Positions 1 to 64,000 of a DNA stretch of 64,000 nucleotides are shown here, piece after piece. The notes beneath the pieces are model-generated. The model saw only the letters and a list, made by a program, of their open reading frames with translations, was not told the origin of the DNA and did no database searches. Positions within the stretch are counted from its first letter, which is position 1; the number at the start of each line of letters is the position of its first letter. The stretch lies in the sequence record MG655270.1, one strand, 5' to 3'. Position numbers and translations under genes: made by a program.

Positions 1-996
1 ATGGCACATGATCATCAATTCAACGAAGCCTCAGACAGAGGGCTATTCGATTATGATGCTGACTGTAAAGTAAGTTACTTTATTAAGTCCGCACTCAAGA
101 CTCCGTTATTCATTCGACAGCGTACCGGATTGGATAATATCATCCCACCGAAGTTTTATGGTGGCGGGGTCATGGATCAGGTGGAAATCATGCTAGAGTT
201 TCAGATCAAGGAGCATGTATTTCTCGACATTAACAGTAAATCAATTGAGGAGCTACCACCCGAGTACGCCGTGATTGCCAAGGCAATTAATGTAATAAAA
301 GAAAAGCGTGTACGTGAACATGGCAACTATTATGTTGGTCGTGTTGTGTATACCTTTACCAGCGAATATTTTGAGCGCTGTAATGGTCAGTTCTATTTCT
401 CTGTGTTGGATATGGTCTTCTCCGTAAATAGCCCAGATGAGACAGACGAACACCCGTATTGCATTAATGTGTTACAGCAAACCATGGCCGCGAAATTAAA
501 GGACGATTATGCCGGCTTAGTGACCTATGCAGTTAAGCTGGTAGATTCGCAGACGCGACTAGGCCCAAAGTACATCAACATCGCTGGTGATGTCTTTGAA
601 GTCACACCCACCGAAGGGCAAGGGACCGAATCAGCTGACGGCCTCTATCTCATTGGTGATGCACCGATCCGCAGAGGGAAGAAAGAATCTACTGGGCGTA
701 CACGATTTACGCCACTCGACTCGATACTACAAAGCCCTGAGAAGTATGGATTATTTTCTACTATTGGGGAAGCAAAGCATCGGGGAGATAAACAGTTGGA
801 TGCGGCATTTAATGCATTAGACGCAGCTAACGCGAAGGAACGGAAAGCGCAGCAGAAGATCGCTCAGCTGGAGACTCAGCTGGAAGGGTTTAAAGCAAAA
901 GAGAAACAGGACAATGGACTGGTTCTCAACAAAGGGATAACGGAGCTCATCAAACTTATTACTGCCACTATAGGCATTGTTAAACTCTTGAGGTAA
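1..996 (+). CDS. conserved hypothetical protein upstream of the nvRNAP subunit (may extend beyond the window edge)
   Basis: 331 aa ORF, stop 4 nt before the next gene; no recognisable motif. Confidence 0.7.
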   Translation: MAHDHQFNEASDRGLFDYDADCKVSYFIKSALKTPLFIRQRTGLDNIIPPKFYGGGVMDQVEIMLEFQIKEHVFLDINSKSIEELPPEYAVIAKAINVIKEKRVREHGNYYVGRVVYTFTSEYFERCNGQFYFSVLDMVFSVNSPDETDEHPYCINVLQQTMAAKLKDDYAGLVTYAVKLVDSQTRLGPKYINIAGDVFEVTPTEGQGTESADGLYLIGDAPIRRGKKESTGRTRFTPLDSILQSPEKYGLFSTIGEAKHRGDKQLDAAFNALDAANAKERKAQQKIAQLETQLEGFKAKEKQDNGLVLNKGITELIKLITATIGIVKLLR

Positions 997-1000
997 CTCA

Positions 1001-2689
1001 ATGGACCCGTTGCTCGAAACAGCTATAAAAAATACCATACCAAAAATGAATCCAGATATCTCTAATGGATTTGTAAAGCGAGAGCTAGACAAAGCACTTG
1101 AATATCTCAACAACGTCTTTGCCAGCGCCTTTGGTAGTTTGGGTTCCAACATTAAGTACATCGGGTATCAGCGTTGTCGTCCCGATGAAGAGTACCGTTT
1201 CAGTTTAAAGCGTAATGGCGGGGCAACAGCTTCGAAGGCACGTTATGAGCTGGCCCGGTCTGATGTGTTTCTCACCAAGTTCAACTTCACGGTCGATGGA
1301 AAAGCAACCAAGCCACTGCTGCTCTATGTGCCGTACTGTGATGACACTGGACTAATGCACCTGCGTGGGACAGCACACACCATCTCGCCTGTCTTGGAAG
1401 ATCCAGGGATCTCTGTGACACGGGATGGTTGTTTCTTTCGCGTGACCTGTGACAAGATCGTGGTGAAACGTACTGGCCATACGGTCTGTCGTGATACCAT
1501 GGACATCACACAAAAGCGTAAGCGGGTGCAGAAGCACATCAACGTACCGTGGGCGAAGATCTACCGTGCTAAGCAACAGAAAGCGAACTCAGCGAAGACC
1601 GCACCGGTTACCTCGCTGCCGCACTATCTGTTTGCGAAGTATGGCGTCACGCACACCTTTAAGAAGTATGCTGGTATGGATGTGGTGTTCGGGACTGAGT
1701 TGGATATCACACCTCAGAACTATCCTGACAATGAGTGGACACGGTTCTATTCCGCTAAACAAACCCATCCTAACAACAAGCGTCCGTCCCAAGAGTGGGT
1801 GCCAACGGCTGCAGCGTTAGCTGTCAGAACCACCGCACCGTCTCAGTTGGTGGATATCTTGGTAGCTGGCTACTTCTATGTCGCTGACTGTTATACCCAT
1901 GAATTCAATCCGATTCACTCTGATGAGCCAGATCATTGGCGTCTGATGATGGGTAAGATGGTCTTTAACAAGACGGTCAAGTATGTGCAGATGACAGAAT
2001 ACCTGGCACCGCACTTTGCCTCACTTGATACGTACCTGGACGACATCGCCAAAGAGAACCTGGCCGAAGAAGGGGTGTTGTGTGAAGACGTGTATGAGCT
2101 GATGACTTACATCATTGCAAACCTGGATCACATGATCAACACTGTGAACCTGGCTAGCATGTACAACAAGAAACTCGTTGTATTGCCGTATGTGTTATCA
2201 CCGATCATTCACGGGATCTTCTATACCAAGTTTAACCTGATGCAACAATGCAAGAAGCGTGCTGTTGATACCACCACTGGTGAAGAGATCATGGTGTTCA
2301 CGGAAGACACGTTATTTGATGTTCTTGGACGTAACCTGAAGCCGGAAGCGATTAACAAAGTGAAAGGGCCAGACCATGGCATGATTAGCTCTGTTGCAGC
2401 CCCAGGCGACAATAAGATGTTTAAGATAAATAACAAGATTACACTACAGCAAAATGCAACACAATCAGGTGGGCGTCGTAATGAATCACCGATGACCGAT
2501 GATTCGAAAGGGCTGGATGTCAGTATTGCAGACTGTGCATCGTATCTCCATATTACGAAACCCGATCCGACTGGCCGCTCTTTATTTAACCCCTTTAAGT
2601 TATTGGTACGTGATAAACTGCTTCCGTCCGTTAAATATGAAAAACTGTTTAACGTAACGCAGGCGATTATCTATCGTCGCAATATTTAG
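1001..2689 (+). CDS. non-virion RNA polymerase beta-like subunit, N-terminal part (phiKZ gp123-like)
   Basis: 562 aa. Sequence resembles the phiKZ-family split beta subunit (LLLYVPY, HTISPVLEDPG, LPHYLFAKYG). Position shortly before the portal block matches phiKZ-like gene order as recalled. Confidence 0.75.
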   Translation: MDPLLETAIKNTIPKMNPDISNGFVKRELDKALEYLNNVFASAFGSLGSNIKYIGYQRCRPDEEYRFSLKRNGGATASKARYELARSDVFLTKFNFTVDGKATKPLLLYVPYCDDTGLMHLRGTAHTISPVLEDPGISVTRDGCFFRVTCDKIVVKRTGHTVCRDTMDITQKRKRVQKHINVPWAKIYRAKQQKANSAKTAPVTSLPHYLFAKYGVTHTFKKYAGMDVVFGTELDITPQNYPDNEWTRFYSAKQTHPNNKRPSQEWVPTAAALAVRTTAPSQLVDILVAGYFYVADCYTHEFNPIHSDEPDHWRLMMGKMVFNKTVKYVQMTEYLAPHFASLDTYLDDIAKENLAEEGVLCEDVYELMTYIIANLDHMINTVNLASMYNKKLVVLPYVLSPIIHGIFYTKFNLMQQCKKRAVDTTTGEEIMVFTEDTLFDVLGRNLKPEAINKVKGPDHGMISSVAAPGDNKMFKINNKITLQQNATQSGGRRNESPMTDDSKGLDVSIADCASYLHITKPDPTGRSLFNPFKLLVRDKLLPSVKYEKLFNVTQAIIYRRNI

Positions 2690-2701
2690 TGAGCCTACAT
2701 C

Positions 2702-2878
2702 ATGAAACAGAACGCTGAGATCGATTCGTCTATTATTTCTACCGGTAATATCTTCCAGGCACACAAGCCAGCCCCAGTTGGTCGTTGTGATCTGTCGGGT
2801 GAATCACAGAAACGCTCACAGAGCATGACAGAAGAAGATAAGGCGGCAGTAGCCAAACGTTTTGGTTTGACTAAATAA
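2702..2878 (+). CDS. small hypothetical protein (58 aa, MKQNAEIDSS...KRFGLTK), below the ORF-track cutoff
   Basis: Manually translated ATG2702-TAA2878; fills the gap between two + genes. Confidence 0.55.
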   Translation: MKQNAEIDSSIISTGNIFQAHKPAPVGRCDLSGESQKRSQSMTEEDKAAVAKRFGLTK

Positions 2879-2925
2879 TTAACTTTTTGTAAGCAGATTG
2901 TTTTAGTCTGCAAAAGGAAACCGTT

Positions 2926-5397
2926 ATGAGCAATATGTACCCACCGCAGATGATGATGGCCCAAGGAGGGTTGTATCCTCAGCAAGGGATGTATCCGCAG
3001 CAGCAGATGATGCAACCCCCAATGATGATGCAGCAACAAGCTCCACAAATCGATAAGCAAGCTTTAGCACAGGCTTTTGCAAAGTTTATCGATCAGGCGG
3101 CCACGCAGAACCAGAACCAGCTGACTGCCTATATCCACATGCGTTACACACAGAACCAGTATCAGAACCAGCAGTTCCAAACTGCGGTGAACACGGTACT
3201 GGCGATGTACATGTTGGCGCTGCAGACAGCTCCTGGTATGCCACCGCATCAACTGCAGGGTCAAGCGGTGGTTGATGCATACGAAATCCACGCCATTCTG
3301 GAGTTGCAGCAGAACCCCCAGATGGTGCAGGCTTTGGCGCCGAATATCATTCAGGCACTTGTGCAGAATATCCCGCGCTTACAGCAGCAGTTAAATCAAA
3401 GCTTCCCGCAGCTGCAGTTGCAAGTACCACAACTTAATGTTCCGGGTTATCAGCTGCAGAATACCATGCAGCCGCAGCAGCACATGTTACCTGGTTATAA
3501 TGCCATGATGCCACCGATGCAGGGTTATGCACCGGTACCGCAGCAGGGGATGTATCAGAACAGCATGATGCCTGGTCAGCCGTACAATGGTTATAACGCG
3601 CAGACCAATGATAACCTTGGCATGAGTGATGCCCGTGCTCAGTTACCTGCACCGCCAGCCGATGGTAAGTATTACGGCCCAGCGAGCATTGGTAACAGCA
3701 CCGACAGCAAACCAGCCAACACCGTGCAGCCTATTGCGGTCGCCGGCTTTGAAGTCAGTGAAGCGCGTGTACCAATGCATGCGGTGGGTGTGTTGGAAGA
3801 GTACAGTACACCTAACCTGCAACAAGCGATGCAACAACAGCAAGACATGCCAATGCCGAGTAACATCGACTTTGACAGTGTGATGTCGCTGGAAGAGGAA
3901 GAGAACGAAGAACCGATGTTCAACGTCCCGCTGGCGGATGAAGAGCAACTGGTACTGAATGCGGGCACGGATGACGAACCGTATCAGAGTCCGTTCCCGT
4001 CATTCTCTCAGATCTTCGGTCAACCTGCCTCAGGTGCTAACATCAGTGCAGCAGCAGAAGCGGCGATGACACCACCTCCTGCTGAAGCGTTACTGTCTCA
4101 GCCGGTTGCAAACAAACCGACGGTTGTGGTAACCAAAGCTGCTGAAGTGTCACCAGACGGTCTGCCAGATGGCTGGATGTTCACTGAGTCGCTGGAAGCC
4201 GGTGAGTTCCTGAAGCTGATCCGTGCTGCTAAACGCAATCGTAAGAATCCACTGCCGATTCATTACGACCGTACTTTCATGACCCGCTTGTATCGCTATA
4301 ACCAAGATGGTGCGATTGAGCAACGTATCGTAGGAGAAACCATGGACAGACTTCGTCACGACCTATCCTCACTGGACGAGGTAGATAACCAAGGGGCACG
4401 TGAGCAAGCAGCACTGTTCGCGCCACTGACCACTGCTACTATTGATGAAGTCAATAAGGTAGTGAAGGAAGCAGAGAAAGACAGCGGGAAAGTGACTGAG
4501 AAGCTGAAAGAGAAAGACATCGTCGTTCTTAGCAAGCCAGTGACTGTATCGTGCCGTCAAGAAGCAGCTATCCTGGTGGCAGCCAAAGCTGGCGAGATTC
4601 AGAAACTCAACAGCAACAAACACGGTTATGAGTACTACTACCGTGAAGCGATGGTACTGCAAACCACCAAGAACGTGGTGGCGTTGTTGGAGAACCCAAC
4701 TGTCAAAGCGTTGTCTCAGCGTTCACAGGTGAACAACCTGGTTGAGCTGGCAGAAGCAATCCGTGCAGCGCGTGCAGAAGGTGCGTTAAGTCCACAGGCA
4801 CTGACCAAGCTGACTGACCACATGATGGAAGTGTTTAACGACATGCTCACTCATGATTACGGTTATGCGGGCGAACTGGTGTTGACCGGTAGTGATGAAG
4901 ACGGTAACAAAACCCAGCTGGAAGATGAGCTGATGGACTTCGTGGTCTACATGGACAGTAATGAAGATCATCGTGAAGTGCTCGATCTGATTCATAAGCG
5001 TTGGATTCCGCTGCGTGAGCGTCTGTGCATTATCTTAACGGATGGTGCCTTAACCTCTGCACAACGTATCCTGGCCAAACGTTACGGTTCAGACGATGAC
5101 ATGGATGCGATGGTTGATGCGACCAGTAACATGCTGATTGCAATGACCTCGGTTAGCGTAACCAACCTCAACAAAACCAGCCGTGAGCTGAAGCTTGATG
5201 ACAAGGACCGTATCTTCGCTGTAAACGCGTCTGACAGCCCGTATCTGTACAGTGTGTTGAAAGGTATCACCGAGCGCACTAAACAGCACACATCGCGTTA
5301 CACGAAGCATCGCGTGGTAACGGCAGATGGTCGCTTCCTGAACTTCCGCTTAGGTGGTTTGGGTGACGGTAGTGTCTTTATTGCCAACTTTGAGTAA
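2926..5397 (+). CDS. large protein with Q/M/P/Y/G-rich low-complexity N-terminus and globular C-terminal half
   Basis: 823 aa; RBS AAGGA; composition visible in translation. Confidence 0.85.
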   Translation: MSNMYPPQMMMAQGGLYPQQGMYPQQQMMQPPMMMQQQAPQIDKQALAQAFAKFIDQAATQNQNQLTAYIHMRYTQNQYQNQQFQTAVNTVLAMYMLALQTAPGMPPHQLQGQAVVDAYEIHAILELQQNPQMVQALAPNIIQALVQNIPRLQQQLNQSFPQLQLQVPQLNVPGYQLQNTMQPQQHMLPGYNAMMPPMQGYAPVPQQGMYQNSMMPGQPYNGYNAQTNDNLGMSDARAQLPAPPADGKYYGPASIGNSTDSKPANTVQPIAVAGFEVSEARVPMHAVGVLEEYSTPNLQQAMQQQQDMPMPSNIDFDSVMSLEEEENEEPMFNVPLADEEQLVLNAGTDDEPYQSPFPSFSQIFGQPASGANISAAAEAAMTPPPAEALLSQPVANKPTVVVTKAAEVSPDGLPDGWMFTESLEAGEFLKLIRAAKRNRKNPLPIHYDRTFMTRLYRYNQDGAIEQRIVGETMDRLRHDLSSLDEVDNQGAREQAALFAPLTTATIDEVNKVVKEAEKDSGKVTEKLKEKDIVVLSKPVTVSCRQEAAILVAAKAGEIQKLNSNKHGYEYYYREAMVLQTTKNVVALLENPTVKALSQRSQVNNLVELAEAIRAARAEGALSPQALTKLTDHMMEVFNDMLTHDYGYAGELVLTGSDEDGNKTQLEDELMDFVVYMDSNEDHREVLDLIHKRWIPLRERLCIILTDGALTSAQRILAKRYGSDDDMDAMVDATSNMLIAMTSVSVTNLNKTSRELKLDDKDRIFAVNASDSPYLYSVLKGITERTKQHTSRYTKHRVVTADGRFLNFRLGGLGDGSVFIANFE

Positions 5398-5405
5398 CCC
5401 ATAAC

Positions 5406-5433
5406 AGGAGAGCTTCGGCTCTCCTTTATGCCG
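5406..5433 (+). terminator. hairpin plus TTATGCCG element
   Basis: AGGAGAGC-TTCG-GCTCTCCT then TTATGCCG. Confidence 0.75.
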
Positions 5434-5669
5434 GCCAGGTTTTCCACCCATTTCCTCTATCGGACAACAGATATAGATAGCGTCTGATCAACGTCATTGA
5501 TTACACCTTATTCTACAACCCCAACGTAACCTGTCGACATTCATAAGGGAATGCCACACCGTTGTTTATGTCCGTCCTTATAAAAGAAGCGACCAAGCAA
5601 AAGACCAATAATCCGCAAGCCTTCTTTAAACTAAACTTGTTCTCTTTTCTTATTAATCTGGAGTGTTGT

Positions 5670-6002
5670 ATGGATTTCTCATTTCTACTTGATCAAAACC
5701 CGTTGAGCTATTACAAAAACGAGTTACCGGCCTTAGTCCGTGAACTTAATCGCTCGATGGAAGATGATGCCCGTGTTTCCTGTGAAGACGCACTGAATGC
5801 GCTGGTGCATCTCTTTGCAACACCGGGTGAGCTCATCAGCCTTACTATTCAGCGCCACTGTAGCATCGCTGAGCAGAAGCTGCGTTATACGGCAAAGTTC
5901 ATCAATGACACGGTGGTCACGGTCGAAGGACCTGAACCAATGGATCTGCGCTATGTGCTAGGGACTGCAGTATTTAACGCCATTACCATTCCTATCAAAT
6001 AA
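5670..6002 (+). CDS. hypothetical protein (MDFSFLLDQ...)
   Basis: GGAG RBS before ATG5670; ends at a terminator. Confidence 0.65.
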   Translation: MDFSFLLDQNPLSYYKNELPALVRELNRSMEDDARVSCEDALNALVHLFATPGELISLTIQRHCSIAEQKLRYTAKFINDTVVTVEGPEPMDLRYVLGTAVFNAITIPIK

Positions 6003-6004
6003 AT

Positions 6005-6060
6005 CGGCATAAGAGGAGAGGCATTTGCCTCTCCTCTGTTATGTTACTTCTTTTTTTTTT
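6005..6060. terminator. bidirectional terminator between convergent genes
   Basis: CGGCATAA, 11-bp stem AGAGGAGAGGC/GCCTCTCCTCT, then T-rich tract. Confidence 0.85.
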
Positions 6061-6063
6061 GGT

Positions 6064-8922
6064 TTAGAACGTGAACTTCGGGTTTTTCGAGTCGTCGTCG
6101 TTGAAGTCGTCATCCGTCGGATCTTCAAGACTCGGATCAGCAGCATCATCATCATCCGGATTAGTGGTATCGTCCGGGTTCTGTGTGTCATCCGGGTTCT
6201 GCTCATCTACCGGAGGTTCGTCACCATCGGCCGGTGGTGTCGGCATGGCAAATGGGTCAGCTTCACCCTCATCCGGTGGAGCGTTCGGATTAGCGGCGGT
6301 ATCACCCAACTGCTCATCTTCCTTCAGTTTATCGTATTTACTCTGCAGCTTCTCTTCGACTTTCTTCTTATCTTTCAGATACGTGAGAATGCCTTCCCAG
6401 ACATTTTCGTTATAGCTGATGATTTCAGAAAGCAGGGCAGCGGTAGCGTTAGTGTCTTCACCCAGATCATTCAGGATTGCGTATTGCTGCGCATTACCGG
6501 AATCATCCATCCACTTACGCATGTACATTGCCACCAGAGACTGACGCCAGGTTTCCAGATCCTCTTCAGAGCCATCCAGGAACTTGCCCACCACGGCATC
6601 TGGGAAGCGGTCATTGATGACAGCCTCGGTGTGCTCACGACGTGTCTGGTAGGCACGGGTGATCTCTTCCAGGTCGGTGGTTTCAGGTTCAGGCAGGGTG
6701 ACGATGATTGAGTTAATGAAGTTGGTCAGCAGGCGTGCTGCAATCGCACTTTCATCCTTAGCAACATCCGGGTTATTGGCTTTGAAGTCCTCAAACATCT
6801 TCTTACCTTTAGCCGAAGACGGACTCCAGAGCTTCTTGTTGTTATGAATGATGTCGTACAACTCATTCATCAAGTTACCGGACTTGGCAGTCAGTTTACG
6901 CACCAGGTCAGAGGCATGACCACATACCACACGTTGTGACACGGTGATCTCTTGCGAGTACAGCGCATCGTTGTTGATGTGCTCGATGGCAAACTTAATG
7001 TCGTTCTGCGACGAGATGAGTTCAGGACGAATCCCCCACATCTGCGACAAGAACTCCATCAAGCGGTCATTCCACTCCGGATCAGGTGGAGTGATATCAC
7101 GCTTGCCGTGAGAGATATCTGCATCAATTGACGGGTAGTGATCGTTACCGCTGGTCTTTACAATCACGCTGGCACTGTCAAGGATGTTACACACATCACG
7201 CGGGTTCTTGGCACCGATGATCGAGGAGAGACCCAGGGTGGAGTTCAAGTGCGTGGTGATCACATCTTCGATGGTGTTTTCTGGCTCGGGGTCATCCTCA
7301 TCCAGCGGGATGTTCAGGGTGGTGATGTTCACCGAGTTCGCAACGTTAGCAAGCGTAGTAGCAATGATGTTGGTCATCGCCATCGACGCATACAGACGTG
7401 AGCGGTCTAACAGAGAACGACCAATACCAAACCGGTTGTAGTCGAAAGCGAAGTAGGTCATCGCTTCTTCTGGCAGGTACAGGATACGGGTCTGCAGGTT
7501 ACGGCACGTACGGGCAAACATGATACGCATGACTTCGTTGGTTAATCCCACGGTCATGGTCTGGCCATAGGTACCATTAGCCAGGCGCTGCACCAGATCT
7601 TTCTCCACTTCTTCGACATACTTGTTGTAGAAGGCAGACGTATCAAAGGTACATTTATTACCCGACTTCATCTCAGCCGCCATGGCAATAATGCCTTTGG
7701 TGCTGTCGATGGCGCTGTTGGTATCCTGACGGTTCTTCATCTGATCTTGATAGAACTGATCATTCTGCGCCGTGCGTACCGGGTTACCGTGTTCATCCAA
7801 CAGAACGAAGTAACCCACGCGGTGTTTAAAGTCACCTGGGACGTGCACTGGGATCACACACTCTGAGGGCAGGTGCATCAGTAATGGTTGGCCAACGTTT
7901 TCTTTAGACAGCTCGTCGTCACGCCCGACCGTGATGTTGTTGGTCGCTACGTAATCACGCTGTTTAAAGAGGTCGTTGTAGACATTGCTGTACTGCTCAT
8001 CCGTCAACACCGGCGTCTGGGCAACTTTGCTGTCTTTGTCCTTACCGCCTTTTGCTTTCGCCCCGCCTTTATCTTCCAGTGCTTCCATACCGGCACGGCG
8101 CAGACCTAACGGGATACGGTTCTTCTTCGACAGGTTGTGGCGAGCCAACGCCAGCTTAAAGCGCGGCAGACTTAACACCGCATCGTTATCGGTGATGGTC
8201 AGCCCCAACTCATTTTTATTATCACCATTCAGATGGTGCATGGTCATAATAGGCGTTTCGCCACTCATCAACGATTCGAGTGACGCGGTCATCAGCATAT
8301 TAGAACTACCTGGGTTACCCAGATAGCCACGAGAGCGGAACTGTTGGGAGTGTGCGTCGTAGTCATCAGCAATCGCTTCCATACCAGAGCCACGGGTATA
8401 GCCGTTAATCACGTTATCCAGTGACGACTGGGAAAGCACTGCCCAGGCTGAAGAACCGGTCTTAAATAACATGTCCGGAACGATGTCAGCAAGTTTGTCA
8501 GTAATTTTATAGTTCTTTTCTATGTACTCCCGCACTGCGCTGATCAAAAGACTGTTAAGCTCTGTGTTCTTACCCTCATACGCTTCTGTGGTATAAGTCA
8601 GGGAGACCGTGCGTAAGTTACGCGGAGAGAGAATAGACGCCGTAAGGATCTTACACGCCTTTAAGGCTCCGGGTACACTTTCCATCAATTCGGTATTCGA
8701 GTCGATACTGGTACTGGTCAGTTTGGAGATGTTTTGGAGCATCCCTGCAGAAGGACCACCATCCCGGTTGGAACGTCCTGTACGTTTGGACGTATCCCGC
8801 GGTTTGTTGTCCTTCGGAACCAGTATGTCAATGATCGCTTTTGTCGCAGGATCTTTATTGAGTAAATTCAGTTTTGGCGTAGCAGCACGGCTGTTACCTG
8901 CCAAGCGATTCGATTCGGCCAT
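6064..8922 (-). CDS. probable portal protein (phiKZ gp129-like) with acidic NPDD-repeat tail
   Basis: About 950 aa; AAGGAG RBS before ATG8922. Size, opposite orientation and position beside a large structural gene fit the phiKZ-like portal locus. Inferred, not searched. Confidence 0.65.
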   Translation of the reverse strand: MAESNRLAGNSRAATPKLNLLNKDPATKAIIDILVPKDNKPRDTSKRTGRSNRDGGPSAGMLQNISKLTSTSIDSNTELMESVPGALKACKILTASILSPRNLRTVSLTYTTEAYEGKNTELNSLLISAVREYIEKNYKITDKLADIVPDMLFKTGSSAWAVLSQSSLDNVINGYTRGSGMEAIADDYDAHSQQFRSRGYLGNPGSSNMLMTASLESLMSGETPIMTMHHLNGDNKNELGLTITDNDAVLSLPRFKLALARHNLSKKNRIPLGLRRAGMEALEDKGGAKAKGGKDKDSKVAQTPVLTDEQYSNVYNDLFKQRDYVATNNITVGRDDELSKENVGQPLLMHLPSECVIPVHVPGDFKHRVGYFVLLDEHGNPVRTAQNDQFYQDQMKNRQDTNSAIDSTKGIIAMAAEMKSGNKCTFDTSAFYNKYVEEVEKDLVQRLANGTYGQTMTVGLTNEVMRIMFARTCRNLQTRILYLPEEAMTYFAFDYNRFGIGRSLLDRSRLYASMAMTNIIATTLANVANSVNITTLNIPLDEDDPEPENTIEDVITTHLNSTLGLSSIIGAKNPRDVCNILDSASVIVKTSGNDHYPSIDADISHGKRDITPPDPEWNDRLMEFLSQMWGIRPELISSQNDIKFAIEHINNDALYSQEITVSQRVVCGHASDLVRKLTAKSGNLMNELYDIIHNNKKLWSPSSAKGKKMFEDFKANNPDVAKDESAIAARLLTNFINSIIVTLPEPETTDLEEITRAYQTRREHTEAVINDRFPDAVVGKFLDGSEEDLETWRQSLVAMYMRKWMDDSGNAQQYAILNDLGEDTNATAALLSEIISYNENVWEGILTYLKDKKKVEEKLQSKYDKLKEDEQLGDTAANPNAPPDEGEADPFAMPTPPADGDEPPVDEQNPDDTQNPDDTTNPDDDDAADPSLEDPTDDDFNDDDSKNPKFTF

Positions 8923-8954
8923 TTTAAAGAGGCTCCTTGCAGTGGGAGAATAGC

Positions 8955-11330
8955 ATGAATTTAAATGTGGACTATACAATTTACGTGGATAACACCAAGA
9001 AGCTTATCCGCACAATGGTCATTAATTCGGCTCAATCAGCTAATATAATTAACGGCCGTATGGATGGCTTGGGGTACGGTCGTGACATCTACGACAAGAG
9101 TACCTGGAAGTACTACATGAACATGGCCGGGATCTACCATCCGTCCAATGACCGGATGCAGGTGAAGTCACTCGATAACGGTCAGCTCATCGACTTTACC
9201 CGTGAGAACATGGAGATCCATGTCAGCACCAAACGCAGCTACCAGTACGGCACCGACTATTATAAAGCCCTGGTTGCGCAGTACCCGTATCAGATCGCGT
9301 TGATCAAGGGGATCTTAAACCCAATTGATCTCAGTGTCTCAACCACCGCCGATGACTGGCAGATCCTCTATTACGATAAGACGCTGGTAGAAGACGGTGA
9401 AGAGAACCTGATCCCCCGTTTCCAGGAGTGGGTCAATACCCTGATCACCCAGACCTATCTACCGGACTACGTCTACATCACCGAAGATCTGATGCACCAC
9501 TTCTATCTTTCCTTAATTGGTGGTTTTGGTCCTGGTGTGATCATGGGGATTCGGTTAGAGAACATCAAGACCAACCGGGCACACAGTTTCCATATCTGGT
9601 CGCATATTCTGTCGCATGCTGATATTGAGCAGTATCGCCCGTACCTGAACCGCAAACAGATCCTCTATCTGTATCGCAACATTGTGTGGCATACCCGCAA
9701 CCCAGGTGCACAATACTCCTTCCAGAAGATGATCGATGCCTTCTTAACGGAACGCCGCATCCCATTACAGTCGTACAACGCCCAGCACAACACCTCGAGC
9801 ATTCTGACCAAGATTAAACCCGAGGTGGAGTTCAAGCGTGAACTGCTGAACATGCAAGATGCGATCGCCAATGTGAACTATGTGCGTAGTACCCGTGAGA
9901 TCCTGGAAGATGAAGTGCCGCTGGCGAAGAACAACGCCGACGTGTACGAAGACCGGATCGGGGAAGTCATTCAGGATGTCGGGACCAACCGCAACAGTAA
10001 CCTCCCGACCAAAGTGCTGGAATCCAACATGCGGGATCTGTCTGACTCGCTGCCGTTCTCACACTCCCTGACATTACTGAACGAATGGGTGCGGTTGTCC
10101 TCTACGGGCATGTATACCGCGGTGATCACCACTACCAACCCCAATACCGGGCTGACCATGACCATGACGGTAAAGGAAGCGTTTATCCTTTATCTGTACG
10201 GTGTCTGGCAAAGTCACGGAGTTAACTTGGAGACGATCCCAACCTTCCGTGCCAACATGGTAATGAAGATCCCTCGGCCGCAGTTTGCGTTCTTAAAAGC
10301 CCAATACGGCTCGCAGCACGTCACCGACGAGTTCATCAAATACGCCCTGAATCTTTGTCCGGATATCCCGGCGATCATCTCGACAGAAACCTTCTATGCG
10401 AAGACGCTTGAGATTAATGCCGCGACCCAACTGCACCGGGATCTGTACAGCTACCGTAACCATTATCATGCGCGGGCAGAATTCGAAGCCCTGGCCTTTG
10501 GTTTCTACCAGGATCAGGATTGCGACATCAACTCCGGCATGACCTATAAGGAGTTCTTCAAACAGAAGGGGTGGGACTTCACTGACTTACCGCCGGAAGA
10601 GTGGGTGGTGTTCGCCAACAAGGTCTCCTCGATTGCCACCGGGTTGGATACGGCTAACCAGCAGAAGCTCGCGGATATTCAGCAAGCCATGTTGGGCCTG
10701 ACCATGCAGCTGTCCAGTTACACCATTCAAGTGATCAGGAAGATCAATGAAGAAGCGGTGGTGATGCTTGACTGGCCAACCTTGCGCGGGGGCGACATGC
10801 ACATGAAGGTCTATCAGCAGTGGCACTTGGTGGATAACCCTGTGCGACCGATCGATACCCACATGCGTGAGAAGAAGACTTACAACCTGATCCACGATTT
10901 CCCGAAAGGCCATAACTCGGTAGAGCGCAGCTGGCGCTTCTATATCGACACCGCACGGCAGTTAAGTAGTCAGGGGATCAACTCCCGTTACAACTATTTA
11001 AACGGCGCACGTATGCGGCTGTGGACGGCTGACGATGCGGCGGGTACCGAGAACGAGTTTGACCAGCAGATGGCCGTGAAAGATCTGCAAGGTCTCTGGA
11101 TTGACCCGTACGGCGATGCCCGTCCGCCGGCTGACTTCAGTGCAGAAGTGTTGAACGGATTGTGGACTGATCCGTTACCCGGGATTGCACCAATCGTTAG
11201 TAGCTTGGGTGGGTTGTGGATCGATGGTCCAAAGAGCAGTGGTTTTGATGAGGATCTCAACGGACTGCATGCTGAAGTACCTGCGGCATTACAAGCCTTA
11301 CGCAATACCCCGGGTGATAGCGCCACGTAA
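8955..11330 (+). CDS. large virion structural protein, probably baseplate (phiKZ gp128-like)
   Basis: About 790 aa, GGAG RBS, divergent from the portal, heads the structural cluster. Confidence 0.6.
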   Translation: MNLNVDYTIYVDNTKKLIRTMVINSAQSANIINGRMDGLGYGRDIYDKSTWKYYMNMAGIYHPSNDRMQVKSLDNGQLIDFTRENMEIHVSTKRSYQYGTDYYKALVAQYPYQIALIKGILNPIDLSVSTTADDWQILYYDKTLVEDGEENLIPRFQEWVNTLITQTYLPDYVYITEDLMHHFYLSLIGGFGPGVIMGIRLENIKTNRAHSFHIWSHILSHADIEQYRPYLNRKQILYLYRNIVWHTRNPGAQYSFQKMIDAFLTERRIPLQSYNAQHNTSSILTKIKPEVEFKRELLNMQDAIANVNYVRSTREILEDEVPLAKNNADVYEDRIGEVIQDVGTNRNSNLPTKVLESNMRDLSDSLPFSHSLTLLNEWVRLSSTGMYTAVITTTNPNTGLTMTMTVKEAFILYLYGVWQSHGVNLETIPTFRANMVMKIPRPQFAFLKAQYGSQHVTDEFIKYALNLCPDIPAIISTETFYAKTLEINAATQLHRDLYSYRNHYHARAEFEALAFGFYQDQDCDINSGMTYKEFFKQKGWDFTDLPPEEWVVFANKVSSIATGLDTANQQKLADIQQAMLGLTMQLSSYTIQVIRKINEEAVVMLDWPTLRGGDMHMKVYQQWHLVDNPVRPIDTHMREKKTYNLIHDFPKGHNSVERSWRFYIDTARQLSSQGINSRYNYLNGARMRLWTADDAAGTENEFDQQMAVKDLQGLWIDPYGDARPPADFSAEVLNGLWTDPLPGIAPIVSSLGGLWIDGPKSSGFDEDLNGLHAEVPAALQALRNTPGDSAT

Positions 11331-11363
11331 CCGGCATAATGAGGGGTCGTCACTGACCCCTCA
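11331..11363 (-). terminator. hairpin plus TTATGCCG element on the minus strand
   Basis: CCGGCATAA then TGAGGGGTC/GACCCCTCA. Confidence 0.65.
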
Positions 11364-11409
11364 AAAGTAATCCTATGTTTACACCACCTCTACGCCTAAG
11401 GAGAACCAC

Positions 11410-12285
11410 GTGCCTGCTAATCAGCCGATTCACGGTGAGGGTGACTATGTCGTAGACGTCGCATTGAGCTCTGCTGAGTTAGTGTATGGTTTGATTAACC
11501 ATGACAACAACACAGACTACACCTCATTGACGTTACGGTTAGGAACCCCGACTGTAAATACCAATGCACAGCACGATCGTAATACCCGTATCTTTGCCCA
11601 AACTCGTCCAGGCGCGCCGAAGCAGGGGTCAACGTATTTCTATTATGATCGTATTTCGCTGGCCTACTATCTGCAAAACTACCCTGACCTGGAAGTCGAC
11701 ATCACCGATGACATGCTCACCATGCGTGATCTGATTCCGTGGATGAACCAGACCTTTGGATTAGGGTTGGTTGCTGAAGATGTCCGGGCCGATTTAATTG
11801 ACCGTAGCCCGAACGCTGAAAACCGCTTTGCGATGTCAGCTGCCTCCCTGGCCTGGCAGGATTCGATCGTCTTAAAGATCAACATCCCACCGGTGGATAT
11901 TGCCACCTTGACCGGTGACTCGGTCTTTGATGCCATCGAAGTGGTGTCAGAACACCCACGCACTTACGGTCAGCTGTATGGCTACCAGGTTGACACCGCT
12001 GGTATGGCGGCGTTACTGACCGGTCTGCCAATTGGTAAGCTGAGTAATCTCAATGGTGAGAACCTCACGCAAGCATTGTCCACTGCTACTTCTGACTATT
12101 GGGCTTTCGATGCAACTCCAGTCGTCCGTAACCTCTATGGCGCTACTGTGCGCTTTAATGGTCGCAGTACTGACCAGGCCGTGTACCCCACTAAACCAGA
12201 CAACGCGTACATGGTAATCGTGGATATTGTTGAGAGTGAATGCCTGGAGTTCGAAGGCCCGTTGGTTCTCTACTACACCCGTTAA
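11410..12285 (+). CDS. virion structural protein, paralog family A
   Basis: AAGGAG RBS plus GTG; YFYYDRISL motif resembles 12301 and 14031. Confidence 0.6.
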   Translation: MPANQPIHGEGDYVVDVALSSAELVYGLINHDNNTDYTSLTLRLGTPTVNTNAQHDRNTRIFAQTRPGAPKQGSTYFYYDRISLAYYLQNYPDLEVDITDDMLTMRDLIPWMNQTFGLGLVAEDVRADLIDRSPNAENRFAMSAASLAWQDSIVLKINIPPVDIATLTGDSVFDAIEVVSEHPRTYGQLYGYQVDTAGMAALLTGLPIGKLSNLNGENLTQALSTATSDYWAFDATPVVRNLYGATVRFNGRSTDQAVYPTKPDNAYMVIVDIVESECLEFEGPLVLYYTR

Positions 12286-12300
12286 CCGAGGAATCGCATT

Positions 12301-13119
12301 ATGTTACAACGCATTCTGCAAAAGACGGCTAACGAGATTATCGTTGAACCGTTTAACCTGGCTTTTAACACCAACTTAAAAGCTGCCAATTTTGAGCTGA
12401 AGGATGTCGGTCCTACAACCGGTGGAAAAGATACCCAGGCCACCTTGTCAGTGATCGACACCACCTCCGGGTATAAAGGTGAGCGTCCGTTCACGTATAA
12501 CCGTCTGGATGCCACAGAACTCTTTTACGGTGTGCCGAAGTTCTTCCCAATGGGCTCGGCTGACATTGATGAATACTCTGTCGTTGGGATGCTGGCCTTA
12601 CGTTATGGTCTGAAGCTTGACATCAACCATATCGCTAACGTCGCCATCACTGCCGGTAAAGCCGTGGTAACGTTTGCAGATTCATCACCGATCATCAAAG
12701 GCAGCGTGCAGTTTGACTTCTACGATGAAGCCATCGATTTGGAAGAACTGATTGCTGATCCAGAAATCGGCGTGCTGGAGATGCCAGAGCGTACTGAGAA
12801 GCCGAACGTGACGTATTACAGTTACGCGCACGACATGACGTACTGTAAAGCGTTTGTTCCGGGTATGGCGGTGGGTTCACTGGCAACACAGGAACTGGCT
12901 GACGCAGTAGCGAACATCACCGGTGATCCGTGGGTGCTGGCAGACGACACTACCACTGAATACAACCTGGCCGGTGCTGAGCTTGTCTACAACGGTAACA
13001 CCACCACTGCGAATGCCCAGGGCTATCCCGTCAATGACGAATACGCCATGGTGGCTTTGTTTAAATTAACAGATTCATGTAATAATTTTAGTGGTCTGCT
13101 AATGGTTAACATGAACTAA
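12301..13119 (+). CDS. virion structural protein, paralog family A
   Basis: PFTYNRLDA ... LALRYGLKL motif shared with neighbours. Confidence 0.6.
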   Translation: MLQRILQKTANEIIVEPFNLAFNTNLKAANFELKDVGPTTGGKDTQATLSVIDTTSGYKGERPFTYNRLDATELFYGVPKFFPMGSADIDEYSVVGMLALRYGLKLDINHIANVAITAGKAVVTFADSSPIIKGSVQFDFYDEAIDLEELIADPEIGVLEMPERTEKPNVTYYSYAHDMTYCKAFVPGMAVGSLATQELADAVANITGDPWVLADDTTTEYNLAGAELVYNGNTTTANAQGYPVNDEYAMVALFKLTDSCNNFSGLLMVNMN

Positions 13120-13139
13120 TCTGTTGAAAAGGAACAATA

Positions 13140-14015
13140 ATGAAACGTAATGTCAGATCGCATGCAGGGAACATGTTGCAGGTCGCCCAGATGTTGGGTA
13201 TTGCACATGTGGTTCAGGAGCACACCACGCTGAATGAAAAGTTCAATGTGCTGCCTGATCAGATCCCGCAGACCGGTCGCCCTAACATGCAGTACTTCTG
13301 CATTGGCTTTGGCGGACACAAAGGTATTCTCGGTAAGAACAATACCTTCCTGTCCACATCGATCGACCACTACCCGGATCATGCGGCGCTCTATAAACAC
13401 ATCCCGTTTGTGTTGCGTGAGATCGGTAATGACCTCACTGCAGATCAGCGCGCGAAGTATCGTCTGCGCAGCATCATCACGCTGGATGACGGCAGTCGCT
13501 ATATCGCCTACTACCTGAAGAAGATCGAACTCAGTAATGTGGTGGTGCGTTCTCAAAAGAACACACGCGATGAAGCCGGTTTAATCACCACCTCTGACTA
13601 TGTGCCGGATGCCTCGGTACTGAACCCACAACAACCTGAACTCAACACCAACAACATCGACCAGGTAGTCACCTCCACGACCTTCTTGTCAGCCAACGCT
13701 GAACTGGATCTGTCGCTGAATGAGCTTGACTGTTCAGAGCTGCTCGATGTCGCCCGCATCCTTTATAAAGATGAAGCGTATGCCCTGGTGTCGGAGTACG
13801 GTCTGGTGGCAGGTATCGATGTCCCTGCTCAGGGTTCAACCGGTGCTGGCGGAACCATTCAGTATACTGAAGTGGTGGCGGCACAGATCGTGGACTTCAT
13901 GACCAACCGTGGCTCAGGTGCGGATGATGACGATAAAGGCATCACCTGTCTGGTCAACTACGGCGCTACTGAGCCGCTGTTAGCTGACAGTGGTGCAAAC
14001 GCAACAACCGTCTAA
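13140..14015 (+). CDS. conserved virion structural protein (tail/baseplate)
   Basis: TTLNEKF...YFCIGFGGH motif typical of phiKZ-like structural proteins; context. Confidence 0.55.
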   Translation: MKRNVRSHAGNMLQVAQMLGIAHVVQEHTTLNEKFNVLPDQIPQTGRPNMQYFCIGFGGHKGILGKNNTFLSTSIDHYPDHAALYKHIPFVLREIGNDLTADQRAKYRLRSIITLDDGSRYIAYYLKKIELSNVVVRSQKNTRDEAGLITTSDYVPDASVLNPQQPELNTNNIDQVVTSTTFLSANAELDLSLNELDCSELLDVARILYKDEAYALVSEYGLVAGIDVPAQGSTGAGGTIQYTEVVAAQIVDFMTNRGSGADDDDKGITCLVNYGATEPLLADSGANATTV

Positions 14016-14030
14016 TGACACGGGGGTGAC

Positions 14031-14900
14031 ATGAACATTCTGGGTAAAGATCCACAACAGTTGATCAAAGAACTCGCTGCCGGTCACAACAATGTCACGT
14101 TGGTACCAGGGGCGACGAAAGTGGTTAACTTTCAAAACCTGGCTGGTACGGTTGGTATTGACGCACAGGCGGATATTGTCCCGGCTGACCCGACCGTCTA
14201 TTACCGTAAGAAGACCATCCAGTTTGGCAAGATCGATCTGTCCAAGCATTGGTTGAATCAGCGTCTGACGATCCCACTGCAGGCGAACTCAACCAGCCAC
14301 AGCATCTTACCGCAACTGATCAAACGTTATGGTCTGAAACTGTCCACCGACGATTTGGTGTTGACCACGGTAGACACCAGTAAAGATATCTGGGAATTAC
14401 CGATTCGGGTGAAAGCCACCTCGTGGGTCTTTAAGAACACGCTGGACAACATCATCGTCTACGCCACCGATGTCAGCACCGATCTGCAGTATGTGATCAA
14501 ACGCCCATCGTTGACTGGGCTGGCGTATCCTTCTGCCGATACCACCAAGATGCAAGGCCCGCTGTTAAGCTACGGTATGCATTACAGTGTGCATACCGGA
14601 CAGAACGAAGCCCTCCGCAATGCGAAGGTCGGTTACAAGATGATTGTAGCCTCTGACGATGACTGGGCGATTGCGGATCTGCTGTCGGACTATACGGGTC
14701 TGGCATGGTCGTTTAAACAGACTGGACCAAGCCTGTACAATGCCGAAGTGGTGTATAATGGCGTTGCAACGAATGTACCGATCACCTATTCCCATCTTGA
14801 TCGCAATAGCGCCACGAACTTCTTAATTTTGAAGCTCAGTGGTGTTGGTGATGTGGGTGGGTATGTGGCTATTGGTTACACGATCGAAGTTGATCCGTAG
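14031..14900 (+). CDS. virion structural protein, paralog family A
   Basis: TIQFGKIDL ... LIKRYGLKL motif shared with 12301. Confidence 0.6.
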   Translation: MNILGKDPQQLIKELAAGHNNVTLVPGATKVVNFQNLAGTVGIDAQADIVPADPTVYYRKKTIQFGKIDLSKHWLNQRLTIPLQANSTSHSILPQLIKRYGLKLSTDDLVLTTVDTSKDIWELPIRVKATSWVFKNTLDNIIVYATDVSTDLQYVIKRPSLTGLAYPSADTTKMQGPLLSYGMHYSVHTGQNEALRNAKVGYKMIVASDDDWAIADLLSDYTGLAWSFKQTGPSLYNAEVVYNGVATNVPITYSHLDRNSATNFLILKLSGVGDVGGYVAIGYTIEVDP

Positions 14901-14910
14901 CAGTGTATAA

Positions 14911-15555
14911 ATGAAGGGTGGGGCTTCGGCTCTGCCCTTAGGGAGTCTTATGATGGTGTTGCAAGATGGACGCCCGGTGGAAGAGTTACTGCAGGTCTCC
15001 ATTGACCCCGGAACTGATACCGTCGGTGTTACGTTATTGGGATTGCATCCGATCACCCTTGAGATGACCTGGAAGGAATCCTTTACGTTGTATGGATCAT
15101 TGCTTAATTACCGCTCAGAGCTCGTGTTCCAGGAAGACCGGAATCGTGATGCACGTTTAAAGGGCCTCACTGATGCCCTGCTGCGTTATCTCTGTACGGT
15201 ACGGCCTCACGTAGTGGTGTTTGAAGATAACTTCTTACGTCACTCCCCACAGGCCTTTAAAGCACTGATCGAATCGGTGGAAGCCATTAAGCGTGCAGTC
15301 TGGGGGTATAACCCATACTTACCGTTCTATGAGATCTCTCCGATGCAGGCGAAAGGTGCCGTGAATGCGATTGCTCCTCGCGGACAAAAACATGATAAGG
15401 AGCTAGTGCGTAAGGGACTGATGAACTATCCACGTTTACAAATCCCTCATGCTATTTTGCAGACACTCTCTGAGCACGCAGTTGACTCCGTCGCCATCGG
15501 TATCTACGGCCTGGAACAATTGTCGCTCGCATTGAGTGCTGCTCATTGGAGATAA
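14911..15555 (+). CDS. ruvC: RuvC-like Holliday junction resolvase
   Basis: RNase H-fold acidic motifs SIDPGT, VVFEDNF, HAVDSVAIG. Confidence 0.8.
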   Translation: MKGGASALPLGSLMMVLQDGRPVEELLQVSIDPGTDTVGVTLLGLHPITLEMTWKESFTLYGSLLNYRSELVFQEDRNRDARLKGLTDALLRYLCTVRPHVVVFEDNFLRHSPQAFKALIESVEAIKRAVWGYNPYLPFYEISPMQAKGAVNAIAPRGQKHDKELVRKGLMNYPRLQIPHAILQTLSEHAVDSVAIGIYGLEQLSLALSAAHWR

Positions 15556-15556
15556 A

Positions 15557-16066
15557 ATGACTACGCAGGCTACTGAAGAAGAGAAGGTGGAAGTGCCGGC
15601 CTCGAGTCTGGTTGAGCCAGTGATCGAGTCGGTACACCCGCCGGTTGTCCGGGCAATGAACTTTGCCGGGGTACTGGCTGTCCTCACCACCTGTTTGTGT
15701 GCCATTGCTTTCTTTGCCAACATGTCAATCCATGTCTGGCGAAACGGGTCATGGCCGCCGAACGTCGGGGCAGTGATCGTGGCAGTGGTATTGATCGGCC
15801 CTGTCTTAACCGCCTGGCAGTTCATGGGTGTGCGCAAAATCCTAACCTCATTACTTTCAAACGAGAATGGCCTGGGGTTAGGCGGAATTGCGAAAGAGGT
15901 CGTGGCCCGTCGTATGGGGTTTCAATACCAACCGACCCAGCCAATGACCAGCCAGCAGGTGCAGCAGAACTATCCGCCGCATCAACCGCCGGTGGAATAC
16001 CCCACGCCACCCGAGGGCTATGCACAGAATGTCCCGCCCGTACCACCAGGTGAGAATGCACGATGA
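15557..16066 (+). CDS. membrane protein, holin candidate
   Basis: Two hydrophobic helices plus P/Q-rich C-terminal tail; convergent with the spanin pair. Confidence 0.45.
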   Translation: MTTQATEEEKVEVPASSLVEPVIESVHPPVVRAMNFAGVLAVLTTCLCAIAFFANMSIHVWRNGSWPPNVGAVIVAVVLIGPVLTAWQFMGVRKILTSLLSNENGLGLGGIAKEVVARRMGFQYQPTQPMTSQQVQQNYPPHQPPVEYPTPPEGYAQNVPPVPPGENAR

Positions 16067-16087
16067 ATAGCACCGAACTGATTTAAT

Positions 16088-16140
16088 CAGCATAAAGACA
16101 GAGAGCTTCCTTGCGGAGGCCCTCTGTCTTGTTTATGCCG
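16088..16140. terminator. bidirectional hairpin element between convergent genes
   Basis: CAGCATAA-AGACAGAG...CTCTGTCT..TTATGCCG. Confidence 0.75.
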
Positions 16141-16147
16141 GTTAAGG

Positions 16148-16651
16148 TTATTTCGTCGATCCGGTAGGGGGATTGACTTTCAGGTTGTTCAACTGTTTTA
16201 TTGCAGTGAGCAGACCGGTGGTGTATTCCTGGAGTTTGGTCAGACGACGAGCAGTGTCATCCGCTTCTGCCCCAATGTTGATCAAGAACTGACTGTCTTC
16301 AGGTGGAAAGTACAGGTACTCATCATCTTCGAGCACACTGGTGACTTTATAGTTTACATCAGGCAAAGGTGCAATCGCTGCCGTTGAGGTAGCTGGAGCA
16401 CCCGCTGGAACACCTACAGTTGCAGGCATGACAGCATCACTCGTACTACCAAAGCGGTCAATGATTCGCTTTTGCACCGTCGGAGCCGCGGGTCGCATCA
16501 GGGGAGCTGGCGGCTCCTGGACTTGCAATACCGTTTGCTCCAGCAACGTTCCGGTAAGGGATGGTGACGGGGGCGCTTGGTTTCTTGATCCGCAACCGGA
16601 AAGAACCATCACTAACAGCCCCAAGCAAGTTCCCAGTAGTAGCTTGCGCAT
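16148..16651 (-). CDS. o-spanin (Rz1-like outer-membrane lipoprotein)
   Basis: Signal peptide with lipobox LSG-C, Pro-rich linker, starts inside the upstream gene in another frame. Confidence 0.8.
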   Translation of the reverse strand: MRKLLLGTCLGLLVMVLSGCGSRNQAPPSPSLTGTLLEQTVLQVQEPPAPLMRPAAPTVQKRIIDRFGSTSDAVMPATVGVPAGAPATSTAAIAPLPDVNYKVTSVLEDDEYLYFPPEDSQFLINIGAEADDTARRLTKLQEYTTGLLTAIKQLNNLKVNPPTGSTK

Positions 16652-16922
16652 CCTGTGACTCCTTATCATATTCAGAACTGATTCGTTGAGTCAGCGCCAT
16701 CTGTTGTTGCTGGATGTCTCTCGTCTGCTCCCCGAGGACCTTTAGTTGATTAACAGATTCGCCTATCGATTCAATCTGTTTCGACATTTGTTTCTGTTGT
16801 TCACCAAGCGTGGCAACCGACGTCGCTGTTGACCACAGAAAATAGACAACGAAGCCTACCACTGCGATGACAAGTACGACTTTGAAGTTTTTAAGAAATA
16901 GTTCTTTCAGCAGAATCCACAT
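16458..16922 (-). CDS. i-spanin (Rz-like)
   Basis: Single N-terminal TM helix followed by a coiled coil; overlaps the lipoprotein gene. Confidence 0.8.
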   Translation of the reverse strand: MWILLKELFLKNFKVVLVIAVVGFVVYFLWSTATSVATLGEQQKQMSKQIESIGESVNQLKVLGEQTRDIQQQQMALTQRISSEYDKESQDAQATTGNLLGAVSDGSFRLRIKKPSAPVTIPYRNVAGANGIASPGAASSPDATRGSDGAKANH

Positions 16923-16931
16923 AAGTCGACC

Positions 16932-18161
16932 TTAATAGGTAGAGATCTTCAACCACCAGGCTTTGGCAAAGACCCAGGGTTTGGGCATCAGCCCATAGTC
17001 TGTGACAATGTCCTCGTTACGGTACTGGATGGTTGTGTTAAGGGCGAATCGCCGACGATGGTGTAAGGTAAGTAACCGAGAGCGTCCCTCGCCCGGGCGT
17101 AGCAAAGGCTCCGCCATCACCCCGTTGTTCAGCTGAATGGGGATACGAGTGTTATCGGGCACGGTGAACATACCAGGCCATTTATGTGTCTCCAGGGGAA
17201 TCTGCTCCACTTCTAAGAGCGGATTGTCAAACACCACCCAAAAACTGGTAGATAAGAGCAGCCAGGCTTTATAGAAGTCATCCTTCTGGTAATCACCCTT
17301 GCTCATGATCCGAGGCGAGTCAGGATTGATATTGGCCGGAATGCTAGATAGGTCTATGAATTCGCGGTCATAGAAATAGCGATCAACCCAGTCAATATAC
17401 ACCGTTGACAAACTGACCAGGCCTTCTCCGAGGATAGAGATGACTTCATCCTGCCAATAGAAGATCCCACCGATCACAATCCCGACGGATTTACCCTGGG
17501 TGCTAAACGGTGGCGACATCAGGATCTTCTGCCGATAAGGGTTCAGTTCATCTGAAGGCTGGAGCTGGTCCGCGGTGATGGAGTGACACTTCAGGGTGCT
17601 GACATTATGAAAGCTCAATACGCCTGATTTCACATCGTTGCTGACTTTGGCATTTTTACACGCATCTAACAGATAGATGCCGTCATCGGATAGCGAGCTG
17701 CGGTGCAGGTAGCCGTTCACGGTAAACAATGCACAGTTAAATAATGTCGGGTAGTCCACTCCTTCTTTCATTAAGATGACATCATTAGCGTCCGCATAGC
17801 TAAAGTCACGTTTCAGGGATGAGGTGATGTTGGTTGGTTTTTGGGTAAACCACCATTCATTGAGATTGTTAAATAGCGCAGACTTCTTGGTGAGATTAGG
17901 TAGCGTCGTTGAGGTGGTCAACGCCCGGTTACCGAGCGAGGCTAACCACTGCACCAACGTACCGTTGAAAGCACTCACTTCATTATAATAATCCTGCAGA
18001 ACCAGGCAGACGTTCTTCTTTAGAAAGGGTGACGATAATATGACCCGGTTTTCAGAATAGGTCTGCAACACCGTTTTGAGCTGCATGGATGAAATATCGT
18101 CAGCAACTAACTTCGGGCGCTTGCCCACGGTTTTGGAAATACAGGCAACGTAGTTATACAT
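16932..18161 (-). CDS. probable virion structural protein
   Basis: 409 aa ORF in the structural block; phiKZ-like context only. Confidence 0.5.
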   Translation of the reverse strand: MYNYVACISKTVGKRPKLVADDISSMQLKTVLQTYSENRVILSSPFLKKNVCLVLQDYYNEVSAFNGTLVQWLASLGNRALTTSTTLPNLTKKSALFNNLNEWWFTQKPTNITSSLKRDFSYADANDVILMKEGVDYPTLFNCALFTVNGYLHRSSLSDDGIYLLDACKNAKVSNDVKSGVLSFHNVSTLKCHSITADQLQPSDELNPYRQKILMSPPFSTQGKSVGIVIGGIFYWQDEVISILGEGLVSLSTVYIDWVDRYFYDREFIDLSSIPANINPDSPRIMSKGDYQKDDFYKAWLLLSTSFWVVFDNPLLEVEQIPLETHKWPGMFTVPDNTRIPIQLNNGVMAEPLLRPGEGRSRLLTLHHRRRFALNTTIQYRNEDIVTDYGLMPKPWVFAKAWWLKISTY

Positions 18162-18246
18162 GCGCTCCGCCCTTAGTTTGAAAAATCAATCATATGTGCT
18201 CGTTACTTAAACATACCTAAGCTATAAAATTACTTTGGAGACCGAC

Positions 18247-19221
18247 ATGGCTCAGCAGATCAGCGTGAACGACGTAGTTTATCCGTTCAACCCCCTTAAT
18301 ACCGTGGCCGGTGCCAAAGGCATTGTGGAGTCCCATACACTTACGCCAGCCAACGGTGTGAACTATGTGACTTTCGTTCCACGCGCAGCCCCTTTCTTTC
18401 GCCGCACCTTAGTACTCAAGAACAAAGCCAACAACCAGGTGTTAGTCGAAGGCCAGCATTATACCCTGGCGTATTTCTTTGCCCCATTCACCCAGCTGGT
18501 CTATAAAGGTGTCTACGGCGGTATTACAGTCAATGAACTGGATGCACCGATTGAAGTCGAAGTGACCTATGATACCATCGGCGGGGATTTTGTTCTGGAC
18601 AGCACTGGTTATGCACAGCTGGCTGCTAACCTGGTAAACAACCCGCGTGAACTGGACTGGACACAGATCGCTGATACCCCAGATACGTACCCGCCGATCG
18701 ACCACACCCACCCGGCCGACCAAACGCTGAACTACATGGATTACGTTGAGCAACTGCAGGCCATGCAGGCACTGGTCACCAGCGCCATCGGTGGGTATGT
18801 GGCCTCCCTCAACACCCACATCGACACCCAAGGTAATGCCCATGGCATGAAGCCGATTGATATCGGACTGGGTAATGTGATGAACTGGGCACCGGCGACC
18901 ACTGAAGATATCCCGGGGGGCGGGACGACGCTGTATGCTTCACTGGCGATTGTGAAACAAGCCTTCCAGTACATGTACGGTGGCTTAACCACCCCGGCGT
19001 TGAAGAGTGCGATTCTCAATGACTACCTGTCAGCAGAATCTGTAGTCCGTACCTTAACGGTGCTGAATGAAGGCGCGTTACTGAACACCGATGAAGTGGC
19101 GAACTTTGGTTTGTGGAAAACCTATCGGGCACAGATGTTGATCAAAGCATCAACCGGCAATACCACCGTGCTCACTCCGCCAGCGGTAAACGGAGCGTTC
19201 TCACGACTGTTAGGAGTCTAA
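18247..19221 (+). CDS. tail/baseplate protein, paralog family B
   Basis: N-terminal YPFNP...PFF...L domain and HID..GNAHG motif shared with 19223 and 20539. Confidence 0.6.
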   Translation: MAQQISVNDVVYPFNPLNTVAGAKGIVESHTLTPANGVNYVTFVPRAAPFFRRTLVLKNKANNQVLVEGQHYTLAYFFAPFTQLVYKGVYGGITVNELDAPIEVEVTYDTIGGDFVLDSTGYAQLAANLVNNPRELDWTQIADTPDTYPPIDHTHPADQTLNYMDYVEQLQAMQALVTSAIGGYVASLNTHIDTQGNAHGMKPIDIGLGNVMNWAPATTEDIPGGGTTLYASLAIVKQAFQYMYGGLTTPALKSAILNDYLSAESVVRTLTVLNEGALLNTDEVANFGLWKTYRAQMLIKASTGNTTVLTPPAVNGAFSRLLGV

Positions 19222-19222
19222 C

Positions 19223-20485
19223 ATGAGCAGTACTTTATTTCCTGATGTACGTCGGTTGGAGTTTGACCGCTCAGGCGTTAGCGCTGACAATCACATCACG
19301 GACGATTACATTGATCTGCCTGTGGCGGGATCAAACCGCGCGATCGTGTTAAAGCATGGGGCGTTCTATACCGACTCATTGATATTGAAAGATGACAGCG
19401 GCAATATTCTGGAGAAATGGGTGGATTACCAACCTGTCTATCCTTATAACCGCCCTGAGCTCAATATCACTGAGATGACCGGCAAGGACAACGCCGCGTT
19501 TATCATGATCCTCAATGCCAGTCTGACCGGACGGGTGATCGCTGATTATCAGGCAGTGGGGATTCCAAGTGGGATCGCTAACCGGGACTTGATCGACATC
19601 CTGGATGCCATTGCCAAAGATGCGCGTAAGTATTACTGGGATGATATCTTTGATAAGCCCGATAAGTTCCCGCCATCTCCACACCCATTGGATATCAAAG
19701 ACACCTATAACTGGGCACCCATGACAGAAGCCATGGCGCGGTTCGTGGATTGTTTAAAACACCTTGATCGCCTACCAACCATTCAGGATTACATCGATCA
19801 GATCGACACGGTATATAAGGACACGTTACCAAAACTCAATGCAGTTTATAGCGCGTTCCTCACCCACCGTCGTAACTACAGTAACCCGCATCTTGATGTG
19901 AAGACCACGGTAGTTAATCTGAACAATGTGGATGATTTTGATATGGCGACCTTGGCAGAAGTCATTGCCGGCACCTCCAGTGTTAAGTTCATGTCACCGT
20001 ACACCGGCTCGCAAGCGGCTTACAATACCCTGCTGAAGAATGACACCTCGTTAGTGCACGTTAACCGCGTACCGATGGTGCAGTTCGGGGACCTGAGCAC
20101 CACTGCGATTCCGTATACGCTCGCAGGTTTCGTACTGACCATCACGGCGGACGTTCCGGCTATGTTGGCGTCACGGGAGTTCACCCTGAAGAAAGGGGCG
20201 ATCGACCTGACGAAGTTTGTCAGTGCACCGGCGAACAAGACCCTCTTCCTCTATGTGCGTATCCGTAATGGACAAGCGAGCTATGAGGTCGCGAGTGCGG
20301 CATCGCCTGAGACCACCACGTATATCAATGTAGGACGCATTGTAACCGGTGCATCCGCTATCACGTCTGTTACGATCAATAAGATCTCCGGACTCGGTAC
20401 CGTGCGTGTCAGTGAGGTTCAGATTGGTTCTGCGATTGCAGTGACATCTGGTCTGCCATCCCAATCGGCGAATTTGAACTGGTAA
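19223..20485 (+). CDS. tail/baseplate protein, paralog family B
   Basis: Shares N- and C-terminal domains with 20539 and the C-terminal domain with 24079. Confidence 0.65.
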   Translation: MSSTLFPDVRRLEFDRSGVSADNHITDDYIDLPVAGSNRAIVLKHGAFYTDSLILKDDSGNILEKWVDYQPVYPYNRPELNITEMTGKDNAAFIMILNASLTGRVIADYQAVGIPSGIANRDLIDILDAIAKDARKYYWDDIFDKPDKFPPSPHPLDIKDTYNWAPMTEAMARFVDCLKHLDRLPTIQDYIDQIDTVYKDTLPKLNAVYSAFLTHRRNYSNPHLDVKTTVVNLNNVDDFDMATLAEVIAGTSSVKFMSPYTGSQAAYNTLLKNDTSLVHVNRVPMVQFGDLSTTAIPYTLAGFVLTITADVPAMLASREFTLKKGAIDLTKFVSAPANKTLFLYVRIRNGQASYEVASAASPETTTYINVGRIVTGASAITSVTINKISGLGTVRVSEVQIGSAIAVTSGLPSQSANLNW

Positions 20486-20538
20486 GGGTGAGTGGGTGAT
20501 CCCCTCACCCACTTCCCTATGACCCAGGAGAGGTTTCG

Positions 20539-23500
20539 ATGAACACCCCGATTTTAACGAAGTATAAATTTGACCCCACGGGGAAAGATCCCGAGAACCT
20601 GATTGGTGGCGAACGCCACACTGTTGCGGCGGGCCCAAAGAACAAAATCATCGCCGTGTTTGAAGGTCCCTTTTTCTCAGCCAGTGCCAAAGTGCGCTTG
20701 CTTGATGGCAGTTACCTGGAACCCTGGGTAGACTTCCAACCCGTGCACCATTTCCCTGAAGCCTCCAAACGCACCGGGAAGTCCTGTACGTGCTTTATCA
20801 AGATCCTCAATGAATCGGTCAATGGGGATGTCTTTATTGAATACCAGGTGGTGGGGGGTGAGTTCACCTTCAACAGCATCACGCTTGAGAACCTGTTGTG
20901 GGCGATCATTAATGATGAGCGTTCGGTCCTGTGGGATAACATCAACAACCGTCCCGCTACTTACCCGCCGTCGTATCATACCCATGACATCTTCAATGAC
21001 ACGTATGGCTGGGATGATCGTATCGCTTTCAGTAACTGGATCTCGGATTACCTGATCCTCGGTGGCGAGCGCTTGAACTACGAAGGCTTTACCAACAAGG
21101 TCAATGTGGTACTGGATGAGATCACCACCATTCAGGCGAACATCTTAGCCCAAGTTGCTGAGCATGAAGCCGATCACACCAATCCGCATGCCGATACGGC
21201 AAAGACCTTGGGTTACAACAAACTGCAGAACCTGGCCACCGCGAACGAAGTGCAGGCGCTGGAAGGGCAACGTACCGATCTGCGTCTTACCGTGAAGACG
21301 GCTGAAAGCATTCTGGCGGATGCAGTAAAAGGCTATTCGGTCAACCTGATTCACCAGGGGATTATTCCGGTCAGTCGCTTTGGTAACCTGAACTTCTTAC
21401 AACCAGGGATCATCGGGTCGTTTGAAGGGGCGTCGATGGTTGAAGCAGAAGATCACTACGCCCAGAACGTTGAGAATGACGGCACATACATTCGTTTACG
21501 TCCAGGGACCAACGGTGAATCTATTGCGTTGTATTACGACTATGTCACCAACATCCACAACAACATTAATACATTCACCGTCACCAACACCAATAACAAA
21601 TACACACCTGCCAGTTTGGATCAGGCGTATATTCCGGCGCGCTTATTTGACTGTCAAGGTGATGTAATTGCCGGGATCATGTACAACAAGGCCGCATTGC
21701 CGAGCACTGCTGATTATAAGTACTGGGTGGCGCTGACCAACGGCACACTGGACAGCACCAAACATAACTGCGCGGTTATCAACAATGCCTATTTTACCAT
21801 GGATGACGGCACAACCCAAGACTTTCGTACCGCCTGGACCCAGTTTTGTTTGATAGGTTCTCGGATTTACATCATCCATCAGAATCCAAACATCGCTACT
21901 ACGATGGAGGCCGGTGGTTCAATCTCTGTCAACGCAATTCCCCAATTCTATCTCGGGTATATTAACGTTGCCGATGTAGTGGCCGGCGGTCCGGTGAATG
22001 TGACTCAACTTACGGGTTGGGCAACAACGCTGTTAGGTCAGACCCGTACAGCAGCTCGCAGTATGCAAATCTGTGATCAGGTGATTGGTCGCTCTAATCA
22101 GCACGTTCTGGTGCGTTATGACGGAAATCAATACGTCAAAGCACAATACCGCTCATGGCCAGGTGGTTATGGTAAATTGGTTGCCAACACCGACGGTACG
22201 TTAACCATGTTGGTTGACTTCACCCTCAACGTTGATGGTCGCAACAATTCCAACATCTCAATGTTCCCAATCCGTTTCATTGTGGACTTAAATGCCAAGA
22301 CTGTGCGGTCACCCGAAACGATGAACCCGTTTGTGATTATCGACGCCCCTAACAGTAACCTGACCATGACGGTGAATACCAACGGGTCTAACCTGAACAT
22401 GTTCAAACTACGCGGGGTAAATGATGGCGGGACGGCACTGACCGGTGATTACCACGGCAGTCGGATGATCACGAAGAAAGGGTATTCAATCTGCACCCAT
22501 CGCCAACAATCCACCAACCTCGGTTTGCGGGTTGATGTCCAACAGATCCCGAACTTTACGAACATCGATGCCTACTGGCGCAATCCAGCCGGGTACAGTA
22601 ATGTACTGTATCGTTCAGTAGGAGATGACACCTCCTACGGTTCTGAGGCCAAAGGTAACTTACGCTGCCCAATCCTCTTCCCGAACAACCGTTTAGGTTT
22701 CTACACTCTGGACTCTAGCGGTACGCATTTTGTGTCACAGCCGCTCATTGGCAATGGTGATTTCGTTTATAAACTGATCGGACTTGGAACAGTGCAGGGT
22801 TTCCAGCCCTCGAACGACCGTGTGAAGGCTGTGATTAAGTACCCTACCCGTGAGATCATCACTGAGATCAACGGCGGGTCTGTGGTCACACATTGCCGTT
22901 CAATCTCTGACGATGCACCCGCGGGACCAGCTAACATTGATTACTTGCTCAATGAATCGGGTAGTATCAGTACCGATGTGAACTATCTGCGGTCGCAGGG
23001 TCAGCGTGTGTTAACTCAACTCGGTATTACGGCAGCTAAGTTCAGATGTATTTTGTTTGTACCGACCGATGGCGGGATGTCATTGATGTTGAAGGTTGTG
23101 GGGTATACTCCCCCGCAAGCTAACGGCATTACTAACACCATCACTGCAATCGCAACTGTGACGTATGGCGGTGCACGTGATGGTGTGTTAGCTGGCTGGA
23201 CTGCCAATGTGGATGATATCATTAGCAAACCGGAAGTGGTCGGTACGTCAGATATCTCCCGCATCCAAACGACTTTTGGTTTATTGACATATAAGGTAGG
23301 GAATGAATACATCGTTGCGATGGGTGGGTTCTATTGCCCTTACACAGTAGGTCCGGCTAACAATTTACCATTAGTGTACTTAAAAATGACTAATGGTCGG
23401 ATTGCCGGCAATCCATCTAACCAGTACTTTGTTTCGCCGTACGTCGACTTGCTGTCTAACACACCGTTTGCACTGCCGGGCAAGGGTTTGTTTGTAACTT

Positions 23501-24030
23501 ACTCAGACGGGAACTACACCACTCCTGTAACGCCTGATGCGGCGGCTGCGGTAGGTCCGTGCGCGATTGTGGTTGCGGGTCAGGGCGAGGATTTCGAGAA
23601 AGTACGGCAATGGACTATTCCAGGCAACTCTACGATGGTGCTGTTGTCACAAACAGTAGAACAAGGCTGGATCTTGTACTTTGCTGAAGAGATCCCGGTG
23701 ATTCTGAATGGGCGGGAGTACGCCTTACCGATCACCAGTATCGACCTGCGTAATGTGAAAGCTAACCCGGCGAGCACCACCTTCTTTGTCTACATTGAAG
23801 CTGTGGATGCAACTACTGCGAAGTACACCATCTCAGCCACGGAGTTGGCGGCTGCGACCACACGGATGTTCATTGGCACGGTAGCAACCAATACGTCACA
23901 GATCAACACGATCAACGTGACCAAGCGATCGGGTCTGAATAAGTACCAGATCTCTGCGGTGAAAGCCGGATCGTCTATTCCGGTGTCAACCGGCTTGCCG
24001 TTCCAACGCGGTAACTGGAGTCAGGAATAA
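20539..24030 (+). CDS. large tail fibre / baseplate-associated protein, paralog family B
   Basis: 1163 aa, T/N/G-rich beta-type composition, HEADHTNPH fibre-like motif. Confidence 0.7.
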   Translation: MNTPILTKYKFDPTGKDPENLIGGERHTVAAGPKNKIIAVFEGPFFSASAKVRLLDGSYLEPWVDFQPVHHFPEASKRTGKSCTCFIKILNESVNGDVFIEYQVVGGEFTFNSITLENLLWAIINDERSVLWDNINNRPATYPPSYHTHDIFNDTYGWDDRIAFSNWISDYLILGGERLNYEGFTNKVNVVLDEITTIQANILAQVAEHEADHTNPHADTAKTLGYNKLQNLATANEVQALEGQRTDLRLTVKTAESILADAVKGYSVNLIHQGIIPVSRFGNLNFLQPGIIGSFEGASMVEAEDHYAQNVENDGTYIRLRPGTNGESIALYYDYVTNIHNNINTFTVTNTNNKYTPASLDQAYIPARLFDCQGDVIAGIMYNKAALPSTADYKYWVALTNGTLDSTKHNCAVINNAYFTMDDGTTQDFRTAWTQFCLIGSRIYIIHQNPNIATTMEAGGSISVNAIPQFYLGYINVADVVAGGPVNVTQLTGWATTLLGQTRTAARSMQICDQVIGRSNQHVLVRYDGNQYVKAQYRSWPGGYGKLVANTDGTLTMLVDFTLNVDGRNNSNISMFPIRFIVDLNAKTVRSPETMNPFVIIDAPNSNLTMTVNTNGSNLNMFKLRGVNDGGTALTGDYHGSRMITKKGYSICTHRQQSTNLGLRVDVQQIPNFTNIDAYWRNPAGYSNVLYRSVGDDTSYGSEAKGNLRCPILFPNNRLGFYTLDSSGTHFVSQPLIGNGDFVYKLIGLGTVQGFQPSNDRVKAVIKYPTREIITEINGGSVVTHCRSISDDAPAGPANIDYLLNESGSISTDVNYLRSQGQRVLTQLGITAAKFRCILFVPTDGGMSLMLKVVGYTPPQANGITNTITAIATVTYGGARDGVLAGWTANVDDIISKPEVVGTSDISRIQTTFGLLTYKVGNEYIVAMGGFYCPYTVGPANNLPLVYLKMTNGRIAGNPSNQYFVSPYVDLLSNTPFALPGKGLFVTYSDGNYTTPVTPDAAAAVGPCAIVVAGQGEDFEKVRQWTIPGNSTMVLLSQTVEQGWILYFAEEIPVILNGREYALPITSIDLRNVKANPASTTFFVYIEAVDATTAKYTISATELAAATTRMFIGTVATNTSQINTINVTKRSGLNKYQISAVKAGSSIPVSTGLPFQRGNWSQE

Positions 24031-24037
24031 CCAGCAC

Positions 24038-24066
24038 GGGGGAGGTGACTCCCCCTTTCTTTATTG
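24038..24066 (+). terminator. intrinsic terminator between the two large tail genes
   Basis: GGGGGAG-GTGA-CTCCCCC then TTTCTTTATT. Confidence 0.7.
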
Positions 24067-24078
24067 AAAGGAGTTGCC

Positions 24079-27000
24079 ATGAGCAGCAACCTTGTGGTCG
24101 AGCCAGGCAGTTGGGGTGAGTTCTATGCCTCGATTGAAGCTTTGACCTGGAAGTTACAAAACTCACGTTATTCTCAGTATGATCTGGCTTCCACGGTGAT
24201 GGTCAACTTTGAAAACGATGTTGATGATCTGGTAACCAGTGCACAGACCCTTTTAGCCAGTCATCAGGCACGTCGGGATAATGTCCATCAGGTGAACGCC
24301 GAGCAGTTGGGGTTTGGCTTAGTCGATAACTTTAAAACTGCAACCGTAGCACAAGCCGGCGAAGGCGGATACCCCAATCTCTTTGTTACCCCACAGGGGT
24401 TTAATGCCCTGGCGAGTAAAGTGTTTGCAGATTTCGGTTCATCACTTCATCATCAAGGGATCAACCCAATCTCGTCGTTTGGTTCGCTGTCTTTCCTCCC
24501 CCCTGACGTCTCCGGTTCTTTTGAAGGTTCAGGTCAGGTATCGGGAAACTCAGCCAGTCCAATGATCATTGAAGACGATGGAACATTAGTGGGGTTGCGC
24601 TACGGTACCACAGGCACCACCGAAGGATTGTACTACTTCTACTTACCAACCGCTGAAGACCGTATTGATAACGCGTCTGTTATTCGCACCAACTTTAAGT
24701 ATGCACCTGCAAACTTACCGGCGGGGGCTTATTGCACCGATGTTTACAATACCGAGTCGGATGTGCTGCTGGGGAATATCAAAGGGTCATCGAGCTACAA
24801 TTGGTTTATCTCCATTACCAACGGGACGTTTGACGCCACCAAACACAACACCGCTTACTTCACTATCAACGGTGATTCGGACCTTGCTTACCTGGGTAAG
24901 TATTCCACGGCGCTGGTTGTCAATGGCTATGTTTATATTTTCGGCATGTTGGATGACGGCTTTACCACCAACCGACCTATTGGTGGTGAGTTGAAAAACA
25001 CCCAACCCATTGACATGGTGGTGTGGCGCGTTGCAGTAAGCAGTATCATTAATAACAATGCGGTGACTCTTGAAAAGATCAGTACTTGGTCTACCAAAGA
25101 TATCTGGGGTGACACAACCAGCAATCCCCGTATTCAGCTCAGTAAAATCGCGATCAGTGAGAATGCAGCTGACAAACCGTATGTGCAGGTGAATGGCACG
25201 CTGGTGCGCTCAGTAATCGTTCGTAATGCCCAGCGTCGTCTGTTTGCCGTGGTTGACCCAAGCAACCCTAACCGTATTCGGTTGGCTGTTAATCACACCT
25301 TTTATGCGCAGCTCTCAACCGGCAGCAGTTATAACGGCAGTTGTGCGTTGAGCCTGTTGCTGGATCTGACTGCAAAGACCGCAGTGGTGGAAGATAACGC
25401 CAACCGTATCCTGGTCGGTGTAAGTGGCCAGACGGTTACTGTGTCCGGCAATACCCTACTGACTGATAATCTGTTAACAGGCTCGGCACTAGGGGGTAAC
25501 TGGCATCCAAACGTCACGTTGACCTCACGCGGGTATCTGTTCTGTCGCACCTCAGGTAACCAGCCAGATGAGAACCCACGGTTCAGTAAAGGACTGATCA
25601 CCAACTTTACTACCCGGTTTGAAGCGATGCGGATTCGGTCACGTCAAGTGCGTCAGATCACCCTGGTTACTGATCCACTGGTTACCGGTACGGCACTGAC
25701 CAACAACTTCATGAAGCCACAGTACCTGGCCGGTAATGCGTTGTTGCTCACCAGTAACCCGTACAAGACGCCCGGGTATTACGCTTACGGTACGACTAAA
25801 CGGGTATTGCTTACCGGGTCACCTACCTTTAACTACACGCTGAACTCCGGTGTGACGTTACAGGGCTGGGCACCTAACAGCAACCGTTATGAAATCACCG
25901 ATGCCAACAATCCACCCCGCAATCGCTTTTACCACATCATCACCCAGGTTGACAGTGCAGGCAATGTGACCTCCAGTCCGTCAGTGTTATCAGATGGCAG
26001 TTCTGCACAAGTGGGCACTTCCATTGATGCTAACCTGAACATCACCGGCTCGATCACCTTTAATCAAGCTGAACTGAACACTGTGGCGAAAGCGGCGTGC
26101 CAGACCGCATTGGGTGCTGCGCCGTCATTGTGGCGAGGTTTGATCTATGTGCCGCAGGATACCGCGGTGCCGTTGATCATGGTGTGTACCGGCGAAGTGT
26201 TGCGCAGTGACGGTAACGGCTATCGGGTGAACCACTCGTTGGTTGAGTTAACGTACACCGGTGCGCGTTCAGGGAACATCACTGGCTATACCGTGAAGCG
26301 GGTACTCAACTCACAGCTCAATGACCAGCAGCCAACCGGTGTGCCGTTAGAGCTGGCGTGTAACGGTGGGTTGAACATCTACAAAACAGCGGCCGGTGAT
26401 TATCTGCTGGGGATTGGTGAACCTACCTTCCATCAGACCTACGGTGGGATCTACGGTTATGTCTGGTATGCGGCGATCAAAGCCGGCACAGGCACCATTG
26501 AAGACAGTTCGTTAAAAGCCTTTAACCATGGCTATTATCCGACCTCCGTTAACCCAACCCCGGTTGTGGTGCCGGGTTATGGCTTGTGTGTGATGGATTA
26601 TCAGACGCAGCAGGCTAACGCCAACGCCTTGATGATCGTGGATGTGATGGCGGCAACCTACGCCGAGTTTGTTGCCTGGACGTCCAAGCGTAAGCTGGTC
26701 TTAACCGCACAACAGGTAGAGCAAGGGTATCTCGTTTACTTCACGGCACCCACTCAGGTGTTCATGGCCGGTAACGAATACACCCTGCCTGCGGGTAACA
26801 TTGACCTGCGCACCATCACTGCCAATCCTGCCAGTAAGACGTTCTATGTTTACGTGCAGTTAGTCGACGAGCAGGTACAATACCTGATCACCCTCGATCA
26901 GCTCGCCCCAACCATAACGTTGATGTACATTGGCAAGATTACCACCAACACCACGCAAATCAGTAGCATTGCTGTTGATAAGCGTATCCGCATCGAAACC

Positions 27001-27528
27001 TTCGAATTGTCAGCTACCCACATCGGGTCGGGTATTCCGATCACGACAGGCGTGCCGTCAACCGCGGGTAACTTTGCTTGGCGGGATGGGTTTGTGAAGT
27101 TGATGAAGTTTGATATGAACCTGGATTACAACGGCATCGTGAGTATGAACTTACGCACTGGTGCGGTAACGATCCAGTTAAGTCAGTCCGGCGAACCGCC
27201 AGATGTTTCCCGTACAAACACGCAGTTTGTGTACACAACGGGCGAGACATGGGCACCGGGGTTAGTGGCAGCCGGTGTAACGGCATCGGGGTCATCAGAT
27301 GCTTTCAACACCTACGTCACTGCATCGAAGACATTTGCAGCATTGGCTAAAGCTGATATTGCCGCAACAGGCACCCTGTCAGCAAAAGTAGGTAATCAGA
27401 CCGGGCGGGTTGCCGGTACGATCACCCAACAACCATCTGCAGCAAACGACTATACCCTTAAATGGCAGGTTACTGACCAGCCAGGCGGGATTGGTAACTA
27501 CACCTTCGATCTCTACGTGCATTACTAA
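24079..27528 (+). CDS. large tail fibre / baseplate-associated protein, paralog family B, with extra C-terminal domain
   Basis: AAGGAG RBS; collinear with 20539 (ISSFGSLSFLPPDVSGSFEG vs VSRFGNLNFLQPGIIGSFEG). Confidence 0.7.
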   Translation: MSSNLVVEPGSWGEFYASIEALTWKLQNSRYSQYDLASTVMVNFENDVDDLVTSAQTLLASHQARRDNVHQVNAEQLGFGLVDNFKTATVAQAGEGGYPNLFVTPQGFNALASKVFADFGSSLHHQGINPISSFGSLSFLPPDVSGSFEGSGQVSGNSASPMIIEDDGTLVGLRYGTTGTTEGLYYFYLPTAEDRIDNASVIRTNFKYAPANLPAGAYCTDVYNTESDVLLGNIKGSSSYNWFISITNGTFDATKHNTAYFTINGDSDLAYLGKYSTALVVNGYVYIFGMLDDGFTTNRPIGGELKNTQPIDMVVWRVAVSSIINNNAVTLEKISTWSTKDIWGDTTSNPRIQLSKIAISENAADKPYVQVNGTLVRSVIVRNAQRRLFAVVDPSNPNRIRLAVNHTFYAQLSTGSSYNGSCALSLLLDLTAKTAVVEDNANRILVGVSGQTVTVSGNTLLTDNLLTGSALGGNWHPNVTLTSRGYLFCRTSGNQPDENPRFSKGLITNFTTRFEAMRIRSRQVRQITLVTDPLVTGTALTNNFMKPQYLAGNALLLTSNPYKTPGYYAYGTTKRVLLTGSPTFNYTLNSGVTLQGWAPNSNRYEITDANNPPRNRFYHIITQVDSAGNVTSSPSVLSDGSSAQVGTSIDANLNITGSITFNQAELNTVAKAACQTALGAAPSLWRGLIYVPQDTAVPLIMVCTGEVLRSDGNGYRVNHSLVELTYTGARSGNITGYTVKRVLNSQLNDQQPTGVPLELACNGGLNIYKTAAGDYLLGIGEPTFHQTYGGIYGYVWYAAIKAGTGTIEDSSLKAFNHGYYPTSVNPTPVVVPGYGLCVMDYQTQQANANALMIVDVMAATYAEFVAWTSKRKLVLTAQQVEQGYLVYFTAPTQVFMAGNEYTLPAGNIDLRTITANPASKTFYVYVQLVDEQVQYLITLDQLAPTITLMYIGKITTNTTQISSIAVDKRIRIETFELSATHIGSGIPITTGVPSTAGNFAWRDGFVKLMKFDMNLDYNGIVSMNLRTGAVTIQLSQSGEPPDVSRTNTQFVYTTGETWAPGLVAAGVTASGSSDAFNTYVTASKTFAALAKADIAATGTLSAKVGNQTGRVAGTITQQPSAANDYTLKWQVTDQPGGIGNYTFDLYVHY

Positions 27529-27529
27529 C

Positions 27530-27568
27530 CAGCATAAGGAGAGGGCAAACGCCCTCTCCTCTATGCCG
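27530..27568. terminator. bidirectional hairpin element between convergent genes
   Basis: CAGCATA-AGGAGAGGGC-AAAC-GCCCTCTCCT-CTATGCCG. Confidence 0.8.
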
Positions 27569-27569
27569 A

Positions 27570-28508
27570 TTAAACAGGACCACCAGTTTCTGAACCGCCT
27601 TTCTGTACCCCGCCGTGCAGGTGACCGGTTAGTGAAATCCCGGCTGCGACAACATCCGCTGGGGTGTTTAAACCACCAGAGGTCTCAATGTGACCAGTGT
27701 GGTCGATATCGCCAATCATACTGATCCCGCCTGGGGAGTTAATCGTGGTTTTATTGGTAATGAGCTCGAAGGATTCATTAGCCGTGATCTTCATGGTTTT
27801 GCACAACATGGAAATCAGTTCTTGGGCTGTGAGATTGAAGTTCTCTTGCGCAATGATTTCAATGTTCTTTTTGCTCATGGTGATCAGGCACTTGTCGGTA
27901 TTGGTGATCTGCCATAACGCCTCAAGCGAGTTCAGCACCAGGTTGTTGTCCAGGTCATCCGCCAATGAGAAGATCGCTTCACCGTAATCCGCCTTGATGA
28001 CATACTGGACTTGTTCGCCATTCATCTTCGAGTTGGACATCATGAAGTGTTTTTTATGAGAGGACCATTCAATGAAGTACCAGTCCCCTTCACCAATGTT
28101 CTTGTCTTCGGTGGTAGCAGGCGACCCACTCAAGGCAATGATGATGGTCTCTAAACGTCGTAGGTCATCATCCAGACCCGTTTCCGTCCAGTAGTACTTG
28201 TCCTCGTCACCAATCTGCCAGATCACGACACGTTCACCTTTGACCACATCGGGTGCAGTGACACGGTTAGAACGGAATGGGAACCAGATTGCTGCGATAG
28301 TGGAGTCCGTTACCACTTTGTCTTGGGTGCTGTCGCCCGACGAGGTCTTGCCGTTATGGGTGATGACCTGTGGGTTCACTTCAGCTTCACCCGACATCAT
28401 CGGTGCAGTTTCACGGGGAATAACTTGAATCTCTTTGCTGTTGGTGCTCTTGACTGCAGCCACCACACCCATAGAGTAAAATTTAAGAACCGATACGTTA
28501 CTGGCCAT
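27570..28508 (-). CDS. baseplate central spike (gp5/gpV-like)
   Basis: OB-fold-like N-terminus, beta-helix-like repeats, C-terminal GHLHGG HxH metal-binding apex. Confidence 0.8.
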   Translation of the reverse strand: MASNVSVLKFYSMGVVAAVKSTNSKEIQVIPRETAPMMSGEAEVNPQVITHNGKTSSGDSTQDKVVTDSTIAAIWFPFRSNRVTAPDVVKGERVVIWQIGDEDKYYWTETGLDDDLRRLETIIIALSGSPATTEDKNIGEGDWYFIEWSSHKKHFMMSNSKMNGEQVQYVIKADYGEAIFSLADDLDNNLVLNSLEALWQITNTDKCLITMSKKNIEIIAQENFNLTAQELISMLCKTMKITANESFELITNKTTINSPGGISMIGDIDHTGHIETSGGLNTPADVVAAGISLTGHLHGGVQKGGSETGGPV

Positions 28509-28581
28509 AGCTAACCCTAATGTTATTTTTTACGTAACCCGACCATTCTATAAACCAGATCGAATTAATAGGAATCGATAA

Positions 28582-28773
28582 ATGAACCAAGTCTTCTTTA
28601 TTGAGGCAGCGCCTCAGCGTTTACCGCAGTGGCTCAACCAAGCGATTCTTGACGGCCGTGTTCTTGTGCGCGGTGACTCCGTAGTAGACTACCCGTTTTA
28701 CGTGGTCGACGGACAGGTCGCAACAGTCGGCCAGAGCCTGGTCTTTGACGGGCAAACTATCACCATTAACTAG
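28582..28773 (+). CDS. small hypothetical protein
   Basis: 63 aa, AGGA RBS, directly upstream of SbcC. Confidence 0.6.
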   Translation: MNQVFFIEAAPQRLPQWLNQAILDGRVLVRGDSVVDYPFYVVDGQVATVGQSLVFDGQTITIN

Positions 28774-28784
28774 CGGCGCACATC

Positions 28785-31277
28785 ATGCTGATTAAATTTA
28801 TTGAGCTATACAATTATCAGCGATTGAAGAACAAAGGTATCAATCGCATCACCATGACCTTCAGTGAAGTGGTGCAAGTTATTCTGGGTAAGAACGGCAG
28901 TGGTAAGTCATCGCTGATTCGCGAGCTCTCACCACTGCCACCTGCGAATGACGAGTATGATAAAGACGGTTACAAACATATCGTCATCGAACATAAAGGC
29001 GCAGAGTATGAGTTGTACTCCCAGCCTGGCTCGCCATCACGTCACACCTTTAAGCGTAATGGCGAAGACCTGAACGAAAGCATGACCATGAATGCGCAGA
29101 AGATCTTAGTGAAAGAACACTTTGGGTATACTGCCGAAATCCATGAAGTCTTGCTGGGGATGGTGAATGGGGTTTCCTTTACTTCCATGACGCCACAAAA
29201 ACGCCGTGAGTGGTTCACCTTACTCCACCCAACTGACCTGTCGTATGTCATTGAACTACATCAGGTGTTAAAGGTGATGTTGCGTGATGCCAAAGGCGGA
29301 ATCAAAACCAGTAACCAGCACTTGACAGACCTGTACGGTCAGCGTCAGGAAGGGGTGACAGTTGAAGCACAGCAAAGTCAACTGGATGATATCCAACACC
29401 GACGCGATCGCATTGCACGGTTTATCTCGGATGAGTTAGCCGGGAAGAACTTCAAGCAAGAGCTCGATAACGACATGTACCGGTTGAAAGATATCGGTGA
29501 GCGTTTCCAAGCCAACCCGCCATTACTGTCACGCAACTACCGGTCACGGGAAGATATCTTAACCGAGCTGGAGAACTGCCGGGCTGAACTGGGTAAGCTG
29601 GAGTATGCCCACAAGACCCACAGCAACGAACTGGCTGAGCTTTCAAAGAACGAGATCTTTACCAGCGGTGATGCTGAGAAAGACAAAGCGGAACTGGAAG
29701 CCTCTAAGCTTGCCATTGCTGAGCATCTTGAACAAAGCCGGGCGGCCCATGCGGATGCGATGAACCGTTTAGGGGATAACCCTTTATGGCAAAAAATGTA
29801 CAGTATGCCGTTTGAGCAGGTACGGGTGGTGTTATCGCAGGTGGAGAACCTGATCGATCACCTGTTGCGTATGGTGCCGATGGATGAGCGCAAGAACACC
29901 TTGATGTTCTATGACCGTGCCCGTCGCAGTCAGTATGACCTACAGGTGATGATTGAAGGGTTAGAGCAAGAAGACAAGAAGTACAGTCATCAGCTCTCCC
30001 ATTTCAATTCAGCCGATAAGACCGAGTGCCCGTCGTGTCACCATCGCTGGGTGCCGGGGGTATCTGAGCGGCAGATGGAAGAGGTCAAGCAGAAGCACAA
30101 TGCGGTGAACGTGGAACTCACCACAGCCCGGGAGCGACTGGGTCGGTGTAATGCCTACCTTGAAGCCAATGAGACCTGGTATCAGGCAGCCAGTGCGTAT
30201 ATCCGCTATACCGAAACCATGCCAGAGTGTCGGGATGTGTTTGAGTGGATGCTGGCGAATGATGTCCTCTATATGGCTAACCGGGAATTCGCGGCGATTC
30301 TGCCGACCATCAAGCACGGTATCTTAAGTCGTGAAGCGTTGGCGAATGATGAGCAGCGTCTGGTGCAGATTGACAATAAGCTGAAGCTCTTTACCAACGA
30401 TGCCATTGAGTGGCACACCCGCCGTTACAATGAGCATGAGACGGCCTTGAGTCAGGTAATCAGTCAGACCCAAGCAATCAATCACACCATGGCGGTGCTA
30501 AAGAAAGATCTGCGTCTGGTCGATGACAGTCTGATGATGGCAGAAGTCGCACGGGTCTCAATGGAAGGGGTGCGGGTCAATACCGGTAACCTGGCTAAGC
30601 AAGCGATTGCCAATACGGCCAATGACGAATACCGGATGTTGGGGGATCAGCACAAATCCATCACTGCAGGGCTCTATAACGCACGCTCACTGGAGTCAAC
30701 CATTCTCAGCACTGAATCCCATGTGCAGTCAATGAAAGCCTCTAAGGACGCGCTGGAGCTCTTGGTGAAGGCCACCTCACCAACCGAAGGCATTCCGGCT
30801 GAACAGTTGTCTGAGTTCATTGAAACCTTTGTCGGTAACATGAACGCGATCATCTCCGATATTTGGGGTGACAATCTGCAGATCAAACCGTGTAACATGG
30901 AAAACGGTGATCTCTCCTTTAAGTTCCCGTTAATCTCAGGTGACTTTGAAGGCGGAGCGAAAGATGTCTCTGACTCCTCAACTGGGGAAGCACAGATCAT
31001 CAACTACGTCTTCCGGTTAGTGGTGATGCAGTACCTGGGCTTTGAGCAGTATCCGTTGGTCATGGATGAAGCGGGCGCTAACTTCGATGAAGCACACCGT
31101 CCGGCATTAATGAACTACATCAAACGTGCCTCAGAGTCTGGGGTCTATTCGCAGATCTTTTTGATCTCTCACTATATCGCACAGCACGGTGTATTAACCC
31201 ATGCAGAAGTCTGCGCCTTGTCTAACGACGGTGTCGCACTGCCTGAGACATACAACGACCATGTTGTTATCGAGTAA
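28785..31277 (+). CDS. sbcC: SbcC/Rad50-like SMC ATPase
   Basis: Walker A GKNGSGKSS, coiled coils, CPSC zinc hook, signature SSTGE, Walker B LVMDE. Confidence 0.92.
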   Translation: MLIKFIELYNYQRLKNKGINRITMTFSEVVQVILGKNGSGKSSLIRELSPLPPANDEYDKDGYKHIVIEHKGAEYELYSQPGSPSRHTFKRNGEDLNESMTMNAQKILVKEHFGYTAEIHEVLLGMVNGVSFTSMTPQKRREWFTLLHPTDLSYVIELHQVLKVMLRDAKGGIKTSNQHLTDLYGQRQEGVTVEAQQSQLDDIQHRRDRIARFISDELAGKNFKQELDNDMYRLKDIGERFQANPPLLSRNYRSREDILTELENCRAELGKLEYAHKTHSNELAELSKNEIFTSGDAEKDKAELEASKLAIAEHLEQSRAAHADAMNRLGDNPLWQKMYSMPFEQVRVVLSQVENLIDHLLRMVPMDERKNTLMFYDRARRSQYDLQVMIEGLEQEDKKYSHQLSHFNSADKTECPSCHHRWVPGVSERQMEEVKQKHNAVNVELTTARERLGRCNAYLEANETWYQAASAYIRYTETMPECRDVFEWMLANDVLYMANREFAAILPTIKHGILSREALANDEQRLVQIDNKLKLFTNDAIEWHTRRYNEHETALSQVISQTQAINHTMAVLKKDLRLVDDSLMMAEVARVSMEGVRVNTGNLAKQAIANTANDEYRMLGDQHKSITAGLYNARSLESTILSTESHVQSMKASKDALELLVKATSPTEGIPAEQLSEFIETFVGNMNAIISDIWGDNLQIKPCNMENGDLSFKFPLISGDFEGGAKDVSDSSTGEAQIINYVFRLVVMQYLGFEQYPLVMDEAGANFDEAHRPALMNYIKRASESGVYSQIFLISHYIAQHGVLTHAEVCALSNDGVALPETYNDHVVIE

Positions 31278-31297
31278 CTAGGCTTAAGGAGTCTATT

Positions 31298-32698
31298 GTG
31301 TCGGCTATTCCTGCTAATCTGTATTACGGTCCTGAGGTTCCGGTCGACGCATTGCCTGGTGCAGTGTTTAACGACGGCACATGTTTGTATCGCGGAGGTG
31401 AACACGGTTGGTTGTATATGTGTCATCTCCACACTGTTTTAAACACTCTCGATTCACCTTTGGCGGCGTATGCTGCTGAACCGAACAACGGCACGATCGC
31501 TGAGCTTAATGAACCGTTCGCGGTTTACCATCAAGGTAACTGGTTGGAGTTGGACAAAGACGCTGCACCAGACTTGAATGCGACCGTGGTCTTCAAAGAT
31601 GAAGATGTGCGCGCAATCGCCGCCGACAGCAATAGAACCTGTTTAGTGTTTATGGACGGCAGCAACGACGCACAGGTGGCTTTCAAGGTAACACTGTACC
31701 TTTGCCATAAAGGCGAAGTGGTGGGGCTTGGTGACTACGACTACGTTAGCGCCGATAATCTACCGCTGCTGCAGAGAATGATGTTCGGTAACCGGGGAGG
31801 GGGTATGGTTGAATACATGGAACTAGACATCACATCACGGTTTATCGTGAACAAAGGGCATTTACCGGAAGTGGGCGATACCTGGATCGATAACGAGTTC
31901 AACGAATACGTGTACAGTCCGACACGGCTGTGGGATCGTATTGGTAAGCTTGCCTTTGTGTATAAAGGCAGTCTGGCTTCCGGTATCGATGCCTTGCGTC
32001 ACCCCGGGCCGCATAACACCGGCGACACGTACTTGGTTGACAATTTTGCGTATGTCTATAACAAAATCGTGAACCGCTTTGTGGTGTTGCAAGTTGATCC
32101 GGGTAACGATAACACACCGTTTGATCTCTATCCTGATGGTGCACTCGAACCCATTCCAATGCAGGGGATCTATCGCCGCAGTACTGACGCCTTGCCTAGT
32201 GAACCCAATGGCTGTGGGTATGTCGTGATTGAGCAAGATGGCAGTCATGTCATCTACAATCAGTACGGATTGCGTATTGACTGCGATGTGGTGGAAACCA
32301 CCGAGCGCACCGAGTCCCGCACACCGATGGTGGTGATCGGCGATAACGCGTTGCTGAGGCTTTATTACGAAGCCAACGACATGGACCCTTGTGAAGGGGA
32401 TGTCTGGGTAAATGATAAACAGCTCATGACCTTCTTTGCTGGCGAATGGACGTTATTGCCCGTGGGCCGCCTCTACACTGAACGACACCAACCGCTGCGT
32501 GATAAAGTTCAGGCATTGCGTGAACTGATTGACAGTGGTCGGTTCAAAAGTGTGATCGATAAAGCCCGAGAGCAGGAGTTTGAACGCGAGCTGGCCGAAT
32601 ACGACGCTGTCCTCAAACAACCCCAGCCAGAACAAGAACCCAAAGACACTTCTTTCTTTGCACCGATCAAAGCCTTCTTTAAGCGTTTGATACAGTAA
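31298..32698 (+). CDS. hypothetical protein with repeated GD(T/V)W/Y beta modules
   Basis: 466 aa; AAGGAG RBS plus GTG. Confidence 0.7.
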   Translation: MSAIPANLYYGPEVPVDALPGAVFNDGTCLYRGGEHGWLYMCHLHTVLNTLDSPLAAYAAEPNNGTIAELNEPFAVYHQGNWLELDKDAAPDLNATVVFKDEDVRAIAADSNRTCLVFMDGSNDAQVAFKVTLYLCHKGEVVGLGDYDYVSADNLPLLQRMMFGNRGGGMVEYMELDITSRFIVNKGHLPEVGDTWIDNEFNEYVYSPTRLWDRIGKLAFVYKGSLASGIDALRHPGPHNTGDTYLVDNFAYVYNKIVNRFVVLQVDPGNDNTPFDLYPDGALEPIPMQGIYRRSTDALPSEPNGCGYVVIEQDGSHVIYNQYGLRIDCDVVETTERTESRTPMVVIGDNALLRLYYEANDMDPCEGDVWVNDKQLMTFFAGEWTLLPVGRLYTERHQPLRDKVQALRELIDSGRFKSVIDKAREQEFERELAEYDAVLKQPQPEQEPKDTSFFAPIKAFFKRLIQ

Positions 32699-32720
32699 AG
32701 ATCGTAGATCATTTTATTCC

Positions 32721-32728
32721 TACATTAC
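32721..32728 (+). promoter_or_regulatory. candidate early (virion RNAP) promoter TACATTAC
   Basis: AT-rich upstream tract; resembles the phiKZ early consensus TATATTAC; recurs at 40021 and 58563. Confidence 0.55.
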
Positions 32729-32755
32729 CAGATTGGTATAGTCATCGAGGTCATC

Positions 32756-33100
32756 ATGTTAGTGATACTACCCCTCGGTAATTTGGCCGCACGGATTGAT
32801 CGTGCGCTCCAGGTTACTGATTACGTGTTCTCTGCTGAAGAGATTGCCGAAGCTGCGGTTCATTACATCAACGGAGATGTGGACTGTGCGCTGGATCAGC
32901 TCTTTCGCAAGATCAACGCTTTAGATGAGACCTTTGTTGACTTGCCGTATAACACCCCTTCTGACCAAGTACTGAAAAAAGTGATTGGTCAGGTAGGGCG
33001 TGAAATCAATACCAATCTATTTAACCTCTATCACGACGTCTGTATCCCGCACTTTGTAAGCGCAGGAGAACATCAAGTCGTGTTAACTGTCGATATGTAG
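32756..33100 (+). CDS. hypothetical protein, paralog of 33605
   Basis: ILPL...Y..S.E.......HY..GD pattern shared. Confidence 0.7.
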   Translation: MLVILPLGNLAARIDRALQVTDYVFSAEEIAEAAVHYINGDVDCALDQLFRKINALDETFVDLPYNTPSDQVLKKVIGQVGREINTNLFNLYHDVCIPHFVSAGEHQVVLTVDM

Positions 33101-33109
33101 GAGTTACTC

Positions 33110-33598
33110 ATGAGCAGTATTCATCGCGTCTTTTCCACGGACTTACAAACTATCAAAGACACTCCGACACCGGAGCTCGAAGATAGTGTTACTGTCGCCC
33201 GGAGGATTGCCATGCAGCAACAGCATCAAACGAGTTTCCTGATACTTTTCAAAGAGCGTGCACGTCAATGCACCGATGGCTTTGATAAGTGGCGGATGGA
33301 TAAAACCAACAACCCTCTGTTTGAACAGACGGCACGTCAGCGCTTAGCAGGCATCGCCATCAACATCTACCAGGAAGTCACCGGTGAGGTGGTCAGCAGT
33401 GACACCAGGCACCAGTTGATTAAATGGGCCGAAGACAACAAAGTGATCATCATCAACCATGTGGTCGGCATGCAGCTGTGGCACCGCATGGTAAACAACA
33501 CCCCGGCTGAAACCCAGCTGCAGGTGTTCAGTGGTGGTCGGCAAGCCCTGATGTTCTCTTTCAAAATCCCCGGGGCGAAGCATCCTTATCTTATATAA
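33110..33598 (+). CDS. hypothetical protein
   Basis: AGGAG RBS, operon packing. Confidence 0.7.
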   Translation: MSSIHRVFSTDLQTIKDTPTPELEDSVTVARRIAMQQQHQTSFLILFKERARQCTDGFDKWRMDKTNNPLFEQTARQRLAGIAINIYQEVTGEVVSSDTRHQLIKWAEDNKVIIINHVVGMQLWHRMVNNTPAETQLQVFSGGRQALMFSFKIPGAKHPYLI

Positions 33599-33604
33599 GG
33601 TGTC

Positions 33605-33937
33605 GTGATGAAGCTGCAATATCATGCTATCATCCCTATCCCCTCTATGCCGGTTATTTGTCAACAGTACGGTATTTCGCGTGAAGGGCTCGTGCGAATG
33701 GTATTGGAATACCTGGAGGGGAATGAGTATCAGATGATGAGACGCATCCAAGAACTGCCTGCTGTGACTGACCCTGACATGACTGAAGCGGTCGTAGCCG
33801 CCGTTTCACGTGCCATGTTGGAGTTCCTGGATTCGTTACCTGAGGTTAGTACAGGCCAACATATTCGGGATATCTATTTGATAGCAGCCCATTCATTAAC
33901 CGCCCATGTCGGATTCGCTGTGTGCGATGACGAGTAG
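33605..33937 (+). CDS. hypothetical protein, paralog of 32756
   Basis: IIPI...Y..S.E.......EY..GN. Confidence 0.7.
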   Translation: MMKLQYHAIIPIPSMPVICQQYGISREGLVRMVLEYLEGNEYQMMRRIQELPAVTDPDMTEAVVAAVSRAMLEFLDSLPEVSTGQHIRDIYLIAAHSLTAHVGFAVCDDE

Positions 33938-33943
33938 ATTCCC

Positions 33944-34354
33944 ATGACCCTTTATAAAGAACATGTGGTGTTGTGTATTGTCCAATCTGATGCAGCCACC
34001 GAAGCCTGGGCCGAGCTATCGCAGCTAGTTTTCGATAACCCGACTTTGATGTTTGATCAGGAAGACTTTACCCGCCTCCTTAATTTAGCGTTGGCCGATG
34101 ACCGGGATGAGATGATCAAATACATCCGCACCGCACTCACGATCGACCTAAATATTGAGCTCATTAATTGGCTCACAGACAGCATGCTTGACATCGCCTA
34201 TGCTCTTCGCAAATCGTTACCGGTGTTAACACCCACACAACCCGGAGTTGTGGCCAAGTGTGAGTACCTGTCCCATTGCAGGCGCAACGTCGTACTAAAA
34301 GCTACCATCCTCGAACCTTTACCTAAGGAGCATTTGACAGTTATTCACTTCTGA
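33944..34354 (+). CDS. hypothetical protein
   Basis: Operon packing. Confidence 0.65.
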   Translation: MTLYKEHVVLCIVQSDAATEAWAELSQLVFDNPTLMFDQEDFTRLLNLALADDRDEMIKYIRTALTIDLNIELINWLTDSMLDIAYALRKSLPVLTPTQPGVVAKCEYLSHCRRNVVLKATILEPLPKEHLTVIHF

Positions 34355-34428
34355 CTTTGGGAGAAGTGACCAAGGCCGTGGGGGTATAAGCCTCCACTTA
34401 AAGAACCACGACTTCGGTAAAAACCAAA

Positions 34429-35196
34429 ATGAAAACGATCAACGCGATCCTTCACACCCTCGTGCTGTTTGCACTTGTCTTCGTTGCACAATCCTCACTG
34501 GTCCACGCCTCGACATCAACTGGAAAAGCTGCCGTCCAGTTTAATCAAGCAGGGTGGGATAAATACAAATCCACATTAACCCGAGCCTCGTTAGCATCCG
34601 GTGTACCGGTCACTGAGCTCGTGATCTTTACCTCTATTGAGTCTGACTTCGAAGCCAAGGCCCGCAACACAGCCGGGAGCAATGCAGGCGGACTGACCCA
34701 ATTCATTCCAAGTACTTGGCGATCGATGGTGCGAACCCACCACAAAAAGTACGGGTTAAGTAAAAACGTGTCTCGTTTTAATGCCTATGCCAACGCGGCT
34801 ATGACCGCAGAGTATATTAAGCAGAACAGGAGCCTTCTACAACAGGCACTAAAACGGGAGATCACCACTACCGATGTCTATATGGCTCACTTCCTTGGTC
34901 CGGGTACTGCAATTCAAGTCCTGAAGGCCAAAGGTAACCGCTCGATCACATCTGTTGTAAAGGCGACAAAAGGAAATGCCCGCTTGTTTTACAACAAAGG
35001 TCGACCATTAACGGTTGCGCAGTTTAAAGCCAATATGGCCCGCAAAGTGGCTAACCACCGCCAGGTCTATAAACCCGTTGCCGTAAAGTACGCTGTACGC
35101 TACGAGGAAAACCAACGTCTCGATGCGCTTATCGCCAAAGTCAATGATAAGCCAGTACGCGTCGGGTTTAGCACCGCATACGTCAGGGAAATGTAA
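34429..35196 (+). CDS. lytic transglycosylase (phiKZ gp144-like catalytic domain) with N-terminal signal peptide
   Basis: IESDF catalytic Glu, GGLTQFIPSTW, YMAHFLGPG; hydrophobic N-terminus ending VHA-S. Confidence 0.88.
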   Translation: MKTINAILHTLVLFALVFVAQSSLVHASTSTGKAAVQFNQAGWDKYKSTLTRASLASGVPVTELVIFTSIESDFEAKARNTAGSNAGGLTQFIPSTWRSMVRTHHKKYGLSKNVSRFNAYANAAMTAEYIKQNRSLLQQALKREITTTDVYMAHFLGPGTAIQVLKAKGNRSITSVVKATKGNARLFYNKGRPLTVAQFKANMARKVANHRQVYKPVAVKYAVRYEENQRLDALIAKVNDKPVRVGFSTAYVREM

Positions 35197-35227
35197 AAGT
35201 TAACATACCTGCACGATAATATACATT

Positions 35228-35259
35228 GGGAGGGGCGCAGGTCTCTCCCTTTTATGCCG
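35228..35259 (+). terminator. hairpin plus TTATGCCG
   Basis: After the transglycosylase gene. Confidence 0.65.
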
Positions 35260-35291
35260 TTTGAATTTATTAACCCCCAAGGAGGTTGTGT

Positions 35292-35705
35292 ATGCCTGCA
35301 TTATTGCGTGCCGCCAATACCAGTTGTAACACCATTGGTCATGAGTATCACTCCCCGTTAAACGAACAGGTCATCATGATCAGCGATAACCAAATGAAAA
35401 TGTTAATAGCCCTGCCTGCGAGCAAACTGAATCTATTAACACGTAATCCGGTCTACGCTGACAATGGCATTGAATCTGTGTTCGTCCATCCCTTGTTTAT
35501 TGAGATAGCTGGCCTGATCCAGTTAAGTGCCTATGCCAAAGACCCCGCATGGCAGCAGCATGACCTCAGTAGCATGATGGTCTACCTCGGGATGGTCGGG
35601 CGTAACAATGTTCGTCTGGTTGAAGTAAATGCCCACCTGGCCAGTTGCGGTATGCTCACGTTGCGCCGTAGTGCCCTTGAGTTTGCCAAACCCGTTATGT
35701 CTTAA
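35292..35705 (+). CDS. hypothetical protein
   Basis: AAGGAGG RBS. Confidence 0.6.
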   Translation: MPALLRAANTSCNTIGHEYHSPLNEQVIMISDNQMKMLIALPASKLNLLTRNPVYADNGIESVFVHPLFIEIAGLIQLSAYAKDPAWQQHDLSSMMVYLGMVGRNNVRLVEVNAHLASCGMLTLRRSALEFAKPVMS

Positions 35706-35750
35706 TGGACAAACACTTACTATTATCTGTTAATTAATCTGGAGTGCCTT

Positions 35751-36197
35751 ATGATTCAACCTATTAACGTTCCCGGGATGGTGATCAACCCCGAAGTCTC
35801 CCGTGAAGTGATCTTAATGACCAGTGAACAGCTGGACCGTTTCTCGATTGCTGCCTTCGACATGCTGGCGTTGGGTAATACCGTATTCAGTGGTGAGTTC
35901 GGCAGTTATGTCACACCATCGCGTGACGAGTTCATGCAGGCTTACCTGCGTCCATTGCAAGCCCCTGACTCGGTAAGGCGCTACAATGAGATCGATCAAA
36001 CCCAAGTCGCCTGTCTGGTCGATTCAATTACCCGTAACGAAAAAGGTGATCTGATTGGGCGGGTGATCCCACATGGTCCGAATGGCCCGAAACTTGAGAA
36101 GCTGTTTAAAGAAAAGAAACAGAAGTTCAAAGTCTTTCCACGACTCAAGTGGGAAAATGGCTGGAAGTTCGTGGCGTTTGATGTGGGGTATAAGTAA
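35751..36197 (+). CDS. prohead-protease-fold protein lacking catalytic residues (tentative)
   Basis: GEFG...ID...V.C.V..I......G.V.PHGPNG..L pattern of T4 gp21 / phiKZ gp175-type proteases. Confidence 0.45.
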   Translation: MIQPINVPGMVINPEVSREVILMTSEQLDRFSIAAFDMLALGNTVFSGEFGSYVTPSRDEFMQAYLRPLQAPDSVRRYNEIDQTQVACLVDSITRNEKGDLIGRVIPHGPNGPKLEKLFKEKKQKFKVFPRLKWENGWKFVAFDVGYK

Positions 36198-36518
36198 ATG
36201 GTACGCGCCGATACAACCATCGCAACAAAAGGAAAGGTTGTGCGCTTGAGTGTCACCGGCTACGGGGTGATGAGCATGGATGGGGTTATGGTGGATGACC
36301 CTAAGCAGCGCGTGAACATGCGCACTGCGCACCCCAGCCAAAGTTGTTACCCACTACCGGGTGAAAAGAAATGGTACGAAGTTAAACGGGTAGAACAGAC
36401 AGCCAATGGTTGGTGTTATCCGGTGGTCGGGTTATTTAAGTATCCCGGTGACGCCACAAACTTTATTCAATCCCTTATTCAGAAATACAAACTCGATCAG
36501 GAAAAACCTCATGAGTGA
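36198..36518 (+). CDS. hypothetical protein
   Basis: Abuts upstream stop. Confidence 0.65.
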   Translation: MVRADTTIATKGKVVRLSVTGYGVMSMDGVMVDDPKQRVNMRTAHPSQSCYPLPGEKKWYEVKRVEQTANGWCYPVVGLFKYPGDATNFIQSLIQKYKLDQEKPHE

Positions 36519-36990
36519 AATTACCGTAAAAGTTGTTGGTCCAATTCAAGCGGGTAAAACTGCAATCGCCTCTTTATTGGACAATGCCCTGCGTGCGAAT
36601 GGCATCACAGCAAAGATCCAGTCTGACTCGGCGTTGTCTTATCTGCGTGAGGCTAAGAACCACGTCCCAACCAATGTCAGCGTCACGATCATTGACGGCA
36701 CCACTGACGGTGTACGTGAATTTGGTAACAGTGATGATGTCATTCCAATCCGCGGTCGCATCATGGGTATCGAAGTCCAACCGGTCAAATACACCCCCGC
36801 TGAAGCGACAGTGGTTGCACTGGCCGATGCTAACGCCTTTGCCGTGTATCGCCGTGAATGGCTGAATAATGCTTCGCTGGCGGTCTGGGTGGGTGACTTC
36901 CATGTTGAGAGCGATGCCATTGACTGCGCCAACACTCTGGCTGAGAAATACGGCACCGCCGCTGACTTCCTTTATAAGGCAGGTTTGTAA
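36511..36990 (+). CDS. hypothetical protein with N-terminal P-loop-like motif
   Basis: VKVVGPIQAGKT. Confidence 0.7.
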   Translation: MSEITVKVVGPIQAGKTAIASLLDNALRANGITAKIQSDSALSYLREAKNHVPTNVSVTIIDGTTDGVREFGNSDDVIPIRGRIMGIEVQPVKYTPAEATVVALADANAFAVYRREWLNNASLAVWVGDFHVESDAIDCANTLAEKYGTAADFLYKAGL

Positions 36991-36992
36991 CC

Positions 36993-37262
36993 ATGCATCA
37001 GTTTACTCCTGAGATGAAAGAAACGTTAAACGAACTCGAGCGTGAGTTAGCCCACATTCGTTTAACGCAACCGAACCGGATTAACACACTGATCAAAACC
37101 AAGTGTTTTAGCCTGGCCCGGAAAACAAAGTCACCGCACGTCAAACGGGTTCTGCAGTCAATTACTGCTACCCCGTTGTCGGTTGTAAAGTTAGAAGAAG
37201 TTCTGAAGCTTTACCATGAAGTGGATAGTGGTGAAGTGGAACTCTCTATCCAGCAGGTTTGA
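36993..37262 (+). CDS. hypothetical protein
   Basis: Operon packing. Confidence 0.65.
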   Translation: MHQFTPEMKETLNELERELAHIRLTQPNRINTLIKTKCFSLARKTKSPHVKRVLQSITATPLSVVKLEEVLKLYHEVDSGEVELSIQQV

Positions 37263-37735
37263 GGGGGGTGGAATGGCGTTGGCTTTCGATTCTTAACGAG
37301 TCGGACTTCAACGCAATGACCTTCCTCGCGGTGAAACAATACCACGCTCAGTCTATCTACTGGAAACGACTGGGTGTGGATTGGAACACCCCTAAGCCTG
37401 AGACTGTCCACAAGTTTATGGCGACCTATGTGAAGAATGCCCCGATCAAACTGATGATCCGTAACGCGGATGCGGTGATGATTGGGTTTGCACTACTCAG
37501 TACCGAACGCACGGATAAAGGACTTGTCTGTCACATCGACGAGGTGTTTATCGACGAACCCTATCGTAATAAGGGTATTGGTAAGAAAACGCTTATTAGG
37601 ATTAAACGGCACGCCGAAAAACAGAAGATCGCTGCATTGACCTTGAACGTCAGTGCTGCCAATCCCGTTCGCGCACTTTATGAACGTATGGGGTTTGAGC
37701 CAGTGCAGGTGAAATACCAGATGCGGCTGGGTTGA
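37259..37735 (+). CDS. GNAT-family acetyltransferase (start may be GTG 37268)
   Basis: VFIDEPYRNKGIGKK acetyl-CoA motif A; NPVRALYERMGF motif B. Confidence 0.88.
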   Translation: MRGVEWRWLSILNESDFNAMTFLAVKQYHAQSIYWKRLGVDWNTPKPETVHKFMATYVKNAPIKLMIRNADAVMIGFALLSTERTDKGLVCHIDEVFIDEPYRNKGIGKKTLIRIKRHAEKQKIAALTLNVSAANPVRALYERMGFEPVQVKYQMRLG

Positions 37736-37753
37736 CCTAGTGAGGAGTTTGTC

Positions 37754-38308
37754 GTGTCTATCTATCGCATTGAAATCCACCCGAACGCCACCAGTGGTCT
37801 TACGGTACTTGTCAGCACGGCTGAGGGTATCCGGCGGTTGGCATTAGTGGAAGGGTGTTCGGAACAGGGAGCGTTTGTAGTTATACGGGATAAGGTTATA
37901 CGGTTCTATCATTGGGATGTGCGACGGGAAGAAGACCGGGCGTTGTTCAATGCAGACGGTTTGGCACGGAACACACTGGTTGGGATCGAAGCCTTGTTGT
38001 GCAAGAACAAAGATTGGGGGTTTGGCGGGACGCGCTTCCTGGCGTTTATGACAGGGTGCTTAAAACACCGCTGGAACGAGTACAGCAACACGCGGGGGTT
38101 TATCCGAGCAGAACATCATCATTTGGTGCACACGCGCGTAGATCGCCGTGAGGAGCGTGTATTCGTGACATTAGGGGACTGGGCGCAACACGCACCGTGG
38201 AACTTACGCCTGGACCGTAAAACCCCCTATTCAACGAAATTCAGAGAGGTGGTTGAACGCCTCGTCCGTCAGGAGTTCGATTTACCGGCGGTCTTTGACA
38301 TTAATTAA
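37754..38308 (+). CDS. hypothetical protein
   Basis: GAGGAG RBS plus GTG. Confidence 0.7.
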   Translation: MSIYRIEIHPNATSGLTVLVSTAEGIRRLALVEGCSEQGAFVVIRDKVIRFYHWDVRREEDRALFNADGLARNTLVGIEALLCKNKDWGFGGTRFLAFMTGCLKHRWNEYSNTRGFIRAEHHHLVHTRVDRREERVFVTLGDWAQHAPWNLRLDRKTPYSTKFREVVERLVRQEFDLPAVFDIN

Positions 38309-38322
38309 CCTAAGGTGCTTTC

Positions 38323-38820
38323 ATGGACATTCAACAGTACCAACCCTCTGCACAGATCCTGCATCTCGCTAATCTGTTCTGCGACTACTTCAACCAATCG
38401 CCGAATTATTATAACTTGGATTTGGGTAACCGGATCTTTGTCGAGACCAGCATCTATCCCATTACTGGGGTCGCTGATATAACACCACAGCGGATCGAAC
38501 GCCTGCAAGCGTCGCACATGACAGGTCAGCTGGCCGCTGTGGTCGATGAGCTGTTAAAACTATTTCCTAACATGCGCTATGTATCAGATGAGTGTGATGG
38601 GTTGTTGTCTTTACTGTGTAACGGACGGGCAATTGAGATGACAACTGTCAAGGGTCTCTGTCGGGGCATTGTCACCTTACGGGGTCTGGTCTGGTTAGAT
38701 CGCTTTGATCACGACTACCTTAATCCTGATGCGGCGCATTATGAAGAGATGGCCAGGTTGATCAATATCCATCTGGGGATGATTAAATTCCAAGGCACCA
38801 TCCTAAAAAGATTTCTTTAA
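38323..38820 (+). CDS. hypothetical protein
   Basis: AAGGT RBS. Confidence 0.7.
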   Translation: MDIQQYQPSAQILHLANLFCDYFNQSPNYYNLDLGNRIFVETSIYPITGVADITPQRIERLQASHMTGQLAAVVDELLKLFPNMRYVSDECDGLLSLLCNGRAIEMTTVKGLCRGIVTLRGLVWLDRFDHDYLNPDAAHYEEMARLINIHLGMIKFQGTILKRFL

Positions 38821-38846
38821 CACAAGTATACGTAGCGAGGTCATGA

Positions 38847-39431
38847 ATGAACTACATCTACCGGGCAAACGGCCATTTATTTGTGTTGCTCTACCACATT
38901 CCAGTTCTTGATGTCGATCCAAATAAAATGACCCATTGGGAACGGGTATTGCATTACCGTCCCTTAACGATTGCCCTCGGGGCTGAAGAAACAGCGGCGG
39001 TCGCATTCATGCCCGTTCATCTCGAACTGAGTGGCTGGTCAATGACAACCGATGAAGGTGAGTTCTACGACGGCATCTATGTGATCTGGGAGGGTAAACT
39101 CTATCTAACACAGAACGATGAAATGTGTTTGATAGAAGAAATCCCTGCCCTGTTTCACAACCTGATGCCAAGTGCTTATCATCAGCAAATGGTGCGTTAC
39201 ACTCAACCGTTTGAGTTCATCAACGGGCTCGACCATCGTAAGTTACGCTCGCTAAAAGCGACAGCCGAAACCGCCAACAGTTTCCTGCGTATGATGGATC
39301 GGTTTGAACAAGCGGTTGAGTGCCATTACATCAATGAACGCACCAACCTCATGGCGTCCACCGAAATGCCCTTGAGCTTTATTCCGCGCCAACGTGGTGC
39401 TGCTATTAACGAACCTATCGTCTTACATTAA
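38847..39431 (+). CDS. hypothetical protein
   Basis: GAGG RBS. Confidence 0.7.
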   Translation: MNYIYRANGHLFVLLYHIPVLDVDPNKMTHWERVLHYRPLTIALGAEETAAVAFMPVHLELSGWSMTTDEGEFYDGIYVIWEGKLYLTQNDEMCLIEEIPALFHNLMPSAYHQQMVRYTQPFEFINGLDHRKLRSLKATAETANSFLRMMDRFEQAVECHYINERTNLMASTEMPLSFIPRQRGAAINEPIVLH

Positions 39432-39442
39432 CGGAGCCAGTC

Positions 39443-39895
39443 ATGTCAGAACAAAAACCCCTTATCCCGTTTCTCCACTTCCAGATCGATGCATTCCGTA
39501 ATTACCTGGTCGCTAATGATCTGACCCCGTACGCCGTCTTTACCTTACCTAAAGGTCTGGACCCGGTACTGGATCGCTACACCGATCCTGCCAGTGGTCA
39601 GCTGATCCTTAACCTCAGCCCTAACTCTTGTGGTCACTACGAGATCACTGATGATGGTTATATGGTTCTGCATCAGCGTTTCTCGGGTAAAGCCCACGAA
39701 GCGTTCCTGCCGGTCCAACACCTGCTGGCCATGTATGCGCGTGAACGTCAAGACCAGGCCATGGTCTTTGCCGACATCGAGCACACCTGCGATGATGATG
39801 TGAAATTTGTTGAAGATGAGACTGTACCGGAAGTGGATGACACTAACGTAACAGCCCTGCCCTTCAAGAAACCCACATTAACGGTAGTCAAGTAA
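39443..39895 (+). CDS. sspB: SspB-like ClpXP adaptor
   Basis: NDLTPY, LILNLSP, RFSG, HLLAMYARE core; acidic linker; C-terminal KPTLTVVK matching the SspB ClpX-binding tail (RPALRVVK). Confidence 0.88.
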   Translation: MSEQKPLIPFLHFQIDAFRNYLVANDLTPYAVFTLPKGLDPVLDRYTDPASGQLILNLSPNSCGHYEITDDGYMVLHQRFSGKAHEAFLPVQHLLAMYARERQDQAMVFADIEHTCDDDVKFVEDETVPEVDDTNVTALPFKKPTLTVVK

Positions 39896-40020
39896 ATTCT
39901 ATGACTGCGGTTGCGTTCGGTGAGCTTGCCTTTGTACGGTATTGAAGTTCAGCAGTCGGGTGGCATTTGCCACCCTTCTATACACAGCTTCTTTATTTTT
40001 TGTCGAAAAATAATCAGACC

Positions 40021-40028
40021 TACATTAC
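40021..40028 (+). promoter_or_regulatory. candidate early promoter TACATTAC
   Basis: CAGACCTACATTACG after an A/T tract, downstream of a terminator. Confidence 0.55.
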
Positions 40029-40081
40029 GTATAGGCTACAGCTAGTCTGTTGTAATTCGCATCACTAAGGCTAGGTTTACT

Positions 40082-40378
40082 ATGTCACTCATTTGCGTTG
40101 ATCATCTTGTGGCGGCTTGCGCTACATTTGTTCTGCTGTTGGTGCTGGAGCGCATCATTCACAGAGACGAACCCGACCACACCCTGATTGAACTGCTTAT
40201 TACCGCCTTCGGCATTTCAATCAGCATTCCCATCACTGTCGGTATGATTATGCTGACTTACGTGATTCTATTGATCCGTAAGCAACCCAACGCCTTAACC
40301 AGGGCGAGCTATTTCCCGGTGGAGATCCTGCGTCTTATTACCCGCAATCGCTTCAGGCGAAAACCCTCTATTCTCTAA
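40082..40378 (+). CDS. small membrane protein
   Basis: Two to three hydrophobic segments, basic C-terminus. Confidence 0.6.
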   Translation: MSLICVDHLVAACATFVLLLVLERIIHRDEPDHTLIELLITAFGISISIPITVGMIMLTYVILLIRKQPNALTRASYFPVEILRLITRNRFRRKPSIL

Positions 40379-40388
40379 CTTACTTCTG

Positions 40389-40417
40389 GGGTGAGTGAAA
40401 ACTCACCCTTTATGCCG
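40389..40417 (+). terminator. hairpin plus TTATGCCG
   Basis: GGGTGAGT-GAAA-ACTCACCC. Confidence 0.75.
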
Positions 40418-40479
40418 GCGTGTTTAAAACAACTAAACTGCGCCATTATTTAGACACCGTTAATTAAAGGAATACTGTT

Positions 40480-41031
40480 ATGTCTGTTGTCGACAAATTC
40501 AAGAACTGGAAAGCGAACAAGCGCATCGCGTTGCTCGAAGAACTGCTGGAGGTTCACTACTCAATCGGCGATGTGGTGAGTTACCCAGATCCACCGGCGT
40601 TCGAAGTCTGCTGGCATGACACACCGGACTCGATCCACCGGGCACGCTGGACAGGTGTGGCCGAAGCCACCGGCATGACGTATGACGATTTCTTCAAAGC
40701 CACGCGCGTAGGTCAGCTGCACGATACCTCAAACGTTGAAATCACCGGTGAACAAGAAGTCACGGATATGCAAACCCAGGGTTGCTATGCCTTCTGTAAC
40801 TGGCTGACGAATGAGATCCACATCTGGCTGGGTGATCTGCCGTATGATGACCCGCGCACGGAAGAGATCCTGCACACCATGATCGCCAGTGAGATCGCGC
40901 ACCTCACCCCCAACCGTCATCGTAATGAACAGCTGGAAATGTACCGGGCAATGCAGTATGCCGTGGTAGCGCGTTCTGCCAAAGCAGTACTGGTTGATGC
41001 ACTGGGCCTGCTGAAAGGAAAACAGGTATGA
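40480..41031 (+). CDS. hypothetical protein with degenerate zincin-like motif (SEIAH)
   Basis: AAGGA RBS; motif context CYAFC..EIHIW..IASEIAH. Confidence 0.6.
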   Translation: MSVVDKFKNWKANKRIALLEELLEVHYSIGDVVSYPDPPAFEVCWHDTPDSIHRARWTGVAEATGMTYDDFFKATRVGQLHDTSNVEITGEQEVTDMQTQGCYAFCNWLTNEIHIWLGDLPYDDPRTEEILHTMIASEIAHLTPNRHRNEQLEMYRAMQYAVVARSAKAVLVDALGLLKGKQV

Positions 41032-41345
41032 AGAAGGAGCTCTTCACGGTTGTTACCATTGCGGGTGAAGTTAAAACCCCGATCACGGTGTTTGTTCCGG
41101 AGCACGACTACGATATCAATCAACGGGTAGATCTGGTGGCTGCGTGTTATGACCGTCGCCACAAACAAACACCCATCAGCAAAGAACACAAAGCATTGGT
41201 TACTGACTTACTGGTGCAGATGCGCGAGAAGCTTAACACCGCGATTACACTCGGGGAAGATGTTGTGCTGGTCTCAGGCGATGTCTCATTGAAGTACCGG
41301 GTTTACCTCAGTACTTTTAAAGGAATGACCTATGTTGAGACATGA
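41028..41345 (+). CDS. hypothetical protein, paralog of 41332
   Basis: KELFTVV.I.G...PI ... GDVSLKY. Confidence 0.7.
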   Translation: MKKELFTVVTIAGEVKTPITVFVPEHDYDINQRVDLVAACYDRRHKQTPISKEHKALVTDLLVQMREKLNTAITLGEDVVLVSGDVSLKYRVYLSTFKGMTYVET

Positions 41346-41646
41346 GTTGATTACTTCAGTAGCAGTCAACGGCAAGGAGTATTCGCCGATTGTCTGTCCA
41401 CTGGCTAAAGGACCGGATTACAGCCGGGCGTTTGGTGCGTTGCATAAAGCGTATCGGGATGCTGCGACTTACGGCAGTCAGATCATCACGGAGCCGTATG
41501 TCAAAACCATTTGCGGGTTGATCGATCAAATCCAAACTGATCTGGCATCTGGTGTAGAGTTCACCGAGACCCGTAAAGTCAGCGACGGTGATGTGGCAAT
41601 CAGCTATCAGATCACTGTTCGTACGCTCCCGCGCCACGGCAGTTAA
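41332..41646 (+). CDS. hypothetical protein, paralog of 41028
   Basis: HELITSV.V.G...PI ... GDVAISY. Confidence 0.7.
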   Translation: MLRHELITSVAVNGKEYSPIVCPLAKGPDYSRAFGALHKAYRDAATYGSQIITEPYVKTICGLIDQIQTDLASGVEFTETRKVSDGDVAISYQITVRTLPRHGS

Positions 41647-41712
41647 TGACCTCACCCAATCAGTGCAGCCGCTGGTTGGGTTTTCTTACGCTTCATTATA
41701 AAGGAAGACATC

Positions 41713-42342
41713 ATGGGTTGGTTTAATAAACAGAAAGCTACACCGGTAGCTGAAGACACTCCCACGACAGACAAGCAAGACAGTGCCGACTACCCGTGGG
41801 GTGCAACGTATCGCCAACGGCTAATGACACATGCTCGTTCACTATTGACCGTTGATGAACAACAACCCCTGCGTTCTGGCGAAGCCGGTAAGTTGATCGT
41901 TTTTAACGGCGTGGGTTTCTTGATCCGGGGTGAATCGGCCAACATTCCTGATTTGGCTTACATGCACTATCTGGAAGAAATGTGGAACTGGTTGTTGCGC
42001 TGTAATGGAATCGAGCAAAAGCACGGTGGTGTCGTGCCTCGGGCTGAGGTGATTCGCCGTTACGATATCGGCGGGGTAGCTGAAGGGTGTGGCTATACCG
42101 TTGGGTCGCTGGAACCAATCGTACCGGCCTATACTGCCAGTAGCCTGCGTCACCGTAATGCTGCAGACGGTCTGCATTTACTCAAAACCCTGCAGGACGT
42201 GATTCCGGTCACGGACATGCTGATGATTAGTGAACATGAGAAAGAGCTGATCCGCAATATAGAGAACTTGGGGATGAAATTGGTTTCAACTCCACTCAGT
42301 CACGCCGGTCAGATATTTAGCCGAATCCGCTTTAAGGACTGA
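41713..42342 (+). CDS. hypothetical protein
   Basis: AAGGA RBS. Confidence 0.7.
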   Translation: MGWFNKQKATPVAEDTPTTDKQDSADYPWGATYRQRLMTHARSLLTVDEQQPLRSGEAGKLIVFNGVGFLIRGESANIPDLAYMHYLEEMWNWLLRCNGIEQKHGGVVPRAEVIRRYDIGGVAEGCGYTVGSLEPIVPAYTASSLRHRNAADGLHLLKTLQDVIPVTDMLMISEHEKELIRNIENLGMKLVSTPLSHAGQIFSRIRFKD

Positions 42343-42347
42343 CACCG

Positions 42348-43457
42348 ATGATCTATCTGGTCTGGATTCTGATTCCATCCTTGCTACTGGTGCTGTTGTC
42401 CAAAGCCGTGTTCCCGCATCACATCACCTTTAAAGAGTGGTCGCTGCAGGGCGTGGCAGTTGTAGTGGGGACGGCGTTGTCTGTCTTGATACTCTATATC
42501 ACTACAACGGGGATGAGTATCGATCATGAAGTCTGGAATGGCTCTGTGATCTCCAAAGCGCCGGTGCACGTCTCCTGTACACACGAACACCAATGTGGCG
42601 AGACGTGTTCTACCGACAGTAAAGGTAAGAAACACTGTACGCCGATCTATTGTCCGGACCATGCCTTTGATGTTGATTGGGATGTCAAGACAACAGTCGG
42701 AACGTTTACCATTGATCGCGTGGCGTTTGACCGTCAGGGATTACGGGAACCTAAGCGCTTTACGGCGGTACAGATTGGCGAACCGGCAGCAGCAGAGAAG
42801 TACACCCGCAATTACCTGTTGCTCGACAGTGACCGCTTTAAAGCCTCAGAAGGGGTGATGGAGAAGTATAAAGGACGGATACCGGATTATCCCTCCACTT
42901 ATGACTATTACCGTTTTAACCGGGTAGTCAACACCACCAAGGATGATTTCAATTACATCAACGATTACCTGAATAAGGAACTGATTACACTCGGCGCACA
43001 AAAACAACTCAACATTGTCGTGGTAATAACCGACAAGAGTAAAGACTTCTATGAAGCCCTCCGTGAATCCTGGGACGGTGCCCGTAAGAACGATGTGATA
43101 CTCGTCTACGGCATTGACAAGGAACATCATGTGAACTGGTTTAAAGCCGATGCGTTTGCAGACGGGCAGTCAAATATGTCGATGATCAAAACACTGAACT
43201 CGACGGCTCTTGACCGCACTCTTGATGCTGACCTCGTGCATGAACAACTTCACGTGATCCAGGAGCGTTTTAATAGACTGCCTAATAAAACCTTCGAATA
43301 CCTTAATGAAGATTTCACCCCACCGATGTGGGCGATCATCATGACGGTACTCATTAACCTGCTACTCAATATTGGCGTGACCTGGTTCATGGTAAAAAAT
43401 GAAATGGGCGAATACGCATTCATGAATGATAAAGGAAGAAGAAATGCAAGATGGTAA
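42348..43457 (+). CDS. membrane protein with Cys/His-rich periplasmic segment and TPM-like domain
   Basis: Two N-terminal and one C-terminal TM helices; LNIVVVITD..W.G..KNDVILVYG resembles the TPM (TLP18.3/Psb32/MOLO-1) fold. Confidence 0.55.
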   Translation: MIYLVWILIPSLLLVLLSKAVFPHHITFKEWSLQGVAVVVGTALSVLILYITTTGMSIDHEVWNGSVISKAPVHVSCTHEHQCGETCSTDSKGKKHCTPIYCPDHAFDVDWDVKTTVGTFTIDRVAFDRQGLREPKRFTAVQIGEPAAAEKYTRNYLLLDSDRFKASEGVMEKYKGRIPDYPSTYDYYRFNRVVNTTKDDFNYINDYLNKELITLGAQKQLNIVVVITDKSKDFYEALRESWDGARKNDVILVYGIDKEHHVNWFKADAFADGQSNMSMIKTLNSTALDRTLDADLVHEQLHVIQERFNRLPNKTFEYLNEDFTPPMWAIIMTVLINLLLNIGVTWFMVKNEMGEYAFMNDKGRRNARW

Positions 43458-44034
43458 GAAAGGCCTATCTACTGGTGCTCTTGTGGGCGTCGTCGCTGTT
43501 GGTTTCCTGGTACTGGTCCTGGCCATAGCCGGTTCGATCTTTATGGGTTATGTCTCGGCATCGAACGAAGGGGTGCGATCTGAAAGCCGCATTGAGCAGC
43601 TGAACAAAGACTCCGAGAACGTGCTGTCGACCTCAACGATCAAGATCAAGAACATGGCTCAGATTCCGGGCATGTATGTGAAAGATCTTAAAGAGGTGAT
43701 CAGGGCAACCTTTGAAGGCCGTTATGGTAAAGACGGATCGAAAGCCGTGGTGCAGTTTATTCAGGAACAAAACCAGCAGGTCGATTCCAAACTGTACCTG
43801 AACATTCAAAATGAAATGGCGGCTGGTCAGGATGAGTTTCGTATTGCGCAGAGCAACAAGCTTGCAGCATGTCGTAATTATGAAAACAGCCTGGGTTATT
43901 TCTGGAAAGGTATGTTCTTGAAGTGGGCGGGCTATCCGAAGAAAGACCTGAGCAAACTCTGCCAGGTGGTATCGGATGATCAAACGCAAGAAGCGTTTAA
44001 GACCGGCAAGCAAAAGACCATCGAGCTGAACTAA
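43444..44034 (+). CDS. LemA-like membrane-anchored helical protein
   Basis: N-terminal TM, helical bundle, C-terminal RNYENSLGYFWKGMF...GYP resembles the LemA ending. Confidence 0.6.
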   Translation: MQDGKKGLSTGALVGVVAVGFLVLVLAIAGSIFMGYVSASNEGVRSESRIEQLNKDSENVLSTSTIKIKNMAQIPGMYVKDLKEVIRATFEGRYGKDGSKAVVQFIQEQNQQVDSKLYLNIQNEMAAGQDEFRIAQSNKLAACRNYENSLGYFWKGMFLKWAGYPKKDLSKLCQVVSDDQTQEAFKTGKQKTIELN

Positions 44035-44074
44035 CTCACCATCGGACAGGGATGTCCTTTTAATGGAGGTCGTC

Positions 44075-44419
44075 ATGCCTTTTATTCGATTCAAAGCAAA
44101 AGAGATTAAACATACTGCGGAAGCCGTAACAAGCCTTAAGCGGTTCTTTGGTCTGATTGATAAAAACATTGATGCCGTTAAGATTGTCCAGGCATTTCAA
44201 ACGGTCGATACCCGCAACGAACCATTGCTGGAAAACTCGTTGTTGATTATCACACGGATGCCAGACGGGACAAAACGTCACACTCATATCTGGAACTCGA
44301 AGTTCAAAGAAGAACTCGCTGCATTTAAACCTGAACTGGTTGGTGAAGTCCGATCGTTCAGACTCGATTATCAGTTGTATATGGACGGCGACGAGGATAA
44401 CCCCCTTAAGCGGTTCTAA
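44075..44419 (+). CDS. hypothetical protein
   Basis: GGAGG RBS. Confidence 0.65.
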   Translation: MPFIRFKAKEIKHTAEAVTSLKRFFGLIDKNIDAVKIVQAFQTVDTRNEPLLENSLLIITRMPDGTKRHTHIWNSKFKEELAAFKPELVGEVRSFRLDYQLYMDGDEDNPLKRF

Positions 44420-44429
44420 GGAATCTAAA

Positions 44430-44952
44430 ATGAAAGGTACGTTGGTTGAGCATCTTGCCAGTCGTGGCTATGATGTTGCACGGTATAAAACGCAGTGGTT
44501 GACAGACACCCAGTTGACTGTTCCGTTGTTCGACTTCGATCACAAACTCAAAGGGTATCAGGTTTATACACCTGATGCACCTAAGCATGCTACTAACCCA
44601 AAAGAAGCACGTTACTTTACACGTGGGCTAGGTAAGCAGTTGGTGTGGGGTCTGGAGTTGGAAATTAGTATTAACAACCAACAGATTACCAACCGTATTC
44701 TTAACTGAATCGGTTTTCAAGGCCTGTGCACTACATCGCTTAGGATTGAACGCCTGGTCTGTTTTAGGTTCTACGGTATCTGACCCACTCTATCACCAGC
44801 TTCGCTTATTACCTGTTGACTTAGTTTGTTGCGGGGATGATGACAAAGCAGGGAAAGTATTCTCAGAAACCTTTGGTCGAGGTTTTGTGTCGCACGATCT
44901 GGATGAATTATCCCCGAAAGAATTACTCTACTTAACTGCACCGTTTTTATAA
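44430..44952 (+). pseudogene. small TOPRIM/primase-like gene split by a +1 frameshift near 44661-44666
   Basis: Frame A ends ...GLELEISINNQQITNRILN*. Frame B, open from 44632, reads LPTVFLTESVFKACALHRLGLNAWSVLGS...CCGDDDKAG, giving the TOPRIM Glu and DxD motifs. Confidence 0.75.
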
Positions 44953-44963
44953 AGGTAGTTATC

Positions 44964-46202
44964 ATGTCAAACATTATTGAATTAGAAGGCAAGCAGGTTC
45001 CCATCAAGATGTGGACGAAGTTTGTTCCGGTAGAAGAACGTGCTCAACAGCAATTACTAAACTTGAGTGAGTTACCTTTCATCTTCAAACACCTCGCCGT
45101 GATGCCTGATGTGCACTGGGGAATGGGTGCGACCATTGGTTCGGTTATTGCGACTAAAGGTGCGATTATTCCTGCTGCTGTGGGTGTTGATATTGGTTGT
45201 GGGATGATTGCCCAACAAACCTCGCTGGTTGCTGCTGACCTACCCGATAACCTCAGTGCTTTGCGCAGTCGTATTGAAGCAGGCATCCCGCATGGCCGTA
45301 CCGATAACGGCGGTGCAAACGATCGCGGTGCTTGGGGTGATGAGTTCGCCATGGGCTTAGACGATGTGCACCGTGAAGCATTGCTGGTTCTTCAGCAACG
45401 TTTAGTGGCTATTGTGGCTAAGCACCCGAAGCTCACCAAAGCAGCCAGTAAGTTCACCAAACATACTGGCACACTGGGTAGCGGTAACCACTTCGTTGAA
45501 ATCTGTTTAGACGAAGAGCAACGCGTTTGGGTAATGTTGCATTCAGGTTCACGTGGCATCGGTAACACCATCGGTAAATACTTCATCGAGAAAGCCAAAG
45601 AAGAGATGAACCGTTTCTTCGTCCATTTAGTTGACCAAGATCTGGCGTATCTCCCAGAAGGCTCTCAGTATTACGATGACTACCTGCAAGCGGTGCAATG
45701 GGCACAAGACTTTGCAGCGCTCAATCGTGCGGTGATGCTGAGTGCGACACTGAAGGCATTGCACAGTGCCGTGGCTAAGCCATTCACTGAAAGCACCATT
45801 GCGGTTAACTGTCACCACAACTATGTCGCAATGGAAAACCATTTTGATACCAATGTCCTGGTCACCCGTAAAGGTGCAGTGCGGGCGCGTGTAGGTGATT
45901 TGGCGATTATCCCGGGTAGTATGGGTGCAAAGTCGTTTATTGTCGAAGGGCTGGGTAACCAGGAAAGCTTCTGTTCGTGCTCGCATGGTGCTGGTCGTTT
46001 ACTGTCGCGCTCAGCAGCGGTGAAACAATTTAGTCTGGAAGACCATATCCGTGATACCGAGGGTGTGGAATGTCGTAAAGATAAAGACGTCCTTGATGAA
46101 ACACCGAAGGCGTATAAGTCGATTGAAGACGTGATGCGTTCACAAGACGATTTGGTGAAAATCAAATATACCCTGAAACAGATCCTTTGTGTAAAAGGTT
46201 AA
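44964..46202 (+). CDS. rtcB: RtcB RNA ligase
   Basis: MPDVHWG, VGVDIGCG, GTLGSGNHF, HSGSRG, HHNY, GSMG, SHGAGR, DETP.AYK motifs. Confidence 0.96.
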   Translation: MSNIIELEGKQVPIKMWTKFVPVEERAQQQLLNLSELPFIFKHLAVMPDVHWGMGATIGSVIATKGAIIPAAVGVDIGCGMIAQQTSLVAADLPDNLSALRSRIEAGIPHGRTDNGGANDRGAWGDEFAMGLDDVHREALLVLQQRLVAIVAKHPKLTKAASKFTKHTGTLGSGNHFVEICLDEEQRVWVMLHSGSRGIGNTIGKYFIEKAKEEMNRFFVHLVDQDLAYLPEGSQYYDDYLQAVQWAQDFAALNRAVMLSATLKALHSAVAKPFTESTIAVNCHHNYVAMENHFDTNVLVTRKGAVRARVGDLAIIPGSMGAKSFIVEGLGNQESFCSCSHGAGRLLSRSAAVKQFSLEDHIRDTEGVECRKDKDVLDETPKAYKSIEDVMRSQDDLVKIKYTLKQILCVKG

Positions 46203-46204
46203 TT

Positions 46205-46525
46205 ATGAACAAGAAAAAGCAAGTTACGATCTTCGTGGCGGGTGATGTCAATTCAGCTAAGACCACGGTCATTGCCATTATTGAAAAGGCGCTGAAAGAA
46301 GCGGGTCTGGATGCCAAACTGCTTGCGCATGCAGCGGCGGATGCGGAATATTTCGTTGGCGTAAAAAGCGCGTTAGAATATATTCCAGAGATCAGCGATA
46401 AGGTCGAGGTCTCCATTGAAGAACTCACCCGCCCAGCACCGACCAACGATGATGGCTCGCGCCCTGAGAGTTATGTGGCGATCACACATAGCGCCGGCAT
46501 CAAGATCCTTCCCCGTAACAGCTAG
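46205..46525 (+). CDS. hypothetical protein with degenerate P-loop-like N-terminus (related to 36511)
   Basis: IFVAGDVNSAKTT...ALKEAG. Confidence 0.65.
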   Translation: MNKKKQVTIFVAGDVNSAKTTVIAIIEKALKEAGLDAKLLAHAAADAEYFVGVKSALEYIPEISDKVEVSIEELTRPAPTNDDGSRPESYVAITHSAGIKILPRNS

Positions 46526-46530
46526 CTTCT

Positions 46531-46558
46531 AAGAGGACTTCGGTCCTCTTTTATGCCC
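46531..46558 (+). terminator. hairpin plus TTATGCCC
   Basis: AAGAGGAC-TTCG-GTCCTCTT. Confidence 0.75.
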
Positions 46559-46603
46559 GGTTTAATTGTATATAGACACAGTACACATCAACCGAGGGCC
46601 ATC

Positions 46604-47542
46604 ATGTTAGAGTTACTGATGTTAGGACACACCACCCAAAGCGCGGGGGGTAAGCAGGAAGACATCAAGACTGACGTCTCGGGACTCATTGCAAAATATA
46701 GCAATGCAGGATCTATCAGCGCCTTAAATATCACCGTTGGCGCCAGCGCCGGCCTTGCAGTATATGACAACCAATTAATCCTCATTAATCCGGGTTCGAT
46801 GAGCTATTATGACATCAACACCTTTGCATTAAAGAAGAGCACAACCAACAACGTCAATATCAGCGTTAGTTTTAACAGTGTTGCGCATCAGTCAGGCAAA
46901 CATTGGTGGTTTGGTCAGGATCGTACTACCGCAGTAATTTACCATGCGGATTTAGAAACTGGGGTCATTACCAAATACCCTACGCCACCGGTTAAGAAAG
47001 GTATGTTCTTTGCTTATAACGGCAGGCTCTGGTTAGTAGGTGGCTGGGTGGGTAGTGTTAGTAATACCACGACCATCTACAGCATCGACTACAGCAACCC
47101 CGTGAGTTGGAGTAGCCAGCCTTTAAACACTCCATTACCTCGTCAGTTAGCGGGTGCCTCAGCCTATTTCACTACAAATGGTTTAGTGGCGTTTGTCGGT
47201 GGCGGAGCGGTAGGTAGTTCCGGAGATACTGATGGTACAGGCTATACCAGTGTCATGCTCTTCAATCCCGATACGTTAACCTTCACAGGCAAGACGATCT
47301 CCACACCAATGGGTGGCGGATACCACAACCCGAACTTTGTCTTCAATGATACCGCGTACCAATTTAAATACACCAACACCGGGCAGCGTTGGGCGTTAGG
47401 CGATGCCAGTCGGGAATCTAGCCTCAGTCCTGCGCCGATCATTGGCGGTTACCATAACGCATTCACCATTGCAGGTCGCGTTGCTTTCTACGGGAACAGT
47501 TACTCTACCAGTCCTGTTTATCTCTACGTTTTACCAGATTAA
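46604..47542 (+). CDS. Kelch-like beta-propeller protein
   Basis: GRLWLVGGW...W, AFVGGG, IIGGYH repeats; S/T/N/G rich. Confidence 0.7.
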   Translation: MLELLMLGHTTQSAGGKQEDIKTDVSGLIAKYSNAGSISALNITVGASAGLAVYDNQLILINPGSMSYYDINTFALKKSTTNNVNISVSFNSVAHQSGKHWWFGQDRTTAVIYHADLETGVITKYPTPPVKKGMFFAYNGRLWLVGGWVGSVSNTTTIYSIDYSNPVSWSSQPLNTPLPRQLAGASAYFTTNGLVAFVGGGAVGSSGDTDGTGYTSVMLFNPDTLTFTGKTISTPMGGGYHNPNFVFNDTAYQFKYTNTGQRWALGDASRESSLSPAPIIGGYHNAFTIAGRVAFYGNSYSTSPVYLYVLPD

Positions 47543-47547
47543 GAACC

Positions 47548-47577
47548 GGAGAGGCGCATAGCCTCTCTCTTATGCCG
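47548..47577 (+). terminator. hairpin plus TTATGCCG
   Basis: GGAGAGGC-GCATA-GCCTCTCT. Confidence 0.7.
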
Positions 47578-47594
47578 TCAAAAGGAAATTAACC

Positions 47595-48005
47595 ATGCGT
47601 ACACTTGTTGTTGTTTTAACTGAACCGGCTGAGAACCAATCGATTGCTCTGACTATCCGTGACCCGTATCACGAGCTTACCTTTGACAAGATCGCAGGCT
47701 GGATCGAGTCAGCCACCGGTGACAGTGTATTTCGTGACAAATTCGATTTATTGTGTAACGAACACACCCTGGAAGTTTTGGTCGATGTAGTTGATGACGG
47801 CGACACGCCAACGGTGCATTTCGTCTACAGCAATACCCAGTGGAAAGATTGGGTAAAGTCAGTGGCAAAAGCTTTTGTTTACAATGACCCGCATTCTCGT
47901 AACTTCTGCACGGTGAAGGCCGCAGCCGCTTTACTGACCCGTGCGAAACCAACCCTTAGTGACCAACACAGCGATCTGCGTGGCATTGCCTACGTCGAGG
48001 AGTAA
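47595..48005 (+). CDS. hypothetical protein
   Basis: AAGGA RBS. Confidence 0.7.
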   Translation: MRTLVVVLTEPAENQSIALTIRDPYHELTFDKIAGWIESATGDSVFRDKFDLLCNEHTLEVLVDVVDDGDTPTVHFVYSNTQWKDWVKSVAKAFVYNDPHSRNFCTVKAAAALLTRAKPTLSDQHSDLRGIAYVEE

Positions 48006-48007
48006 TC

Positions 48008-48439
48008 ATGGACAACAAGATTCAAGTCGTTATCTTATCGGATGATTCGTATCAGCAACGCTTCCTGTTCCTGGAAGTCCCTGCGCTCGTGAACAACACC
48101 GATACCGACATCACCGTCCGCAAGCTTATTAATGAAGCGACCGCAAAAGGACGCCCTGATTTTAACGTCTCTCTGATCAGTGCAGGGATCGGTATGATTG
48201 CCGGCTCCAATAATGTTACCATGGAATACCAGATCAAAGCGAACTGCTCAGGTGCCGCTGGTGAGATCGCTGAGTATATCCGCACCGTAGGTAACTACGA
48301 GCGGGTACAGGTAGCAACTAAACCCCACATCGCTCTGGCAATGCTACACAACGAAGACTGGGTAGGTAAGCAAACCATCGATCTGATGGATGCAACGCCA
48401 TTCCTGACCATCACTCCAGTTACTGAAGAGACCTGCTAA
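48008..48439 (+). CDS. hypothetical protein
   Basis: GAGGAG RBS. Confidence 0.7.
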   Translation: MDNKIQVVILSDDSYQQRFLFLEVPALVNNTDTDITVRKLINEATAKGRPDFNVSLISAGIGMIAGSNNVTMEYQIKANCSGAAGEIAEYIRTVGNYERVQVATKPHIALAMLHNEDWVGKQTIDLMDATPFLTITPVTEETC

Positions 48440-48440
48440 C

Positions 48441-49394
48441 ATGGCTGAAGTCATTAAACGCTCGCCGGGGATGAATCACCATCCGGCACACCCTGGTATC
48501 TGGGTGCCCTTCGAAAGCTATCGTCTGAAAGACTACTACGACATCAAACTGAAAACCGGTGAGGTGTATAAGTGCTGGTACCCGAACGCCACCGCCTGGT
48601 CACCCCGGGGTGAATTGGTCGAAGGTCAGCCGGGTCGGGTAGAAGATGATGACGTGGTGGAGATCCGCCTGTTACCCGATGAAGAGATCACTGACCGTTA
48701 TTGGTTCAAAGGCGAAGATCGTCTGAAGCGCAATATCGATTTCTTTGGCGATGTGTTGCCGGAAGTGATCACCGCAGAAGATGGCACGGTAACCTTTAAA
48801 CCGATCACCCGTCGCGTGTTTGATGAGTTGGTGACCAGTAGTTGGGATGGCGAGAAAGCGATCTGGCTACGGGAGGATGAGTTATCCGTCGAGGAGCTCA
48901 AGACCAGGCTCTGGAGTGAGAAGGGTGACATCGATCCTGATTCGATACTGGGTCGGTCATTCACCACTTATCTGACACTACTCTGCACCCAGGCCAAGTA
49001 CGAGCTTGAGTTGCTGGAAGTGCCGTGGAAGGGCAGTACGTTCTACATGAACCTGATGAGCGCCACTGACTATCAGCGTGAAGCGTGTCTGAATGCAGTG
49101 GTCAAACTTGAAGAGTTGGCCGCACAGAAGCAGGCTGAGGGGCGTTTACCTTCTACGCCTTGTCGTGGCGTTGTTCCTCATCTGCGTAAACAGCGTGCGG
49201 CGGTCACAGCAGCGGTGCATACATTGGTATCTGCCTTGGATCGTAAAGCGATAGCTGGCGCCAAGCACATGAAAGGTGATCGCTTTGTCACCAAAGGCGA
49301 AGCACGGGTAGTCGATGGTCAGAAACTGACCGGGAAGCAATTACGTAAACTGCAGAAGAAACAACGGAGGGCTGAACGTGGAACAGTCGAATGA
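48441..49394 (+). CDS. hypothetical protein with basic C-terminus
   Basis: 317 aa, operon packing. Confidence 0.7.
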   Translation: MAEVIKRSPGMNHHPAHPGIWVPFESYRLKDYYDIKLKTGEVYKCWYPNATAWSPRGELVEGQPGRVEDDDVVEIRLLPDEEITDRYWFKGEDRLKRNIDFFGDVLPEVITAEDGTVTFKPITRRVFDELVTSSWDGEKAIWLREDELSVEELKTRLWSEKGDIDPDSILGRSFTTYLTLLCTQAKYELELLEVPWKGSTFYMNLMSATDYQREACLNAVVKLEELAAQKQAEGRLPSTPCRGVVPHLRKQRAAVTAAVHTLVSALDRKAIAGAKHMKGDRFVTKGEARVVDGQKLTGKQLRKLQKKQRRAERGTVE

Positions 49395-49686
49395 AGAAAT
49401 CAAACTGATCAGTGGTGATGAAGAACGTGGCGAAGCTTCGTATTTAGTCGAAAGTGAATACGAAGCCCGTGACGCGTATCAACATTTCATTGAGCACTAT
49501 ACTGGCGATTCAATCACCGATGGCGAAGATCAGTGGCACACGGTTGCCAGTGAAGGATTCCTCAGTGACCTTGACTATCCGGTGATTGTGATCTTCTACA
49601 TCAACTGGGATCATGCTGACCGTCACGAAGTGAAGTCCGTTCCCGTCAATGGTTTGAGTGCGCTTGCGCCTCATCTGTTCAAATAA
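49378..49686 (+). CDS. small acidic hypothetical protein
   Basis: Overlaps upstream stop. Confidence 0.6.
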   Translation: MEQSNEEIKLISGDEERGEASYLVESEYEARDAYQHFIEHYTGDSITDGEDQWHTVASEGFLSDLDYPVIVIFYINWDHADRHEVKSVPVNGLSALAPHLFK

Positions 49687-49711
49687 GTTCCATTAACCCA
49701 AAGAGGTAATT

Positions 49712-50005
49712 ATGTCGTTCACACTGTCAAAGAAACTCGTTCCTGTTCTGCTCACCGCGAAAGACGGCCGTAAGTACGCCGTTGTTAATGGCGGTAACCG
49801 CGCCAAGCTGACCCTCGGCTTTGATGACGGGATCAGTCAGGAGGTTGCTGTGCCTTCTGAGCAGATTCCTGAAGAAGCGCGCACCAACGGCACCAAACTG
49901 TATTTCGATGCAGAAGGTGCGGTGACGGGCTGGGATGCAGCACCGGGTGGAAAGACGAAGTCAAGCACGACTGCCGGATCAATGACCATGCGTCGTCCTG
50001 GCTAA
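49712..50005 (+). CDS. hypothetical protein
   Basis: GAGG RBS; followed by a terminator. Confidence 0.7.
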   Translation: MSFTLSKKLVPVLLTAKDGRKYAVVNGGNRAKLTLGFDDGISQEVAVPSEQIPEEARTNGTKLYFDAEGAVTGWDAAPGGKTKSSTTAGSMTMRRPG

Positions 50006-50013
50006 ACCATCAG

Positions 50014-50039
50014 GGGGAGGGAAACCTCCCCTTATGCCG
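50014..50039 (+). terminator. hairpin plus TTATGCCG
   Basis: GGGGAGG-GAAA-CCTCCCC. Confidence 0.75.
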
Positions 50040-50051
50040 TATGGAGGGGTT

Positions 50052-50582
50052 ATGAGTTTATTGATCTACACTGACGGGCTGTTAATCGGTGATCGTCGGG
50101 GAACACGTAATGCAGAGCATGAGCGATTCATCCGTGACATGAAGAAGACCCATGTTTCGAAATGCAAACGCTTAGCGTTAGGGGTGGTAGGGGAAGAGAT
50201 TCATCCAACAGATCTGCCAAAGGTGATGACCTTCTTTATTAACTCGCTGACCGATCACTATCACCGTGAGCATGATGTGGGCTATGCCCACAGTTATAGC
50301 GAAGAAGAGTCATTGGTAGCTGGCCTTGAGAATCGTCGTTTTATCCTGATGACAGCTGACCGGGCGTTTATCATTAACTTCGGCTCTTTGACTGAGATCA
50401 CTCACGAGCCCTGGTATTGCTCAGGTAACGGAATGGCGATGGCCGATGTCTTTCTGACTGCAGGGATGTCGCCAGGGAAAGTAATTGAAGCGGTAGCCAA
50501 ACTCAATCTGGAAGTGGGGCATTCATTTACCCGTGTCGAACAGTCTCGCTTAAAACCCTTGATTAAGAAGGTGGAAGAATGA
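50052..50582 (+). CDS. Ntn-hydrolase / HslV-proteasome-beta-like protein
   Basis: M-S-LLIYTDGLLIGDRR N-terminus and CSGNG.A.A...AG.S...V..V pattern of phage Ntn peptidase-like proteins. Confidence 0.55.
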   Translation: MSLLIYTDGLLIGDRRGTRNAEHERFIRDMKKTHVSKCKRLALGVVGEEIHPTDLPKVMTFFINSLTDHYHREHDVGYAHSYSEEESLVAGLENRRFILMTADRAFIINFGSLTEITHEPWYCSGNGMAMADVFLTAGMSPGKVIEAVAKLNLEVGHSFTRVEQSRLKPLIKKVEE

Positions 50583-51097
50583 GTGGCATATTCGCAGCCC
50601 AAGGACGTAACCTGGTGTTTCCTACTCAACTGGAGAAAAGGAGTGGGCTTTACTACACCCCGCCTCCTGAAGCGTGCTGGATGCCCTGGGGGCGTTACTT
50701 CCCACTGTCAGCAACCAGCTTCAATATCCTCGAGCATTTCATGACCGGAGAAGATCTGCCACGGGAGAGTTCATACTCGACGCACGTGCTCGGTATTCTG
50801 GTCACACCAAACGGACTGATCTACGAATACATCAATACCGTTGAAGGGATTAGACGGCGGGTTGTTCCTTTGGGTAAAGGTGCAGTGTATTGTCGCTCCG
50901 ATGATCCATTGCTGGAAGAAGCTATGACAGCAGCGATGGTAGTCCATGACCAGCTGGTTGACGCCATTACACTGGTAGGGAAGTCCCGCAAACTGATGAC
51001 CCATCAGTACAAATATACAACACTGGACAAAGTATATGCGGAAATAAAGGAACGTAAAATTGTCCTGCAACCGCCCACGAGGAATAATCTAATTTAA
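50579..51097 (+). CDS. hypothetical protein, possible degenerate partner of the Ntn-like gene
   Basis: ATGA overlap; similar size and C-terminal helix pair. Confidence 0.6.
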   Translation: MSGIFAAQGRNLVFPTQLEKRSGLYYTPPPEACWMPWGRYFPLSATSFNILEHFMTGEDLPRESSYSTHVLGILVTPNGLIYEYINTVEGIRRRVVPLGKGAVYCRSDDPLLEEAMTAAMVVHDQLVDAITLVGKSRKLMTHQYKYTTLDKVYAEIKERKIVLQPPTRNNLI

Positions 51098-51122
51098 CCC
51101 CTGTTTATATAGAAAGGAAAAT

Positions 51123-51569
51123 ATGAACAACTTTATTAACGATGCTTTAGATATCATTGAACTTAACGAAAGTAGTGCACGTACTGAACTCTGCCGCAAG
51201 CAGGAAGCTTCGTTACCGGCCTATATTCTCAAACTGGCGACCCGACTGGCCAAGAAGATTGCCTATGCAGTTCGCTTAATGGAGAAACGCGATGAAGGGT
51301 ATGTTCGTCTTGGTACTTATAGCGATCGCTGGTTACTCTGTTTTGGTGACCGCATCAGCCGTTATGGCATGCATACGTCGGGTAAGCATGCGCTCTATCT
51401 TACCTTGGATTGGGCTACTTTTATCCGTGACCATAAGTTATTTGACGTGGCAAATCACCTACTTCAATTGGCTCTGGGCAAGTTGCTTCCTGGGCATTGT
51501 GTGTTACTGGGCGGTGAAACACCCAAACACGAATTCGAGTTCGTGATCTGCAAACAAACAATAAAATAA
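51123..51569 (+). CDS. hypothetical protein, paralog of 51581
   Basis: L.W..FI.D..L...LL...L..L.P...VLLG. Confidence 0.7.
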   Translation: MNNFINDALDIIELNESSARTELCRKQEASLPAYILKLATRLAKKIAYAVRLMEKRDEGYVRLGTYSDRWLLCFGDRISRYGMHTSGKHALYLTLDWATFIRDHKLFDVANHLLQLALGKLLPGHCVLLGGETPKHEFEFVICKQTIK

Positions 51570-51580
51570 GAGAGGGCGCC

Positions 51581-52000
51581 ATGCCACAGCGTGGTACAAC
51601 ACCGAGCTTTGCAGAATTCACACAGCAAGAACTGGCAGAGAAGGTAATCCCGATACTGCCAGATTACTGTAACCGTCTTTGTGGGGTCATGATCAGCACA
51701 TGCTTTGCGCATCGCGTGGGGCTTACTGACAAATCTGTACTGCGTTTTGCTGAGTATCACTTCAACCCCACACCCGACCTAGCGCGACAAACAGACTGGT
51801 CGGTGGAAGTGCGAAGTGAGCAGTGTGTGGTTTATGAACTCAACATCCCCAAGTTTGTCCATGAGGCTGGATTGGTAAAGCAGTTTTTAGATATCCTCTC
51901 CAGCCATCTTGAACTTTATTTCACTGACAGTAAGGTGCTCCTCGGTCATGTACTCCCGCCGTGCTTCCTTACTATCCGCATTGAGAAAACAACACCATGA
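51581..52000 (+). CDS. hypothetical protein, paralog of 51123
   Basis: LNIPKFVHEAGLVKQFLDILSSHLELYFTDSKVLLG. Confidence 0.7.
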   Translation: MPQRGTTPSFAEFTQQELAEKVIPILPDYCNRLCGVMISTCFAHRVGLTDKSVLRFAEYHFNPTPDLARQTDWSVEVRSEQCVVYELNIPKFVHEAGLVKQFLDILSSHLELYFTDSKVLLGHVLPPCFLTIRIEKTTP

Positions 52001-52764
52001 ATCTTTATCTCGTCTCTGACAGTCGTTATACCCCGCCAGGTGATTTCTACAACAACTGGTTAGTCCACGCTAATAGTCGTGACAATGCCGCGATGTTGTG
52101 TAATTCACGTTGTCTGGTTGATACCTTTGAGATCGGTAGCCTGAACTACAACAACGGCGAACTGATCATGATGCACAAGACCGTCCAGCACACGGATGAA
52201 CCGCGTCTGAAGCAGAAGGTTGGTGATGCACTGTATTATCCTTTAACGGTATCACCTGACAGCAGTGCCTTTGACCGTATCATTGGTGAGATCGTGAACA
52301 AAGCCGCCTCTCCGTTACCGGAAGGTGTCTCTGTCGATCGCCTTCTCATCAATGCTGACAGTCCTGAAGCGCTGTTCTTTATCTCGCGCCATGACTTTGG
52401 TAGTTCGCGTTGTTACTACAAAATCCCCAGTGAACTCGACAGCCAGATCTCTAAACTGCTGGACTTCAATAAAGGCGAGCGTATTCCCCGTACGTCCCAC
52501 GAACCGGTCGTGCTCTCCTGGCGTAGTCGACTGTCCCTCATGATCGCGCGTCAGCATGATGATGCGTACAACCATGAGAAGCTGGAGATCTACCGTAAAA
52601 TGGCATTTGATCTGGTAGCTGCTGCGACTGACCACGAGAACGCTGCACTCGCGATACTGGACCCGGACCAACCCGAATTCAAAGTCTGGATGCCCGGGAT
52701 TGATGAAGAGAAGATCCATCAAGCGCTGGATGCGTTTGGTGCACCACGTCAGTTAGGGGAATAG
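51997..52764 (+). CDS. hypothetical protein
   Basis: ATGA overlap. Confidence 0.7.
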   Translation: MNLYLVSDSRYTPPGDFYNNWLVHANSRDNAAMLCNSRCLVDTFEIGSLNYNNGELIMMHKTVQHTDEPRLKQKVGDALYYPLTVSPDSSAFDRIIGEIVNKAASPLPEGVSVDRLLINADSPEALFFISRHDFGSSRCYYKIPSELDSQISKLLDFNKGERIPRTSHEPVVLSWRSRLSLMIARQHDDAYNHEKLEIYRKMAFDLVAAATDHENAALAILDPDQPEFKVWMPGIDEEKIHQALDAFGAPRQLGE

Positions 52765-52781
52765 CCTATTAGGAGCTGTTT

Positions 52782-53372
52782 ATGGAGAGGATAACATTAG
52801 CTTGGCTAAGAGCTAATCAAGGAAGGAAATCTCTGGAAGATCGTTTGTTTCAATTCGGTCACGTTTATAGTGAGAGAGATTCCTGTTTCACCTGGCGTGG
52901 GATGGTGGATAATTACGGCTACGGAAAGATAAAGGTTAAAAGTAGATTGGTGGGTGCACACAAACTGTCTTATCTGCTATTCAAAGGGGATATTCCAGAA
53001 GGTATGGTAGTTAGACACACGTGCGATAACCCAGTCTGTATTAACCCCTCTCATTTAATCGCGGGTACGGTAAAGCAAAACGTTCATGATGCAATAGCAA
53101 AAGGCCGTGCTTCTTTTCAGAATGCTATCAATTCATCGGTATGTAAGTTTCTGCCGGCCAACGCTATTATTATGGTAGATAGAAAGATAGGCCCACTACT
53201 ATGTTATGCAACAACCCGGCGATTAGCCCTTGCTGATAATTCTAAAGTTTACTGGGGTCGTCCGTGTAAGTCACACGGCATGCCTTGGAGAAGAACCAGT
53301 AATGGCGAATGTGTCTATTGCAGGCACGAATACCGAGCAGGTGTGAAGTATACACCTAATGGAAAGAGGTGA
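52782..53372 (+). mobile_element. free-standing HNH homing endonuclease gene
   Basis: CFTWRG..YGYG..AHKLSY..VVRHTCDNPVCINPSHL..GT..QN HNH motif; C-terminal GRPCKSH..R..GECVYC; visibly more AT-rich than flanks. Confidence 0.9.
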
Positions 53373-53525
53373 TCCCTTTATCTTCCGCGGGTGAGGGTTA
53401 GAACCCGGCTGTGGCCGCATAGCCAAAGTCGGTTAATCAAAGTCGACGGATTTGGATTACCCGGCGTGACTTGTCATTGTTTCACTTTGTTCCACTACAC
53501 AAACAGCTCAACTCTCTCATAATTC

Positions 53526-53556
53526 AAGGGGTGGGGTAACTCACCCCTTTATGCCG
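53526..53556 (+). terminator. hairpin plus TTATGCCG
   Basis: AAGGGGTG...CACCCCTT. Confidence 0.7.
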
Positions 53557-53571
53557 CAAGGATCTATTATC

Positions 53572-53904
53572 ATGCAGGAATTCTTCAAAAGCTACGGCAC
53601 GTACTTCTTTGATGTACTCATGTTTATCATGGTGTTCGCCTGGTGTTTCTGTGGCAGTGGCGGTACACGTCATGACAAAAACAAATGGTTGCGTTACGGC
53701 GCACCTGTTGCACTTGGTCTTTTTGTTGTGCTGGTCGTCCACGGGTTTGGTGCATTTGATCGTTATCTGGAAAGGAATAAGTGCGCTGACTTACCAATAG
53801 GTGTCGGCGTAATGATTGAAGACCGCTGCTACAAGCGCGTTGATGGACCCGTGTACATATCCGCCGACAGTACCGTGTACAAGGAGAGCAATGTACATGA
53901 CTGA
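53572..53904 (+). CDS. small two-TM membrane protein
   Basis: Two hydrophobic helices; AAGGA RBS. Confidence 0.7.
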   Translation: MQEFFKSYGTYFFDVLMFIMVFAWCFCGSGGTRHDKNKWLRYGAPVALGLFVVLVVHGFGAFDRYLERNKCADLPIGVGVMIEDRCYKRVDGPVYISADSTVYKESNVHD

Positions 53905-54100
53905 TTTGTGGTTGTACATTGCAATCTTTCTGCTCTGTTATATCTGGGCATTCTTCGGTCTTCCACCTACCGGTAATAAAAGAAAGCTTTATCTGTATCC
54001 GGGAATCGTTGCAGTAGCGTTCTGTTTAGGTGTAATGGCGATTAAGAACTGCAGTGATTCAACCACACGATATCAACCGCTGTACAACGTGCATCAATAA
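53897..54100 (+). CDS. small two-TM membrane protein, likely paralog of 53572
   Basis: AAGGAG RBS; same topology. Confidence 0.65.
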   Translation: MTDLWLYIAIFLLCYIWAFFGLPPTGNKRKLYLYPGIVAVAFCLGVMAIKNCSDSTTRYQPLYNVHQ

Positions 54101-54103
54101 CGG

Positions 54104-54131
54104 GAGGAGGCTTTGGCCTCCTCTTATGCCG
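54104..54131 (+). terminator. hairpin plus TTATGCCG
   Basis: GAGGAGGC-TTTG-GCCTCCTC. Confidence 0.75.
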
Positions 54132-54201
54132 ACTATTCTTTTTTGGTTATTTCCTACATCTACCCGCAAATCATTTAGCCCATTATACACTGGAGTTATT
54201 C

Positions 54202-54756
54202 ATGGAAAAGATTACGAGTGATACGATCCTTGCTAAGTTACATGAGGTGGCAGAAACAAACAAAGAAAACCAACATCGGAAACTCCGCTCAATAAGCCAA
54301 ACCATGGCGTACAACATTGAAGCGATAGTCGAGTTGATTGCGTTATCGGGTGAGATGCACCTTGATCTGCTTGATCGACGCAAGGTTGATGAGATCATAG
54401 AGCCGCATTACAAAGGCAATCAACGGGCTTATAGTCGACTGAGTCATACCGCCTCTATTCACACGGGGATGGAGTACCTTGCCGGCAACGCGCACATCTA
54501 CACCAACAACGAGGGTAAAGAAGCGGTACGAATCGTCTGTACCTTTAAGTTTAAACGCGACTTCCTGCAACCTAGCTTATTACCTAAGGTACTTCACTAC
54601 TGTCTGCAGGAGCTTCAACCGCAGTTTGATGATGGCGGCAGTAGCGTCTTCTTCCACACACCGGGTGAGTTAGATAATCCCCGTCTTAAAGCCATTCCGG
54701 GCTGGCACGTCGACGCTAACGTCCGTGATAACTCCATTGTCATTAGTTTACGTTAA
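54202..54756 (+). CDS. hypothetical protein
   Basis: GGAG RBS. Confidence 0.7.
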   Translation: MEKITSDTILAKLHEVAETNKENQHRKLRSISQTMAYNIEAIVELIALSGEMHLDLLDRRKVDEIIEPHYKGNQRAYSRLSHTASIHTGMEYLAGNAHIYTNNEGKEAVRIVCTFKFKRDFLQPSLLPKVLHYCLQELQPQFDDGGSSVFFHTPGELDNPRLKAIPGWHVDANVRDNSIVISLR

Positions 54757-54766
54757 GGAACCAAAC

Positions 54767-55477
54767 ATGATCGTTGTTGTTGTTGATACTGAATCGACTG
54801 CTTTGGATGAGCTCGCGGGTATTCTGAGTTTGTCCGCTATTCGCACTAACGTGGCTGACATGAGTTGCATCAAGCACCTGATCGGCGTGCACCAAGCCGG
54901 CAAGACGCATGACGACATCTTCCATGCCGTATTGAACCTTAATGAACAATACGTGATGGGTCGTACCTTCTTGCAAAGCACCCAGGATTGGTGGATGAAG
55001 AAAACCACCCCGGCGGCGAAGGCTTCAGTAACCGGACCAACACAGTCTGCAAAAGATGCTTTGACAGCATTTGTGGTTTTCATCGAAAAGGCCATTGAGG
55101 CGACGATTAACGAACGCGGGGAGAAAGCGAAGGTCCAGCTGTACTACCGTGGCGACTTCGATGCTAAAGCCATTGCGTCCCTGGCAAAAGCGGTGGGTGT
55201 TGAACTCCCGTATATTTTCAATCAGAACAAAGAGATCCGCACATATATCGATGCCAAGCTGGACACGGATATCGGTTATATCCCGTGGCTCGGTTACCCA
55301 GAAGGACTGGGGCGTCATAGCTCACTCGATGATGTTCTAATCGATGGCTTCGAGATGGCGGTGGCCTATCGCATCAATCACCTCGAAAAGTTCGATAAAA
55401 AGTCGGTGCCGGGCGAGATCGCCAAACTGAAAGAAACGTACCCTGTTCCGGAGAAAACCCATGCAAAATCTAAATGA
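54767..55477 (+). CDS. DEDD-family 3'-5' exonuclease (ExoVIII / Rv2179c-like)
   Basis: VVDTES (ExoI), RGDFD (ExoII), HSSLDD (ExoIII) motifs. Confidence 0.8.
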   Translation: MIVVVVDTESTALDELAGILSLSAIRTNVADMSCIKHLIGVHQAGKTHDDIFHAVLNLNEQYVMGRTFLQSTQDWWMKKTTPAAKASVTGPTQSAKDALTAFVVFIEKAIEATINERGEKAKVQLYYRGDFDAKAIASLAKAVGVELPYIFNQNKEIRTYIDAKLDTDIGYIPWLGYPEGLGRHSSLDDVLIDGFEMAVAYRINHLEKFDKKSVPGEIAKLKETYPVPEKTHAKSK

Positions 55478-56183
55478 CCGTATCTTTGCCAATTATGATG
55501 GTTACATTGAAGCTATTGATGCGCATTTTAAACCTACCTATCAACTGCAGCTGGCTGAGCAAGTCATCCCGGGTGAGCAGATGGATAAGCTTGTAACCTG
55601 GATGGACCACAACGCCCATGTCAAAGGTGCGACGGTCTACCTGATGGAGTTGGTGCCTGATCTCGATAAACCGCATCCTGCACAATCAGAGATGCGTGTG
55701 TTTATTGCACTCGGTATGTTTAATCGTGAAGTCAACCCTGATTTGCCTTACTGGTGTCATGTACATCGCCATTACCCGGTTAACCTCGCTGTCGACTTGA
55801 TTGTTACTGACCTGCAAGGCGTTCCTGTAACCCATGCCGTTCTGACTGCGTTTAAGTCATTTGATCGAGCGCGTACCTACAGGGATAATCTCGGCGGCAA
55901 AGGTGGGCATCAACCGCATCACGAAATCCATACTGGCATTATTGACCAAAGTGGTAAGGTGATCTTCGAAGCCTACGGGAATATCAACTGGCATACCAAG
56001 AATGCCATTCGCCTGCTGGCTGAACGACAGATTTTGCAGGAAGATACCGAGTTGTCAGCGGTGTGGTTACTGGCGGGTTTAAAAGCGGGTGTTAACTGGA
56101 AAGTCGAAGACCATGTTGACATCATGAAAGCAATCGATACTTTCCGTCCGAGGAATACCCATGATTTTAACGGCTATGTTTAA
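55461..56183 (+). CDS. hypothetical protein
   Basis: 240 aa, overlaps neighbours. Confidence 0.7.
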   Translation: MQNLNDRIFANYDGYIEAIDAHFKPTYQLQLAEQVIPGEQMDKLVTWMDHNAHVKGATVYLMELVPDLDKPHPAQSEMRVFIALGMFNREVNPDLPYWCHVHRHYPVNLAVDLIVTDLQGVPVTHAVLTAFKSFDRARTYRDNLGGKGGHQPHHEIHTGIIDQSGKVIFEAYGNINWHTKNAIRLLAERQILQEDTELSAVWLLAGLKAGVNWKVEDHVDIMKAIDTFRPRNTHDFNGYV

Positions 56184-56925
56184 GAAGTGCTTTGGTGCGT
56201 CGTCTGTCTATAAAGAAGATGACGGCAGTACACGCATTACCGCTGACCAGTATGAACTTACGCTGGGTCGATCCTACCATCCTAAGCTCAAGCGTAAGGT
56301 GGGTCGGGGATTTGGCTTCTATGTCGAAAATGGCGAGAAGCTCGAGTTCGTCTTGCGGGGTTACTGGTTTGTGTTGATCGCCTGGAGCAAGAAGCGCAAA
56401 TCACTCAATTGGGACGAAGCGGAAAATGCACCGACCTACGGCTTCAATGTTGTCGACTCTGACTTAGCGATCTATCTCGGCAATGAATCCGCTAAGTCAG
56501 ACAAACACATCAGCATGCGTAGTCGTAGCAAATACATCCCCCTGCCCTGGGCCTGGACCTTCCATAAGCGTGAAGTGTTAACCACCCGTGATACCTGGGT
56601 TGATGTCAAAGAAGGTGCGTTATCTCAGGAGTGGTCGTTCCCCGCCACATACGTCACCAAGCACAATGAAGTGCAAGAGATGATGATCGAAGCGAAGATG
56701 GAGCGCATGACCTGGCGCCTGGCATGGCTCCCTTGGTTCGCACCGGTTACCAAGAAAGACCGCTCGGCGAGTTACAAGTACCACGGGAACGGTGGTAACG
56801 GGGTTGGTCACGATGCCAGTGGGTGGAAAGGCGGGGTCATCGGTGGCGGGGTCATCATGCGAGACAATGAACACAACCCGAAAGAAACATTCGACCGTTT
56901 AATTAAAGAGCAGCATTACGGCTAA
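56161..56925 (+). CDS. hypothetical protein, aromatic-rich
   Basis: 254 aa, operon packing. Confidence 0.7.
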   Translation: MILTAMFKKCFGASSVYKEDDGSTRITADQYELTLGRSYHPKLKRKVGRGFGFYVENGEKLEFVLRGYWFVLIAWSKKRKSLNWDEAENAPTYGFNVVDSDLAIYLGNESAKSDKHISMRSRSKYIPLPWAWTFHKREVLTTRDTWVDVKEGALSQEWSFPATYVTKHNEVQEMMIEAKMERMTWRLAWLPWFAPVTKKDRSASYKYHGNGGNGVGHDASGWKGGVIGGGVIMRDNEHNPKETFDRLIKEQHYG

Positions 56926-56937
56926 GAAGGAAAACAC

Positions 56938-58089
56938 ATGCGTCAGTATTTGGATGGGATTCGTTACATCTTTGAGAACGGGTCACAACGAGGGGATCGC
57001 ACCGGGGTAGGTACGTTGTCGGTGTTCTCGATGAAGCAGACTTACGATCTGCGTCTGGGATTCCCACTGGTCACCAGTAAGAAAGTGCGTATCGATTTTA
57101 TTATCGAAGAGCTCATCTCCTTCCTGTCGGGTAATCCCGATATGCCGGGTGTGGGTATCTGGGATGATTGGCGTGTTAAAGACGAAGTCTCTCGTGAAGT
57201 CCCGTTAGAGAACCACGAGCGTTTAAAACTCTGGGTTGAGAAGTCGGACCTGAAGTATAACGTTGCTTACCTTCAACTCAATGCGATGGGTTCTGTCGAA
57301 GCGGGTCATCGTTTCCTGGATGAGCAAGGGATTCCACGTAACAGAAAAGAAGTACTGGTAGCAGAAGGTGCACTCAATGCACCCTATGGGCCAGCGTGGC
57401 GTGCGTGGAAAGGTCGTCAGGGCGAAGTGCATGATCAGATCGGTTATCTGCTCAAGCTGCTTAAAAACAATCCTACGAGCCGTCGTATGCTATTGTCTGC
57501 TTGGGACCCGGCGAACATGCCGGATGAGTCTATCAGCCCGCAGGATAACATCATTGATGGCAAGCCACCTCTGACTCCGTGTCATTGGGCGTTTGAGCTG
57601 TACACTGACGAAATCCTGGCAGAGGAACGCCTTGATTGGGTCGAAGCTAACGCACCTAGCCTCTGGGAAGACTACAATGATCGTTCAGGACGTGGTCAAT
57701 GGTTAGGCGACACAGACAGTAAGCGCCTTCATGAATTCCTGGACGAAGCCGGCGTACCGAAGTATTACCTGGATATGAAGTATCACCAACGTTCCTGTGA
57801 CTATATGGTTGGCGTGCCGTATAACATCGCCAGCTATGCGGTGTTGCAGCACATGTTCGCCGCCACCTGTAACATGATCCCGCGGATACTGGAAGCGGAT
57901 ATGACTAACATCCATATCTACAACTTCCACAAAACCAATGCGGTCATGCAGGCCAGTCGCAGCCCACGCGCACTACCCACTCTGAAGGTACTCGCCGCTC
58001 ACGATAAGTTGGAAGACTATACGTTGGAAGACTTTGAACTCGAAGGTTATGATCCGCATCCTTTTATTAAATATGAAAGAGCGGTCTGA
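56938..58089 (+). CDS. thyA: thymidylate synthase ThyA with two insertions
   Basis: DRTGVGT, PLVTSKK, SRR.LLSAW, TPCH catalytic Cys, YHQRSCD..GVPYNIASY, HIY. Confidence 0.96.
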   Translation: MRQYLDGIRYIFENGSQRGDRTGVGTLSVFSMKQTYDLRLGFPLVTSKKVRIDFIIEELISFLSGNPDMPGVGIWDDWRVKDEVSREVPLENHERLKLWVEKSDLKYNVAYLQLNAMGSVEAGHRFLDEQGIPRNRKEVLVAEGALNAPYGPAWRAWKGRQGEVHDQIGYLLKLLKNNPTSRRMLLSAWDPANMPDESISPQDNIIDGKPPLTPCHWAFELYTDEILAEERLDWVEANAPSLWEDYNDRSGRGQWLGDTDSKRLHEFLDEAGVPKYYLDMKYHQRSCDYMVGVPYNIASYAVLQHMFAATCNMIPRILEADMTNIHIYNFHKTNAVMQASRSPRALPTLKVLAAHDKLEDYTLEDFELEGYDPHPFIKYERAV

Positions 58090-58121
58090 TCCATTGGTGC
58101 GTTGAAGGGAGCACAACGGTA

Positions 58122-58487
58122 ATGAAGAGAGAGTCCAGTTACACCCTGGTCTTTGGGGAAGGTAGTACTGAAGAAGATGTCAATACCCTGCGTGAGATGG
58201 TGTCACACATGCGGGGGTTGACCGGGTTGTCGCAGCTGGGGGCGTTTGAGGTGTTCGTTACCCATTATGAATTGCAACGTAAAGACGCAGGGCTGATCAT
58301 CAGTGATCTTCCAGTGAATGCACAGTCGTTGTTTGATGTCAGTGATCGACAGAACTGGCTGACACCGCTGTTCACTTCCCGGGGGTTAGTGGCGTGTGAC
58401 TTGTTGTTGCTGTTGAAGCAAGGCAAATGGGCCGGAGAACACCTCAAGGTGACCTTTCGGGTAAAGGGTATCAGGGCGAAAGCATAA
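58122..58487 (+). CDS. hypothetical protein
   Basis: ORF between thyA and a terminator. Confidence 0.6.
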   Translation: MKRESSYTLVFGEGSTEEDVNTLREMVSHMRGLTGLSQLGAFEVFVTHYELQRKDAGLIISDLPVNAQSLFDVSDRQNWLTPLFTSRGLVACDLLLLLKQGKWAGEHLKVTFRVKGIRAKA

Positions 58488-58493
58488 CGCATA

Positions 58494-58521
58494 CGGAGGG
58501 GTCATTCCCTCCGCTATGCCG
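58494..58521 (+). terminator. hairpin plus CTATGCCG
   Basis: CGGAGGG-GTCATT-CCCTCCG. Confidence 0.7.
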
Positions 58522-58562
58522 ATTAAGTTTTTAACAAAGTTTACTGCAGATCTTTTCAGACC

Positions 58563-58570
58563 TATATCAC
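58563..58570 (+). promoter_or_regulatory. candidate early promoter TATATCAC
   Basis: CAGACCTATATCACG, near-identical to the 40015-40029 site. Confidence 0.5.
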
Positions 58571-58619
58571 GTCGGTGAATAACCTTTCACTAATTAACCA
58601 ATCCGTAAGGAGTTTTATC

Positions 58620-59996
58620 ATGGCTGCATTAAAATCTAAAGTTGAACTGTTTCACTGGTATCAGGAACTGAAAACTGAATTTAAAACCGGCAAGATTACC
58701 GTGTTCGAATTTGAGCGGCAAGTGCTCAGCGAAATTCTTTCCCTGACCGATACTGGTAAAACACCATCTACTGCCAAAATCAGTCTGGTAGTGGACATCC
58801 TTAATTCTGTGGTTTTTGATCATGTGTTTACCGCAGACGGTATCATTGACCTGGACAACATGCTCGCTCGTGAACACGTACGCAACATTTCGGAATTGAC
58901 GGCAGCACGCAATAACTTTATTACCATACAAGCCCAGGCCCGTCTGAACAAAGAAAAGGAACAGACTGCGAAACCAGCAGAGCAGAAGGCGTTTGCCAAG
59001 TTTCCAACGAAAGAAGAGCTCGAATATTGGGTTAATGCCAGAAAGCTATTCCGTTATGGTAACCCCAATACGCTCGGCACTGAAGCATACCAGGAGGTTG
59101 TCAAATACTGGCATCTGGTCGATAAATATCTGGGTACATTAAAACTGGAACTGGATCACACCGACCCTAACTACGTCGATAACATCCTGTTGATTGACTA
59201 CTTTGTATCGTTGGTCGCCAAGCAAGAGGTTCCTGAGGAAGAACGCAGGCATCTGAAAGACACACTTAGCAGTCTATATGCGTGCCCCATTAAAACCCCA
59301 CACATCGATGCATTTGTCGAACGTGACCAACACCCCCTTCCAGTTAAGCCAAAACAACCACCCATCGCGCAACAAGCCATCGACCGCGCTATTGCCTGGC
59401 GTGAAGAGGAAACCAAAACAAACCATCAGCAAAAAGACATATTACGAGAATTCGCCGATCAATACTGTCCGGTAATGGTGGCCAAGCAACATGCCACTCA
59501 GCAGTTGTTTGATTTCGTTGCTCGTGCGGTGAAACGTGTCTTGACCGCCATTGCTCAGCCAAACAACCCGGAAGACGCCGAGATGCTGGCAAAAGGTCAT
59601 GCCATCAACATTCTCAATGTTAAGCATGGTGTAATTGGTGTCAGTACCACGATTACCAGAAACGGTCTGGTCAAGTTACGCATCTTCGCTGAACGTGAAC
59701 TATGTAACGAGGACTACGGTATTCCGACTCTGTCGTATAATCAAGTCCGTCAATCACCTCATGCAACGTTCAGCATACCAATGCCGGCACTGATAGATGG
59801 GTTCATTAACATGTGGGATATCCCTAATCAGGCCCCTCGCCATATGCATAATAGCGTAGGCGGTATGTTGGGTAATCCCTATCCGTTACAGCAGCTTGAT
59901 GGTTTGATGTCAGCTATTGCAAGAGAAACAGCCGAGTACGGCGTTACGCCTACTTATGGCATGATCGAAGACAGCATGATTGTTGTGCTGCATTAA
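58620..59996 (+). CDS. modular hypothetical protein with duplicated helical domain shared with 60060
   Basis: AAGGAG RBS; WYQELK..F.TG.I and LIDYFVSLVAKQEVPEE motifs. Confidence 0.75.
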   Translation: MAALKSKVELFHWYQELKTEFKTGKITVFEFERQVLSEILSLTDTGKTPSTAKISLVVDILNSVVFDHVFTADGIIDLDNMLAREHVRNISELTAARNNFITIQAQARLNKEKEQTAKPAEQKAFAKFPTKEELEYWVNARKLFRYGNPNTLGTEAYQEVVKYWHLVDKYLGTLKLELDHTDPNYVDNILLIDYFVSLVAKQEVPEEERRHLKDTLSSLYACPIKTPHIDAFVERDQHPLPVKPKQPPIAQQAIDRAIAWREEETKTNHQQKDILREFADQYCPVMVAKQHATQQLFDFVARAVKRVLTAIAQPNNPEDAEMLAKGHAINILNVKHGVIGVSTTITRNGLVKLRIFAERELCNEDYGIPTLSYNQVRQSPHATFSIPMPALIDGFINMWDIPNQAPRHMHNSVGGMLGNPYPLQQLDGLMSAIARETAEYGVTPTYGMIEDSMIVVLH

Positions 59997-60002
59997 TTCA
60001 CA

Positions 60003-60034
60003 CGGGGAGGTTTCCCTCCCCCTTTTATTTTTTA
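60003..60034 (+). terminator. intrinsic terminator
   Basis: GGGGAGG-TTTC-CCTCCCC followed by a long T tract. Confidence 0.75.
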
Positions 60035-60059
60035 ATTAACCTACTGTGAGAATTTAACC

Positions 60060-60761
60060 ATGAACAAAGAAACTTATACTACCTGGTACAATGGATTAAA
60101 AGAAAGATTGGCGACTGGGCACATTAATCAAGAACACTACGAGACACTTATTGTTGACAATCTAAGTTCATTGATTACTCATTTCTTCAATAGTCGATAC
60201 GACGATGGTCATATGTCTCTGGAGGAGCATTTTGCGTTAGTTAATCATTATTTCGAACTGGTTGCTGATGCAGAAATATCAGAACGCAGTGCCATGCTCA
60301 TGGTACGTTCTGTAGCTAGCAGTATTCAAAAGCTACCAGCGGCTAAAGCCTTCGCAGAGAAACATAACACTCCGGCGCCGTCAATTAAAGAAATTCTTGG
60401 TAGTCGACCTGGTTTACTGCGTAAGCATGCTGCCAGCACGACCGAGAAGATGATAGGGTGTCCGGTGATCACCCAGGCCAACGAACCTGAGAACGAAGTA
60501 ACCATTGACTTACCCTGGAAATTGGCATTGCACGTTTACAAAGGGTTCCTGGTAAAGGCGCTGATGTCAAAGCACGGATATAAATACAGTGATGCGTATA
60601 ACTACATTACTGATCATCAGAACAAATACGACGAACTCTTGGCAGAAGTCCTCAACAACATTATTGCTAATGAGGAATCGCATCTGGTGTCGGTAGGTGG
60701 CGGCATCACTGCAGCGGGTACTGGTCTGGTGGTAAGCGGGATTATTAAGCCGGAGGAGTGA
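60060..60761 (+). CDS. helical domain fused to an RNA polymerase beta-prime-like fragment
   Basis: aa ~108-205 align in register with the beta-prime segment GKQGRFRQ...GRSVIT...LPKKMALELFKPF...ILDEVI. Confidence 0.7.
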   Translation: MNKETYTTWYNGLKERLATGHINQEHYETLIVDNLSSLITHFFNSRYDDGHMSLEEHFALVNHYFELVADAEISERSAMLMVRSVASSIQKLPAAKAFAEKHNTPAPSIKEILGSRPGLLRKHAASTTEKMIGCPVITQANEPENEVTIDLPWKLALHVYKGFLVKALMSKHGYKYSDAYNYITDHQNKYDELLAEVLNNIIANEESHLVSVGGGITAAGTGLVVSGIIKPEE

Positions 60762-61321
60762 TGAAAGGAGAGATAGAGACACGCTTCAGAAGACACTACG
60801 GCAACCACATTAAACGGGGTAGTGATATCGCAGTGCCTTTATACCACATTAGTCTACAGAATGACTTGGAGGGGCTATGGCGACCTAAAGCCCCTGACTC
60901 GCCATTTGATATTCCGAAGAAACCCAACATCATTACTGAAATGCCGCTCCCGCGTATCTGTGTAGCACCATCTATCGAACAGTGCTTCTGGGCAATCTAT
61001 CCCAATATCTCTAAGCTCTTTGAAGAGGAAGAATACGCAGCGGTTTGTTTTGCGGTTTATCAACCGATTCTGCATGCCGGTATTGCTGTCGTGGATACCA
61101 GTACGTTAACGCAATGCCGACTAGTGCACGATGCACATATTACCGGCGAGCATTGGTTACTTAGTGATACCACCATGTGTGTGATCGACTTTATTCAGGT
61201 TAATAACACCTCACACGGCGAGTTCGTAAAGTTCCATCCGTTTAATACCCCGGTTGGTAACGAATGGGAGCTCGCCCCTAAAAATGTTGTTTATCATTCA
61301 CTTAAATTAACGGAGTTGTAA
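60758..61321 (+). CDS. hypothetical protein, possible ADP-ribosyltransferase-like fold
   Basis: LYHIS / PRICVAPS / TGEHW motif spacing. Confidence 0.45.
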   Translation: MMKGEIETRFRRHYGNHIKRGSDIAVPLYHISLQNDLEGLWRPKAPDSPFDIPKKPNIITEMPLPRICVAPSIEQCFWAIYPNISKLFEEEEYAAVCFAVYQPILHAGIAVVDTSTLTQCRLVHDAHITGEHWLLSDTTMCVIDFIQVNNTSHGEFVKFHPFNTPVGNEWELAPKNVVYHSLKLTEL

Positions 61322-61325
61322 ATCC

Positions 61326-61970
61326 ATGGTAACTGCTAGAAAAGCTAATAAGACCTTAGGTGAGCACGCAGTGGCTCATGAGGCAGTAACACGCTTAGGT
61401 AGCAACAAGAAAGTCAAACCAGTTAAACCGCTTTGGACACTGGAGAACATCGAGGACAATCTGGTTGGTCAAGGCATCCTTGCCTACTTGAAACGCCACA
61501 CGTCGTTATCGATCCGTGATATCAACACCGCGGCTAACCGCCTGACGAAGATTGCTGATTCAGATATAAAGGAAGGGAAAGCGCGTGATTACGTGGCACG
61601 AGTTATTGGGTACAACAATTACGACGCTCTCAACGTCACCGTTCGTGCAGCGGTACCTGTGCGCAATCATGTACAACGTCGTAAAGCAAATCAGCCGGTC
61701 ACAGAGTTGTTGATAGAAGACGAAGAACTGCCGCCGGTAACACGTACTGAAATCAACCCCTTGGTGATGTTAGCCCTACAGCGTGAGATCTCTAAACGCG
61801 GCTTTCGTCTACTGGGTAAGAACTACCGGGCTTTCGTTAACAAGGATAACCCCGAGCACACCTTTACGTTGATGCAGGCGTATAACTACCTTGCCAAACA
61901 ACTGGGTTATCCGGATTATCACTCTATGCCCCGTCAATACCCAATCATTAACTTGCGCTACGTCGATTAA
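61326..61970 (+). CDS. protein with two 'glyoxalase superfamily'-type small helical repeats
   Basis: ARDYVARVIGYNNYDAL and AYNYLAKQLGYPDYHSM. Confidence 0.55.
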   Translation: MVTARKANKTLGEHAVAHEAVTRLGSNKKVKPVKPLWTLENIEDNLVGQGILAYLKRHTSLSIRDINTAANRLTKIADSDIKEGKARDYVARVIGYNNYDALNVTVRAAVPVRNHVQRRKANQPVTELLIEDEELPPVTRTEINPLVMLALQREISKRGFRLLGKNYRAFVNKDNPEHTFTLMQAYNYLAKQLGYPDYHSMPRQYPIINLRYVD

Positions 61971-61992
61971 CCTATTGTAAGGAATAAAGAAC

Positions 61993-62742
61993 ATGACAAC
62001 GACTTTCCCGAAAGAGATGAATGCTGCTTTCCATCCTGATAACGAACAAACCACCCAGCTGTGCAAAACGATCCAGCAGATCAGCGGGGTGGAGATCAAA
62101 CGTGTACATGTGGTGATGGCGATCCACCATTACAAACAAAACGATGCGGCACATCAGCCTGACCACATGCTGGCGGTCTTAGCAGAAGCAGCCCACATCA
62201 TCCAGTCGTTTCCTGACCTGGAGAAATGGCGCACCCAGATCATGTTAGGGTGTCTGTTCCATGACACCCACTGTCACATCGATCGGGATATGCACCACCT
62301 GCTAGGCGCCGAACATGCCCAAGAGGCATTACTGGAGTATGCGTGTGGTTATGGGATGTCACGTGCGGATGTCTACCTGATCAGTCAGGCCGTACTGGAG
62401 CATCGGGCTTCCTGGAAGTACCCGCGTATTAACCCTGTATCCAACGCTGTGGCGTCTGCAGATCGTGGCTACCCTGATCTAAAGAAATACATCCGTCGTG
62501 CTGTACAGTACCGTTACAAGCGCATGGCAGTCATCAACATGAACACCATCATCGATGAGTCGATCGAACACATGGTAGAGAAGTTCGGTGATGGCGGTTA
62601 TGCCTGGGAAAGCTACCCGACGTATGCAGCGGTGATGCACGGTGATGCGATTCAACAAGTGAAGCAACAACTGCGCAGTAAAGAAGGAAAGGCACAGCTC
62701 AAGGAGTACGCTGAACTCCACTTTGATGAGTGGGTAGAATAA
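61993..62742 (+). CDS. HD-domain phosphohydrolase
   Basis: HQPDH, LFHDTH, HHLLGA, EH, ASADR motifs. Confidence 0.88.
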   Translation: MTTTFPKEMNAAFHPDNEQTTQLCKTIQQISGVEIKRVHVVMAIHHYKQNDAAHQPDHMLAVLAEAAHIIQSFPDLEKWRTQIMLGCLFHDTHCHIDRDMHHLLGAEHAQEALLEYACGYGMSRADVYLISQAVLEHRASWKYPRINPVSNAVASADRGYPDLKKYIRRAVQYRYKRMAVINMNTIIDESIEHMVEKFGDGGYAWESYPTYAAVMHGDAIQQVKQQLRSKEGKAQLKEYAELHFDEWVE

Positions 62743-62750
62743 GCTACGTG

Positions 62751-62780
62751 GCCGGAGGATTACCTCCGGCTGTTATGCCT
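62751..62780 (+). terminator. hairpin plus TTATGCC
   Basis: GCCGGAGG-ATTA-CCTCCGGC. Confidence 0.7.
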
Positions 62781-62902
62781 GTTCTTTCTTCTTTGTAATT
62801 CTCAACACATTCGGTCTTTGTTATACAAAGGCTATAATCTTTGTCCCGAGCTAAGGGTAACGTGAACAGTTATGCTGGCTTACTTTTTAAAGGTATCTTT
62901 TC

Positions 62903-63433
62903 ATGGATGGTTTATTTAATCTCTCCTCATGGCAATCGATTTTACTTGTGGTAGTTGTACTCCTGCTGTGGGCGTATTACCAACGACTTCAACACCTGCG
63001 TCGTAAGTATCATCGCCGTAATGAACGCATGATGGCGCAGAGCGTGGTCATGACATCCCGGCTGTTACTGAGTACCTTCTCGGAGATTGTGGAACGCGCT
63101 AAAGAGGAGGACATCTACCAGCGTGATCCTAACTCCCCGATTGCGGCAGACCGGGCCAGTGCGATGGCCTGCTCCTCCATCTTCAGTGGGTTGTATAACC
63201 TGGTTGTGGTGCCCGTCACCACCCTTGATCCGGTGTTCAACGATTTATTGATTACCGGTACTGAGCGGGAAGATGTTGAGGAAGGGGTCTTTGTGTCGTT
63301 TTATTTGGGTGAACAGCGTAATGATGTGGTTAGGCATTTTATACCCGACCGGTCGTTACAGGCCTTTATCACCCAAACGCGTGCCTTCAGTGCTTACCTG
63401 CGACAGGCTGCGAATACAAAACCACCACAATGA
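62903..63433 (+). CDS. single-TM protein, paralog of 63442
   Basis: N-terminal TM then LW.YYQRL..L. Confidence 0.7.
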   Translation: MDGLFNLSSWQSILLVVVVLLLWAYYQRLQHLRRKYHRRNERMMAQSVVMTSRLLLSTFSEIVERAKEEDIYQRDPNSPIAADRASAMACSSIFSGLYNLVVVPVTTLDPVFNDLLITGTEREDVEEGVFVSFYLGEQRNDVVRHFIPDRSLQAFITQTRAFSAYLRQAANTKPPQ

Positions 63434-63441
63434 GGTGACAC

Positions 63442-63972
63442 ATGACCAATTATGGTTTTCTGCTGAACACAGTACTTCTGGCTTTTCTTATTTGGTTTGG
63501 TTACCGACTGCACACGTTGGTAAACAACAGCGAGAAAGCCACCCTCGCCGCTGATCATAACGCCAAGCTGCGCTTCCTGACCTATGCAGCCCGGCAGATA
63601 ATGAGTGACTTGTATACGTCGCTCAATCTTCCGACGCTCACCGGGTGTGCGAAGATGTATCTACGCGATGACGGCAAGCTTGATAATATTGAAGTCATTA
63701 TGCGACTCTTCATGAAAACCCATAATGAGATTATTACCAAGCTCTCCGAGGGATTGGTGTCGGATCATTTGAAGATCACCGATGTTAAAGTTACCCATGA
63801 TCTGGTGACCAACGAAGTGCTCATCACACTCTTGTATCCGAATAAAGTCACTGACATCCTGGTCTTCCATCATAACCACCTGGCGCAGGCGATCTACCAA
63901 CTGGATCGATTGCAGCATCGGCTCTCAACGTTCCACAAAGCGGTGCCGAACCGCGACCTGTACCAACTCTAA
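63442..63972 (+). CDS. single-TM protein, paralog of 62903
   Basis: N-terminal TM then IWFGYRL..L. Confidence 0.7.
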   Translation: MTNYGFLLNTVLLAFLIWFGYRLHTLVNNSEKATLAADHNAKLRFLTYAARQIMSDLYTSLNLPTLTGCAKMYLRDDGKLDNIEVIMRLFMKTHNEIITKLSEGLVSDHLKITDVKVTHDLVTNEVLITLLYPNKVTDILVFHHNHLAQAIYQLDRLQHRLSTFHKAVPNRDLYQL

Positions 63973-63977
63973 ACCAA

Positions 63978-64000
63978 GGGAGGGCTTCGGCTCTCCCTTA
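63978..64000 (+). terminator. hairpin at the window end
   Basis: GGGAGGGC-TTCG-GCTCTCCC-TTA, truncated by the window. Confidence 0.6.

What the first reader, a model, noticed from the sequence alone, without database searches (positions are those of the whole stretch)
5406..62780. Fourteen GC-rich hairpins each followed by a conserved (T/C)TATGCC(G) tail instead of a long U-tract
Seen at 5406, 6005(-), 11331(-), 16088 (both strands), 27530 (both strands), 35228, 40389, 46531, 47548, 50014, 53526, 54104, 58494 and 62751. Stem sequences vary but the 3' tail is fixed. At the convergent junctions 16088 and 27530 the motif is on both strands, so it tracks transcript 3' ends rather than gene starts. 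Knowledge: phiKZ nvRNAP late promoters have a TATG core at the start site. Inference: either a phage-RNAP-specific termination or 3'-processing signal, or a fused terminator/re-initiation element.
Basis: partly seen in the sequence, partly recalled or inferred. Interest (0 to 1): 0.7.

Follow-up and report, generated by a model that had tools for sequence, protein, structure and literature searches.

The report
Jumbo-phage terminators with a fixed tail
These are the transcription stop signals of a giant Erwinia phage: a hairpin followed by a fixed short sequence instead of a run of U's. The same kind of signal has already been mapped by experiment in its Pseudomonas relative phiKZ, so the finding is real but belongs to a known kind.

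Summary
The window is bases 1-64000 of Erwinia phage vB_EamM_Mortimer, a phiKZ-like jumbo phage with its own split RNA polymerases and a nuclear-shell homologue.

All 14 listed loci exist. Each is a stable GC-rich hairpin followed within 0-3 nt by the tail. This is not chance: 13 hairpin-preceded TATGCC in the window against 1.2 in shuffles.

Genome-wide, 71 intergenic hairpins carry the tail. 42 of the 44 full tails lie just downstream of a same-strand gene. 16 of 18 convergent junctions have the element, usually on both strands. None of 17 divergent junctions has it. In relatives the stems change by compensatory pairs or are replaced outright, while the tail stays.

The element matches the conserved terminator motif published for phiKZ and 201phi2-1. 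I re-mapped the public phiKZ end coordinates. Transcripts end inside or just after the tail at 29 of 33 such terminators. None of the 33 has a transcript start at the tail.

Verdict: phiKZ-type intrinsic terminators, newly described for the genus Agricanvirus. The "fused re-initiation" reading is not supported. Why the tail contains the four bases that also mark the phage polymerase's late start sites remains open.

The parts
5406..5433 (+). Terminator after gp4: hairpin 5406-5425, tail to 5433
   Evidence: Fold dG -13.7, z -3.6. Context. Stem and tail are kept in Ea35-70 and AH06, with one stem change.
6005..6037 (-). Terminator after gp6 (portal) at the convergent gp5/gp6 junction
   Evidence: dG -21.1, z -5.7. 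AH06 shows two compensatory stem pairs with the tail unchanged.
6012..6058 (+). Plus-strand face of the same hairpin, after gp5: variant tail (TATGTT) followed by a T-run
11332..11363 (-). Hairpin with a minus-strand tail between the plus-strand genes gp7 and gp8. It is one of only two full tails not placed after a same-strand gene, and may be an antisense backstop.
   Evidence: dG -17.3, z -4.9. Listed as an exception. The tail is not kept in AH06.
16095..16140 (+). Bidirectional terminator at the convergent gp13/gp14 junction, plus-strand face
   Evidence: dG -23.8, z -5.5. Junction census.
16088..16130 (-). The same hairpin, minus-strand face (tail reads TATGCT)
   Evidence: dG -24.1, z -5.2.
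27537..27568 (+). Bidirectional terminator at the convergent gp20/gp21 junction, plus-strand face. It is part of a 38-nt cassette (27531-27568) found three times in the genome.
   Evidence: dG -19.9, z -4.9. Cassette copies. Ea35-70 and AH06 have a different stem here but the same tail.
27530..27561 (-). The same hairpin, minus-strand face (tail reads TATGCT)
   Evidence: dG -21.8, z -6.5.
35228..35259 (+). Terminator after gp29
   Evidence: dG -16.7, z -3.5. Kept in relatives.
40388..40417 (+). Terminator after gp40
   Evidence: dG -15.2, z -5.2. Kept in relatives.
46531..46558 (+). Terminator after gp50 (tail TATGCCC)
   Evidence: dG -11.3, z -3.5. AH06 has a different stem, and its tail has A in place of the G.
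47548..47577 (+). Terminator after gp51
   Evidence: dG -14.0, z -3.3. AH06 has a different stem but the same tail.
50012..50039 (+). Terminator after gp56. A second copy of the four-base word follows at 50040.
   Evidence: dG -17.5, z -3.2. Second copy.
53526..53556 (+). Terminator after the gp62 region
   Evidence: dG -17.3, z -3.5.
54104..54131 (+). Terminator after gp64
   Evidence: dG -16.5, z -4.4.
58494..58521 (+). Terminator after gp70
   Evidence: dG -14.1, z -2.7.
62748..62780 (+). Terminator after gp75 (tail TATGCCT)
   Evidence: dG -18.1, z -4.0.
63976..64000 (+). Terminator after gp77. The window end cuts its tail, which continues in the genome record.
20486..20524 (+). Hairpin after gp18 with a variant tail (TATGACC). 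It may be a terminator, or a late start site for gp19.
1001..2689 (+). Context only: gp2, homologue of phiKZ GP123. GP123 is the polymerase subunit whose lobe pocket binds the four-base start-site word.
   Evidence: tblastn gives 26% identity, E = 4e-48. Pocket residues compared.

Best explanation
These are the intrinsic (factor-independent) transcription terminators of a phiKZ-like jumbo phage.

Proposed mechanism:
1. The GC-rich, mostly tetraloop hairpin forms in the nascent RNA.
2. The fixed tail is the last stretch transcribed. By homology with phiKZ, the RNA ends inside or just after it, about 7-9 nt past the stem.
3. The tail therefore takes the place of the usual U-tract. Its first bases (T-rich, then A-T) give a partly weak hybrid.
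4. The conserved C-C/T-G that follows sits at and just beyond the release point. I infer that it acts as a pause or release signal.

At convergent gene pairs one hairpin carries a tail on each strand and stops transcription from both sides. The phage genome is transcribed by phage polymerases, so these are the enzymes the signal acts on in vivo.

What is shown and what is inferred:
- Shown here: structure, placement, orientation and conservation.
- Taken from published maps of relatives: that RNAs end there.
- Inferred: the role of each tail base.
For: Structure: all 16 window copies fold as one hairpin with a free tail.

Specificity: 37% of strong intergenic hairpins carry the tail, against 3.9% in coding sequence. 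The 7-mer TATGCCG occurs 63 times, 43 of them after a hairpin, and the remainder is at chance level.

Placement:
- 42 of 44 full tails follow a same-strand gene.
- Convergent junctions 16/18, divergent junctions 0/17, p = 4e-8.

RNA-level signal: the sense strand folds better than the antisense strand in 26 of 32 one-sided loci (Wilcoxon p = 5.6e-5), and 50 of 71 loops are tetraloops.

Evolution: stems covary or are swapped while the tail is kept.

Relatives: the tail is enriched 4-10 fold over background in AH06, phiKZ, KEN51, 201phi2-1, Goslar, RisingSun, EL and Xoo-sp14.

Literature: phiKZ terminators share a stem-loop followed by a TTAT region. The main 201phi2-1 motif resembles it, and strong 201phi2-1 terminators stop transcription in a reporter.

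My re-mapping of public phiKZ coordinates: 33 of 64 mapped 3' ends sit at such an element, and 29 of those 33 lie +2 to +6 from the first T of the four-base word.
Against: - There are no transcript maps for Mortimer or any Agricanvirus. The function is transferred from relatives whose polymerase subunits are only about 26-33% identical.
- The G/C-rich half of the tail should strengthen the RNA-DNA hybrid, not weaken it, so the classical U-tract mechanism does not explain why it is conserved.
- Mapped 3' ends cannot by themselves separate termination from trimming.
- Two full tails (11332-11363 minus strand, and genome position 121666 plus strand) point against the local genes.
- About a dozen other intergenic hairpins have plain T-rich tails, so the tail is not obligatory.
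Confidence: 0.85

Rival explanations
1. Fused terminator and promoter. The same four bases in the tail would also serve as the start site for the phage non-virion polymerase, which would stop at the hairpin and re-start at the tail's G.
For: - The tail contains the four-base word that marks phiKZ late start sites.
- Window gp2 is the homologue of the subunit that binds that word, and most pocket residues are kept.
- Distances from the tail to the next start codon (16-132 nt) would allow a leader.
- In phiKZ two terminators are followed within 5-10 nt by a second copy of the word that is a mapped start.
Against: - In phiKZ 0 of 33 tailed terminators has a same-strand start within 8 nt of the tail's G. 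Starts lie 9-58 nt downstream at separate promoters.
- The model late promoter p119L has no hairpin.
- In Mortimer the tail is as well kept at convergent junctions, where no gene follows, and is absent from all 17 divergent junctions.
- Candidate late start sites upstream of structural genes are hairpin-less and are followed by T, A or G, never by the C seen in 83% of tails.
- A separate promoter-like motif follows several tails.
Confidence: 0.06
2. The hairpins are RNA 3'-end protection or processing sites. Transcripts would read through, and exonucleases would then trim them back to the structure.
For: Mapped 3' ends alone cannot tell termination from trimming. Stable GNRA and UUCG-type tetraloop hairpins are good exonuclease blocks.
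Against: - phiKZ 3' ends lie 7-9 nt past the stem, inside the tail, not at the stem base.
- A protection site would not need a fixed sequence beyond the stem, yet the tail is the most conserved part.
- Eight strong 201phi2-1 terminators lowered downstream expression in a two-reporter assay.
Confidence: 0.05
3. A DNA-level element. The palindromes would be protein-binding, recombination or mobile cassettes rather than RNA signals.
For: An identical 38-nt cassette occurs three times with unrelated flanks. At one junction relatives carry a different cassette. The phage encodes SbcCD-like nucleases.
Against: - Strong orientation bias relative to transcription: 42 of 44.
- G-U pairs make the sense strand fold better than the antisense strand. 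A double-stranded DNA site would not show this.
- The repeated unit ends exactly at the two tails, which fits copying of a working terminator.
Confidence: 0.03

Closest known systems
Conserved intrinsic terminator motif of Pseudomonas phage phiKZ (Putzeys et al. 2024, microLife; PMC10914365)
   Same: - A GC-rich stem-loop directly followed by T-T-A-T, then G/T, two pyrimidines and G.
- Located at gene 3' ends.
- Bidirectional copies between convergent genes.
- Found in a phage with the same split multisubunit polymerases.
- The same element turns up in my own scan of phiKZ DNA.
   Different: - Mortimer strongly prefers C, C, G after the four-base word (83%, 69%, 68%). phiKZ mixes T and C.
- In Mortimer's one-sided sites the 5' arm is purine-rich (mean 0.79). 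The published phiKZ motif has a pyrimidine-rich 5' arm.
- No transcript ends have been mapped in Mortimer.
Terminator motif A of Pseudomonas phage 201phi2-1 (PMC11512511)
   Same: The authors describe it as strongly resembling the phiKZ motif. It has 59 copies, and the phage has 15 bidirectional terminators. My scan finds hairpin-plus-tail elements there too.
   Different: The tail there is more variable (A or T before the word, T/C after it). Eight strong terminators were tested in a reporter in the uninfected host, which has not been done for Mortimer.
Classical bacterial intrinsic (Rho-independent) terminator
   Same: A GC-rich hairpin in the nascent RNA. The predicted release point is 7-9 nt after the stem, and one hairpin can act in both directions.
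   Different: There is no U-tract. A standard scan (at least 5 T in 8) flags none of the nine tailed hairpins in 44-64 kb and is not enriched overall (20 found, 19.2 expected). Only 2-3 T's follow the stem, then a fixed A-T-G-C-C-G.
phiKZ non-virion RNA polymerase late promoter (four-base core at -3 to +1)
   Same: The same four bases occur in the tail. [quoted passage not shown]
   Different: - The promoter needs no hairpin (p119L).
- Mapped phiKZ starts do not coincide with terminator tails.
- Mortimer's candidate late sites differ from tails at the next base.

Membership tests
phiKZ-type conserved intrinsic terminator | GC-rich stem-loop in the transcript | tested here: met
   All 16 copies fold as a single hairpin, dG -11.3 to -24.1, z -2.7 to -6.5.
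phiKZ-type conserved intrinsic terminator | T-T-A-T directly 3' of the stem | tested here: met
   The gap between the stem and the word is -1 to +3 nt in 58 of 71 sites. The base before the word is T in 80%.
phiKZ-type conserved intrinsic terminator | G/T, then two pyrimidines, then G after T-T-A-T | tested here: met
   Column shares over 71 sites: C 83%; C 69% or T 24%; G 68%. Hairpin-less copies of the word show flat composition at these positions.
phiKZ-type conserved intrinsic terminator | Lies downstream of genes in the sense orientation | tested here: met
   42 of 44 full tails and 62 of 71 tails overall. 0 of 17 divergent junctions.
phiKZ-type conserved intrinsic terminator | Bidirectional copies between convergent genes | tested here: met
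   16 of 18 convergent junctions by strict detection. 8 carry the tail on both strands by that count, and at least 13 when the stem is allowed to absorb the first T.
phiKZ-type conserved intrinsic terminator | Host genome is a phiKZ-like phage with its own multisubunit polymerases | tested here: met
   Split polymerase genes are annotated. Homologues were found of the non-virion beta subunit, of GP123 and of the nuclear shell protein.
phiKZ-type conserved intrinsic terminator | Transcript 3' ends map at the element | not testable with these tools
   No transcript data exist for Mortimer. In phiKZ, 29 of 33 mapped ends lie +2 to +6 from the start of the word.
Classical intrinsic terminator | Run of U (T) directly after the stem | tested here: not met
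   None of the nine tailed hairpins in 44001-64000 passes the test of at least 5 T in 8. Only the separate hairpin at 60004 does.
phiKZ late promoter (non-virion polymerase) | Four-base core at the start site | tested here: met
   The word is present in every tail by definition, so this carries no weight by itself.
phiKZ late promoter (non-virion polymerase) | Stands upstream of genes independently of a terminator, including in divergent promoter regions | tested here: not met
   0 of 17 divergent junctions carry the element. The tail without a hairpin is at chance level.
phiKZ late promoter (non-virion polymerase) | Primary 5' ends map at the G | not testable with these tools
   No data for Mortimer. 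In phiKZ, 0 of 33 tailed terminators has a start within 8 nt.
Rfam RNA families | Match to any curated family at its gathering score | tested here: not met
   0 matches in the window.

The most novel reading that the evidence does not exclude
The tail may work because the phage polymerase's own start-site reader also acts during elongation. It would capture the four-base word in the non-template strand. This would produce a sequence-specific pause that lets the hairpin release the RNA without a U-tract. One protein pocket would then read both the start signal and the stop signal. The next base (C in tails, not C at starts) and the hairpin would decide which outcome follows.

Observations that fit but do not prove this:
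- Lineages without the tail (Seoulvirus, Wellingtonvirus) have lost the two pocket lysines and changed one tyrosine.
- The word is depleted genome-wide, most strongly on the antisense strand.
Probability: 0.15. Interest if true: 0.8.

Novelty: new member of a known kind. Interest (0 to 1): 0.4.

Why it matters
- Annotation. The element gives Erwinia jumbo phages (the RAY/Ea35-70 group, used as models for nucleus-forming phages and as fire-blight biocontrol candidates) a usable terminator map. It marks about 60 transcription-unit ends that standard terminator finders miss. It also exposes at least three gene starts that were probably annotated inside a terminator.
- Distribution. The phiKZ terminator tail is a clade-level signal shared by several genera on different hosts, and it is missing from others. 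That points to co-evolution with the phage polymerases.
- Open question. It sharpens a question in jumbo-phage transcription: how can a four-base word specify starts when the same word sits at most stops?

Tried and rejected
- Hexamer enrichment alone: not significant. The signal lies in the link to a hairpin.
- Rfam: no family matches.
- Standard scan for sigma-70 promoters and U-tract terminators: no enrichment, and the tailed hairpins are not flagged.
- Tail ATG as a real start codon (annotated for gp51, gp57 and gp63): rejected. In AH06 the ATG is not kept at the gp50/51 site and the orthologue starts later. Starts with a ribosome-binding site lie 16-19 nt downstream for gp57 and gp63.
- Tail as a stand-alone promoter: rejected.
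- Supplements of the two PMC transcriptome papers: not held. The preprint's supplement was held and was used instead.
- The genus paper on Agrican357virus ran motif searches but did not follow them up.
- Pocket-residue comparison across eight phages: suggestive only. The alignments are at 20-26% identity, and tail loss is confounded with phylogenetic distance.
- One literature search failed on term length.
- My greedy ORF caller produced some false minus-strand ORFs, so the junction statistics use the deposited annotation instead.
Full report
IDENTITY OF THE WINDOW
The window is 100% identical to bases 1-64000 of Erwinia phage vB_EamM_Mortimer (MG655270.1; genus Agricanvirus; 273,914 bp). I read the deposited annotation and the rest of the genome as six stretches. 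The phage is phiKZ-like:
- It carries several split RNA polymerase beta and beta-prime genes.
- Window gene gp2 (1001-2689) is the homologue of phiKZ GP123 (26% identity, E = 4e-48).
- gp227 is a homologue of the annotated nuclear shell protein of a Phikzvirus (E = 2e-18).

THE OBSERVATION
All 14 loci are real.
- As RNA, each of the 16 strand-specific copies folds into one hairpin with the tail unpaired (dG -11.3 to -24.1; z -2.7 to -6.5).
- The hexamer alone is not enriched (33 found, 28.3 expected).
- However, 13 copies follow a hairpin, against 1.23 (maximum 4) in 100 dinucleotide shuffles.
- At 16088 and 27530 the second strand reads TATGCT.

GENOME-WIDE CENSUS
I listed every stem-loop of dG <= -10 on both strands.
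- 71 of 191 intergenic hairpins carry the four-base word within -3 to +7 nt of the stem. In coding sequence it is 19 of 486, the chance level (p = 3e-27).
- Column shares over the 71 sites: T 80% just before the word. After it: C 83%, then C 69% or T 24%, then G 68%, then a T-rich stretch (45-63%) at +8 to +17.
- Copies of the word without a hairpin have flat composition at those positions.
- TATGCCG occurs 63 times, 43 of them after a hairpin. The other 20 match chance.
- Loops are mostly tetraloops (50 of 71).

PLACEMENT
I used the deposited gene strands.
- 42 of 44 full tails (TATGC, then C or T, then G) lie directly downstream of a gene on the same strand.
- 16 of 18 convergent junctions carry the element, many on both strands.
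- None of 17 divergent junctions does (Fisher p = 4e-8).
- The two exceptions are 11332-11363 (minus strand) and genome position 121666 (plus strand). Each lies downstream of a convergent terminator, on the strand antisense to a structural-gene block. They could be backstops for read-through. This is inference.

RNA LEVEL OR DNA LEVEL
At one-sided loci the sense strand folds better than the antisense strand in 26 of 32 cases (Wilcoxon p = 5.6e-5), because G-U pairs exist only in the sense RNA. Together with the orientation bias, this argues for an RNA signal.

EVOLUTION
I compared nine window sites with Ea35-70 and AH06.
- The stem at 6012 shows two compensatory pair changes.
- The stems at 27537, 46531 and 47548 are replaced by unrelated hairpins.
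- The tail is kept at eight of the nine sites. The exception is the odd minus-strand site at 11340.
- At 46531 the AH06 tail has A in place of the G.

A wider scan of 30-50 kb from 13 other phages gave the share of strong hairpins that carry the tail, against background:

| Phage | Share with tail | Background |
|---|---|---|
| AH06 | 0.23 | 0.034 |
| phiKZ | 0.39 | 0.049 |
| KEN51 | 0.29 | 0.051 |
| 201phi2-1 | 0.23 | 0.034 |
| Goslar | 0.20 | 0.035 |
| RisingSun | 0.12 | 0.024 |
| EL | 0.12 | 0.028 |
| Xoo-sp14 | 0.11 | 0.012 |

There is no enrichment in Vibrio USC-1, Wellington, PCH45, the Seoulvirus SPLA1a or AR9.

WHAT IS KNOWN
- The phiKZ full-length transcriptome paper reports that 61 terminators share a stem-loop followed by a TTAT region. 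It gives a degenerate motif whose end matches the Mortimer tail, and it reports six bidirectional terminators between convergent genes.
- The 201phi2-1 paper reports a main motif (59 copies) that resembles it. Eight strong terminators worked in a two-reporter assay in the uninfected host.
- The phiKZ late promoter is a four-base core at -3 to +1. It is read in the non-template strand by a pocket under the GP123 lobe.
- None of the passages I read comments on the overlap between that core and the terminator tail.
- The genus paper for these Erwinia phages ran motif searches but did not pursue them.

TEST IN THE MODEL RELATIVE
The preprint's supplement lists the phiKZ start and end coordinates. 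I placed them on phiKZ DNA from 19001 to 160000.
- Of 64 mapped 3' ends, 33 sit at a hairpin-plus-tail element.
- In 29 of those 33 the end lies +2 to +6 from the first T of the word. That is inside or just after the tail, 7-9 nt past the stem.
- None of the 33 has a same-strand start within 8 nt of the tail's G.
- Ten have a separate early, middle or late start 9-58 nt downstream.
- In two cases a second copy of the word directly after the tail is the mapped start.
- The reference late promoter p119L has no hairpin, and the major capsid gene is followed by a tailed hairpin.

MORTIMER'S OWN PROMOTER CANDIDATES
- Upstream of structural genes (gp8, gp16, gp17, gp149, gp184, gp185, gp293, gp298, gp324 and others) there are hairpin-less copies of the word, followed by T, A or G and never C.
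- A second motif, an AT-rich stretch ending in CCTACATT, is exclusively intergenic: 15 of 15 plus-strand copies. It sits 30-70 nt before start codons, often 20-30 nt after a tail.
- This second motif resembles the core of the phiKZ early promoters listed in the supplement.
- Terminator and promoter therefore look like separate modules here as well.

MECHANISM
Shown: hairpin, fixed tail, 3'-end placement, orientation and conservation.
Taken from relatives: RNAs end in the tail, and such elements reduce downstream expression.
Inferred:
- The T-T-A-T part supplies the weak upstream half of the final hybrid.
- The conserved pyrimidine-then-G sits at the release point. From my own knowledge, as a lead only: bacterial polymerases pause preferentially with a pyrimidine at the RNA end and G as the incoming base.

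Why the G/C-rich half is conserved is not explained by the classical model. The most novel reading still open is that the GP123-type pocket also catches the word during elongation. The pocket comparison gives:
- F151, K158, K190 and H331 are identical in gp2.
- H185 becomes Y, Y406 becomes F and Y399 becomes H.
- The two lysines are lost in the tail-less Seoulvirus and Wellingtonvirus lineages.

This is compatible with that reading, but it is weak. Identity is low, and tail loss is confounded with phylogenetic distance.

VERDICT
The feature is real and highly non-random. It is a terminator of the phiKZ type, new for this genus but of a known kind.

Noticed in passing
window 32719-32728 and 40019-40028 (13 further plus-strand copies elsewhere in the genome): There is a second intergenic motif: an AT-rich stretch ending in CCTACATT. 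All 15 plus-strand genome copies of the 8-mer are intergenic. They sit 30-70 nt before start codons, often 20-30 nt after a tailed terminator. The motif resembles the core of the phiKZ early promoters listed in the preprint supplement, so these are candidate virion-polymerase early promoters.
   Followed up: partly
window 46553, 50034, 53551 (annotated starts of gp51, gp57, gp63): These three deposited gene starts use the ATG inside the terminator tail. In AH06 the tail at the first site has no ATG and the orthologue starts later. For gp57 and gp63, in-frame starts with a ribosome-binding site lie at 50052 and 53572. These are probably annotation artefacts.
   Followed up: partly
window 27531-27568; genome about 156857-156894 and 254480-254517: An identical 38-nt bidirectional terminator cassette occurs at three convergent junctions with unrelated flanks. 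The identity stops exactly at the two tails. Ea35-70 and AH06 carry a different stem at the first junction, so whole cassettes appear to be exchanged or copied.
   Followed up: partly
whole genome (L001-L006): The four-base word TATG is under-represented against a second-order expectation. On the sense strand the observed/expected ratio is 0.80. On the antisense strand it is 0.56, the second most depleted of all 256 tetramers. This could reflect selection against stray polymerase signals, but codon-phase effects were not excluded.
   Followed up: partly
window 24038-24055, 39958-39975, 41654-41681, 60004-60021: A smaller class of intergenic GC-rich hairpins has plain T-rich tails, several of them beginning T-T-T-A-T. 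These look like classical terminators. Only 60004 is flagged by the standard scan.
   Followed up: no
window 1001-2689 (gp2): gp2 is the homologue of phiKZ GP123, the subunit whose lobe pocket reads the late start-site word. Four of seven pocket residues are identical and three are conservative or changed. The deposited product name is only 'putative RNA polymerase beta subunit'.
   Followed up: partly
window 11374-11377 and 18191-18196: Hairpin-less copies of the word lie upstream of structural genes. One is 11 nt after the gp7/gp8 hairpin and is perfectly kept in Ea35-70 and AH06. The other is a palindromic six-mer in the divergent gp16/gp17 region that could serve both directions. These are candidate late start sites.
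   Followed up: partly
window 6048-6058 and many plus-strand faces of convergent terminators genome-wide: A run of 8-10 T begins 3-8 nt after the tail on the plus strand at many convergent junctions (for example genome positions 97654, 112036, 145774, 173608). It is too far from the stem to act as a classical U-tract. Its role is unknown.
   Followed up: no
window 44001-64000: Sigma-70-type promoter matches are not enriched (24 found, 26.5 expected). This fits transcription that does not depend on the host polymerase.
   Followed up: no
window 50040-50043: A second copy of the four-base word follows the gp56 terminator tail after 3 nt, just before the ribosome-binding site of gp57. In phiKZ the same arrangement occurs twice with the second copy mapped as a start (near positions 94330 and 145659).
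   Followed up: partly

Follow-up and report, generated by a model that had tools for sequence, protein, structure and literature searches.

An open reading frame near the end of a 64,000-nucleotide stretch of phage DNA (hereafter the window) raises the question of what a small gene resembling only an interior piece of an RNA polymerase β′ subunit is, and what its product might do. Nucleus-forming jumbo phages carry two split, alpha-less RNA polymerases, the assembly and regulation of which are poorly understood. By megablast, the window corresponds to bases 1-64000 of Erwinia phage vB_EamM_Mortimer (MG655270.1; 100% identity), with 16 related Erwinia jumbo-phage records ranking after Mortimer. 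This phage (273.9 kb; Agricanvirus ray) is a RAY/Ea35-70-like jumbo phage. The gene under study, gp72, is annotated in the database as a hypothetical protein. Its reading frame and translation are real, and the initial annotation, made from the sequence alone, had placed the frame and the quoted residues correctly, including the correspondence of residues 108-205 to nucleotides 60381-60674. The gene and its three parts are:

60060..60761, + strand: gp72 (MORTIMER_72), 233 aa, very probably a partial, catalytically inactive paralog of the β′ N-terminal subunit (β′N) of the non-virion RNA polymerase (nvRNAP), with its own family, phrog_11276
60060..60380, + strand: N-terminal helical module, aa 1-107 (AlphaFold pLDDT ~90, all helical)
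60381..60674, + strand: β′N-like segment, aa 108-205 (hhalign 99.5%, E 2e-22; phiKZ gp55 E 6e-10)
60678..60758, + strand: Gly-rich hydrophobic tail, aa 207-233, SHLVSVGGGITAAGTGLVVSGIIKPEE, with near-invariant columns in the family alignment

We profiled the relationship of gp72 to β′N using sequence profiles. Besides its own family (E 8e-160), gp72 matched PHROG 2987, the jumbo-phage nvRNAP β′N family, with E 4e-17, residues 54-205 aligning to profile positions 226-368 of 478; this coverage is partial (~143/478 positions) compared with positions 2-478 for gp228, the nvRNAP β′N subunit of the same phage. Searched as a single sequence against the PDB, gp72 found phiKZ gp55 (7ogp_A; E 1.6e-5, 111-204 aligned to 292-385), and a family profile built from 12 sequences found the same chain at E 6e-10 (gp55 290-385), together with the AR9 nvRNAP β′ at E 8e-5. 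Alignment of this profile by hhalign with a profile built from 28 canonical β′N subunits gave a probability of 99.5% (E 2e-22) and placed residues 108-205 on gp228 289-385; weaker gp72-β′N alignments reach back to residue ~54-68. When 1.84 billion representatives were scanned exhaustively with hmmsearch, 228 proteins matched at E <= 1e-3. Among the 150 matches listed, most were β′N proteins of 420-510 aa matched at ~260-370, the shorter matches that were inspected were truncated canonical β′N genes, and gp72-like proteins formed one 50%-identity cluster only. Homology places within the segment the switch-2 stretch, then strands one and two of the catalytic double-psi β-barrel, and finally a helical hairpin.

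Since gp228 255-448 maps onto E. coli β′ 292-473, the segment falls at approximately E. coli β′ 330-420, the register given in the initial annotation. Also as described there, the match halts before the catalytic part: the alignment ends directly before the RNPxL...NADFDGD portion present in gp228 and phiKZ gp55, and the DxDGD magnesium-binding motif, found in gp228, phiKZ gp55 and the virion β′N-like gp168, is absent from the gp72 sequence. The four cysteine columns that bind zinc in canonical β′N (gp228 C72, C74, C87 and C90) are likewise unmatched in gp72, whose single cysteine is not conserved. Six residues of the segment (R121, V136, I137, P152, W153 and L168) are retained in 12/12 family members, while the canonical arginines located in switch 2 and in the opening strand of the barrel are retained in 12/12, 8/12 and 0/12, respectively. 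Many invariant residues specific to gp72 are not conserved in canonical β′N, and across the segment gp72 shares only 22% identity with the gp228 of its own phage. With the zinc cysteines, RNPxL and DxDGD all missing and the switch-2 basic residues partly lost, gp72 cannot work as a catalytic polymerase subunit, and the complete retention of the β′ hydrophobic core shows that the fold matters, without indicating a partner. The profile evidence thus makes it very probable that gp72 represents a third copy, conserved but non-catalytic, of a single internal stretch of nvRNAP β′N.

Structural comparison contributed less. In the AlphaFold model residues 116-150 are poorly predicted and the flanking helices are confident, and Foldseek searches of this model against the PDB and BFVD gave no significant match save its own ortholog, the best other matches being phiKZ gp55 chains (E 0.2-0.9, probability 0.8-0.99). 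The initial annotation had named profile and structure matches to β′ as checks; the former is significant (E 2e-22) and the latter is not, so that the likeness rests on sequence profiles rather than on the fold.

The relationship itself is not entirely new. Prichard et al. (2023) listed RAY gp223 and gp070 as homologous to phiKZ gp055 and Goslar gp188 under one core-gene entry (PMC10299810, Fig. 2 legend and Table S3), and AH06 gene 78, which is 55% identical to gp72, is annotated 'DNA-directed RNA polymerase subunit beta-prime'. RAY gp70 (gp070) is 100% identical to gp72 in its product. The orphan status given to gp72 in the initial annotation stands, as the extra copy is real, but the novelty was overstated. 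These records only name the gene and are silent on its partial and non-catalytic nature, its tail, its link to gp71 and gp73, its selection pattern and its origin. RAY gp070 is not among the 24 RAY proteins that have been localized (PMC10299810), neither the text nor Table 3 of the proteomics paper on RAY/Deimos-Minion lysates names gp70/gp72, and a review of jumbo-phage RNA polymerases (PMC7598289) does not mention such β′ fragments. Overall, our literature search found no functional, proteomic or localization data for gp72 or RAY gp070.

Next, we considered whether gp72 could be one part of an ordinary split subunit, as β and β′ genes of jumbo phages are split in various ways (PMC7598289) and gp72 carries a slice of β′N only. 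The Mortimer RNAP gene set is complete (gp2, gp168, gp169, gp228, gp254, gp255 and gp277), with gp2, gp228, gp254 and gp255 as the nvRNAP subunits, and matches that of RAY, for which four nvRNAP subunits have been named alongside those of the virion RNAP (PMC10299810). One of these genes lies in the window:

1001..2689, + strand: gp2, nvRNAP β-like N-terminal subunit (phrog_2943 E 8e-204; annotation)

It is the sole canonical RNAP gene there and lies 57 kb from gp72; its RAY counterpart, gp002, localizes to the phage nucleus (PMC10299810). By the initial annotation's own account, its reading would be overturned if gp72 were a split subunit that completes a shortened β′, and we did not find such a case. 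The gp228 protein, which aligns to phiKZ gp55 21-494 (E 1.6e-67), carries the segment without a gap as well as NADFDGD; gp168 likewise contains a switch-2-like stretch and a DxDGD of its own. Neither of the neighboring products, gp71 and gp73, is related to β′N, and treating gp72 plus gp73, or gp71 plus gp72, as degenerate β′N pieces gave hhalign probabilities of 0.2-0.3%. A scan of all phage ORFs revealed no further ORF resembling gp72 or its segment. As judged from these genes, both phage polymerases are complete without gp72. A decaying pseudogene of a former third β′N gene fares no better, because the ORF is intact in all relatives and under purifying selection. We therefore give both ideas next to no probability, and regard them as refuted as far as sequence can tell.

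With regard to its source, gp72 had been proposed to be a captured piece of either a phage or a host β′. The phage nvRNAP type is borne out by the best matches, phrog_2987 and phiKZ gp55, and the host type is not, bacterial β′ matching the gp72 family with an E of 0.5 only. The family profile scored 19.6 bits against the gp228 of its own phage and 40-55 bits against the β′N of other phages. In neighbor-joining bootstraps over 98 columns the gp72 family was monophyletic (100/100) and never sister to gp228, in a comparison set biased toward its best matches and with too few columns to name a donor. Both results argue against a recent duplication of gp228, and a recent internal duplication is thus an unlikely origin for gp72.

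We then evaluated the parts of gp72 that lie outside the segment. The N-terminal ~105 aa had been described as an unrelated helical module, in agreement with our results: residues 1-107 alone gave an hhalign probability of 1.4% against β′N, so that no β′ likeness is detectable. Their first ~40 residues are common to the neighbor gp71 (hhalign E 1.2e-5, probability 81%), and no other ORF of the phage carries this motif. At the opposite end, the tail is almost invariant in a family whose members are otherwise 55-73% identical. Codon analysis of 8 orthologs yielded pN/pS values of 0.06-0.09 for the tail (pS ~0.5) and 0.27-0.44 for the body; synonymous sites in the tail are thus free to vary, pointing to selection on the peptide and not on the DNA. 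The whole gene is functional and under purifying selection.

The tail (21% glycine) is unique within the phage proteome and is the most hydrophobic stretch of gp72 (209-229; KD 1.48 over 19 aa, ~1.7 over 21 aa by hand). Its hydropathy is borderline for a membrane helix, and AlphaFold predicts no helix there (pLDDT < 30). Small residues recur with small-xxx-small spacing (G214/A218/G222/S226), and only 4 residues follow the hydrophobic stretch in 11/12 members, one ortholog having 37 extra, partly acidic, residues. Several candidate identities for the tail were rejected. A DNA or RNA element is disfavored by the pS of ~0.5 and the lack of an Rfam match. A module common to a second protein was dismissed since the other carrier is a chimeric gene model with degraded phage-derived fragments on a 4.7-Mb non-phage contig. 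A Rossmann-type or sugar-kinase Gly-rich nucleotide loop was suggested by an NCBIfam N-acetylglucosamine kinase match of 16 bits (E 0.005; cut-off 380 bits), which we discount as a low-complexity chance match, with no domain surrounding the tail. Diverged β′N sequence found no support for either end of the protein, the tail alone giving an hhalign probability of 0.2% against β′N.

The genes surrounding gp72 form a conserved cassette, whose members and one intervening element are:

58575..59996, + strand: gp71, annotated at 473 aa, sharing its N-terminal motif with gp72 and always upstream of gp72 in relatives
60004..60031, + strand: terminator-like hairpin (GGGGAGG-TTTC-CCTCCCC, 60004-60021) with a T-run, between gp71 and gp72
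60761..61321, + strand: gp73, 186 aa, well conserved, with a start overlapping the gp72 stop
61326-61970, + strand: gp74, part of the conserved cassette downstream of gp72
61993-62742, + strand: gp75, an HD-type phosphohydrolase, also part of the conserved cassette downstream of gp72

The order ThyA - gp70 - gp71 - gp72 - gp73 - gp74 - HD phosphohydrolase is the same in all relatives examined, and gp72 synteny is retained at 8/8 loci (55-100% identity). The gp72 homologs comprise 11 clusters of 55-98% identity and are restricted to Agricanvirus-like phages, that is, to one genus-level clade, and the gene occupies a variable, accessory part of the genome. Searches of gp70-gp75 against Pfam, PADLOC and NCBIfam returned nothing useful. 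For gp71, the true start is likely the ATG at 58620, and no PDB or Pfam match was obtained. The overlap between the gp72 stop and the gp73 start is present at 7/8 loci, with a small ORF intervening at the remaining one (L008), and suggests translational coupling. The gp73 product is confidently modeled (AlphaFold pLDDT 87, pTM 0.84) and has no Pfam, NCBIfam or PDB profile match; its only non-noise Foldseek neighbors are ADP-ribosyltransferase/NADase folds, all below significance (E 0.09-0.7, TM 0.3-0.4).

The early-like promoter that had been placed ahead of this gene group was not confirmed. Upstream of gp72 lies the terminator-like hairpin, retained in 6/8 relatives, followed by a ~38-nt spacer with no motif common to all relatives. 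A TTTTAA-N5-8-TACTG arrangement occurs upstream of gp71 and gp72 only (2 seen versus 0.11 expected) and is not kept in diverged relatives. The near-invariant tail, the N-terminal motif common to gp71 and the coupling to gp73 had all escaped the initial annotation.

What, then, might such a protein do? The three roles offered in the initial annotation, a defense decoy, a dominant-negative inhibitor of RNAP assembly and an extra subunit, stay conjectural. The reading we prefer, with a probability of roughly one in three, is that gp72 serves the conserved gp71-gp74 cassette as an adaptor that binds other proteins, or as a regulatory pseudo-subunit. Through the β′ surface it retains, gp72 would bind a protein whose usual contact is this face of β′N in the phage nvRNAP, with a β-like subunit or the sigma-like fifth subunit, the ortholog of RAY gp243, as candidate partners. 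In phiKZ, assembly requires the sigma-like gp68, which touches gp55 as well as the β-like gp71-73 (PMC8287921). The N-terminal motif and the invariant tail would tie gp72 to cassette partners, for example the coupled gp73, or to a membrane. The tail may also fold back on the two barrel strands at 135-152, replacing the missing half of the barrel to give a remodeled half-barrel, as suggested by the joint conservation of strands and tail. The low confidence of residues 116-150 between confident flanks is compatible with a segment dependent on a partner or on the tail, and the retention of structural positions, with relaxation of the nucleic-acid-type arginines, supports the adaptor function. Against this stand the 22% identity to gp228, at which interface residues may not be kept, the non-significant Foldseek matches, the protein not being named in the lysate proteomics or among the localized RAY proteins, the accessory location and the restriction to one genus-level clade; invariant residues absent from canonical β′N may, moreover, mean a new function unrelated to RNAP.

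Such a new function is the substance of a second explanation, in which the β′ piece is a structural remnant exapted as a scaffold and gp71-gp74 form an accessory module for host takeover or counter-defense, unrelated to transcription, with gp73 perhaps an NAD-using enzyme. This is possible, if doubtful. It would account for the conserved cassette with its gp72/gp73 coupling, the N-terminal motif common to gp71 and gp72, the loss of canonical arginines alongside gp72-specific invariants, and the accessory-region location (PMC10299810). It also draws on the ADP-ribosyltransferase/NADase neighbors of gp73; however, these matches are non-significant (E >= 0.09, TM 0.3-0.4) and have no profile support, and no cassette member matches PADLOC or Pfam. 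The β′ core kept in 12/12 members shows that the fold matters, yet is silent on the partner. A more specific form of the adaptor function, in which the dead β′ slice docks on the phage transcription machinery or its sigma-like subunit and controls assembly or timing, perhaps tethered by its tail to gp73 or to an early-infection membrane, we consider unlikely; if true, it would be the first fragment of a multisubunit-RNAP catalytic subunit reused as a phage regulator.

The tail invites a further interpretation, namely that it is a glycine-zipper-like anchor that puts the β′-like module on a membrane, such as the inner membrane or that of the early infection vesicle. Its position as the most hydrophobic stretch, its small-xxx-small spacing and the mere 4 residues that follow it in 11/12 members are consistent with an anchor, and the early vesicles of Chimalliviridae are described as membrane-bound and transcriptionally active (bioRxiv 10.1101/2023.09.20.558163). 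Nevertheless, borderline hydropathy, the absence of a predicted helix and the ortholog that continues for 37 partly acidic residues make this distinctly improbable, and 21% glycine would equally fit short β-strands with turns. Less probable still is the first idea of the initial annotation, a decoy for a host defense sensor recognizing phage β′N, for which we found no support. Protein-sensing defense systems against jumbo phages exist (PMC12931631), which supplies a general logic, and the narrow, accessory distribution of gp72 would suit a decoy. The identified Avs5 trigger, however, is JADA and not an RNAP subunit, and it is the only published jumbo-phage sensor trigger that we found (PMC12931631). 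In addition, there is no PADLOC-related signal, and gp72 is closer to the β′N of other phages than to its own gp228, the opposite of what a decoy for its own subunit would need.

Among known systems, the closest relatives are phiKZ gp55 of PHROG 2987 (PDB 7OGP/7OGR/8QUE, chain A) and gp228, the equivalent of RAY gp223, which gp72 resembles in residues 108-205 (gp55 290-385, gp228 289-385) at the core positions LLRK, VIT, LPW and a conserved Leu. Unlike them, gp72 lacks the zinc cysteines, RNPxL, DxDGD and clamp, has another N-terminus and a unique tail, and shares 22-27% identity. The AR9 nvRNAP β′N (PDB 7S00/7S01, chain d; E 8e-5) and, as a weak match, the split β′ of cyanobacteria and plastids (RpoC1/gamma) contain the same segment. 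All three are products of split β′ genes, but the AR9 and RpoC1/gamma proteins are catalytic halves, ending once the barrel and its DxDGD loop are complete, whereas gp72 stops short of that loop. To T7 Gp2, T4 AsiA and phiKZ gp68, gp72 may be alike only in its possible mode, that of a small non-catalytic polymerase binder; none of these is known to derive from a polymerase catalytic subunit or to be related to gp72 in sequence.

A conserved non-catalytic β′ piece offers a natural probe of the β′N surface used in protein contacts. Binding of gp72 to the polymerase, or to the sigma-like subunit, would make it a new type of transcription regulator; otherwise, it would still provide a clear case of an essential-enzyme fragment captured and reused in an accessory cassette. 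For annotation, genes of the gp72 type are better described not as an RNA polymerase β′ subunit, as in AH06, but as proteins that carry a β′N-like domain and no catalytic site.

Further observations concern the region upstream of gp71, the gene preceding gp72, and several other loci in Mortimer and elsewhere:

Window 58490–58619: gp71 leader region, with about 105 nt from the terminator hairpin to the gp71 start
Window 58496–58513: terminator hairpin upstream of gp71
Window 58575–58622: gp71 start, annotated as GTG 58575, alternative ATG 58620
Window 60761–61321: gp73, the gene downstream of gp72
L004 36423–37910 (record 186423–187910): gp228, the nvRNAP β′N subunit of Mortimer
L007 775–2769: thymidylate synthase gene region of Erwinia phage AH06, upstream of the cassette
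L009 about 9200–15100: degraded Agricanvirus cassette pieces (NCBI GCA_054859325.1, contig JBTAPL010000082.1)

All gp71 orthologs start at the equivalent of ATG 58620, which is preceded by a strong Shine-Dalgarno sequence, and the annotated GTG start is probably wrong. Across the 8 relatives compared, the sequence of the leader is strongly conserved, whereas their gp71 proteins share only 33–55% identity. Among the conserved blocks are TATGCCGAT, CTGCAGA and GTGAAT, as well as GTAAGGAG preceding the ATG. A search for a conserved RNA fold in the leader yielded none except the hairpin, and comparison with Rfam gave no match. The leader probably serves as a promoter or as a binding site for protein.

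An HNH homing endonuclease gene interrupts the thymidylate synthase gene of AH06, leaving it in two pieces, in contrast to the intact Mortimer gene (56938–58089). Two additional ORFs separate the gp71 and gp72 orthologs of AH06. In L009, only the last ~50 codons of the gp72-like copy are left, at least three frame changes disrupt the gp74-like copy, and the N-terminal part alone of the gp75-like copy survives. The contig spans 4.7 Mb at 41% GC; its gene models are of intron type, and retroelements lie nearby. The pieces represent either phage-derived DNA within an assembly that is probably eukaryotic or the product of a chimeric assembly.

The well-conserved gp73 yielded a confident predicted model, whose best structural neighbours were ADP-ribosyltransferase/NADase folds, every one below significance. 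Its invariant residues include R65, S84, D124, H126 and E130. Because homologs at 35–42% identity occur on short metagenomic contigs, gp73 is more widely distributed than gp72.

By sequence comparison, the gp228 segment corresponding to the β′N-like stretch of gp72 is itself somewhat atypical, sharing 30% identity with other β′N subunits, compared with 36% among those others. The residue following the conserved Pro is Arg in gp228 and Trp in 25 of 28 β′N sequences. Finally, the Foldseek search of BFVD with the gp72 model aligned part of it over 83 columns with I1VXK4, a small unnamed viral protein of 84 aa (probability 1.00, E 0.11, TM 0.64 normalised by target length). I1VXK4 may represent a further short protein of the β′N-like or helical-module type, from a different phage.
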